Assembly (NCBI RefSeq): GCF_006345805.1
Contig: NC_043013.1
Coordinates: 43,028,001 to 43,092,000, forward strand
DNA from: Octopus sinensis
Lineage: Eukaryota
Length of the DNA: 64,000 nucleotides
Direction: 5' to 3'
Each line of letters opens with the position of its first letter. Position 1 is the first letter of the stretch. The notes beneath the pieces are model-generated. The model saw only the letters and a program-made list of their open reading frames with translations. It made no database searches and was not told where the DNA came from. Below are positions 1 through 64,000 of this stretch, one piece after another. A program made the position numbers and the translations under genes.

Positions 1-406
1 ATAGATATGTATATATGTGTGTGTTTATATTGTATATATAATATGATTGTACATTTTACCTTTTGTACATATGTGTGTTTTAAAACTTTACTCTGGTTTA
101 GTCAGAGGAGGCTGCACCAATGACATTTGTAAGACACTAGGCTGGTGGAGGTAAAAGGAGATAGAAATTATGAATCCAGAGTTGCTGCTAACTACTACTT
201 GATCCCTTAATTAACACAGTTGGAATTGGTTTTGTGTGTATTTGTTTGAAACTGGATGTCCTCCTGAGGCTATATTTCACTGGATGACTGTTCCATCTGT
301 ATCTCTTAACAAGCACTATGCAATGGATGCTGCAGTCCGAAGCAGCGCATCAGGATACTGCGTTGTACAGAAATCTTGTTTTCAGTAATTTCAATAATTA
401 TATATA

Positions 407-1453
407 CTGGTTATGCCAGGTGTTAGTGAACACAATTTTAGCAGAGCATAAATGGAAAACAACCTAACAATTTTACAAGGCATATACCAAATTTTAACTT
501 TCTCATTTCTCTTTCAGACAAATCAACAAGTCATATTCCTATCTGACATAGGAATGTAAAGGCATGCTGTGCTTGTTTCCCTAGCCACCAACTACAGTGA
601 CTTGGAGACTGACAGCTTTTTAAATTTGGCTAATCCCTTCATGTTTAAGATCAGGAAAGAGCTAGAGACCACTGGCAAAGATGTACGAGACATTTTCAGT
701 AGTCTTGCCTCATCAGGATGGCTATGTTCATCCAGCAAGTCCAGGACATGAACAACAGTGATTCCTTGTAAGTTGATGAGGTCCATTGCCAAGCATCTGA
801 ATGTGGTAGCATCCACTTTAAGACATGTTGTGCATGAGGACGTCATGTACCAGTCCTAGGCGAGAGGAGAGAGCAGTTCATGTCTGGCAAAACCTAGGAG
901 AACCAAGTATTCTGATTGAAGCATTTGCTGGACAATCTCAAGCCAAGAAACCAGTCGTTCCTTAGTTTTTCTTTGATAAATGTTGACCAGGACTAGAAGT
1001 TGAACAGTGGAAAATGACAGGTAGCTTAGCATGAAATCTGTCTTGGAACTCATGGTGATGAACATCATCTGTGATAGTCCTTTTGGTGCCATAAGTATTG
1101 AGGGCCATGTCGCACACTTCCGTCTCACTTCCCATAGAGCTTGAGGCAAGCTCTTCCTGTGGGACTATACTTCAACCAGTGTTTGGCTGCCTGAGAATAC
1201 CAAGGATTCTTTGAAGGCTACCTTTGTGAATGTGATGGGCAGCATGTTTCAGAACCACTTGATACTGACATAAAATCTTTCTGTGGTCACACCAAGGTCG
1301 TCATGGAGGATGGCTGGGGGTGGTTTAATGAATAACCTTCTTCTTTAATATATCTCATTGAACATGTGTACTATTTCCAGAAAATATATTTTGTCTATTT
1401 TTTAATTTTTACTTTACACTTAATTTTGTTGTAAATAACTACATGCACCCCTG
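407..1453 (+). mobile_element. Decayed Tc1/mariner (DD37D/maT-like) transposon
   Basis: Relic frame MRSIAKHLNVVASTLRHVVHED; both ends align with the reverse complement of 37583..38855. Confidence 0.7.
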
Positions 1454-2318
1454 TGTGTGTTTTGTGTTTGTATTCATATATCTAGATACAAAGTAGCTGA
1501 TGGAAGAGGTCATTGGAACCCCAGCATATTCTTGTGCTATTGCTTTATCTTTGAGCTGGACGCTTTTGTGACTCTCAGTGCATCTTGATGTAGGTAAAAA
1601 CTCTACATGTAGGGATCTGGCTGGCAACCAACTGATATCCTATTCCGGAACATTCGTCTTTTCTTCATTTAATGATACAGAATACTTTATTCTCTATAGA
1701 TCTGTAGAAAGTGTAATATGTATATATTAAGTACAAGTGAGAAGTCATCTTTCTGAATGACTGATGACTTAGTGATGGGTATCAAACCTACTGCAGTCAT
1801 TTTATTGCATCTCTGATAAAATTACTTGCCATTTCATAGACAGTGCACAATTATTGAAGTCTACTAAGCCAATCCTGCTTGTAGTTACACAGTCAAGTGA
1901 TACAGTACATGCTCATATATATATCGCTTGCCATTGCACAAGCAGTGTAGTATGTTCCAACGTATATCCAGATCCCGTAATTTCTGAGAGCCTGTAGCTT
2001 TGTCCATTGTTCTATACAAGTACTTCAGTTGTATTTTGAATGTATGTTGTGGGCAATACGATTGAAGACATCTGCAGTGAATATTTAATGCTAAATTTCT
2101 ATGTGAAGTATAATTATTATCCATATTTCAGCTATAGAGCTTATAGTCCATTGATCCTGTAGGATTACTAGACTAAGAGCTTTTATTAGTAATGTTTTCT
2201 TAATTGCATTCTTTATTTTTTTATTTAAACTCTCAACACAGCACAGTCTGTTGTGGAGTGAGATTTAACAAGTTTTCATTTCGTATCAACTATTTCATTC
2301 TAAATTAACTTTCTGTAG

Positions 2319-2913
2319 CGCCTCCAGAACAGTCATCTTCGTCAGCGGAGACAAATACTAAAGAAGAAAAGAGTGAAATGTCCTCATCAACAGAGAATGA
2401 CACAAAAGAAGAAAATAATGAAGAAAAGTCCTCGTCAGCAGAGAATGATAATAAAGAAGAAAATGAAGAAAAATCCTCGGCAGCAGAGAATGATAATAAA
2501 GAAGAAAATGAAGAAAAATCCTTGTCAGCCAGTGTGAAAAGCACAACTCCATCTCAAAAATGTAATGAACTGAAAGGAGATAAGGTGGCCAAAACAGCTC
2601 TTTCGGACAATTTACCTTCAACACCGAGTGTTCCACATAAAGTTCCATTTGCATTAAAAGACACAGTCAGTATGGACACTTCCACCACTCAACAGGGTGA
2701 AGAAAATGAATCACTGATTGTACATGTTGATGATACACAGAATGATTTAGATGCTGATCTTGTGGCATCAAAGGACAAAGTGCGTGGCAAAACTGAAGCG
2801 AAGAAAACAGATGGAAGCAAAGTTGAAGAAAGGGCTAAAGGTAAAACAGAAGGAGGGCAAACTGAGAAGAAGGCTGATGAAAAGAAAGATGATAAAGATG
2901 TAAAGTCGAAGAG
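2319..2913 (+). CDS. SAFB: Copy A exon: large acidic/Lys-rich linker exon with 15-aa repeats
   Basis: ttctgtag acceptor, AG|gttggt donor, open frame; homologous to 39957..40443. Confidence 0.9.
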
Positions 2914-5900
2914 GTTGGTTTTCATGTCATCTTTCCCACTGCTTTGATTCAAAGATGTCATTAGTTAAATGATCTTACTTCTCGGTAACAGATGTTGACA
3001 TCTTGACTGCAACTGGGGTCTACAACTGCCAATGGGAACAGATTTTCTTAAACCTTAAGTTAACCTGTTTAAGTAGGTTTTCTTCAGAGAACATCCTCTC
3101 ATGGCTAATCGTGAGTTATTTTAAAAGAGAATGTGTGTATGTGGTTTGGTTGTTAGATTCAGGTTCAAACTACTAATTACAGCAATGATAGACATTTTCC
3201 TAGTCTTCTTCATAAAACATGAGAATCTGCTGTAATGATTGTACTTTGGAAATACTATTAAACACATAGCCTGGGCTGTAATTGATCTGAACTTATCTGA
3301 GGTATATTTCCATTAGTTATTCATGTTTGAGACAAAAAGGAAAACCCACGTTTTCTCCTGGGTCATTTCTTAGTCTCTTAAAAGGTTGATGTAAATTGTT
3401 GTGAGTGTACATGTGATGGATGATACCAATGAGGATGTTTGCTAGGTAATGTTGCGCTAGTATTCATCATATTTTAGATGGTTATTGTAAACTATAGTTC
3501 ATGAACTAAAAAGGGCCAGCAAAGTGTTCGGGGGTTGGCTGGGGTCAGGAGTCTCAGTTGAAATATAATTGCACATTCTCAGAGTCAGATGTTAAGTGAT
3601 TACCAAATTACTGACGCATTCTCCACAGGAACAAATTAACCAATATCAAGAAGCCAAATTATCTGTTTTGACGAAGATGGCAACTACAATTGAAGCAGAG
3701 GAGATGGAGGAGGGATCCTGAAGTTCCCAAGAATAAAATGACAGGACTTAGTCAATGTTAGATAATAAATGTTTTTGACAAGATACAAATTGGAAGATGT
3801 TTGGAAAGCAAAAAGTCTGAGTTTAAGATTCCTGAATTCCAGCCATGTTCCTGCTAAATTAGCAGTTAATGTTTAGGGAATTCCACATTTCTTGCTGACT
3901 TCTTTTTAGCTTCATGAAGACTATAGTTCTTGTATTTTTGTACATTTTTCTTCATAAGTGTTGGTCACATGTTGCTGATGTGTGGTGTCAGTTGTTAGCT
4001 AGTTTAGGTAATCCATTTATTGTCTTCACCAATATCTTCATTTGAAATTAGTGTCTTTTGTATTCATTTATTCCTGAAAGGGGATAATAAATGACTATTA
4101 CAAAAACACATCTTTGCAGCAGGTAAGCTTCTTATATCATTATGCTTTCCCCTATATGCAATATGATGTTAATATAAATATTTATATTACTACATAGTGT
4201 GTGGAACGTCTATGCTTTGCTAAATATTAGTTATTCTATTGCATCATTCTTTCTCCCTTACATAATAAGAATTTCTTTAAGAAGTGCATATGTATATGTC
4301 TATATACATACATACATAGCCCTTATTTGTTTTCTTAAATATATATCTCTACAAATCTATTTAGAGTTAGGGTCCTAGAATGGAGTGATATTGTTTGACT
4401 TTGCTAATTATATTTAATTCATATGAATGATGAAAAATTGTTCCAATACACTTCTATGACATTCATTAGTGATAATCATCATTCTGATATTTCTCAATGA
4501 TTGTTTTATTGTTGCAGTTCTTCAGCTTCTAAACCCAAAGTTATCAAGAATATGAGAAGTAAGTTTTTTTTTATTATTCTACATGTTCTGAATCTTATTA
4601 TTCACTAAGCCTTTGTTTTAAATGTGAGGTATTTGAAATCTTAACCTTGAAGGGTCAGATTTCCTGGTAATCTTTCCATATTCATTTGTTTCTGTACTTC
4701 ACAGGCAATGACCAAAACAGTCGGAATTTGTGGGTCAGTGGTCTTGCCACAAGCACCCGTGCTACAGACCTTAAAGTGCTTTTTACCAAATATGGCAAGG
4801 TATGTTGAATAATATCTGTTTCTTATATTTCATGTAATTTGTTACTAATCATATTTATTACTAATTAGTACTTAGATTCACACTATGCTAGTCTAGAGTG
4901 TGTTTACACTCTAAACAACTCTCTCTTCTCCAAATGTAGTCACTGTCAGACCATCAGCACTCTCTGCTTTGTGTGTGGTTGTCCACAACACAAGCTCAAC
5001 ATACCTTCCCTGCTCACTTCAGGTTAGCCGACTGGTTAGAATTCCACCAGTTCTACACTATTTTCTTTGACACATGTACTTGACTCTGGACCCATCAGAG
5101 ACAGCTAGGTAGGTGACAGAAAACATACTCTTTGGCATGTCCCTTTATATCCCATGCAAAACCAAAATTGTCTCGGGTCCTCTAAGTGGTTCAGTCTTAG
5201 CTGTGTTGCAGCATTTCATGCAAAGCATACAGCCTGAAATACTTAGAGAAAAAGCACTCTTACAAACAAGGCAGCTTTCATGTAACATGAAATCTGCAAA
5301 ACTATCTGAAATGCAAAGGATTCTGCCATGTATGGTACAACTGGTAAGCTTTCTCATTTCCAAAAGCAACTACTGATCTTGTTTGTTTTCAAAACTGATT
5401 TGAGTCATCTTTGCAAAATCCTTCTCCTTTCCACTTCTCTGGTTCAGCAACCAGTACTCTTCAACAGGAAGCTTCTACAGGGATTGTTTACTTTGTATCC
5501 ATCTCTGCATTGCATACTCTAAGTAAATCTTCTCTCAAAACTTGTTTTCCCCTCCTCCACCACGTACATGCCAAATGCAAAATCTCTCCCAATCACCTCA
5601 AAACAATAATGCCTTTAGCCATGAAATCTGTAGCTAACCCTATCCTCACCAAACTCTTCAGTTTGACTCCATATATCCCAATCTTTGGATTCTTGTTACA
5701 ATATGTCCCATTTGCCGGAAATTACTCCAACCATCATCTTATTGCACTCACTTTCAATTTGTTAGAGATGATAGTCATAAATAACCTTCTCTAACACTCA
5801 GAATCCATCTCTCCCCTTGATGACCTCCACTACTGCTTATATAAAGCCAATCTACTGGAGACATGTTCTTCTTCATTCATCAGTAGGTTGGTAAGTTTTT

Positions 5901-8900
5901 ACTCTTGGAAAAATACCTGAAGAAAACAATGTTGCAAAGCATTTAACTGTGATTTATGTGCCCTAAATCTCTGAGTAAATCTAACTGCCTGTGGGTTCTT
6001 GGATTGGAGGCTTCCTGTCAAGGTGACTAGAGCTTCAGTATGTACATGTCTATAGCTCTCTCAGACTTACATTCCATTAACTTCTGGTTTGCTTCATGGT
6101 TCAGTTTTGCCCTCTGTCTATACATCAATGACCTTTTTTCAGTCACCTCCAGCAATACCTACCACCCTTATGTAGATGATACTTTTCAATCATCCCTGAT
6201 CATTTACTCCAAACGTCATCCACATTCACCACATGCCAAACCTGCCCTGACTTCTTGGAAACATTCTTCAACAAAGGTGTGTTAGTTTTGACACATTCAA
6301 CAGACACTCTCCACTTCCACTCTGGTTTCTGAATATGAAGCACATGCAGCAACTGGACTGTAGAGTGCTCCTTCCAAATATTAGGCCTTGCTCTGGCTAA
6401 GGATCTCTCTTGGTAAATCCATATCCTCAAAAGAGCAAGGACTTAATCACAAATTCTGTCTTCTTTAGGACCAGGAAATACTTCAGCTGTTAGCCTTCTA
6501 CATAGCTCAGGTGAAACCTCCTATAGTGTACTCTTCTCACATCTGTGTCAGTACTGTTGCTATTCATAAACCACATCCAACTGAAATGGCACTCAACTGA
6601 ATGGTATAAAGACTTTTGTCAACATACTCAGGCTTCCAGTTGACGGACCTGCTGTCTTTTCTCTCTTCCCTTATCTATGCCTTCTGCATTGGAGTCTGTT
6701 CCTTGGAACTGGTTTGTCTTGTGCCACCCCCACTTTGTGATGCTTGATTCTCTTTTATTTTGTTAGTGACATTGTGTGTACACTCTACTTTAAAGCCTAT
6801 AATAACCCCCTGTTCTTAGTTCTTTTTCCCAGAATGTTAGCTTTCTAGAATCCTTTTCTGGCAGATGACATTTGCAACTATTCAAGCAGAATATCACTGA
6901 TAGATTTTCATGGTCTTAGAGAATTTGGAAGGGACCATGCACACTGACCAAACTAATTTTTAAAAATCCTTTATGTAAAGAGTTTTACTTAAACTCTATA
7001 TAAAACATTTACTACTTTTAATCTGCAATATCATTCTCTTTTACTCTTTTACGTGTTTCAGTCATTTTGACTGTGGCCATGCTGGAGCACTGCCTTCAGT
7101 CGATCAAATTGACCCCAGGACTTATTCTTTGTAAGCCTAGTACTTATTCTATCGGTCTCTTTTGCTGAACCGCTAACTTACAGGGATGTAAACACACCAG
7201 CATCAGTTGTCAAGCGATGTTGGTGGGGGACGGACACACAAACATATACATACACATACATATATACGACGGGCTTCTTTCAGTTTCCGTCTACCAAATC
7301 CACTCACAAGGCTTTGGTCGGCCCGAGGCTGTAGTAGAAGACACTTGCCCAAGGTGCCATGCAGTGGGACTGAACCCTGAACCATGTGGTTGGTAAGCAA
7401 GCTACTTACCACACAGCCACTCCTGCACCTATTTTCAGAAATAATTTATTAGTATTGGTAATATTGATGAGTATTGGGCTGAATAATTACCTATGTAAAT
7501 TTTTGTGTTTAAAATTTAATTTAGTTTTTGTTTTTGTCTACATCAGGTTGTTGGTGCCAAAGTAGTGACAAATGCACGAAGCCCTGGTGCTCGATGTTAT
7601 GGTTTTGTAACTATGTCTTCTTCACATGAAGCTTCTAAATGTATTCAACATTTTAATCAGACTGAACTGCATGGCCGTATGATATCAGTTGAAAGGGTGA
7701 GTTATCCAAAGTTCATTATTTTGTTTACAGACCCATTTATCAGCTACTGAATTAAATGTTATCAGCATTTCATTGTCAGCTGTTAGAAACATGCTCAGCA
7801 TTTGAAATAGATATCGGTTATCTTTAGAGTAAGGTTGAGATCATCAATTATGGTCAGTTATTGAGAAAAATATGTGTTGTTCAACTCTTGGAGGTGCAAA
7901 CCCAGGTCATCAGTTCATCAAAGCCCTTCAAGATCCTCCTGGATAGTCAGTATGTCCTTAATGGGAACCTATTAGACACCAGTGTTGGTGAGCAGTCCTG
8001 TACACATCAACCAGCTTAGTATTTTCATAGCATGTGTGTTAAGGATCACTGAAATGTTTTTTTAGTTACAGTACACTTGTTGGGTTTGTGCCACTCTGAT
8101 ATTGTAAAGCTGACTGACACTAAAGCTGTTGTGGCAGTAATTCAGAATGATGTCTTTTAATTTGTGTTCTGTTTAAAAAGCCATTTGTAAGGTCCAGCCA
8201 CAATAGTACCAGTTCTCTTGTTGAAGGTTTCTCTGATCAACTGATTAACCATACTGGAATGCTCTAGACACCCTGATGTCCTTTAAGAACTGAAGTATCA
8301 GCATAGAAGTTCAATTGGAGGTAATTTGTCAGGTGGCAGAAGAATAATGTCCTTTCAACACCCCTTCTTCACACTACCACTGATGAGCTACCCCAATCTT
8401 CTTCCATATTACCTTCAGGGCTTTACTAAATTCTTTGGAAGGTATTGATCATCTTCTGGGGCTTAACCTGCCCTTTACCTTCTTGACCTTTTCCTAGACC
8501 TCTTTCTAACTTGGTCCTTTGTTGTCAAATTCCAGAGCTGGTGAAGATGGATTGCTCAAGGGCTTTAAGTGGCTTATGTCGTGGTCCCTGAACTCACTTC
8601 TTAAAGTAACTCTCATATGACTCGATCGTGCCTCTGGAGCAAGTGATTTGACCCTTGCCCCAGCAACTATTTTGTAAACCCACATGTGTTTGCTTGAAAA
8701 TTAGCTTGCTTCCTAATCCATTGTCTCCTTTGCTATTCAGCTGTAAGGGCCATGAACTTTTATTGAGAGGTCTCCTTTCCTCCCCTCTTGCCTTTTTGAG
8801 CTGCTATCTCAAGCTCTTGAGTTCCCATTTAAGCTTATGGATTGTATTAGCCCTGCTATGTATGATGTAAAGAAGTTTCACTGCTTTCTTCTCCAACCTG

Positions 8901-11900
8901 AATATCTTAACTGCTAGACTGATGATGGTCATAGTTATGATGTGTGTGTGAATGTATAACGTGCAATGATATCAGTAATAATCTATTGGTAAAGAGATGT
9001 GTGATGATAAACTGTTGAATGTATGTATGTGTTTGAAGGTAGTACAAATACATCATTAATAAGGGTTTAGAGTTGAGATGTCACAAATAATATTTCCCGT
9101 TTTTTTTAGGCTAGAAGAGAACCTAACACTAAAGCACCAGTAACAAAAGCAGGAGAAAAAAAAGTAGAAAAGGCTGAAGTAAAGAAAGATGGTATGACTT
9201 CTTCCAGTGTTTCATATTTGTACCCTAAACAGAATTTGGCTCTAGAATTCCAATGCAGAGACTCTATAGGTCATTTGCATTGAAGTTAGCTGGACTTAGT
9301 GTTTCATGTTACTAACCAAGTAATTAGTTTAATAAAACCATTGGCATTTCACAATTACTTAACAGTAGTAATAGTATTCAAAGAATCATAAATATCAGGT
9401 GTGACTGTGTGGTAAGAAGTTTGCTTCCTAACCACATGGCTTTAGCTTCAGTCCCACTGTGTGGTACCTTAGGCGAGTGTTTCCTACTATAGTTCCAGGC
9501 TCACCTAAGCCCCATGAATGGATTTGGTAGGCAAAAACTGAAAGAAGTCTGTTGTACATATAGTACATATATAAACATATCCGTGTGTTTGGGTGTGTAT
9601 GTTGCTGTCTCCTTGCCTTGACTTTTTGTGATAGCTGTAAAGAATTGTTGCTATGATGTAAACAGTTTGCTGTGTTTCCAATCTTCCATGAAAACATGCC
9701 TGGTCATTAGAGTATATTACTGTACTTGGAACCAGATGAGGGTTCATGGCAGGAAGTGCATCTGTCCATAGCAAAATCTGCCTCAACTAATTTCCTGTTC
9801 TCCATGCAATCATGGAAAAAGTGGACATTAAAAACTATGATGATAATGATTAGTTGACACTTATAGGCAACTCTGTATTGCCTTGAAGTCTCTAGATTGT
9901 GATAGTGTCTCTATGTGTGTTTGTGCTGTTTGCAGAAAAAAAAGATGGTGATAAGAAAGTTGAGAAGAGAGAATCAAAGAAAGATGATAAAAGCAGGAGA
10001 ACGTCCAGCAGAAGAGATGACAAAAGACATAGTAGCAGGAGCAGCAGAAGTCGTCACAAAAGCTCAGGTCAGTCTTACTAACGGTCGCATGTGTGTGTGT
10101 GTATGTGTGTTTTGTCCTTGTGCAAAAGCTTGGGTCAGTCTTACTAAAGGTCACGTGTGTGTGTGTTTTGTCTTTGTACAAGAGTAGCTTGTTCTGAAGA
10201 GAATATGGTACTGAAATAATTTCCTGATTTGTGCTGGGTTCGACTGGCAAGATTTATAGAAATACATTTACTGGTGGATCTTCAGTGCCAGTGTGGCTTT
10301 GTAGTTATGCGTGGTACCTTGGGCTAGTGTCTTCTGCTTTAGCCCTGAGATGCCCTAAGCCTTGTGAGTGGATTTGGTAGATGGAAATTGAAATAAGCCT
10401 ATTGTATATGTTATACCATTGTCTTGGTGTCATAAGATGGTTGTAAAGAAGCATTGCCATTGGACAGATGAATTTGTTGGTTTTAAGTCATCTGTGAAAA
10501 ATTTGTGTGGTCATGGGAAATATCACCTTGCTTGAAAATAGGTGAGAATTGGCTACAGGAAGAATATGGACATTAAATGATGGTGATAACTGATTCACTA
10601 TTTCAGATAAATCTCATGCAACTACACCAAATAAGAGTACAGCTGAACCAGCTACAAAAGAAGGCTCTGAGAAAGGTGCAGAGCCTGCGGCAGCAGCAGG
10701 CGCCAAGGAGAAAGCTCCCAGTACAACAAAACCTAAACCACGAGGGCCTGGTGACCCTTCTGTCAAGAAAGAGATTTTATCATTTGATGAAATAAAAGTA
10801 AGTACAATTTTATGTATGTGTTTTTAATGTAGCGAAAGTGTGTAGTTGAAGTAGAATAAGATAAATAATTTCACCTTGAAACTAGAGTGGCTAATACCAC
10901 TTACTTGACCCTAAATTTAAAGTGTTTATCATCCCTGATATCATCTTGAAATCTTGAGATAGAGCTCCCCTACCTTAAAACTGGTCATAACTGGTGTGTT
11001 AGCTTTGAAATGCATTGTCTTCCAGTGAAGGTCTTAGTGTGTAGCACGCCTGAGATGTAACCTAAAGAAATTGTTTAAATTATGCAGATTGATTCAGATG
11101 TGACTCTGCAATAGTCACAATAGTTGTGGTGGTAATTGTGGTGGCTGTTGCAGTATAGAATATGTAAAGAAATTTCAAATCAGATTAGGTGGAAGAAGGT
11201 CAATTATTTCATTAGAATAGTGGCACTGTGACTGTGGGTGTAAGACACTGGACTACTGGCAACAAGAGTAGAAGTTCAAATCTTTCTACATCTGTAATAT
11301 TGTGTCCTATTTGGTGTAATAAATCATATAATTGTACTTACTCAAGTTTGCTCAACTGATAAAATTTATTCCAATCTACTTCAAGGTTGAATGCTTAGCA
11401 AGAGGAGGGAAATGTAGCTCCTAGTCTAGTGTGGAAAAATTATGTAAAACGAGAGATTTTTTTTTTATATTGGGATATAAGGGTATTATGTTGTCAGGGT
11501 AGCAGCTTTTAGTGCTATACAGAACTGCTAAAATCTATGAGATGTTTGTATTAAATTATTGTGGTATTTCTATTTGCCATATTATATGTCACTGACTCTT
11601 TGTATCATATCAAGTCTTATTTTGTATGGTTATTTACTTTTAAGATGTTTTCTTTGTTGATTTTATGTTTGTTTTATTCTTTGCTAATAATTATTCTCTT
11701 TTCACATTCCATTCATGAAAAAAAAAAAATCCCAACCAAATTTCTTGACAAAGGAAAGAGAAAGACGGCGTTCACGTCAGAGACAAAAAAATCGTAGGGT
11801 ACAGGATAAGCGTCGGTTGAAAAATCTTGGCCTGGCTCGTATGCGTCAGCAGGATGTGGTATGGAAACAGAAGGAGGAGGCGAAAAGATTGGGAAAAGTT

Positions 11901-14207
11901 AGAGAGAACATAAGGTTTGTTACAAGTGCATTCACATTTAAACTGTTTAAGGCAGAACAGCATGATTTTGTGAGAAAGAAGTTTACTTCACACCTCCATG
12001 ATACCAAATTCAGGGTCATTCTGCATCATATTGGACAGGTATTTCCTACCATAGTCTTAGGTTAGCCAATGCTTTCATAGATGGAAACTATGTTAAAAGC
12101 TGTCTGAAGGCCCAATCCTATTTTTGGTGGTAGAATTATTTTGTTGTCTTGTTTAAGACTACATCTGATCCTTAGGTGCCTTTAACAGAGTACACGCTTT
12201 ATCAAACATTCAGGCCTGGTCTCTAATCTGAGGATTACTTCTTCCCTTCTTCAAATTGGTCTTGGCAACACTGAGAAAACTCTTTAAATATTGCTATATT
12301 TTAAAAACTTAAGTATTTTTATGTTTTGAATAGTTTTTTACATAGTAATTGTGGATTAGAAGGAATTTGGAAATTTTAGCAATAAGAGAGCAAAGTCATT
12401 AAACTATCATTATCATCATCATCATTACTTAACATCTGCCTTCCACACTGGCATGGATTGGATGGTCAGGTAGGAGCCTGCACCAGACGTTTGTGTCTGT
12501 TTTGGCACATATTTTACAGCTGGATGCCCTTCCTAACACTAACCACCCAGCAAAGTGGACAGAAATGAATGGTAAAAATGTTAATGAATATATGAGAAGG
12601 AAATTAAAGATCACAATAAATAAGATGAATTCAGTGATATATTTATACTCTTTGTTCAAATTGCTTGATATCTTTAGTTTTAAGATCTGATAACCCAATG
12701 GATTAGTTGGACACCATTGTAATTTTGGGATAAAGAGAGGCTGAAATATTTGGAGTAGCTTTCCTCAATACCCTTTCAAAACCAAAGGAAGAATTGAACA
12801 TAGCAGTGAAAGTTAAAGAAATGATTGTCAGACAAACAGTTCCCCCTTAGTAACCTTACTTTTGAGTTGTTGTTTAGCTATCTTGCAGGCCTGTGATCAA
12901 AGGCCTTACAACTGTAACTCCCCCCTCCAATTTCTTTGTTATCTATAGGACTATATTATCTATGTATTTTGTGTTTTAAAATGAGAGGATGTTATATGAT
13001 AGCTGCACATGGTACTTATTAAGTGATTCATAAATGTTTACGACTAAAATGTCTTTGTCCAGCTTACAGTGATGTTAGCCTATTGTTTAGCAGCCTGATG
13101 CTTTTATTATTTTGTCCACCTGACTTTGCTTTCTTCTGCTTACCTTTGTGGTTTCTGTATAGATTACTCAACTACATCTGACCTTCCTAATATTTAAGGT
13201 CCATGAAGTGACATTTGGATAAATACGTAATTTCCCCTACATTCAGAAGAATGTCTCTTGGGTATTCTTGCAGAGTAACAGGTGTCAAGTTGGTGTGTGT
13301 AGGCAGGGATATTTCTTTTTTATTTTCTGTTGAAATTCTCTGTTGTCTTTATATTCTTTCGCACTTTTCAGATTAGAGAAAATGAAATTGGAAAAAATGA
13401 AACTGGAAAAAGAGAAACTGTTAAGATACAAAATGGAAAAAGAACTTCTTGAAATAAAAAGGCGTGATGTAGAGATGCATTCAGCTGAGATGTTACGGTA
13501 AGTGAGACAGATTATGTTGTTACTGTTACAGAAACTGAAGAAGGAGGCCATAAGATTGGACAGTGTTAGAGAGAAGATAAGGTTTGTTAAAAGTGCATTC
13601 ACATTGAAACTGCTTAAGACAGAATTGCATAATTGTGTGGGTAAGAAGTTTCCTTCACACCTCCATAATATCAAATTCAGTGTCATTGTGAATCATTTTG
13701 GATGGGTGTTTTCTGACATAGTCTTGGGTTGACCAATGCTTTCATAAGTGGAAACTAGGCGATCTTTTGATATGAGAACTGTGTTTGTGACTTTTTAAAG
13801 CACGTGTATTTGCTTGTTTCTGAAGAAGATTGTCACTTTTTATTTTTTTACATATGTGGGGTGAGGGGAAAGGGGATCTTTTGAAGTCGGCATGAAAGCA
13901 AGGGACTGAGAGAGCGCAATTGGATCAGGGAAGTTCTTTTCAAGTTGGCATGCCGTATGTGTGTGTGTGTTTGATGGGGTGTGTGAAAGAGAAAGTGTGG
14001 TTTGTATGTGAAGTTCTTTTGTTAGTGTGTGTGAAGAGACACAGAGTAATGTTGCAGGTGTGTGTGTATGTGAGAGAGGTTATGTATGTATGTATGAATG
14101 GCTTCAGTGACTACGCTCTTCCACAGAAAGGAACAAGGAGAGAAAAGAAAATAAAGAATGTGTAGTGGCTAGTGATCTATCATGGCACATTTATGTGTGT
14201 GTGTGTG

Positions 14208-14239
<32 letters not shown>

Positions 14240-17200
14240 GATACATCCATTTATGCATATATATATATAGATACATACATATATATCTATATATATGTGT
14301 GTGTGTGTGTGTGTCACTGAAGCCATTCATACATACATAGAGAACCTCTCTCTCTCTCTCTCTCACATACACACACACACAAACACACGGCATGCCAACT
14401 TCAAAAGAACTTCCCCGATCCAATCTTGCTCTCTCTGTCTCTTTTGCTTTTATGCCAACTTCAAATGATCCTCTTCTCCCCACCCCACATATATGAAAAA
14501 AAAATTTTAATTTTTACGGAAAGCGACAATCTTCTTCAGAAACATAAACAAATACATGTGCATTGTTTTTGACAACTATAGTACTCATAACGTAATTTAG
14601 CCAGAAACTATGTTTAAAGCTGTCTGAGGTGGGACCATCCCTGTTTTTGCTGGTACTATTATTGTGTTGTTCTCTTTAAGAGCACATCTGATCCTTGGAT
14701 GCCCTTTGCAGAGTACACACTTTTTCAAGCTTTCAGTCCAGGTCTCTAATCTAAGGATAGCTTCTTCCCTTCTTCTAATCAGTCTTGGGGACGCTGAAAA
14801 AACATACCTTGGGTTCTGCTCTTCCTTTTATAAGCCACAAAACCATTTTAAAGATCTTTTAGATAGTAATTGTGATTTATGAAGAATTTGGAAATTTTCA
14901 CAAAAGCAGGGCTAAGACATTTTAAATGAATGGTAAAAGAAAGAAAAAAAGTAAAGATTAGAGCATGTAAGATATATTAAGTGGTTTCTTTTTTTAACTA
15001 TTAAGTAACGTGTAAATATTGGGTTCAAAATTTTATATTCTCTGTTGAGGCAAGTGAGAATCAGAATCAAAATTAAAATCGATCAACATCAATGGAAATT
15101 GTAGCTGTGATACCAGTGCCGGTGGCACGTAAGCGAACCATCTGAACATGGCCGTTGCCAGCCTTGCCTGGCCCCCGTGCCGGTGGCACGTAAAAAGCAC
15201 CATCCGATCATGGCCATTGCCAGCCTCGCCTGGCCCCAGTGCCAGTGGCACGTAAAAAGCACCATCCGACCGTGGCCGTTTGCCAGCCCCGTCTGGCACG
15301 TAAAAAGCACCCACTACACTCACGGAGTGGTTGGCATTAGGAAGGGCATCCAGCTGTAGAAACATTGCCAGATCAAACTGGGCCTGGTGCAGCCTTCTGG
15401 CCTCCCAGACCCCTAGTTGAACCGTCCAATCCATGCTAGCATGGAAAGCGGACGCTAAATGGTGATGATGATGTTTAAATTGTATTATCTCTTGATAAGT
15501 TTTTCTTAAGATTTAATAATCCACTGGTTGGGTTGGATACCATTGTAAATTTTAGCCTATGTTTCGGGATAAAGAGAAGCTGACATATTTGGAGCAGTTT
15601 TTCTCGATACCCTTTCAAGAGATGATTATTAGACAGTTTCTCTGTTCTTGTAGTGAACTTTTCTTTGTATTGTTATCATTCAGGCCTATGATCAAAGGCC
15701 TTATAAGTTTAACTGTCACGCCCGCCCTTTTTGTGGGGAGGGTATCTGTAGTACTATATTATTTATGTATTTTGTGTTTGAAAATGATAGCTCCACATGG
15801 TACTTATTAAGTGTTGGGTGAATCTTTATTTAAGGCTGAAGTCTCTTTGTCCATCTCACAGTGATGATAGTTTGTTGTTTAGCAGACTGATACTCTATCT
15901 ATTATTTTATCTACGTAACTCACTTCCCTTTTCCAAGGGGTGAAATGTGTTTTTAAAGGTGACAGATACTTAATTTCCTCTAGTTTCAAAAGAACGTTTC
16001 TTGGATATTCTGGCAGAGTAACATGTCAGGGTAGATACAAGTTGATGAGTATAGGCAAGGATTGTCAGTTTTATTTTTATTTTCTGTTTAAATTCTTAAT
16101 GTTATCTTTATATTCTTTCATATTTTTCAGGTTAGAGAGAATGAAATTGGAGAAAATGAAGCTGGAGAAAGAGAAATTATTAAGATACAGGATGGAAAAA
16201 GAACTTCTGGAAATGGAAAGGCGTGATGTAGAGATGCGGTAAGTGAGATAAGTTATGTTGTTACTCTTATGCTGTGAACTTAATGATGAATTTTTATCCG
16301 TAACATAATGTAAATATTGGGTTAAGAACCCTTTTGGACAGGAAACACCAAAAGGCTGCTCTTGAGCATGAACCTACATCTGTAAATTTGACAGATATTC
16401 TACCATTGTCCGACAGGCAGCCTTTGACTTTTTCTATCCCAAAACGTTTTGAACCCAATATTTACATGTCATTATTTTGTAGCTTCATCTTCTTCGAGCT
16501 CTACAGATAAGAATGAATTATTTCACATCCTCTCAAAGTTTCTAAATACTTATGATAAACTTATTGCTTTTTTTTTCTTGGTGTCTTTGATACAACCTAT
16601 TTGATTGAATTATATTTTATTTACCCTTGGATAATTTCATGTTTGTTTTGTTTGTTGGATTGGGGATTAGGATGTAGGACTTTTCCTAATTGTGGAAAGT
16701 AATCTCAAATGGGATTCTTGTGTATGTAAAGATGTTGTAATGCTGATCTGTTGATCTCATCATAGAGGAAGCAAAACAATGAACCAGTGGTGTTCACATC
16801 ACTTCTGACCTAACTTATCCATTGGCCTAAACACAACCATTCATCATCATCATCACATAATGTCCGTTTCCCTGCTGGCATGGGTTGGACGGTTTCACAG
16901 GAACTGGCCAGTCAGAGAGCTGCACTAGTGTCCATTTGTCTGTTTTGGCATAGTATCTATGACTGGATGCCTTTCCTAATGCAACCACTTTACAGAATGT
17001 ACCAGGTGCTTTTTACGGAGCAACAACATGGATGCTTCACATGTGGCTCTAGCACAGGTGCTTTTCAGGTGGCAGTCACATTAATAAAAAAAAACAGCAA
17101 CAAAACCACTTTGTGGAAGCATGTATGTGTTGTAGCAGCTTGATCTGCTAGCAATAACAGCCAAATCGCCATATTCCACTGCTCATGACTGAAATGAGTA

Positions 17201-20200
17201 CTTTATGTTGTAGATCAGTATTGACACAATGAATGACAACAGCAGGTCTACAAAGCAATTTTATATATTGACATGAAATATTTACTGTGATGGTCTTTAG
17301 CTACTTAGTAGCAAGAAATTAAGTCCAGTAACTGTTTTGGTATGTCATCGCATAATCTTGATTCTGGGGCTGTTTATTGCCTTATTTTTGTTATGTGGAT
17401 ATCAGCTCATTGGTGTTGGGTTTGTTTAGCCCTAAGTCAGCTCAGATGGAGCAGACCTAAAGGTGGTCGAGTTTTGTTTTTCTTCTCTCAGACATAATGT
17501 TGGACTACATTAGCCAGTGCATCCAACATTTTATTTTTCTCTCAAGACAGTTGGGGATAATTTGAGGACATTTTGCATGCTGGTTCTGGTGTTTGAGGAC
17601 TGCATAAAAGCAACCTTGTTATTGAAACTGGTGTCCTGGTGGTTGATTGTTGAAAGTTAAGGTTGTTTACTATCTTTATCTTATCCTTTAGCTGCTTGTC
17701 ATTCAATACAACTGTTCTTTACTTGATTTTGCTGGTTTTTTGTTTAATATCAGGTTAAATGAAATGAGACATCCTGCAAAAAGACCTCATGATCGAAACC
17801 GTCTTCGTGATGAACTCTGGGACGAACCTAAACGATCCAGGATGATCGGTTCTGGCAACCACTCTAGATTTGAACTTCCATTCCAGAATGAGTCACGGTA
17901 AGTTGTGAGTGGTGAAGTTGATATGTTGTCATTGATTCCTTATTACCTGGCTAGTGTTTTAAATTAAAGTTTCATTTGCATTTCACAATATCTTTGGCCT
18001 GTTTTATATGTGTATGCTTAGAGATTATTGAGGCTAAATTTAACAGTTTGTACAAAAAGCAAAGAAAATACTGTCCCATCGAAAAATAAAAGTATTTTTA
18101 AAAAATCAAAAAATACCAACTAGATTATATCTGCAAGATAACTCTTCAGTTAGAGTGGCTGCTCTCATCCTCCACCACAGCCTCAGGACAGCTCTGAAAC
18201 CTGGCTCTGGTATTCCTCACTGACATGGATGATTTGACAGGACCTGATGGAATGGAGGACTGCATCATGCTCCAGTATCTGTTTTAGCATGGTTTCTTTG
18301 AACTAAGTGCTTTTTTTCATTCAACTGAGCGGGACCACAGTAAAGGAGGAGGCAACTGTATGCGAAGTGACGAGAGATTAAATTATATTTAAGGTATATA
18401 ATCCTGTTTGTAAATGTGAGGTGTGTGTCTTAACTCAGTCAATAGCTTCAATTTTGACAACAAAGTGAACAAAGGTATTCTAAATACTATACAAAATCAA
18501 TTCTGATTTATAGAAATTGTCGTTGCTTTGAGAGAAGGTAAACCATGACCTGCTGGTAATTGCTAATGATTCTGAATGAGGAAGAGATACAATCTCAAGA
18601 ACCAAGAGTTCTCTGAAATTGTTACACCATTAAGGAAAAGGCAGTCTGCTTTCTCTGCAAGCAAGAGGACAGCTCTAGACATTTGTTTAAGCTTCAGTAA
18701 GCATCAACATAATAGTTGTCGTATCTTATTGTATATTGGATACTTATCTAATTTCATCTTTCTTTTTCTCTTTCAGCTATAATGAATATGAGAACACTGA
18801 TTATGGTAGAAGGGACAGTAGATCTTTGGAAGGTGGAAGTCGCTATGATGAACGTAAAGAAAGAGAAATGATGCGAAGGGAAATGGGTCCTTTCCGAGAT
18901 ATTCGGGTCAGAGATGAAAGACGAACTGAAGACCGTTCTCGAACAGATGAAAAACTCAACAGGTAATGTGTGTTTTTAAACCTGACTTTTTTGTTTTTGA
19001 TTTTGTATCTTTCTACTGCTCACTATTGTTCTACACACTAGCTGGTATCTGGCTGTTGTTACAAACCTTATCCTTCATATCAGTCAAAGTTTATGCACAC
19101 ATTAGCCTCTGTGCAGGTTAGTTTTGGTGTATACACCAATCTCTGTTTGAGGTTAATGTTGGTGTGTATGCCAGTCTCCATATGGGTCAGTGTTGATGTG
19201 AACAAGGTTCTGTATAGGTGAAAGTTGATCAATTGCTCAGGTTGTGTACATTGTCCCTTGTACAGTATGTTGCTAAACACTTTAATTTGTTAATTTTGTA
19301 TCTGGTTTACCTCCACATCCAGGATGCCCTTTGAATTAAGAAGAGATATGGGACCAAGTGGAGAGCCTGATAAAAGATATGTTGGTTCCGATCGAGGACG
19401 TGATAATGACCGACGAAGTATATCAGCTCACAATAGATTGGGCAGGGTGAGAAATTCTTTTGGTAAGCTTCCACTCACTTCTTTTGATCATTTCTCTCTC
19501 TCTCAAGTAAAATTTCACCCACTTCTTAAAGCATTCTGTAGCTGTCCTTCTCTTAACTCTGTAGCACTTAAACCACTAATATTGGGCCCAGATATTTTAC
19601 TTGTCTTATGTTCAACTAGATCTGGCCTCCCACACTTCCCCTGTCATTCTCAAAATAAACAATCACTTCATCAAAATCTTGAAGCTACAAGATAATGCAT
19701 GACTAATTCAAAACAATGTGAATGAAAAAGCATTACTTTCAACAGAGTAATCTGAATGCTAAAGAGTTAAGCCCTAGTCTTCTCCATATCTCTTGTCTTT
19801 TCTTTTCATCAATATTCTCTTCATTTTATTTTGACATTAATTCCTTTCAGTCTTTATTTTTCATATTCGTGTATTCATTAGTGCATTTTCTGCCTTCTTC
19901 CTTTCAGGTGGTGGACCAGACCAGAGATCTTCTTGGGGTTCTGGCAGTGTAGATAGGAAAGTGGACAACTGGTCCCACATGCATGGAGACATGGACCAAC
20001 CCAGTGAACCATGGCTTGGTGACCCCATGGAGAAAACGGGGCGTGATGCCAGTGGGGCATTTGTAGACAATAGCAGACCCGGTAATAGTGGTGGGATGGG
20101 GCAGAACTTGGGATCTGGTAACACATTTGGCAACTCTCAGTCACATAGTGGGATCATGATGGTTACACGTGGTGGTGGAGGTGGTAGTGTCAGTAATACG

Positions 20201-20257
20201 AGTGGACGTATGCAAGAACCTCGTTTTGATGCTTACAGTATTATGGGATCTATGTGA
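2319..20257 (+). CDS. SAFB: SAFB/SLTM-family scaffold attachment factor, copy A (5' exons incl. SAP domain lie upstream of the window)
   Basis: join(2319..2913,4518..4558,4705..4799,7547..7696,9110..9191,9936..10067,10607..10797,11754..11914,13372..13497,16131..16238,17754..17897,18777..18962,19323..19462,19908..20257). All introns are GT-AG, phases are compatible and the frame stays open to TGA at 20255-20257. [52 protein letters not shown] is the SAFB-family signature. Confidence 0.92.
2336..2518 (+). repeat. Coding minisatellite, 4 x 45-48 nt ([15 protein letters not shown])
   Basis: Four tandem in-frame units; copy B has one. Confidence 0.85.
4081..4122 (+). other. Copy A candidate 42-nt poison (PTC) cassette exon
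   Basis: Polypyrimidine tract + aag acceptor, cag|gtaagc donor; in-frame TAA TAA when joined to 2913; same-size counterpart at 41563..41604. Confidence 0.6.
4518..4558 (+). CDS. SAFB: Copy A micro-exon ([13 protein letters not shown])
   Basis: ttgcag acceptor, gtaagt donor, phase 2 to 1 fits neighbours; homologous to 42866..42900. Confidence 0.85.
4705..4799 (+). CDS. SAFB: Copy A RRM exon 1 (RNP2)
   Basis: [26 protein letters not shown]; cag/gtatg splice sites. Confidence 0.95.
4890..6850 (+). mobile_element. CR1/L2-group LINE relic (RT)
   Basis: Decayed RT motifs [23 protein letters not shown] with many stops and frameshifts; boundaries approximate. Confidence 0.6.
7036..7430 (-). mobile_element. 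tRNA-derived SINE, family 1 (full length)
   Basis: Reverse complement of A-box/B-box head gcaggagtggctgtgtggtaag...gggttcagtccc, central microsatellite, tail gactgaaac...aaaagag; many copies in the window. Confidence 0.85.
7547..7696 (+). CDS. SAFB: Copy A RRM exon 2 (RNP1)
   Basis: [50 protein letters not shown]; cag/gtgagt. Confidence 0.95.
9110..9191 (+). CDS. SAFB: Copy A post-RRM Lys-rich exon
   Basis: [27 protein letters not shown]; tttag/gtatga; phase 0 to 1. Confidence 0.85.
9395..9850 (+). mobile_element. SINE family 1 head with a different (gat)n-tailed 3' half
   Basis: Same tRNA-like head; 3' end gtggacattaaaaactatgatgat. Confidence 0.7.
9936..10067 (+). CDS. SAFB: Copy A Lys/Arg/Ser-rich exon
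   Basis: [44 protein letters not shown]; tgcag/gtcagt. Confidence 0.85.
10300..10590 (+). mobile_element. Degenerate SINE, same type as 9395..9850
   Basis: gccttgtgagtggatttggtagatggaaa core; ends just upstream of the 10607 acceptor. Confidence 0.6.
10607..10797 (+). CDS. SAFB: Copy A linker exon ending [10 protein letters not shown]
   Basis: tttcag/gtaagt; open frame; ends phase 0; ILSFDEIK resembles the SAFB pre-coiled-coil motif. Confidence 0.85.
11754..11914 (+). CDS. SAFB: Copy A coiled-coil exon A
   Basis: [54 protein letters not shown]; 161 nt like 50463..50623; acceptor has a weak pyrimidine tract. Confidence 0.75.
13372..13497 (+). CDS. SAFB: Copy A coiled-coil exon B
   Basis: [41 protein letters not shown]; ttcag/gtaagt; symmetric phase 2-2. 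Confidence 0.85.
13532..13581 (+). CDS. Copy A candidate alternative exon A' (duplicated 3' part of exon A)
   Basis: [17 protein letters not shown]; acceptor gttacag formed at the duplication junction, donor gtttgt as in exon A; phase 0 to 2. Confidence 0.45.
13758..14602. mobile_element. Merlin-like non-autonomous foldback element
   Basis: Long degenerate inverted arms starting GGCGATC; 8-bp TSD ggaaacta/agaaacta; absent from the unduplicated intron near 12085. Confidence 0.7.
15040..15475 (+). mobile_element. SINE family 2 with internal ~55-bp minisatellite and (gat)n tail
   Basis: Core gttggcattaggaagggcatccagctgtagaaac...catgctagcatggaaagcggacgctaaatggtgatgatg; other copies at ~12410, 16845, 21805, 28910, 31750, 47090, 50128, 57870. 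Confidence 0.8.
16131..16238 (+). CDS. SAFB: Copy A duplicated coiled-coil exon B'
   Basis: [36 protein letters not shown]; ttttcag/gtaagt; 108 nt, phase 2-2. Confidence 0.8.
16309..16466. mobile_element. Small MITE-like palindrome
   Basis: Perfect 15-bp inverted ends tgtaaatattgggtt/aacccaatatttaca, extending imperfectly ~50 bp. Confidence 0.55.
17754..17897 (+). CDS. SAFB: Copy A exon ([23 protein letters not shown])
   Basis: cag/gtaagt; homologous to 52502..52648. Confidence 0.88.
18777..18962 (+). CDS. SAFB: Copy A Arg/Glu/Asp-rich exon
   Basis: tttcag/gtaatg; homologous to 58208..58408. Confidence 0.88.
19323..19462 (+). CDS. SAFB: Copy A penultimate coding exon
   Basis: [18 protein letters not shown]...; ccag/gtaagc; homologous to 58601..58737. 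Confidence 0.85.
19908..20257 (+). CDS. SAFB: Copy A last coding exon (Gly/Ser/Met/Asn-rich tail)
   Basis: tttcag acceptor; open to TGA; ends [13 protein letters not shown]. Confidence 0.9.
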
Positions 20258-20729
20258 AATCCAAACTGAGGACTAAAGTGTGAAGTCATGGTGAGGTGTT
20301 TGATTTTAGAGGTGCAGAAGGTCTCTGAGACAGATAATAAAACCCTGCCCTCCAGCCAATATATCATCCACATCCTGCATTCCATTTGTCACGTAGTGCT
20401 TGGTTGTTGGACATCCAATCATATTTCTGTCCTTCCATATTTTAATGCATGCACACACACACACACACACATTGTCTTCTCCCTATCTCCACTCTACTCC
20501 CTCTTACATTACTGTCTTAATATATTTATTTCCTTCAAATTTGTTGCTATATTTTATACTGTTATTCCTGACACACACACATTTCCACAGTTGTTATATA
20601 TTAATGAAAGAGGAGGGAGAGGAGCCCAGATACATTGTATTTACCAAAGTGGGGGAGAGAGGAAGAAGAGCAACCACAGAATGTAATAAAGAAGTGAAAA
20701 GAGACCACATAGAATGTAATATATGGAGA

Positions 20730-20735
20730 AATAAA
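20730..20735 (+). terminator. Candidate polyadenylation signal, copy A
   Basis: AATAAA within a 3' block conserved with copy B (61951..61956), followed by T-rich sequence. Confidence 0.45.
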
Positions 20736-21049
20736 TTTTATTCACTATAAAACAATCGCAAAGTATTTTATTTATTCTATATATATTCATGTCTTTATTT
20801 CTTTCTGTATTTTTTCTTTACCACCTCTGCCTTTGCTCTATCATTTTTTCATCTTTTCTCTTTCTCTATTTCAACATGTCACTGTTTGTTTTCCTTGAAG
20901 CTTCTAGTGGAAGTCAAAATGTTCGTTTTTGTTATCAACTTAATTTTCACAATAAGTTTATTCACCTACTCAAACAGATTCCTCCTGTGGTGGCCTCATC
21001 CAGAATTGCCACATCTTTGTTCACAGGTTACAAGACCTGTCTTTTTCAG

Positions 21050-21300
21050 CTATGAGCTGCCACTCAACCCTGCACACACTGACAGTCCTGTATGCAATAT
21101 TGGCAGAGGGTTTGGACAAGCAGGCCTAGCCGGAAGTATGAGTGCATAATGTCTCACAGTCTTGCATTTGAGGCTTTCAATCATACCTTGGAGGCTCCCT
21201 GAGGTAACACTCACATCATGGGTAAAGTTGTTCTCTAGTCATTTCAAACAAACTCTGACAATCATCTCAAATAAAACACCTGCAGTGGCTTTTCCTTACG
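21050..21300 (+). mobile_element. Helitron PIF1-helicase relic
   Basis: LPLNPAHTDSPVCNIGRG ... EAFNHTL ... IMGKVVL ... FKQTLTII resembles the Helitron helicase motifs LPL..CNI, EALDRTL, GDFRQTLPVI. Confidence 0.6.
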
Positions 21301-21949
21301 TGCAGGATATTGATGCTATCATCATTCAACAGATACAGCCCAGTCCAGAGGATACAAGTCAGTTCACACTGTCATTGTTATTATCATTCAATGTCTGTTT
21401 TCAGTACTGGCATGGGTTGGATGGTTTGACAGGTTCAGAATGCCCTGGGTGCTTTTCTCGTGACACTGGCACTAGAGACGTCACCAACTTGCAAAACAAA
21501 ATAAATAAAAGAAAAATCCCCCTCAACTGAGTAGGAGTGTGTTTGAGAGAAGGGGAGGTGGCTTTATGCCAGATGTTGAAGGCTAAAATATGATAGAGGG
21601 ACAGACGTCTTGCTGTAGAGGAGATAAATGGCCATCTCACATTACACTGGGCAACAAGAATAAAAAAAACTGTCCTGAACCTGGAATATTTCAACAAATT
21701 CCTAAGTGAATTTGCCTGCTAAATTCAAAAATAACTTGAGTTCTTCTCTATAAGGTTTAATTTCTGACTTGACCTGATAGAATAAGTATTTTATTCATAC
21801 AAAAGGCATCATCATCATTGTTTAACGTCCGTTCTCCATGCTAGCATGGGTTGGACGGTTCGACCGGGGATCTGGGAAGCCAGAAGGCTGCACCAGGCTC
21901 CGGTCTTATCTGGCAATGTTTCTACAGCTGGATGCCCTTCCTAAAATAT

Positions 21950-22240
21950 GAATCAGTAAAGAGAGCGTAACAAAACAAAACACTACAAACAAAAATCCAA
22001 AATTGAAAATGCACGTTGGCAAAGATTTTTGGTAGAAAATCCAAAGAATAAATTTGTGCTTCTTTGTGCACTGAATATTGAGCCACAGGAGTATCTCGTC
22101 TTAAACACCAGTAATAGTCTGCCATCATCACAGTGTCCCAACATCTTTGGTACTGAGTTTCCATCTCCTTGATGTCCTCATGGAATTGTTCACCTTGTTC
22201 ATTGCTAACATCTCCGAGATTTTCAGGAAAACAATCAAGA
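21950..22240 (-). mobile_element. DNA transposase C-terminal relic (Chapaev/CMC-like)
   Basis: SHLDCFPENLGDVSNEQGEQFHEDIKEMETQYQRCWDTVMMADYYWCLRRD; family assignment from memory, needs an HMM check. Confidence 0.55.
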
Positions 22241-22244
22241 TGAC

Positions 22245-22437
22245 TCTTTTACTTGTTTCAGTCATTTGACTGCAGCCATGCTGGAGCACCACCTTTAGTC
22301 AAGCAGATCGACACCAGGACTTATTCTTTGTAAGCCTAGTACTTATTCTATCAATCTCTTTTTTGCCAAACCGCTAAGTTATGGGGGACATAAACACACC
22401 AGCATCGGTTGTCAAGCGATGTTGGGGAAGGGACAAA
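22245..22437 (-). mobile_element. SINE family 1, 3' half
   Basis: Reverse complement of the family 1 tail. Confidence 0.8.
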
Positions 22438-22494
22438 CTTCGAAGTTCTTGATAAAAATGGGGACTGCTTCAAGTATATGAACAACCGTACCTA

Positions 22495-22872
22495 GTGGTA
22501 AGTAGCTTGCTTACGAACCACATGGTTCCGGGTTCGGTCCCACTGCGTGGCACCTTGGTCAAGTGTCTTCTACTATAGCCTCAGGACGACCAAAGCCTTG
22601 TGAGTGGATTTGGTAGATGGAAACTGAAAGAAGCACACATATATATATATGTGTGTGTGTGTGTGTATACGTTTGTGTGTTTGTGTTTGTCCCCTCAACA
22701 TCGCTTGACAACCGATGCTGGTATGTTTACGTCCGCGTAACTTAGTGGTTTGGCAAAAGTGACCGATAGGATAAGTACTAGGCTTACAAAGAATAAGTCC
22801 TGGGGTCGATTTGCCCGACTAAAGGCGGTGCTCTAGCATGGCCACAGTCAAACGACTGAAACCAGTAAAAGA
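22495..22872 (+). mobile_element. SINE family 1 (near full length)
   Basis: Head, (ta/tg)n centre and tail all present. Confidence 0.85.
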
Positions 22873-23159
22873 GAGTAACGAGGAGCTGGTGCTGATAGAA
22901 GAAAAACAAGCCACATGGCAAGAAGATAATGTTCAGTTTTTATTAGTTGATTGCAAAAATATGAGAAGTCCATTATAGATTCAAATTATACACTAGTTAT
23001 ACAAGAAAATGAAGTGCTGTAACTGCAAACAAGTTTGGATAATTTCTACACCCCTGAAGCAGATGCTGCTGCCGACGATCTATGGGTGGGAGAGAGATGA
23101 ATCTCCACCTCCCATCACATAACAGCAGATGTCTTTTGTGATGAGTATGTATCTATTAT

Positions 23160-23545
23160 CTTTCACTTGTTTCAGTCATTTGACTGCGGCCATGCTGGAG
23201 CACCACCTTTAGTCGAGCAGATCGACCCCGGGACTTATTCTTTGTAAGCCCAGTACTTATTCTATCGGTCTCTTTTTGCCGAACCGCTAAGTTACGGGGA
23301 CGTAAACACACCAGCATCGGTTGTCAAGCGATGTCGGGGGGGACAAACACAGACACACAAACACATATATATATTCATATATGCGACGGGCTTCTTTCAG
23401 TTTCCGTCTACCAAATCCACTCACAAGGCATTGGTCGGCCCGAGGCTATAGCAGAAGATACTTGCCCAAGATGCCACGTAGTGGGACTGAACCCGGAACC
23501 ATGTGGTTGGTAAGCAAGCTACTTACCACACAGCCACTCCTGCGC
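23160..23545 (-). mobile_element. SINE family 1 (full length, young)
   Basis: Close to the family consensus seen at 51420..51830. Confidence 0.85.
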
Positions 23546-23660
23546 CTACGTACTGTAAGAATTCTTATTTATTCCCATATGCATTTCTCTTTAAATGCTT
23601 CATGTAAGCATTCTAAACTGTAAGTGTTTTAAAATAATTATTTTCAAGAAAATACTTCTT

Positions 23661-23804
23661 GGCGATCCTTCGGTATAAGTACACACGTGGCTTTGTTTAC
23701 ATTTCTGAAGATAACAGAAACCCTTTCCTCCCGCCCCCCCCCCCATATATAAAAAAAACAACACTTTCTTGAAACGTATCCGGTACTTATACCGAAGTTA
23801 CGCC
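23661..23804. mobile_element. Merlin-like MITE (144 bp)
   Basis: TIR ggcgatccttcggtataagtac / gtacttataccgaagttacgcc; no clean TSD. Confidence 0.6.
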
Positions 23805-24391
23805 CATATCTTTTGCTTGTTTCAGCAGGAACACCGTCTTGAAGGATTTAGTTGAAGAAATAGACCAGATTGCATTTTTTTAAAGTCTGGCACTTATACT
23901 ATCGCGGCTGTTTTGCTGAACCAATAAGTTACAGGGAACGTAAACAAACGAACACCGGTTGTCAAACGGTGGCAGAGAGAGAGACAAAACACATTGATTG
24001 CTGCAAGCCCTTCGCAAACGAAGGGCTTCCTCAGTTTCCGTCTGCTAAATTCCCAAGGTATTAGTCGGCCTGTGACTAAAGAAGACACTTGCTCAAAGTG
24101 GCGCGCAGAGTGACTTAACCCGAAACAACGTGGGTTGCATTCCGTTTTGTGTGTTTGCGCGCGAACTTATTTCTCTCTGAATAAAAAAAAAAAATTCTAT
24201 CGGAATGCGTCTTAGTTATAAGCATAGAAACCAGTTTCCTGTTACGGAACCTCACCTTACGACAAGATTTTCAGGAACGCGGTGTTCCGTAAGGTAGGTG
24301 TTGCCTGCAAGTACAAGCAGGATAGAATGAAGAGAAGACTGTTAGGAATTTGAGGGTCATTGTCATAGCAATGCTTTACAGCTTGACACTT

Positions 24392-24405
24392 GTGCCATCT
24401 GGTGG
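24392..24405 (-). promoter_or_regulatory. CTCF-consensus motif upstream of copy B
   Basis: Reverse strand CCACCAGATGGCAC matches core consensus CCASYAGRKGGCRS, ~160 bp upstream of the ATG in a CpG-retaining promoter-like segment. Confidence 0.4.
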
Positions 24406-24566
24406 CAACGACAAACGAAGCAGCTTCAACGTCACCACGCAAAAAAAGGGAGATAACTGTTGTGTAGATAAATAAAACTTTAATTGCGTCCTTAAGTTTT
24501 TGCTTCAACGTGAAATCAGTGGACAACGACACTCGGTATTTACTCACACATATAATTCATCACACC

Positions 24567-59777
<35,211 letters not shown>

Positions 59778-60009
59778 AACCCAAACTGAGGACCAAGGGG
59801 TGGGAGTCTTGGCAGGGTGTTTGACTCGGAGGGGCAGATGGAACCTGAGACAGATAATAAAACCCTGCCCTACAGCCATATATCACCCCCAACCTTCATT
59901 CCAATTGTCACTTAGTGTTTGGTTCCTGAGCATCCAATCATATTTCTGTCCTTCCATATTTTTTTAACTGACACATGTGCACACACACAAATGTGTGTGT
60001 GTACACATA

Positions 60010-61648
60010 CACCCAGAATCACACTAATAGCTTAGGAGTGAATTTAGGATTTCTCAGTTTTCCGTTATGTTTTTATTATTCTGTGTACCGTAATTTCTAT
60101 TTTTATTTCAGATTCTTCAGTTTTTGGGTGAACCACGCTAACAGCTTTTGAATGAAAATAGCCCATCTAGACATTTGTTTTTAGAAAATGAATAATAATG
60201 ATACATATTAAGCATACACTGTGTATATATTTAATAGAAAACCATAATAATATTATAACATTGACATAATGAATTATTTAGCCACATGAGCGCCATTTTG
60301 ACGGATAACTTCAAAAACTATACTAGTCATAGAAGGCAGCGAGCTGGCAGAATTGTTAGCATGCCAGGCAAAATGCTTCGTGGTATTTCATCTGCTACTG
60401 TGTTCTGAGTTCAAATTCCACCACCGAGGTCAACTTTCCTTTCGTCCTTTCGGAGTCCATAAATTAAGTTCCAGTTGTGTACTGGGGTCAATCCGATCGA
60501 CTGGCCCCATACTCTGAAATTTCAGGCCTTGTGTTTATTATGATAGAAAGGAATTTCTTAATAGCAGCAGGTTGGACTGCCTCTTCTGCAGCTTTGATGG
60601 TTGCCCATAAAACATCTTTTGATGTAAATTGGCATCCATCGGCATAAACATCTTGTTTAATGATGGATCAAAAATTTTCAATAGGGTTGAGAACTGGTGA
60701 TGCTCATGGCCACACCATCAACCTCTCACCTTGTATGTTGTAAGGCCCTAGGAATGCTTGGGTGGTCCTAGCAGAGTGGGAGGGAGCATTGTCATGCATG
60801 AATACGAGATTCTTTAGAAGTGACAGCAGTATGTCATCTAACCAGGGATCCAAGACCTCCTTCAGGAGATTGCAGTAGGCTGCTACAGTCACTTTAAACT
60901 CTTCAGGCACCCTGACTGGGCTAACAAGTCTGTCACCAATGATACCAGCCTACAACATGACTCCCTCACCCTGTTGTTGATGTCGTAAACGTTGGTGACG
61001 CTCATCTCCAAAATAGACCGAACCTTTTTGCCCAACCATCAGGTTCGTCAAGGGTCGCCTTGGTTTCATCAGTGAATAGAACACAACTGAGTTTAATGTC
61101 GTATCATTGGGCCCATTGAAGCCTCAAACTCCTGTGACGAGGCAGTTTCAGGGGTTGTCGCATTGAAGCCATGGTCCAAAGGATGTAATTTCTGGTGGGT
61201 TTTGGTACATGAGGAAGTCTGGAGGCAGTGAAAATGGCTTTGCTTGTTTGTGCAGGTTTCCCCACATAAGTTGCAGCTAATATTCCTTAAATCCCTAACT
61301 GTCATACTCTTGGTGGTCCCACAATTGGATCATTTCTTGTTTGGCTCTCATGTGGCTAAATAATTCATTATGTCAATAAATATTATATTATTATTATGGT
61401 TTTCTGTTAAATATATACACAATGCATGCTTGGAAGAAAAAAAATGTCTAGATGGGCTGTCTTCATTCAAAAGCTGTTAGTGTGGTTCACCCCAAAACTG
61501 AAGAATATGAAATAAAAACAAAAAAAAAACCCCAAAGAAATCACGTTACACAGGTTTAATGAAAGCTGGGAAAAATTTATCAAAATCAATTCACAGAAAA
61601 CCGAGAAATCCTAATTTCACTCCTAAGCTATTATTGTGTTTCTGTGTG
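60010..61648 (-). mobile_element. Tc1 (DD34E-like) transposon with ~280-300-bp TIRs, containing a family 3 SINE
   Basis: TIRs 60010..~60290 and ~61345..61648; relic VFMHDNAPSHSAR...MVWP*ASPVLNPIENF*SIIKQDVY on the - strand; SINE at 60335..60540. Confidence 0.85.
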
Positions 61649-61652
61649 TGTG

Positions 61653-61696
<44 letters not shown>

Positions 61697-61950
61697 CACA
61701 CACACTCAGATCCATCTTCCTATCTCCATACCACTCCTCTTTTACTGTCTTTATTTATTTCCTGCATTCTGTTCTTATCTTTCTATTATTTCCCCTACTT
61801 CACTTATTTGAATATATTAACAATGAAAGAGGAGATGGGGAAGAACCCAGACATTGTATTTACTAGGTGGTGGGAGATGGGGGGAAAAGAGCAACTAAAG
61901 AATGTAATAAAGAAGTAAAAAGAGACCACATAGAATGTAATATATGGAAA

Positions 61951-61956
61951 AATAAA
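61951..61956 (+). terminator. Candidate distal polyadenylation signal, copy B
   Basis: AATAAA in the block homologous to 20690-20750. Confidence 0.4.
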
Positions 61957-62899
61957 TTTTATTCACTACAAAACACAAAGGATTTTGATTGTCATTTCTC
62001 ACTGCTTCATGTACTCTTCTTAACCTTGCTTTATACCTCTGTTGTTTCCTTTACTCTCTCTGAATCCTGTTTCTTTACTACCCACAAGGGGCTAAACACA
62101 GAGGGGACAAACAAGAACAGACAAATGGATTAAGTCGATTACATCGACCCCAGTGCATAACTGGTACTTAATTTATCAACCCCGAAAGGATGAAAGGCAA
62201 AGTCGACCTCGGCGGAATTCGAACTCAGAACGTAACGGCAGATGAAATACGGCTACGCATTTCGCTCGGCGTGCTAACGGTTCTGCCAGCTCACCTCTGA
62301 ATCCCTGTTACTGCTGTTATGTTAGTGTCTTCACCGGTAAGAAGACCCTATTTATGTTTGTATTTGGAGCATGTAGAGTTGATGGACCTGCTCCTCCTTC
62401 GTATCTTCTCTCCTTCCTTAAAAAAACTGTTCGGGTGGATTGAACATATGAGGGACAAATGGTCTGTTGGCATATAGCTTTCAGATTTGTTGGGGTTTAC
62501 TAACTTCCCTGGTTATGTCATCAAAACAGCCTACTGTAGTGAGATGTTGGTTTATATCTTAGCAATGTCTCAATTTGTTGAGACTAACCTATTTCTTAAA
62601 CTTTCGGTGCTTTTGACTCCCTAGTCAGTCACCATGTGTAATTATGATTCTTCAAAATTGTACATAACATAAATTTGAAAAAAATTTTAGATAAAAGGGA
62701 AAACTGAAAACCTTTTTGAATTTAATATCATCCTCCTTTTCCAGACTCTCTCCATGTTGGTATGGTTTCTATGACTGCATGTCCTTCCTAATGCCAACCA
62801 CTTTTGTTATGGAGCGTACTGAATGCGTTTTTATTGGCACCATCACTAGAAAGATTTTCGATAGGGTTGAGAACTGGTGATAAAGTTCCTAGCCATCAT

Positions 62900-63130
62900 C
62901 ACAGTCGTACCTCTTTTATTTCTATTAAAAAGTGTGTTTCAAAGCTAACTACTTTCTCCAATAAACTCTTTATTATATCTTTCCCAATGGGAACATATCA
63001 ATGTTCCTACACACAACAAAAGTTATGCTGCTACTTTGACATCCAGGAAGCTTTCGACTGTTTCTCAAACTATAAACTTAGACTTAAAATACTGGTCACT
63101 GAGCTTCACACAGAGCTTCACTGGAACTTC
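62900..63130 (+). mobile_element. LINE RT fragment
   Basis: CCYFDIQEAFDCF..KLRLKIL resembles the D(I/F)xKAFD RT motif. Confidence 0.45.
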
Positions 63131-63269
63131 TCTGTTTTGATGGGGATTTTTTTTTTTCCATTAGGCCATGGAGTAGGATTTTAACTCAGAATGCAAAGCG
63201 CAGGAATAAATAAATACAGGGACGTAAACACATCAGCATCAGTTGTCAAGCGATGGTGGGGACAAACAC

Positions 63270-64000
63270 ATACTAGCTGTAAAAAAAAATGTGTAGAATA
63301 CGAATACGAAAAAAATATTTTTGCACAAACGAATGGGTGGGGAGAGGACCTTTGGAAAATTCACAAGATCCGATTTTTCCCTCATAACTTACTGGAAAAT
63401 GGATATATATTATTAAAATTTTAGAAACATCGTTCAAATGGCACAAATTACGATTATAAAGAAGTTTGTGGGGGAAATATTTTCCGATGGGATGGGAGAG
63501 AACTGTCAGAAAATTCACACGATCCGGTTTTTTTCCTCCTCATAACTATCAGGAAAATGGATATCTTTTGATGAAATTTTACAGAAATACCTTTCAAACA
63601 GCATAGATTATGGTTAAAAAGAAATTTGTGGGAAAAATGTTTTCCGAAGGGGTGGGGAGAGTATTGTCGGAAAGTTCACACGATCAGTTTTCCCCTCTCA
63701 TAACTTTCAGGATCTAGTTTAGTGCCTGGTCACCAAAACGACAAAAAAAAAAAGACTATTAGGTGTAAAAAAATGTGTACAAAACGAATATGAGAAAAAA
63801 AATTACGCAAACAAACGGAGGTGGGGGAGATGACTTCAGAAAATTCACACGATCTGATTTTTTCCCTCATAACTTTCAGGAAAATGGATATTTTTCAATG
63901 GGGAAAAAATTTGGAAAAATCCCCGTCAAAATGGAGAAATTCCAACTTTCCTAATCTGAAACTCCTCTCCCCACCCAGAAAAAAATTCCTGCAAATTTCT
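63270..64000. repeat. Degenerate ~150-170-bp tandem repeat running off the window
   Basis: aaattcacacgatc..tttccctcataact..ggaaaatggatat..gggtggggaga recurs about four times. Confidence 0.75.

What the first reader, a model, noticed from the sequence alone, without database searches (positions are those of the whole stretch)
2319..59777. Head-to-tail SAFB gene pair with asymmetric fates
Seen: two collinear paralogues, 4.3 kb from stop A to ATG B, with the same intron positions and phases and alignable introns, so this is a genomic duplication rather than retroposition. A keeps the RRM and expands linkers and coil; B alters the RRM and contracts linkers. Established: mammals have an adjacent SAFB1/SAFB2 pair, but head-to-head, and many invertebrates have one gene. 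Inference: an independent cephalopod duplication giving a conserved regulator plus a neofunctionalised partner.
Basis: partly seen in the sequence, partly recalled or inferred. Interest (0 to 1): 0.7.

Follow-up and report, generated by a model that had tools for sequence, protein, structure and literature searches.

The report
Octopus SAFB tandem gene cluster
The window holds two neighbouring copies of the nuclear RNA/DNA-binding gene SAFB from Octopus sinensis, one conservative and one with a remodelled RNA-binding domain that is still kept by selection; they belong to a cluster of at least six or seven SAFB copies, in a family that invertebrates are said to have only once.

Summary
Gene A (window 2319-20257, cut at its 5' end by the window edge) and gene B (24567-59777, complete, 17 exons, 825 aa) are collinear head-to-tail SAFB paralogues 4309 nt apart. 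Their shared exons have identical intron phases and parts of their introns align.

The asymmetry is also real. A keeps a canonical RRM, carries a 45-nt coding repeat and has a duplicated coil exon. B has a strongly diverged RRM (41.6% identity to A; RNP1 RCYGF to RCHAF) and has lost three linker exons (405 nt).

B is not a pseudogene. It is intact in O. sinensis and O. vulgaris, and the exons recovered from O. bimaculoides are open. dN/dS is 0.23 between O. sinensis and O. vulgaris.

The duplication is independent of the vertebrate SAFB1/SAFB2/SLTM split. However, the "pair" reading is incomplete. The window is O. sinensis CM016875.1:43,028,001-43,092,000. A and B lie in a cluster F-D-E (minus strand) and Z-A-B (plus strand), with a further copy G downstream of B in two sister species. 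The A-B unit was itself duplicated in inverted orientation as F-D, and gene conversion has made the copies mosaic.

Both genes are already in RefSeq as automatic models. I found no paper describing the cluster. Neofunctionalisation of B is plausible but not shown.

The parts
2319..2913 (+). Gene A exon a (acidic/Lys-rich linker, phase 1 to 2); contains a 45-nt coding repeat x4.3 at 2335-2529
   Evidence: translation identical to P0124 (RefSeq SAFB1 isoform X2, O. sinensis)
4518..4558 (+). Gene A small exon a2 ([14 protein letters not shown], phase 2 to 1)
   Evidence: RefSeq P0124 differs by 3 residues (ITG vs MRS) at the a2/b junction
4705..4799 (+). Gene A exon b, first half of the RRM (RNP2 NLWVSGL)
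7547..7696 (+). Gene A exon c, second half of the RRM (RNP1 RCYGFVTM)
9110..10797 (+). Gene A linker exons d (9110-9191), e (9936-10067) and f (10607-10797): Lys/Glu-rich, Arg/Ser-rich, ILSFDEIK motif; absent from B
11754..11914 (+). Gene A exon g, start of the Arg/Glu-rich coil
13372..13497 (+). Gene A coil exon h1
13532..13581 (+). Dead copy of the 3' part of exon g, left by the intragenic duplication 11864-13528 to 13531-16269
16131..16238 (+). Gene A coil exon h2 (duplicate of h1; both are in the RefSeq model)
17754..20257 (+). Gene A exons j (17754-17897), k (18777-18962), l (19323-19462), m (19908-20257; stop 20255-20257)
20258..24566 (.). A-B intergenic spacer, 4309 nt; the last 500 nt are CpG-rich (o/e 1.04 vs 0.38 for the window), compatible with B having its own promoter
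24567..24701 (+). Gene B exon 1: ATG and SAP domain
28613..35066 (+). Gene B N-terminal acidic exons 1b (28613-28673), 1b2 (30158-30183), 1c (30601-30652), 1d (32683-32714), 2 (34396-34638), 2b (35033-35066)
   Evidence: assembled protein identical to P0245 (XP_029646790.1)
39957..40443 (+). Gene B exon a (one copy of the 15-aa repeat; 108 nt shorter than in A)
42866..42900 (+). Gene B small exon a2
43056..43150 (+). Gene B exon b, diverged first half of the RRM (NLWVSGFPANVSDKFITAIFSKYGK)
46886..47035 (+). Gene B exon c, diverged second half of the RRM (RNP1 RCHAFVTM; VNG for LHG)
47378..48276 (.). 341-nt tandem repeat x2.7 in the B intron that replaces the lost exons d-f
50436..50623 (+). 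Gene B exon g (annotated acceptor 50436; the acceptor corresponding to A's is at 50463), spliced directly to exon c
52072..52648 (+). Gene B exons h (52072-52182, single copy) and j (52502-52648)
58208..59777 (+). Gene B exons k (58208-58408), l (58601-58737), m (59434-59777; stop 59775-59777)

Best explanation
A and B are two adjacent members of a lineage-specific SAFB gene cluster in Octopus. The cluster was built by repeated tandem and inverted segmental duplication and then partly homogenised by gene conversion.

A is a conservative copy. It has a SAP domain, a canonical RRM, a long Lys/Glu/Arg-Ser linker, an Arg/Glu-rich coil and a Gly-rich tail.

B descends from the same ancestor. It lost the three linker exons, so its RRM now sits five residues ahead of a roughly 100-residue helix. 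It replaced about half of its RRM residues, including the RNP1 Tyr-Gly (to His-Ala). It has since been held under purifying selection as an intact gene for at least the time since O. bimaculoides and O. sinensis split.

Inferred, not shown: B still enters SAFB complexes through the conserved coil and SAP domain but reads RNA differently, or more weakly. It would then act as a variant subunit or modulator of the canonical SAFBs.
For: Identity and structure:
- A's in-window model equals RefSeq P0124 at 829 of 832 residues.
- My 17-exon model of B is identical to P0245 / XP_029646790.1.

Cluster map from record coordinates: F (993 aa) to D to E (838 aa) on the minus strand, and Z (1020 aa) to A (1026 aa) to B (825 aa) on the plus strand.
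- F-D is collinear with A-B over about 66-77 kb: 38.6 kb aligned at 86.6% identity, with blocks at 93-98%.
- A-E align over 85% of the gene at 86.6%. A-B, Z-A and Z-B align over only 16-30% at about 75%.

Mosaicism (synonymous divergence):
- A-B: dS 0.26 before the RRM, 0.63 after it.
- B-D: dS 0.012 before the RRM, 0.52 after it.

Asymmetry (Tajima test): in the RRM, 1-4 changes unique to A against 32-41 unique to B (p 3e-6 to 7e-10). Over the whole protein, 52 against 147.

Constraint on B:
- O. sinensis vs O. vulgaris: dS 0.032, dN 0.0072, omega 0.23, binomial p 9e-5. There is one conservative change in the 81-residue RRM.
- O. sinensis vs O. bimaculoides: omega 0.43 over 251 codons. The same RCHAF RRM is present and there is no trace of exons d-f.

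Fold:
- Pfam finds SAP (38 bits) and RRM_1 (36 bits, full length) in B.
- The AlphaFold model has a beta-alpha-beta-beta-alpha-beta RRM at 376-450 (pLDDT 74-90) and one helix at 456-556 (pLDDT 88-97).

Independence from the vertebrate paralogues.
Against: - I obtained no transcript evidence. The RefSeq models are automatic, and the last protein search found no transcript-derived fragments spanning B's c-g junction.
- Omega of 0.43 against O. bimaculoides rests on only 30 substitutions.
- O. bimaculoides B is annotated as two fragments and the locus holds assembly gaps, so its intactness there is not proven.
- B's sister copy D is decaying: its SAP exon has an in-frame stop. B-type copies can therefore be lost.
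- The branching order of Z, B and the A/E/F group is not resolved. The full-length tree puts B basal (92%), the N-terminal tree puts B with A/E/F (77%), and B has a long branch.
- Nothing here tests RNA binding or dimerisation.
Confidence: 0.75

Rival explanations
1. B is not a young Octopus duplicate of an A-like gene. It is the Octopus orthologue of an old octopod paralogue with a divergent RRM, represented in Argonauta hians by P0133. Its resemblance to A in the 5' half and in the introns would then come from later gene conversion inside the cluster.
For: - The RRM-only tree groups Argonauta P0133 with Octopus B and D at 100% bootstrap.
- B and P0133 share 7 identical derived residues at otherwise conserved RRM sites, including RCYGF to RCHAF and LHG to VNG.
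- Both lack the long RRM-coil linker and the ILSFDxIK motif.
- In the coil tree P0133 sits next to the A/B/D/E/F group, while Argonauta P0131 groups with Z (84%).
- Argonauta also has its canonical and divergent genes adjacent to each other.
- Gene conversion is clearly active in the cluster.
Against: - The full-length tree puts all Octopus copies in one clade (100%), sister to the canonical Argonauta gene (99%), with P0133 outside.
- The three divergent RRMs are all long branches, so their grouping may be long-branch attraction.
- 22 of the 29 conserved sites where both differ from the consensus carry different residues. Several of the shared changes are conservative (L/I, L/V, S/T).
- Support for P0133 joining the A/B group in the coil tree is below 50%.
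Confidence: 0.3
2. B is a decaying duplicate (pseudogene, or on its way to becoming one). Its altered RRM and lost exons would reflect relaxed constraint only.
For: - A-B omega in the RRM is 0.91.
- Three exons are lost.
- The sister copy D carries a stop in its SAP exon.
- O. bimaculoides B is annotated only as fragments.
Against: - The 825-codon ORF over 17 canonical exons is intact in two species, and the exons recovered in a third are open.
- Omega is 0.23, with p 9e-5 against neutrality.
- The RRM differs by a single conservative change between O. sinensis and O. vulgaris.
- The exon loss keeps the reading frame: c ends in phase 0 and g starts in phase 0.
- The RRM fold is predicted with confidence.
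Confidence: 0.07
3. A and B represent ancient SAFB versus SLTM lineages shared with vertebrates.
For: RefSeq happens to name B 'SAFB-like transcription modulator' and A 'scaffold attachment factor B1'.
Against: In the tree, vertebrate SAFB1, SAFB2 and SLTM cluster together (80%). All coleoid copies cluster apart from them. The Octopus copies are monophyletic (100%). The RefSeq names are automatic best-hit labels.
Confidence: 0.03
4. The pair is an assembly artefact (uncollapsed haplotypes or a misjoin).
For: None beyond the general risk in repeat-rich cephalopod assemblies.
Against: - Aligned DNA is about 24% diverged, and the exon content of the two genes differs.
- The same A-to-B order and spacing is found in O. 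vulgaris (GCA_951406725.2), collinear with the window at 95-97% identity.
- B is also present and collinear in O. bimaculoides.
Confidence: 0.01

Closest known systems
Mammalian SAFB1/SAFB2 (plus SLTM)
   Same: - Same family and architecture: SAP, RRM, Arg/Glu-rich coil, Gly-rich tail.
- The paralogues are physically adjacent.
- Duplication is lineage-specific.
- The paralogues are thought to be partly redundant and partly distinct (PMC4582101, PMC10901741).
   Different: - The mammalian pair is head-to-head, about 500 bp apart, with a bidirectional promoter (PMC4582101). A and B are head-to-tail, 4.3 kb apart.
- The only head-to-head junction in the octopus cluster is F|Z, about 18.9 kb apart. 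In Argonauta the two genes are head-to-head about 7.1 kb apart.
- Mammalian SAFB1 and SAFB2 keep nearly identical RRMs. Octopus B has replaced about 58% of its RRM residues and lost the linker.
- Octopus has at least six or seven loci rather than three, and they are still undergoing gene conversion.
Single-copy invertebrate SAFB (e.g. Drosophila Saf-B)
   Same: A and Z look like ordinary orthologues of the single invertebrate gene. Their RRM is close to those of the scallop, Aplysia, Lineus and amphioxus proteins.
   Different: [quoted passage not shown] Octopus is an exception, and cuttlefish and Argonauta each have at least two.
Asymmetrically evolving tandem duplicates in general
   Same: One copy stays conservative while the other accelerates and is restructured by exon loss, then comes under renewed purifying selection.
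   Different: This is not a clean two-gene case. The unit was re-duplicated and the copies exchange sequence, so the history is reticulate.

Membership tests
SAFB family (SAFB1/SAFB2/SLTM-type proteins) | N-terminal SAP (SAF-box) domain | tested here: met
   Pfam SAP scores 38.2 bits in B (residues 13-48, encoded at 24567-24701) and 38.9 bits in A's full protein P0124. A's SAP exon lies upstream of the window.
SAFB family (SAFB1/SAFB2/SLTM-type proteins) | Central RRM of the SAFB type | tested here: met
   RRM_1 scores 45.8 bits in A and 36.4 bits in B, both covering the full model. A is close to identical to other animal SAFB RRMs. B is diverged (RCHAF in RNP1), but the beta-alpha-beta-beta-alpha-beta fold is predicted at pLDDT 74-90.
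SAFB family (SAFB1/SAFB2/SLTM-type proteins) | Arg/Glu-rich helical (coiled-coil) region after the RRM and a Gly-rich C-terminal tail | tested here: met
   Exons g, h and j encode R/E/K-rich sequence, predicted in B as one helix at 456-556 with pLDDT 88-97. The Gly-rich tail and terminal xPRFxxY motif are conserved in A, B and the outgroups.
SAFB family (SAFB1/SAFB2/SLTM-type proteins) | Binding to S/MAR DNA and purine-rich RNA; self- and hetero-association | not testable with these tools
   Requires biochemistry.
Head-to-head SAFB1/SAFB2-type pair with a shared bidirectional promoter | Divergent orientation with a short shared promoter | tested here: not met
   A and B are both on the + strand, head-to-tail, 4309 nt apart.
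Retained, asymmetrically diverged tandem duplicate (candidate neo- or subfunctionalisation) | Tandem position with conserved exon-intron structure | tested here: met
Retained, asymmetrically diverged tandem duplicate (candidate neo- or subfunctionalisation) | Significant rate asymmetry against an outgroup | tested here: met
   Tajima tests with Z, Argonauta P0131 and scallop as outgroups.
Retained, asymmetrically diverged tandem duplicate (candidate neo- or subfunctionalisation) | Purifying selection on the fast copy after its divergence | tested here: met
   Omega 0.23 (p 9e-5) between O. sinensis and O. vulgaris; omega 0.43 against O. bimaculoides.
Retained, asymmetrically diverged tandem duplicate (candidate neo- or subfunctionalisation) | Positive selection during the divergence, or a demonstrated new activity | tested here: inconclusive
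   A-B omega in the RRM is 0.91. This fits either relaxation or a burst of adaptive change. No branch-site test could be run and no functional data exist.

The most novel reading that the evidence does not exclude
Octopus expanded SAFB into a multi-gene cluster, including RRM-variant members such as B, as an adaptation to its very repeat-rich introns. In mammals and flies SAFB proteins bind A-rich transposon RNA and keep intronic transposons from being spliced in or retrotransposed (PMC10901741). Under this reading the variant RRMs of B (and of D, G and Argonauta P0133) recognise different transposon-derived RNAs, making the cluster an evolving RNA-level transposon-control system.
Probability: 0.12. 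Interest if true: 0.7.

Novelty: new member of a known kind. Interest (0 to 1): 0.38.

Why it matters
SAFB proteins couple chromatin and nuclear-matrix attachment to RNA processing. They were recently shown to keep intronic transposons silent, and that work states that invertebrates have a single SAFB gene (PMC10901741).

Octopus breaks that rule. It has a cluster of at least six or seven loci formed independently of the vertebrate triplication. At least one member keeps the SAP domain and the coil, has a rebuilt RRM and no linker, and is still under selection.

This offers a natural experiment on what the SAFB RRM and linker do. It is also a further case of lineage-specific gene-family expansion in cephalopods, and a practical warning for annotation: RefSeq currently fuses F and D into read-through isoforms and gives the paralogues inconsistent SAFB1, SAFB2 and SLTM names.

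It remains an ordinary kind of event (tandem duplication with asymmetric divergence) in a known family.

Tried and rejected
- Exact-ORF look-up of the window's exon-a ORF found nothing. The related Logan contig L001 (SRR11869391, species not identified) only showed an A-type orthologue 89.6% identical to A.
- My first gene models were wrong in detail. I proposed alternative splice sites (an internal donor in exon a, an alternative acceptor in exon b, a downstream acceptor in exon a) to fix phase mismatches. The annotated proteins then showed that small exons 2b and a2 and four N-terminal exons had been missed.
- A sensitive search for remnants of exons d-f in B's c-g intron found none.
- Downstream synteny between Argonauta and Octopus showed only repeats, so positional orthology of B and Argonauta P0133 could not be tested.
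- The third protein search, meant to find transcript-derived fragments spanning B's exon junctions, returned only three unrelated-purpose hits. Expression therefore remains unverified.
- Look-ups for P0122, P0125 and P0134 failed because only the longest product of each gene is indexed. The cuttlefish gene arrangement is therefore unknown.
- Rfam found no RNA family in the window.
- Pfam found nothing in eight intronic ORFs, including the GC-rich block at 45.3-46.8 kb.
- Neutral-distance rooting of Z, A and B failed because the alignable intron identities are all about 75-76%.

Full report
**What is in the window.** The window is AT-rich animal DNA (GC about 0.38). Comparing it with itself shows one long collinear repeat on the + strand: 1452-20769 against 39255-61986. 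Translated exons hit SAFB-family proteins.

A search with my first model of the second copy returned annotated octopod proteins. These identify the source. The exons of the first copy (A) are 100% identical to RefSeq 'scaffold attachment factor B1 isoform X2' of Octopus sinensis (P0124). My final 17-exon model of the second copy (B) is identical over 825 residues to XP_029646790.1, 'SAFB-like transcription modulator isoform X1' (P0245). From the record coordinates the window is GCA_006345805.1 CM016875.1:43,028,001-43,092,000.

**Check of the observation.** All exons have AG/GT boundaries. The ten exon types shared by A and B have identical phases, and exons b and c have identical lengths.
- A's stop codon ends at 20257 and B's ATG starts at 24567, so the spacer is 4309 nt.
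- Parts of the introns align: 30% of the gene length at 75.7% identity.
- A's in-window model (14 exons, 832 aa) equals P0124 residues 195-1026, except for three residues at the a2/b junction.
- A is cut by the window edge. Its ATG and SAP exon lie 14.2 kb upstream. The finding's start at 2319 is the acceptor of an internal exon.

The stated asymmetries hold:
- A carries a 45-nt coding repeat x4.3 in exon a.
- A has an intragenic tandem duplication (11864-13528 to 13531-16269). This yields two coil exons, h1 and h2, and a dead fragment of exon g.
- B lacks exons d, e and f (405 nt, 135 aa) without any remnant. A 341-nt tandem repeat occupies that intron. The loss preserves the reading frame because exon c ends in phase 0 and exon g starts in phase 0. 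The O. vulgaris protein model also joins c directly to g.
- The RRM is 41.6% identical between A and B, against 65% for the whole protein. RNP1 reads RCYGFVTM in A and RCHAFVTM in B.

**Is B alive?** The evidence says yes.
- B has an intact 825-codon ORF in O. sinensis.
- Its orthologue in the independent O. vulgaris assembly is collinear at 95-97% DNA identity and has the same 17 exons.
- Between these two species B has 16 synonymous and 14 non-synonymous differences: dS 0.032, dN 0.0072, omega 0.23. The binomial p against neutrality is 9e-5. Only one conservative change falls in the RRM.
- O. bimaculoides also has a collinear B with the same RCHAF-type RRM, no trace of exons d-f and open exons. 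Omega is 0.43 over 251 codons. That locus is annotated as two fragments and contains assembly gaps.
- Pfam still recognises SAP and a full-length RRM_1 in B.
- An AlphaFold model built on a 21-sequence alignment predicts the SAP helices and a beta-alpha-beta-beta-alpha-beta RRM at 376-450 (pLDDT 74-90). A single helix at 456-556 (pLDDT 88-97) begins five residues after the RRM. The rest is disordered.
- The 500 nt before B's ATG are CpG-rich (o/e 1.04, against 0.38 for the window), compatible with B having its own promoter.
- I could not obtain transcript evidence.

**Asymmetry.** In Tajima relative-rate tests the RRM shows 1-4 changes unique to A against 32-41 unique to B, depending on the outgroup (p 3e-6 to 7e-10). 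Over the whole protein, with Z as outgroup, the counts are 52 against 147. A-B omega is 0.91 in the RRM and 0.37-0.47 elsewhere. This fits a phase of relaxed or adaptive change in B's RRM, followed by the constraint seen today.

**The pair is part of a cluster.** Look-ups of the annotated proteins place further SAFB genes on the same chromosome.
- Z (P0127, 1020 aa) ends 4.7 kb upstream of A.
- On the opposite strand lie F (P0123, 993 aa), D and E (P0128, 838 aa).
- F and Z are head-to-head, about 18.9 kb apart, with a DUF7041 gene between them.
- D has a B-like RRM but is annotated only through read-through isoforms of F (P0243, P0122). Its own SAP exon carries an in-frame stop.
- The F-D segment is collinear with A-B over about 66-77 kb: 38.6 kb aligned, mean 86.6% identity, blocks at 93-98%. 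The A-B unit was therefore itself duplicated in inverted orientation.
- About 8-10 kb downstream of B, O. vulgaris and O. bimaculoides have yet another, more divergent SAFB-like gene, G. In O. sinensis this position lies beyond the window.
- Synonymous distances are mosaic. A-B is 0.26 in the 5' part and 0.63 in the 3' part. B-D is 0.012 in the 5' part and 0.52 in the 3' part. This shows gene conversion or unequal exchange.

**Age and phylogeny.** In a neighbour-joining tree of 741 trimmed columns:
- Vertebrate SAFB1, SAFB2 and SLTM form one clade (80%).
- All Octopus copies form one clade (100%), sister to the canonical Argonauta gene (99%).
- B is the first branch inside the Octopus clade (92%), on a long branch.

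DNA-level alignability shows that A, E and F are young relatives, while Z, B and the A/E/F stem separated much earlier and close together in time. B predates the O. bimaculoides-O. sinensis split: dS between the B orthologues is 0.075, against 0.4-0.6 between A and B.

Region-specific trees complicate the picture.
- The RRMs of B, D and the second Argonauta gene (P0133) group at 100% and share seven derived residues.
- Both B and P0133 lack the long linker.
- In the coil tree P0133 lies next to the A/B/D/E/F group, while Z groups with the canonical Argonauta gene (84%).

The divergent type may therefore date to the octopod ancestor, with later homogenisation inside Octopus. Alternatively this is long-branch attraction plus parallel change. 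I rate the old-origin reading at about 0.3.

Argonauta's two genes are head-to-head, 7.1 kb apart. The cuttlefish has two genes on one contig, but their arrangement could not be retrieved.

**How it most likely works.**
- Shown: gene structures, the cluster map, rate asymmetry, constraint on B, and retention of the SAP, RRM fold and coil.
- Inferred from what is known of SAFB proteins: A, like Z, does the ordinary SAFB job. Mammalian SAFB proteins bind RNA through the RNP1 and RNP2 surfaces (PMC9958909) and act on purine- or A-rich RNA (PMC10901741).
- Inferred for B: B keeps the parts needed to sit on chromatin (SAP) and, from general knowledge of the family, to associate with other SAFBs (coil). 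But it presents an RRM with an altered RNP1, and the RRM is rigidly close to the helix because the Lys/Glu/Arg-Ser linker is gone. The likeliest role is a variant subunit with changed or weakened RNA specificity. A dominant modulator role is equally compatible.

**Comparison with what is known, and novelty.** The family is well known. The mammalian SAFB1/SAFB2 pair is adjacent but divergent, with a bidirectional promoter of about 500 bp (PMC4582101). Invertebrates are stated to have one SAFB gene (PMC10901741).

The octopus genes are present in RefSeq as automatic models with inconsistent names. Full-text searches found no paper on SAFB in octopus or cephalopods.

I therefore file this as a new member of a known kind: a lineage-specific tandem expansion with one asymmetrically diverged but retained copy. 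It is of moderate interest. A link between the expansion and the transposon-rich octopus introns is the most novel reading left open, and nothing here tests it.

Noticed in passing
window 11864-16269: An intragenic tandem duplication in gene A (11864-13528 copied to 13531-16269, blocks at 71-84% identity). It duplicates coil exon h (h1 13372-13497, h2 16131-16238) and leaves an unusable copy of the 3' part of exon g at 13532-13581, only 34 nt after h1's donor. The two-h arrangement is also seen in the E-type proteins of O. vulgaris and O. bimaculoides.
   Followed up: partly
window 2765-4164 and 40295-41645: The 3' end of exon a plus about 1.2 kb of the following intron is the best conserved block among the paralogues compared. 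The A-B translation is about 89% identical in all three frames over 2765-3083. Z-A and Z-E are 83% identical over 2.4 kb, which is better than most coding exons. It could be a gene-conversion hot spot or a conserved regulatory or splicing element. The open frame that runs past the donor (…[14 protein letters not shown]) is also conserved in another species (P0001).
   Followed up: partly
window 47378-48276 (also 47260-47452 and 15113-15297): A 341-nt tandem repeat x2.7 (96% matches) with an internal 62-nt sub-repeat lies in B's intron c-g, where exons d-f are missing. A related 62-nt array lies in A's intron in the opposite orientation.
   Followed up: no
window 7037-7431, 9396-9602, 22495-22873, 23152-23548, 26550-26763, 29552-29914, 51420-51831, 58764-59175: An interspersed repeat of about 400 nt (SINE-like) has at least eight copies in both orientations, 73-91% identical. 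No Rfam family was detected in the window.
   Followed up: no
window 24067-24566: The 500 nt upstream of B's ATG have a CpG observed/expected ratio of 1.04, against 0.38 for the whole window and 0.58 for the whole spacer. This looks like a promoter.
   Followed up: no
window 4518-4799: The RefSeq protein P0124 reads …VIKNITGNDQ… at the a2/b junction. Canonical GT-AG splicing (4558|4705) gives …VIKNMRSNDQ…, as in paralogue E. The RefSeq junction would need non-canonical intron ends.
   Followed up: partly
L005 42114-75600 (O. sinensis, minus strand of the record): Copy D is a B-like SAFB copy downstream of F. Its SAP exon has an in-frame stop (46366-46479) and its C-terminal exons carry many radical changes. 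RefSeq uses its exons only in F-D read-through isoforms (P0243, P0125, P0122). D's 5' exons are nearly identical to B's (dS 0.012), but its 3' exons are not (dS 0.52).
   Followed up: partly
L006 53312-60118 (O. vulgaris); L008 22250-22540 (O. bimaculoides): A further, more divergent SAFB-like gene (G; annotated as 915 aa and 834 aa) starts about 8-10 kb downstream of B. It has a recognisable exon-a motif (…[17 protein letters not shown]…) and a strongly altered RRM. In O. sinensis it would lie just beyond the window end.
   Followed up: partly
L007 (Argonauta hians BAAFZT010000080.1): The canonical (P0131) and divergent (P0133) SAFB genes of Argonauta are head-to-head about 7.1 kb apart. This orientation resembles the mammalian SAFB1/SAFB2 pair rather than octopus A-B.
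   Followed up: no
window 42570-42683: A (TA)58 microsatellite lies in B's intron between exons a and a2.
   Followed up: no

Follow-up and report, generated by a model that had tools for sequence, protein, structure and literature searches.

The comparisons presented here point to a non-coding module of about 300 nt in coleoid SAFB-family genes, located in the intron that separates the SAP-RRM linker exon from the pre-RRM micro-exon and kept for hundreds of millions of years. Since every version of the module that uses the donor following position 4122 interrupts the reading frame, its most economical reading is that of a stop-introducing alternative exon, with an acceptor among the candidate AGs ending at 3842, 3909, 4051 and 4080; we judge this reading to have somewhat under an even chance of being right. 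In the proposed scheme, the module would be a cassette exon breaking the reading frame (a 'poison' exon), with its donor at 4122/4123 in copy A and 41604/41605 in copy B (here and below, slashes within sequences mark splice borders). Because the interruption precedes more than 10 exon junctions, the inclusion product would be either degraded by nonsense-mediated decay (NMD) or a SAP-plus-linker protein devoid of the RRM. The module would act in the context of a second element, composed of a purine-rich exon end, a weak donor (AG/GTTGGT) and 85 conserved intronic bases, and the arrangement would render tunable the choice between normal splicing, module inclusion and intron retention. We infer that the module is spliced into RNA, with ensuing NMD, and that this choice is controlled by the SAFB family.

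The window is a stretch of 64,000 nt from chromosome C17 of Octopus sinensis, and copies A and B are two SAFB paralogues within it. The O. sinensis genome harbors at least seven SAFB paralogues. A search of the whole genome (2.72 Gb) retrieved six occurrences of the module block, each in the same intron of a SAFB paralogue and all on the same chromosome; the seventh, divergent paralogue has lost the block. The initial annotation, which described a 42-nt poison exon in both SAFB paralogues, was thus correct in that A and B carry the block, but the family is larger than two and the block is found in six of its members. The intron bearing the module is 1.6 kb long in A and 2.4 kb in B, and more than 10 coding exons follow it. 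The features of the two introns are as follows (positions in the window):

3821-3842, + strand: pyrimidine tract and CAG acceptor candidate of copy A (AG at 3841-3842), where the conservation of the module starts
3843-4122, + strand: 280-nt candidate for the long alternative exon in copy A, with boundaries matching the edges of the conserved block
3893-3924, + strand: E2 core, TGCTGACYTCTTTTTAGCTTCATGAAGACTAT, holding a second acceptor candidate (AG at 3908-3909) and 84% identical to decapodiform contigs
4081-4122, + strand: 42-nt segment of the initial annotation in copy A, GGGATAATAAATGACTATTACAAAAACACATCTTTGCAGCAG, with AG at 4079-4080 before it and GTAAGC after it
4120-4128, + strand: near-consensus 5' splice site CAG/GTAAGC (GT at 4123-4124), agreeing with 8 of 9 consensus positions
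4518-4558, + strand: constitutive pre-RRM micro-exon of copy A (41 nt), matching RefSeq protein P0005
41328-41604, + strand: candidate long exon of copy B, 277 nt; it contains 41563-41604 and is followed by a donor GT at 41605-41606
41563-41604, + strand: 42-nt segment of the initial annotation in copy B, with AG at 41561-41562 before it and GTAAGC after it
42866-42900, + strand: constitutive pre-RRM micro-exon of copy B (35 nt; compare P0011/P0012, ...KSKSSLVS.PKAAKKG)

The module (about 3834-4134 in A) is 90.6% identical between A and B, and is thus more conserved than the coding exons of the RRM (62-68%) or the remainder of the intron (69% over 2999-3835 and 58% in the 150 nt 3' of the module). 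The figures of the initial annotation were reproduced here: the roughly 240 nt upstream of the 42-nt segment, said to be about 90% identical, are 91.5% identical over 3845-4080; the single mismatch reported in the last 85 nt or so before the AG is found as 79 identical positions out of 80 over 4001-4080; and the segment itself, put at about 83%, has 35 of 42 positions in common (83.3%), above the level of the ordinary intron. The conservation begins at the pyrimidine tract and CAG, and alignability drops within about 12 nt past the near-consensus donor, both between paralogues and against Argonauta. Such edges, coinciding with an acceptor-like and a donor-like signal, are what an exon accompanied by its splice signals would show. 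The donor CAG/GTAAGC is unchanged in six O. sinensis and two O. bimaculoides copies and reads TAG/GTAAGG in Argonauta; the AG ending at 3842 is the sole acceptor candidate kept throughout, in all seven octopod sequences.

Part of this identity could have arisen by gene conversion, and a reading without any function, in which a conversion patch between paralogues happens to contain splice-like signals, has to be considered. The identity between paralogues is indeed patchy, with a 224-nt stretch spanning the upstream exon-intron border about 100% identical among all copies, and near-identical twins of both A and B occur at other places in the paralogue cluster. However, the same elements are found in Argonauta and in decapodiforms, beyond the reach of conversion between Octopus paralogues, and conversion alone is thus insufficient. 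Argonauta hians has the 5' part of the module, the pyrimidine tract with its AG and the near-consensus donor; identity is 79% over 3821-3842 against a background of about 52%, and 69-79% over 3821-3925. The segment around the E2 core (3845-3925) is 95-99% identical among Octopus copies, including the O. bimaculoides orthologues, and 69% identical to Argonauta; in O. bimaculoides it stands above the local neutral level (99% vs 93%). The 32-nt E2 core is recognized in both decapodiform contigs (E=0.002 and 0.017), collinear with the upstream element E1 described below, and the motif CTTCCTG..TAG/YCAT can be discerned in both. The initial annotation had proposed that absence of the block from other cephalopods would leave conversion as the explanation; these alignments argue against it. 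No homology to the module was found in the corresponding intron of the gastropod Gigantopelta. The conserved block is evidently under constraint, beyond what paralogue conversion would produce, and the functionless reading is extremely improbable and largely refuted. This constraint is unevenly distributed: over 3926-4122 Argonauta is 48-52% identical, equal to the intronic background, and the 3' two-thirds of the module, if an exon, thus seem mostly unconstrained in that lineage.

The four acceptor candidates would give exons of 280, 213, 71 and 42 nt. Since the junction finder yielded 10 junctions from this gene family, too few for a splice-site matrix, the strength of splice sites was judged qualitatively. 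The shortest version is the 42-nt cassette exon exactly as proposed initially, a special case of the stop-introducing exon in which the 240 or so conserved bases upstream would be intronic regulatory sequence. The AG-flanked segment followed by CAG/GTAAGC was recovered at the same positions in both copies. It has AG, GT and an in-frame stop in A, B, L009, the A-type copy of O. bimaculoides and, shifted by 1 nt, Argonauta; a 28-nt pyrimidine-rich tract free of AG precedes it, and strong conservation of the intron sequence upstream is typical of very short alternative exons. In one decapodiform contig, ATTAG/GTGATAATAG reads AGG TGA TAA TAG, as in copy B. Against these points, its acceptor is AAG/G, and an A at position -3 is rare and disfavored. 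The AG is gone (AAAT/GGG) in L010 and its O. bimaculoides orthologue, which keep the remaining module, and the cuttlefish-like contig L013 has TTTTTG/GTGATAATAAA, with no AG preceding the homologous motif GGTGATAATAAA. The segment is also the most variable part of the module: copy A is 74% identical to L010, 51% to Argonauta and 76% to A's own orthologue in O. bimaculoides, where 8 nt are deleted, and the length of the segment across copies and species is 42, 42, 39, 36, 34 and 46 nt. Moreover, identity to Argonauta does not rise above background (52%) over the 80 nt that precede the segment, and its pyrimidine tract is buried in a predicted stable hairpin. An acceptor at 4080/4081 is possible in some copies, but it is the weakest and least conserved of the candidates; the exon probably does not start at 4081, and a 42-nt exon with precisely these boundaries is quite unlikely. 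The segment is better described as the 3' end of the larger module. What persists of the poison-exon proposal, as far as sequence can tell, is a constrained block with a donor and a break of the frame.

The linker exon ends in phase 2 at 2913 in A and 40443 in B (...AAG TCG AAG AG/GTTGGT), in a frame consistent with the RefSeq proteins (...DVKSK/SSSASKPK). Because it leaves two codon bases, inclusion of the 42-nt segment would read AGG GGA TAA TAA in A and AGG TGA TAA TAA in B, in agreement with the initial annotation as to both the phase and the stop codons. The candidate 280-nt exon reads AGC CAT GTT CCT GCT AAA TTA GCA GTT AAT GVT TAG-type, its in-frame stop being codon 12. When the four acceptors are combined with the seven octopod sequences, an in-frame stop is reached 2-46 codons past the linker exon in 25 of the 28 combinations; a frameshift results from the remaining three, in which the 4052 acceptor is paired with B, with L010 or with the L016 copy of O. 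bimaculoides. For nearly all acceptors the stop is situated more than about 50 nt upstream of a downstream exon junction, and more than 10 junctions follow. This poison property is not evidence in itself, as in-frame stops are expected by chance in AT-rich non-coding sequence. Searches of the protein collection with a near-full-length model, with the linker joined to the predicted tail and with the micro-exon plus RRM retrieved no ORF ending in KSKRG, KSKR or another tail encoded by the module; their informative matches were only genomic ORFs reading through the donor (P0121, P0122 and P0124), which served as orthologous intron sequence.

The conservation of the in-frame TAA TAA is likewise not specific to a stop function, because the same bases form an AATAAA signal and belong to the 3' arm of a hairpin:

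4086-4091, + strand: AATAAA hexamer of copy A, a canonical poly(A) signal, coinciding with the TAA TAA of the initial annotation (41568-41573 in copy B)
4051-4109, + strand: predicted local RNA hairpin (-17.4 kcal/mol, z=-4.3)

None of 200 shuffled sequences folds as well as this hairpin. Its 5' arm is the pyrimidine tract before the 4080/4081 acceptor, its loop (CUGAAAG) holds the AG, and the 42-nt segment contributes its initial 29 nt as the 3' arm. In six Octopus copies 93% of the cells are paired, against 38-57% in slid controls, with one compensatory pair and with indels located in loops; the hairpin is absent from Argonauta. As for the hexamer, A, B, L010, the two O. bimaculoides copies and the cuttlefish-like contig have AATAAA; it is replaced by ATTAAA in L009 and by AATAGA in the decapodiform contig L014, and absent from Argonauta. 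The hexamer and the hairpin are both possible reasons, other than splicing, for the conservation of the 3' part of the module.

The module might then be an alternative terminal exon with intronic polyadenylation, entered by splicing from 2913 to one of its acceptors, cleavage about 15-25 nt past the AATAAA yielding a stable short SAP-plus-linker mRNA; through U1 snRNP bound at the adjacent strong 5' splice site, 31 nt downstream, the poly(A) site would be suppressed or face competition. That U1 can control poly(A) sites in its vicinity is established. AATAAA or ATTAAA occupies the same place in nine of 11 sequences, followed, by inspection, by a U-rich stretch; the sole substitution in Octopus is to ATTAAA, the commonest functional variant of the signal, and GGTGATAATAAA is common to Octopus copy B and the cuttlefish-like contig. 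These observations have to be set against the absence of the hexamer from Argonauta and its alteration in the second decapodiform contig, the frequency with which AATAAA occurs by chance in AT-rich introns, and the base-pairing of the hexamer within the predicted hairpin. Furthermore, a terminal exon has no need of an invariant consensus donor just downstream. We regard intronic polyadenylation as a decidedly unlikely explanation, and the stop-introducing exon spliced at the 4122 donor is preferred.

At the other end of the intron, the following features are found:

2774-2913, + strand: 3'-terminal 140 nt of copy A's large linker exon (SAP-RRM), with 98.6% A-B identity
2914-2998, + strand: element E1 of copy A, defined by conservation, comprising the non-consensus donor GTTGGT and the first 85 nt of the intron
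40305-40528, + strand: invariant linker exon end (to 40443) and E1 (40444-40528) of copy B

The exon end (about 140 nt) and E1 (85 nt), which were not listed in the initial annotation, are more strongly conserved between A and B (98.6-100%) than the block itself. Closer to its 5' end, this exon shows an A-B identity of 57%, and the exon end is near-invariant across the six paralogues. E1 is identical in A and B, 88.5% identical to Argonauta and 88% identical to the decapodiform contig L014 over 83 nt (E=1e-21). The donor has a pyrimidine at +3 and is non-consensus, and it is conserved along with the adjoining intron sequence. AAGAG/GTTGGTTT is found in the gastropod Gigantopelta too, and the corresponding translation ...K/R[LFS]V was seen in 13 genomic ORFs. 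The weak donor long predates the module. A weak and anciently conserved upstream donor is the pattern expected of a regulated splice choice, and AG/GTYKGT is a candidate regulated splice site that would be much older than the cephalopods.

These observations also bear on the possibility that the module is never an exon but regulates at the RNA level from within the intron, for instance as a decoy 5' splice site, through binding sites for proteins or by way of the hairpin, and, with E1, would tune the removal of the intron, the unproductive product being an intron-retaining RNA. Such a role would fit the shortness of the deepest-conserved pieces (E1, the 32-nt E2 core and the donor-like 9-mer), the greater age of the weak donor and the significant hairpin conserved in Octopus within the module; in octopods and decapodiforms alike, 12 codons of read-through into the intron lead to a stop. 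It does not, however, explain why the edges of conservation match acceptor-like and donor-like signals. The predicted long-range duplex between E1 and E2 is no better than in shuffled controls, E1 on its own folds no better than its shuffles (z=-0.2), and no global structure is apparent. An exclusively intronic role is thus unlikely, and E1 is instead viewed here as the putative context in which the stop-introducing exon would be chosen.

Autoregulation can only be conjectured, and what speaks for it is circumstantial. The invariant linker exon end is 79% purine and contains eight GAAGA/AAGAA pentamers, four of them in its last 60 nt; unlike it, the module is U-rich (42% purine). In mammals, GAAGA/AAGAA is the iCLIP motif of SAFB1, which binds it close to exon ends (PMC4689037).

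Could the block act instead at the DNA level, as an intronic enhancer or as an internal promoter whose non-coding first exon would end at 4122 and give rise to SAP-less transcripts? Its 5' part contains, by eye, palindromes typical of sites for dimeric transcription factors, CTGCTAAATTAGCAG and the Rel/NF-kB-like GGGAATTCC; in A, L010 and the O. bimaculoides orthologue of L010, an ATG within the segment shares the frame of the ORF downstream. In B, L009, the A-type copy of O. bimaculoides and Argonauta, this ATG is either missing or in another frame, and decapodiforms do not retain the palindromes. Moreover, the conservation begins abruptly at the acceptor-like signal, with nothing upstream as a promoter would need. 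A DNA-level element is very improbable.

Several other classes of element were considered and rejected. A transposable element or dispersed repeat is ruled out by the count of six copies in the genome, in SAFB paralogues only. For a structured non-coding RNA gene, there was no Rfam match below E=0.1, and the fold of the whole block has z=-1.2; for a canonical pri-miRNA, the local hairpin is too short (about 23 bp with a 5-nt loop) and is not kept in Argonauta. Recursive, zero-length-exon splice sites are YAG/GTAAG juxtapositions within very long introns; the juxtaposition TTTGCAGCAG/GTAAGC is present here, in introns of only 1.6 kb (A) and 2.4 kb (B), and one decapodiform contig has TTGG/GTAAAA at this site, without AG. 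The 48-codon open frame at 3899-4045 is U-rich, would encode a hydrophobic product and is not preserved in Argonauta or across indels. An alternative first exon with an in-frame ATG is contradicted by the presence of this ATG in just three of seven octopod sequences. A C/D-box snoRNA before the micro-exon (4421-4492) reached Rfam E values of 0.15-0.2, and its boxes are destroyed in the O. bimaculoides orthologue. Finally, a tRNA-derived SINE was considered in the intron of B, where ARAGORN detected no tRNA.

Taken as a whole, the stop-introducing exon, the weak donor and E1 may constitute a dedicated switch for unproductive splicing or premature termination, present in every functional coleoid SAFB paralogue since before the split of octopuses from squid and cuttlefish, built upon an older donor common to gastropods and other invertebrates, and setting either the dosage of SAFB or the ratio of full-length to SAP-only protein. 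We advance this broader proposal tentatively, as a possibility short of what we would expect. If true, SAFB/SLTM would gain its first described circuit of post-transcriptional autoregulation in any animal, and lophotrochozoans one of their few documented poison exons with deep conservation. SAFB proteins connect RNA processing with transcription and chromatin; conserved poison exons and their logic are known mainly from vertebrate SR and hnRNP genes, and the RNA biology of cephalopods is noted for being unusual. Provided that the module is used, this logic would extend to another family of RNA-binding proteins and to cephalopods, and would have been kept through repeated gene duplication despite the strong divergence of the RRM.

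The closest known systems are the poison exons of SR genes (SRSF3/SRSF7, TRA2B) and hnRNP genes. As in these, a conserved non-coding intronic block bounded by splice signals lies in a gene for an RNA-binding protein, contains in-frame stops far upstream of the last junction, is conserved above parts of the coding sequence and is found in several paralogues. The differences are that the body of the putative octopus exon is weakly conserved outside Octopus, whereas the classical cases are ultraconserved throughout; that inclusion, NMD sensitivity and autoregulation are, in the octopus case, predictions from sequence; and that the gene family is SAFB/SLTM and the lineage cephalopod. The literature searched describes no poison exon or dosage control by unproductive splicing in SAFB/SLTM. 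The intronic polyadenylation switches of CSTF3/su(f), PCF11 and IgM, together with U1 suppression, are similar in having an AATAAA near a strong 5' splice site within a conserved module, and the predicted octopus product would likewise be truncated and lack a downstream domain. However, Argonauta and one decapodiform contig do not share the octopus hexamer, and in the IgM composite exon the poly(A) signal is downstream of the donor, whereas in the octopus module it is upstream. The detained or retained introns of genes for RNA-binding proteins are also reminiscent of the present arrangement, with a weak conserved donor, conserved adjacent intron sequence and retention leading to an early stop; they would account for E1, but not for a distal module with its own consensus donor.

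The window (43,028,001-43,092,000 of C17, a chromosome-scale contig of Octopus sinensis) carries two tandem SAFB-family genes on its plus strand. Their exon order, linker, then micro-exon (4518-4558 in A, 42866-42900 in B), then RRM exons, is borne out by RefSeq proteins, as is the end of the linker exon two bases into a codon.

Copy A, plus strand: 5' end cut off by the window; linker exon ends at 2913; last coding exon near 20.25 kb
Copy B, plus strand: SAP exon at ~24.57 kb; linker exon 39,950-40,443

These genes belong to a cluster of at least seven on C17 (42.87-43.10 Mb; three on the minus strand, four on the plus; the window copies, L007-L010 and L015), in which A and B have near-identical twins, L007 and L008. 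The twins stem either from a recent segmental duplication in inverted orientation or from an artefact of assembly. In O. bimaculoides the L010-type and A-type genes are adjacent, in the same order. An internal tandem duplication in copy A (13223-13491, 15966-16249) includes one coding exon, and both exon copies are present in the RefSeq protein P0001.

In the intron between linker exon and micro-exon, the initial annotation had proposed a 42-nt poison exon (4081-4122 in A, 41563-41604 in B). Its sequence description holds throughout: the AG-flanked segment and its donor are present in both copies, A and B are 91.5% identical over 3845-4080 with one mismatch in 4001-4080, the segment itself matches at 35 of 42 positions, and the rest of the intron reaches only 58-69%. 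The six-way paralogue alignment delimits a larger conserved module (~3834 to 4134), which seven-way alignments with Argonauta hians and two loci from O. bimaculoides show as well. Conservation starts at a pyrimidine tract with CAG (AG 3841-3842) and stops ~12 nt past an invariant CAG/GTAAGC (GT 4123-4124; slashes mark splice junctions). This non-coding module is 90.6% identical between A and B, far above the coding RRM exons of the same gene pair (43049-43153 and 46889-47041 in B), which reach only 62-68% in nucleotides; NRNLWVSGFPANVSDKF is an example of the diverged copy B RRM sequence, and the RRM is changing rapidly in this B-type ('SLTM-like') paralogue.

The module is not a repeat: across the entire 2.72-Gb genome, a search found six copies, all at this intron in SAFB paralogues and within 200 kb on C17. 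A protein-coding module was rejected since no reading frame is conserved, as was a SAP-less protein from an in-frame ATG, which only three of seven octopod sequences possess. A seventh, divergent paralogue just past the window (L015 2608-6040; C17:43,098,073 onward) keeps the intron start (85%) and lacks the module; repeats and microsatellites fill its intron, its micro-exon is unrelated in sequence, and the gene may be undergoing decay or have neofunctionalised. The copy B intron exceeds that of A by ~800 nt, made up of a repeat-like insertion of higher GC content and, after it, a long (TA)n microsatellite (42180-42690); ARAGORN found no tRNA-like gene there. A C/D-box snoRNA-like sequence (TGATGA ... 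CTGA) at 4421-4492, ~30 nt 5' of the micro-exon acceptor, matches Rfam SNORD73 and SNORD101 weakly (E 0.15-0.2); paralogue L009 keeps the boxes, the O. bimaculoides orthologue has mutations in both, copy B lacks the sequence, and it is probably not functional.

Pure gene conversion would explain the likeness among paralogues, but comparison between species makes it a highly improbable account. In Argonauta the acceptor region and first 80 nt of the module show 69-79% identity versus ~52% for alignable intron, and the donor is kept, the remaining 200 nt being at background. Two decapodiform genomic contigs, one cuttlefish-like, which could be recovered because gene models run on past the donor, match the initial 83 nt of the intron (88%, E=1e-21) and, collinear with it, a 32-nt module core (A 3893-3924, 84%); the rest of the intron has no further alignable sequence in them. 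Orthologues of O. sinensis and O. bimaculoides share 99% identity over 3845-3925, against ~93% in neutral intron. The module as a whole is therefore not absent from other cephalopods, an absence that the initial annotation would have taken to indicate conversion only; the module is under constraint, and conversion alone does not account for the likeness.

A second, older element precedes the module. It combines the final ~140 nt of the linker exon, which are 79% purine and contain eight GAAGA/AAGAA pentamers, with the 85 nt that open the intron; identity is 98.6-100% among all paralogues, and conservation across coleoids is strong. The donor is non-consensus, AG/GTTGGT, with a pyrimidine at +3 (A 2908-2925, B 40438-40455); the homologous exon of the gastropod Gigantopelta ends AAGAG/GTTGGTTT (L017 17560-17585), and 13 genomic ORFs of other taxa in a representative library continue across the equivalent junction as ...K/R[LFS]V, which fits GTTGGT, GTTTGT or GTCTGT. 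The donor is conserved far beyond cephalopods, as expected of a regulated splice choice when a weak site is kept so long, and may represent an ancient point of splicing regulation in SAFB genes. GAAGA/AAGAA motifs close to exon ends are targets of mammalian SAFB1 (PMC4689037), so it is conceivable that SAFB proteins bind their own linker exon.

With the donor at 4122 fixed, four AGs were scored as acceptors.

AG ending 3842: 280-nt exon in A; CAG in all Octopus copies, TAG in Argonauta
AG ending 3909: 213-nt exon in A; kept in octopods, absent in decapodiforms
AG ending 4051: 71-nt exon in A; kept in Octopus copies, absent in Argonauta
AG ending 4080: 42-nt exon in A; initial annotation's choice, context AAG/G

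All four versions break the frame, by an in-frame stop in nearly all and a frameshift in the remainder. The 3842-type acceptor has decapodiform counterparts, CCTGTAG and CCCGTTAG, inside a recognisable CTTCCTG motif. The 4080 AG is replaced by AAAT/GGG in L010 and its O. bimaculoides orthologue, both of which retain the rest of the module; the cuttlefish-like contig lacks an equivalent (TTTTTG/GTGATAATAAA), while the other decapodiform contig does have an AG there (ATTAG/GTGATAATAG). The 42-nt version is therefore possible for some copies but not indicated by conservation: the segment is the least conserved stretch of the module (83% A-B, 74% A-L010, 67% B-L010), its length varies among sequences (42, 42, 39, 36, 34 and 46 nt), and the A segment is 76% identical to the O. 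bimaculoides equivalent, in which 8 nt are deleted. We regard the exact 42-nt exon as unlikely. In the cuttlefish-like contig (L013 1597-1668), an acceptor CATGAG/ and a donor CTTAG/GTATAAGC would delimit a 72-nt open, frame-preserving exon encoding SLFGDNKIFQMSMMHDFRTTNANL. In at least one species, then, a version of the module is conceivable that is no poison exon.

The 3' part of the module bears on two other readings. GATAATAAA reads both as a pair of in-frame stops and as a canonical poly(A) signal, with ATTAAA (L009) as the sole Octopus variant, as an intronic polyadenylation exon would have it; the signal is absent in Argonauta and degenerate in one decapodiform contig, and we consider such an exon unlikely. 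A predicted hairpin (A 4051-4109, B 41533-41591; -17.4 kcal/mol, z=-4.3) joins the pyrimidine tract that leads up to the 4080 AG to the 5'-most 29 nt of the segment, sequestering the tract, the AG (in the loop) and AATAAA. It is kept in six Octopus copies (93% of cells paired versus 38-57% in slid controls), with one compensatory pair and indels confined to loops, is absent in Argonauta, and could by itself account for A and B being nearly identical over 4001-4080. An intronic regulatory element that is never used as an exon would suit such a structure and the conserved intron start; no fold of the whole module or of the first 85 nt of the intron was better than shuffles, no pairing between the two exceeded shuffles, and Rfam gave no match for the module. 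We regard this element as unlikely, though the likeliest of the rivals, and one acting at the DNA level as very unlikely.

The poison-exon reading of the initial annotation thus survives in modified form: the most likely interpretation, which we hold tentatively, is that the module is a stop-introducing alternative exon using the 4122 donor and an acceptor 5' of the one proposed. No poison exon in SAFB or SLTM is described in the literature searched; if real, the SAFB-family module would add to the known stop-introducing exons.

Follow-up and report, generated by a model that had tools for sequence, protein, structure and literature searches.

An old tandem exon duplication in an octopus SAFB-like gene: a probable lengthening of the helical rod and a putative exon-like relic

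Exons 2 and 3 of alpha-tropomyosin exclude each other sterically, the branch point lying too close to the upstream donor. The mechanisms that enforce mutually exclusive exons, namely steric hindrance, frame or NMD, U2/U12 splice sites and competing RNA structures, have been surveyed with their criteria, and a spacing of less than 50 nt is the general criterion for steric exclusion (PMC5740500). The proteins SAFB1, SAFB2 and SLTM present a common architecture, which comprises a SAP domain, an RRM, a charged helical 'coiled-coil' and Glu/Arg-type region, and a Gly-rich C-terminus (10.1101/2022.12.28.522114).

The window analysed here, a stretch of 64,000 nucleotides from Octopus sinensis, contains two gene copies, A and B, whose best database matches (in Octopus, Argonauta, arthropods and vertebrates) are named SAFB1, SAFB2 or SLTM. 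An RRM (PF00076, E=3.7e-12) was detected on the composite copy A protein, in the exons at 4707-4802 and 7544-7696, and the charged helical region of this protein is followed by the Gly-rich C-terminus expected for a SAFB/SLTM member. The SAP domain (PF02037, E=1.1e-10) is encoded in the first of the coding exons of copy B (24576-24716); the corresponding exon of copy A falls outside the window, on its upstream side. The octopus SAFB-like genes stand in a tandem array, of which copy A is a fast-evolving member, and their products combine SAP and RRM domains with a long charged helix and a Gly-rich tail. Domains and names of the best matches thus link copy A to the SAFB1/SAFB2/SLTM family, from which the octopus paralogue differs in being lineage-specific, tandemly arrayed and fast-evolving, and in having a helical region rich in Lys, Glu, Met and Leu (MKLEK repeats) with one module more. 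No paper linking SAFB to octopus biology was found in the literature searched, the sole paper with both terms being a breast-cancer review.

The exons and repeats of the region are listed in Table 1. The end of exon U is homologous to the ILSFAQIK and LTFNQIK of other SAFB proteins. All checked splice sites of exons U, A, B, A', B' and N of copy A are AG...GT. Exon A has a weak acceptor (57% pyrimidine) and the non-consensus donor AAG/gtttgt; exon B has a strong acceptor (83% pyrimidine) and the consensus donor gtaagt; and exon B', which carries an in-frame 18-nt deletion relative to B, has an equally strong acceptor (83% pyrimidine) and a consensus donor. The first 26 nt of the spacer between B and A' correspond to the donor-proximal intron sequence that is conserved after every B-type exon. 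In copy B, only a 319-nt intron separates exon B from exon N (52502-52648). A single B exon is found in copy B and in the canonical paralogues of O. sinensis, O. vulgaris, O. bimaculoides and Argonauta, and this is the ancestral state.

Table 1. Positions of exons, duplication units and repeats in the window (a slash marks the exon-intron boundary)
Feature	Position	Strand	Description
Exon U, copy A	10607-10797	+	ends SFDEIK, phase 0, donor AAA/gtaagt
Exon A, copy A	11754-11914	+	161 nt, phase 0 to 2, encodes a basic stretch
Duplication unit 1	11857-13523	+	1,667 nt: last 58 nt of exon A, A-B intron, exon B, 26 nt of next intron
Exon B, copy A	13372-13497	+	126 nt, phase 2 to 2, 42 codons
Spacer, B donor to A' acceptor	13498-13531	+	34 nt
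Duplication unit 2	13524-16264 (end approximate)	+	2,741 nt
A' (putative exon), copy A	13532-13581	+	50 nt, phase 0 to 2, AG and GT, open frame
Palindromic element	13797-14564	.	about 770 nt, TA/TG microsatellite core; intron of unit 2 only
62-nt tandem repeat (three copies) and dispersed SINE-like repeat	15035-15473	.	unit 2 only
Exon B', copy A	16131-16238	+	108 nt, phase 2 to 2, 36 codons
Exon N, copy A	17754-17897	+	next constitutive exon, ends FQNESR
Gly-rich tail	19907-20254		copy A C-terminus, ends YSIMGSM
Exon A, copy B	50463-50623	+	unduplicated comparator, carries the 19-mer common with A'
Exon B, copy B	52072-52182	+	single, 111 nt

The tandem duplication that had been claimed for the 3' part of exon A, the following intron and exon B is confirmed by a direct repeat between units 1 and 2, with matching blocks of 83% (234 nt), 80% (172 nt) and 88% (138 nt) identity. 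The introns of the two units are 80.2% identical and hold independent insertions; unit 2 is longer because of later insertions. The duplicated part of exon A is smaller than the 'half' originally stated, since it comprises only the last 58 of 161 nt, about a third. The A' acceptor, supposed to be a product of the junction, does owe its T-rich tract to the junction, but its AG lies in sequence derived from exon A, where it aligns with a GG (tgttacAG in A', tggtatGG in exon A). Relatives of the repeats at 15035-15473 occur at 47.1-48.3 kb, 21.8 kb, 28.9 kb and elsewhere. A scan of 10.5-18.2 kb against Rfam returned no match. Open frames of about 50 codons past the donors of A and A' (11715-12065 and 13502-13732) were considered as alternative C-termini and rejected, because 18 of 49 residues differ between both frames and copy B has stops there.

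An assembly artefact, the explanation on which the original prediction would have fallen, has a negligible probability. The two copies differ by 12-25% and have not received the same repeat insertions, and the same layout recurs in two other genomes, those of O. bimaculoides and of a more distant octopod represented by an independent Logan contig from four samples (L003). In paralogue Z of O. bimaculoides (contig L001), B is located at 9991-10116 and is followed by a 34-nt gap, A' (10151-10200) and B' (11835-11951); in L003, B, the A' relic and B' are all present. The duplication in copy A is therefore old and real.

All positions, splice dinucleotides, phases and stop codons given in the original prediction are correct. 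The frames of the region were as first described: the paths A-B, A-B', A-B-B' and A'-B' are all open, and the 50-nt A' with its gttacag acceptor, its phase of 0 to 2 and the 34-nt gap before it was placed exactly. Beyond these four paths, the A-N and A'-N joins are also in frame. The B-A' join reads CGA AAC TGA and is out of frame, as claimed, and the A-A' join reaches a stop too. A cryptic donor at 13469 (GAT/gtagag) would permit a fifth in-frame route, from a truncated B to A', via a 63-nt intron. The proposed steric exclusion holds for B against A', whose join is forbidden both by the 34-nt distance, found in the window and in paralogue Z and below the limit of about 50 nt, and by the TGA stop; it does not hold for B against B'. 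These two exons have lengths that are multiples of three and are separated by an intron of 2,633 nt, so that of the two enforcing mechanisms checked, steric spacing and incompatible frames, neither applies to them. A-B-B' is open, and the mutual exclusion of B and B' is not supported.

B and B' are 88% identical, both are open, run from phase 2 to 2 and are bounded by AG and GT, and an in-frame indel is their sole length change; common origin, phase, frames and splice sites are those of a tandem exon duplication. As judged from their substitutions, both behave as coding exons under constraint. Between B and B', 7 synonymous and 4 non-synonymous changes were counted (P=0.0035 in a binomial test, the neutral non-synonymous fraction being 0.78 by simulation), a comparison that, like all selection tests on B, B' and A', concerns very short exons. 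The Nei-Gojobori dN/dS was 0.07-0.18 across B-type exon pairs, but dS is inflated by transition bias at two-fold sites and was not accepted at face value, for which reason the binomial test was relied on instead. The indels of B-type exons are all in-frame (18, 15 and 9 nt), and, relative to the O. bimaculoides orthologue, amino-acid changes are found at 3 of 42 positions in B and at none of 36 in B'.

The only annotated proteins found with B are two O. bimaculoides models, XP_014784460.1 (A-B-B'-N) and XP_014784463.1 (B-B'-N), and both read B and B' in tandem, which argues against exclusivity. In XP_014784460.1, intron sequence ahead of exon A is read as coding and exon U is left out, which indicates that the model is partly ab initio. 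In XP_052829886.1, B' is joined to N, and a protein search with P0001 returned no longer isoform of the O. bimaculoides orthologue. On the basis of these gene models, B and B' are probably included together in O. sinensis. AlphaFold2 predicted A-B-B' as one continuous helix (residues 12-153, pLDDT >90), in agreement with the claim that intragenic duplication doubled a helix-coding module. No regular heptad pattern was found on reading the helix sequence of A-B-B', the model being that of a long charged helix; a coiled coil that tunes oligomerisation, as suggested for copy A, would be one possible form of it. The added helix length presumably matters.

A' presents a different picture. Its exact sharing of sequence with copy B was reproduced: the 19-mer GAGGCCATAAGATTGGACA occurs only at 13544, in A', and at 50586, in exon A of copy B, with 0.01 chance matches expected, and is absent from exon A of copy A. 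This 19-mer was considered as a sign of selection on A' and rejected, because the relative-rate comparison is not significant (with copy B as outgroup, 5-6 changed sites in exon A and 2 in A' since the duplication) and outside the 19-mer A' and copy B diverge freely. Between the window and paralogue Z, which is not the true orthologue of copy A, the introns are 83.5% identical and A' is 88% identical, with 6 of 50 nt different (5 non-synonymous changes and 1 synonymous). The AG, the GT, the 50-nt length and the open frame of A' are kept in these two lineages, whose divergence is 16.5%. Conservation is unusually high in the 52 nt on either side of A' taken together (2 differences, P=0.005); their upstream part is kept after every B-type donor, and the first downstream bases are the donor motif inherited from exon A. 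In L003, the acceptor and the first 14 nt of A' are lost. The acceptor in the window is 57% pyrimidine with no match to yUnAy, against 83% for those of B and B', and the use of A' needs the skipping of exon A and of the strongly defined exon B. Neither an A' peptide nor the alternative junctions appeared among the matches of the word-indexed and exhaustive representative protein searches, a weak negative because the proteins of the window species for this gene are absent from those matches too. A' appears to evolve like neutral DNA between the two lineages and is most likely an unused pseudo-exon, a silent and slowly decaying relic.

Taken with a probability of about 0.6, the reading that we favour is that copy A would encode a longer helical rod, A-B-B', and carry A' as a relic pseudo-exon. 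A 1.67-kb tandem duplication, with breakpoints inside exon A and 26 nt into the intron after exon B, supplied B' as a further full copy of exon B. Because exons of the B type begin and end in phase 2 and are a multiple of three in length, this symmetry meant that the extra copy could be spliced in at once with the frame kept. The main product would be U-A-B-B'-N, whose helical rod would exceed that of the single-B paralogues by about 36 residues. A' was copied without an acceptor of its own, and owes its look of an exon to the junction AG and to a weak donor inherited from exon A; at 34 nt from the strong B donor, it would be occluded whenever B is recognised.

Other readings use the same exons differently. 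B and B' may be real and used as cassette or alternative exons, with A-B, A-B' and A-B-B' coexisting, so that ordinary exon skipping would vary the helix length and A' would be irrelevant. This has an appreciable, if minor, chance of being correct: both exons are constrained and skippable in frame, the current annotation of O. bimaculoides has, for the orthologous gene, an 'isoform X2' that starts at the Met in B', and tandem duplication of exons is known to give rise to alternative exons (PMC5740500). However, the intron flanks, with identities of 80.9% upstream of B and 77.9% downstream of B' against 83.5% for the average intron, are unlike those of typical regulated exons; acceptors are strong and donors consensus on both exons, and both available models with B also include B'. 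A splicing switch between U-A-B(-B') and U-A'-B', in which the 34-nt spacing and the TGA force splicing to take either B or A', and the isoforms differ in helix length, the A' form being without the basic N-terminal part of exon A, is unlikely. Its geometry and frames are exactly those of the original prediction, steric exclusion is a recognised mechanism (PMC5740500), and A' has its AG, GT and open frame in both the window and paralogue Z, conserved flanks, and the working donor of exon A, AAG/gtttgt. Against this stand the neutral look of its substitutions (5:1), the deletion of its acceptor and 5' end in L003, the need to skip two exons, one with the strongest splice sites of the region, its absence from every database protein among the matches, and the fact that B and A' are not homologous alternatives. 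That A' has been co-opted in some lineages, where recognition of A and B would be suppressed in favour of U-A'-B', or that its sites are a decoy tuning the B donor, is very improbable; in that case the 34-nt spacing would make the choice all-or-none, and a co-opted A' would give a product without one helix module and without the basic, NLS-like part of exon A. What copy A shows is exon duplication of an ordinary kind rather than an established splicing switch.

As in tandem exon duplications that lengthen a repetitive or helical region, the whole symmetric exon B was duplicated within its intron context, B and B' keep frame, splice sites and constraint, and the annotated products read both serially; unlike the usual case, the breakpoint in copy A lies inside the upstream exon and left a truncated A' with a fortuitous acceptor, and in the octopus case duplications of three sizes lie one within another, namely the 15-nt MKLEK repeat, the 1.67-kb unit and the gene as a whole. 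B and B' resemble the exons of mutually exclusive clusters in being adjacent, homologous, of the same phase and of similar length (126 and 108 nt), but differ from them in the long intron between, the lengths in multiples of three and the gene models that include both (PMC5740500). The likeness to alpha-tropomyosin is that splicing from the B donor to the A' acceptor is impossible, and that the join would also yield a stop codon; on the other hand, A' is putative, is not a homologous alternative to B and has lost its acceptor in another octopod, and its productive path needs two exons skipped.

If the A' path were real, it would represent a newly born, sterically enforced splicing choice, and the present evidence leans against it. 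A breakpoint inside a neighbouring exon may leave an exon-like relic, which can be mistaken for an alternative exon by sequence inspection alone. Copy A would offer a clean and datable case of a symmetric exon that was duplicated and absorbed at once into a helical rod, within an undescribed and fast-evolving expansion of SAFB-like genes in octopods.

The window (38% G+C, no Ns) is cephalopod DNA and carries two tandem copies of a SAFB-like gene on the same strand. The top database hits bear the names SAFB1, SAFB2 or SLTM; by Pfam, copy A encodes an RRM and copy B a SAP domain. Most copy A exons share about 90–97% identity with O. bimaculoides proteins, which points to a related Octopus species rather than O. 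bimaculoides as the source. An extra copy A coding exon, rich in Lys, Asp, Ser and Arg, lies at 9935-10078, downstream of the post-RRM exon (9110-9190) and ahead of exon U, and was exposed solely through alignment to the O. sinensis canonical protein.

Inside copy A, a direct repeat (11857-13523 and 13524-~16264) bears out the tandem duplication of the original prediction, whose sequence observations all hold, small corrections aside. The 3' part of exon A is duplicated, not as a half but as its last 58 nt. A', a partial copy of the end of exon A, has the expected length and follows the B donor after a 34-nt spacer, and it shares an exact, unique 19-mer with exon A of copy B. The junction, credited with creating the A' acceptor, supplies the T-rich tract upstream but not the AG, which lines up with a GG within exon A. 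The four proposed paths (A-B, A-B', A-B-B' and A'-B') are stop-free on translation, and A-N and A'-N are further in-frame joins. The B-A' join is out of frame as claimed (CGA AAC TGA); a cryptic donor at 13469 (GAT/gtagag) makes an in-frame join of truncated B to A' possible, with a 63-nt intron.

Features of the two SAFB-like genes and of the duplicated units in the window
Feature	Position	Length	Remark
Copy A	from before window start to about 20.3 kb		
Exon U	10607-10797		AG and GT flanks
Exon A	11754-11914	161 nt	AG and GT flanks
SINE-like element	about 12405-12546		unit 1
Exon B	13372-13497	126 nt	AG and GT flanks
A'	13532-13581	50 nt	AG and GT flanks
Palindromic element, microsatellite core	13797-14564	~770 nt	unit 2, A'-B' intron
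62-nt tandem repeat (three copies) and SINE-like element	15035-15473		unit 2
Exon B'	16131-16238	108 nt	AG and GT flanks
Exon N	17754-17897		AG and GT flanks
Copy B	SAP exon 24576-24716; last coding exon ends near 59.8 kb		

Over their introns the two units match at 80.2% (812/1,013 aligned positions), and each gained its own insertions. Copy B presents the unduplicated layout (exon A, 1,448-nt intron, single exon B, 319-nt intron, exon N). Every other SAFB protein recovered likewise has just one B module; among them are two proteins of Argonauta hians, the canonical paralogue of O. sinensis, O. vulgaris and O. bimaculoides, and a further paralogue of O. bimaculoides. The duplicated layout recurs in Z, an O. 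bimaculoides paralogue at locus L001 (B 9991-10116, 34-nt gap, A' 10151-10200, B' 11835-11951), with introns 83.5% identical to those of copy A, and in L003, a Logan genomic contig from a more distant octopod (four samples), only about 73–75% identical to the window. Together, these comparisons indicate that the duplication is derived and old, and they rule out an assembly artefact.

The arms of the palindromic element, about 77–95% complementary, flank a TA/TG microsatellite and would form a long pre-mRNA hairpin; a partial relative is found at 25567-25749. The SINE-like repeat of unit 2 is dispersed in many copies across the window in both orientations, with relatives at 47092-48319, 21807-21944, 28907-29108 and 16841-17017 besides that of unit 1, and Rfam gives no match for it. 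Only Z has a transposon-like insertion in the A'-B' intron (L001 10740-11365), with terminal inverted repeats TTTTAAAACGGGGGCGCCAG...CTGGCGTCCCCGTTTTAAAA and an inner run of telomere-like CCCTAA repeats. The 5' half of Z (L001 1-8141) matches the 5' region of copy B at an orthologue-like 85–94%, and its 3' half (9072-16112) resembles copy A (72–87%). A 930-N assembly gap separates these halves, which reflect either a chimeric gene formed by unequal crossing-over or a scaffolding misjoin.

B and B' keep AG/GT and an open frame in three of three genomes, and length differences among B-type exons are all in frame (18 nt in B' of the window, 9 nt in B' of Z, and 15 nt in copy B, whose exon B has one MKLEK unit fewer). 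Their dN/dS is 0.07–0.18 (Nei-Gojobori). Since transition bias inflates dS, counts were also set against a simulated neutral non-synonymous fraction of 0.78, and the 7 synonymous and 4 non-synonymous differences between B and B' of the window depart from it (P=0.0035). Against the O. bimaculoides orthologue, B has 3/42 amino-acid changes and B' 0/36; exon A is much more diverged (about 12/53 and an indel). B and B' also have the strongest splice signals of the region (acceptors 83% pyrimidine, donors gtaagt); the acceptors of A and A' are 57% pyrimidine, and their identical donor is non-consensus (AAG/gtttgt). By their frames and substitutions, B and B' are both coding exons. Each contains about 2.8 copies of a 15-nt tandem repeat, AAAATGAAACTGGAA, encoding MKLEK (13379-13420 and 16135-16178), so duplications of three sizes sit one within another: 15 nt, 1.67 kb and the whole gene.

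AlphaFold2, run with no alignment, predicts an unbroken helix that begins at the end of U, spans A, B and B' and reaches the start of N (residues 12-153, pLDDT >90). This region is annotated as coiled coil in human SAFB proteins (10.1101/2022.12.28.522114). On inspection the MKLEK pentads follow no regular heptad pattern. The predicted helix may form a coiled coil or stand as a single charged helix, and so the proposed coiled coil that tunes oligomerisation stays an inference.

Tandem exon duplication is well established, as is its link to mutually exclusive splicing. Among the recognised ways of enforcing exclusive splicing are steric hindrance (<50 nt from donor to branch point), incompatible frames that lead to NMD, U2/U12 incompatibility (PMC5740500) and competing RNA structures (PMC6071210). 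The interpretation of the locus as alternative, exclusive modules is partly supported: steric hindrance and a stop codon hold for B and A', but neither steric nor frame incompatibility applies to B and B'. B and A' are not homologous alternatives, and A' is only a candidate exon. The use of B and B' as cassette or alternative exons appears unlikely, though it deserves some weight; their intron flanks show no more conservation than introns on average, giving no hint of regulated exons. The gene models read A-B-B'-N in the copy A orthologue (XP_014784460.1) and B-B'-N in Z (XP_014784463.1), and XP_052829886.1 starts at the Met of B', joined to N. The first, which lacks exon U and runs into intron sequence upstream of exon A, is thus partly ab initio.

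That A' acts as a splicing switch is improbable. Its AG, GT, length and frame persist in two lineages, and the 52 nt flanking it show just 2 differences (P=0.005). However, the 26 nt upstream are conserved after every B-type donor and probably serve B, the stretch downstream opens with a donor motif that came from exon A, and a productive A' path must skip exon A plus the well-defined exon B. A' of the window and A' of Z differ at 6/50 positions (5 non-synonymous, 1 synonymous), a pattern fitting neutrality (P=0.61) better than B-like constraint (P=0.04), and their 88% identity is near the intron average. In L003, a 24-nt deletion takes the acceptor (ctgttacag) and first 14 nt of A', and a further 25 nt are deleted past its donor; the B' exon farther on is intact. 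Rooted on copy B, exon A has 5-6 changed sites against 2 in A', a non-significant difference, and the shared 19-mer would be retained ancestral sequence. A' thus looks like a relic. The frames of A (11715-12065) and A' (13502-13732) stay open about 50 codons beyond their donors, to the same ...IVLG stop, probably by chance, since these stretches differ at 18/49 residues in a neutral pattern and copy B has stops there. We consider an A-B-B' product with a relic A' the most probable reading (about 0.6), and the locus is best classed as a case of ordinary tandem exon duplication that lengthened the helical region, with the pseudo-exon as a by-product.

Isoforms of the canonical paralogues (P0125/P0140 versus P0141/P0142, and P0147 versus P0134) differ by one Lys at the U-A junction (FAQIK-K-ERER or FAQIK-ERER), which looks like a tandem (NAGNAG-type) acceptor; copy A lacks a second AG at this distance.

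SAFB-like genes have undergone a lineage-specific expansion in octopods, to which the two tandem copies belong. A single chromosome of O. bimaculoides bears at least six of these genes (XP_014769865-9, XP_014784460, XP_014784463, XP_014784467), and several occur in Argonauta hians; a literature search found no paper linking SAFB with octopus biology. The A-B-N region of the canonical paralogue is 100% identical, one residue excepted, among O. sinensis, O. vulgaris and O. bimaculoides, whereas the arrayed copies diverge fast. The O. bimaculoides array member XP_014784467.1 (P0127) carries a long NSEGMGYNQ repeat and three or four tandem N-type modules (...FQLPFQNQSW, ...FERSFRNQPW, ...[10 protein letters not shown], ...YEPPFQNESY), so intragenic module duplication has recurred in the SAFB-like family.
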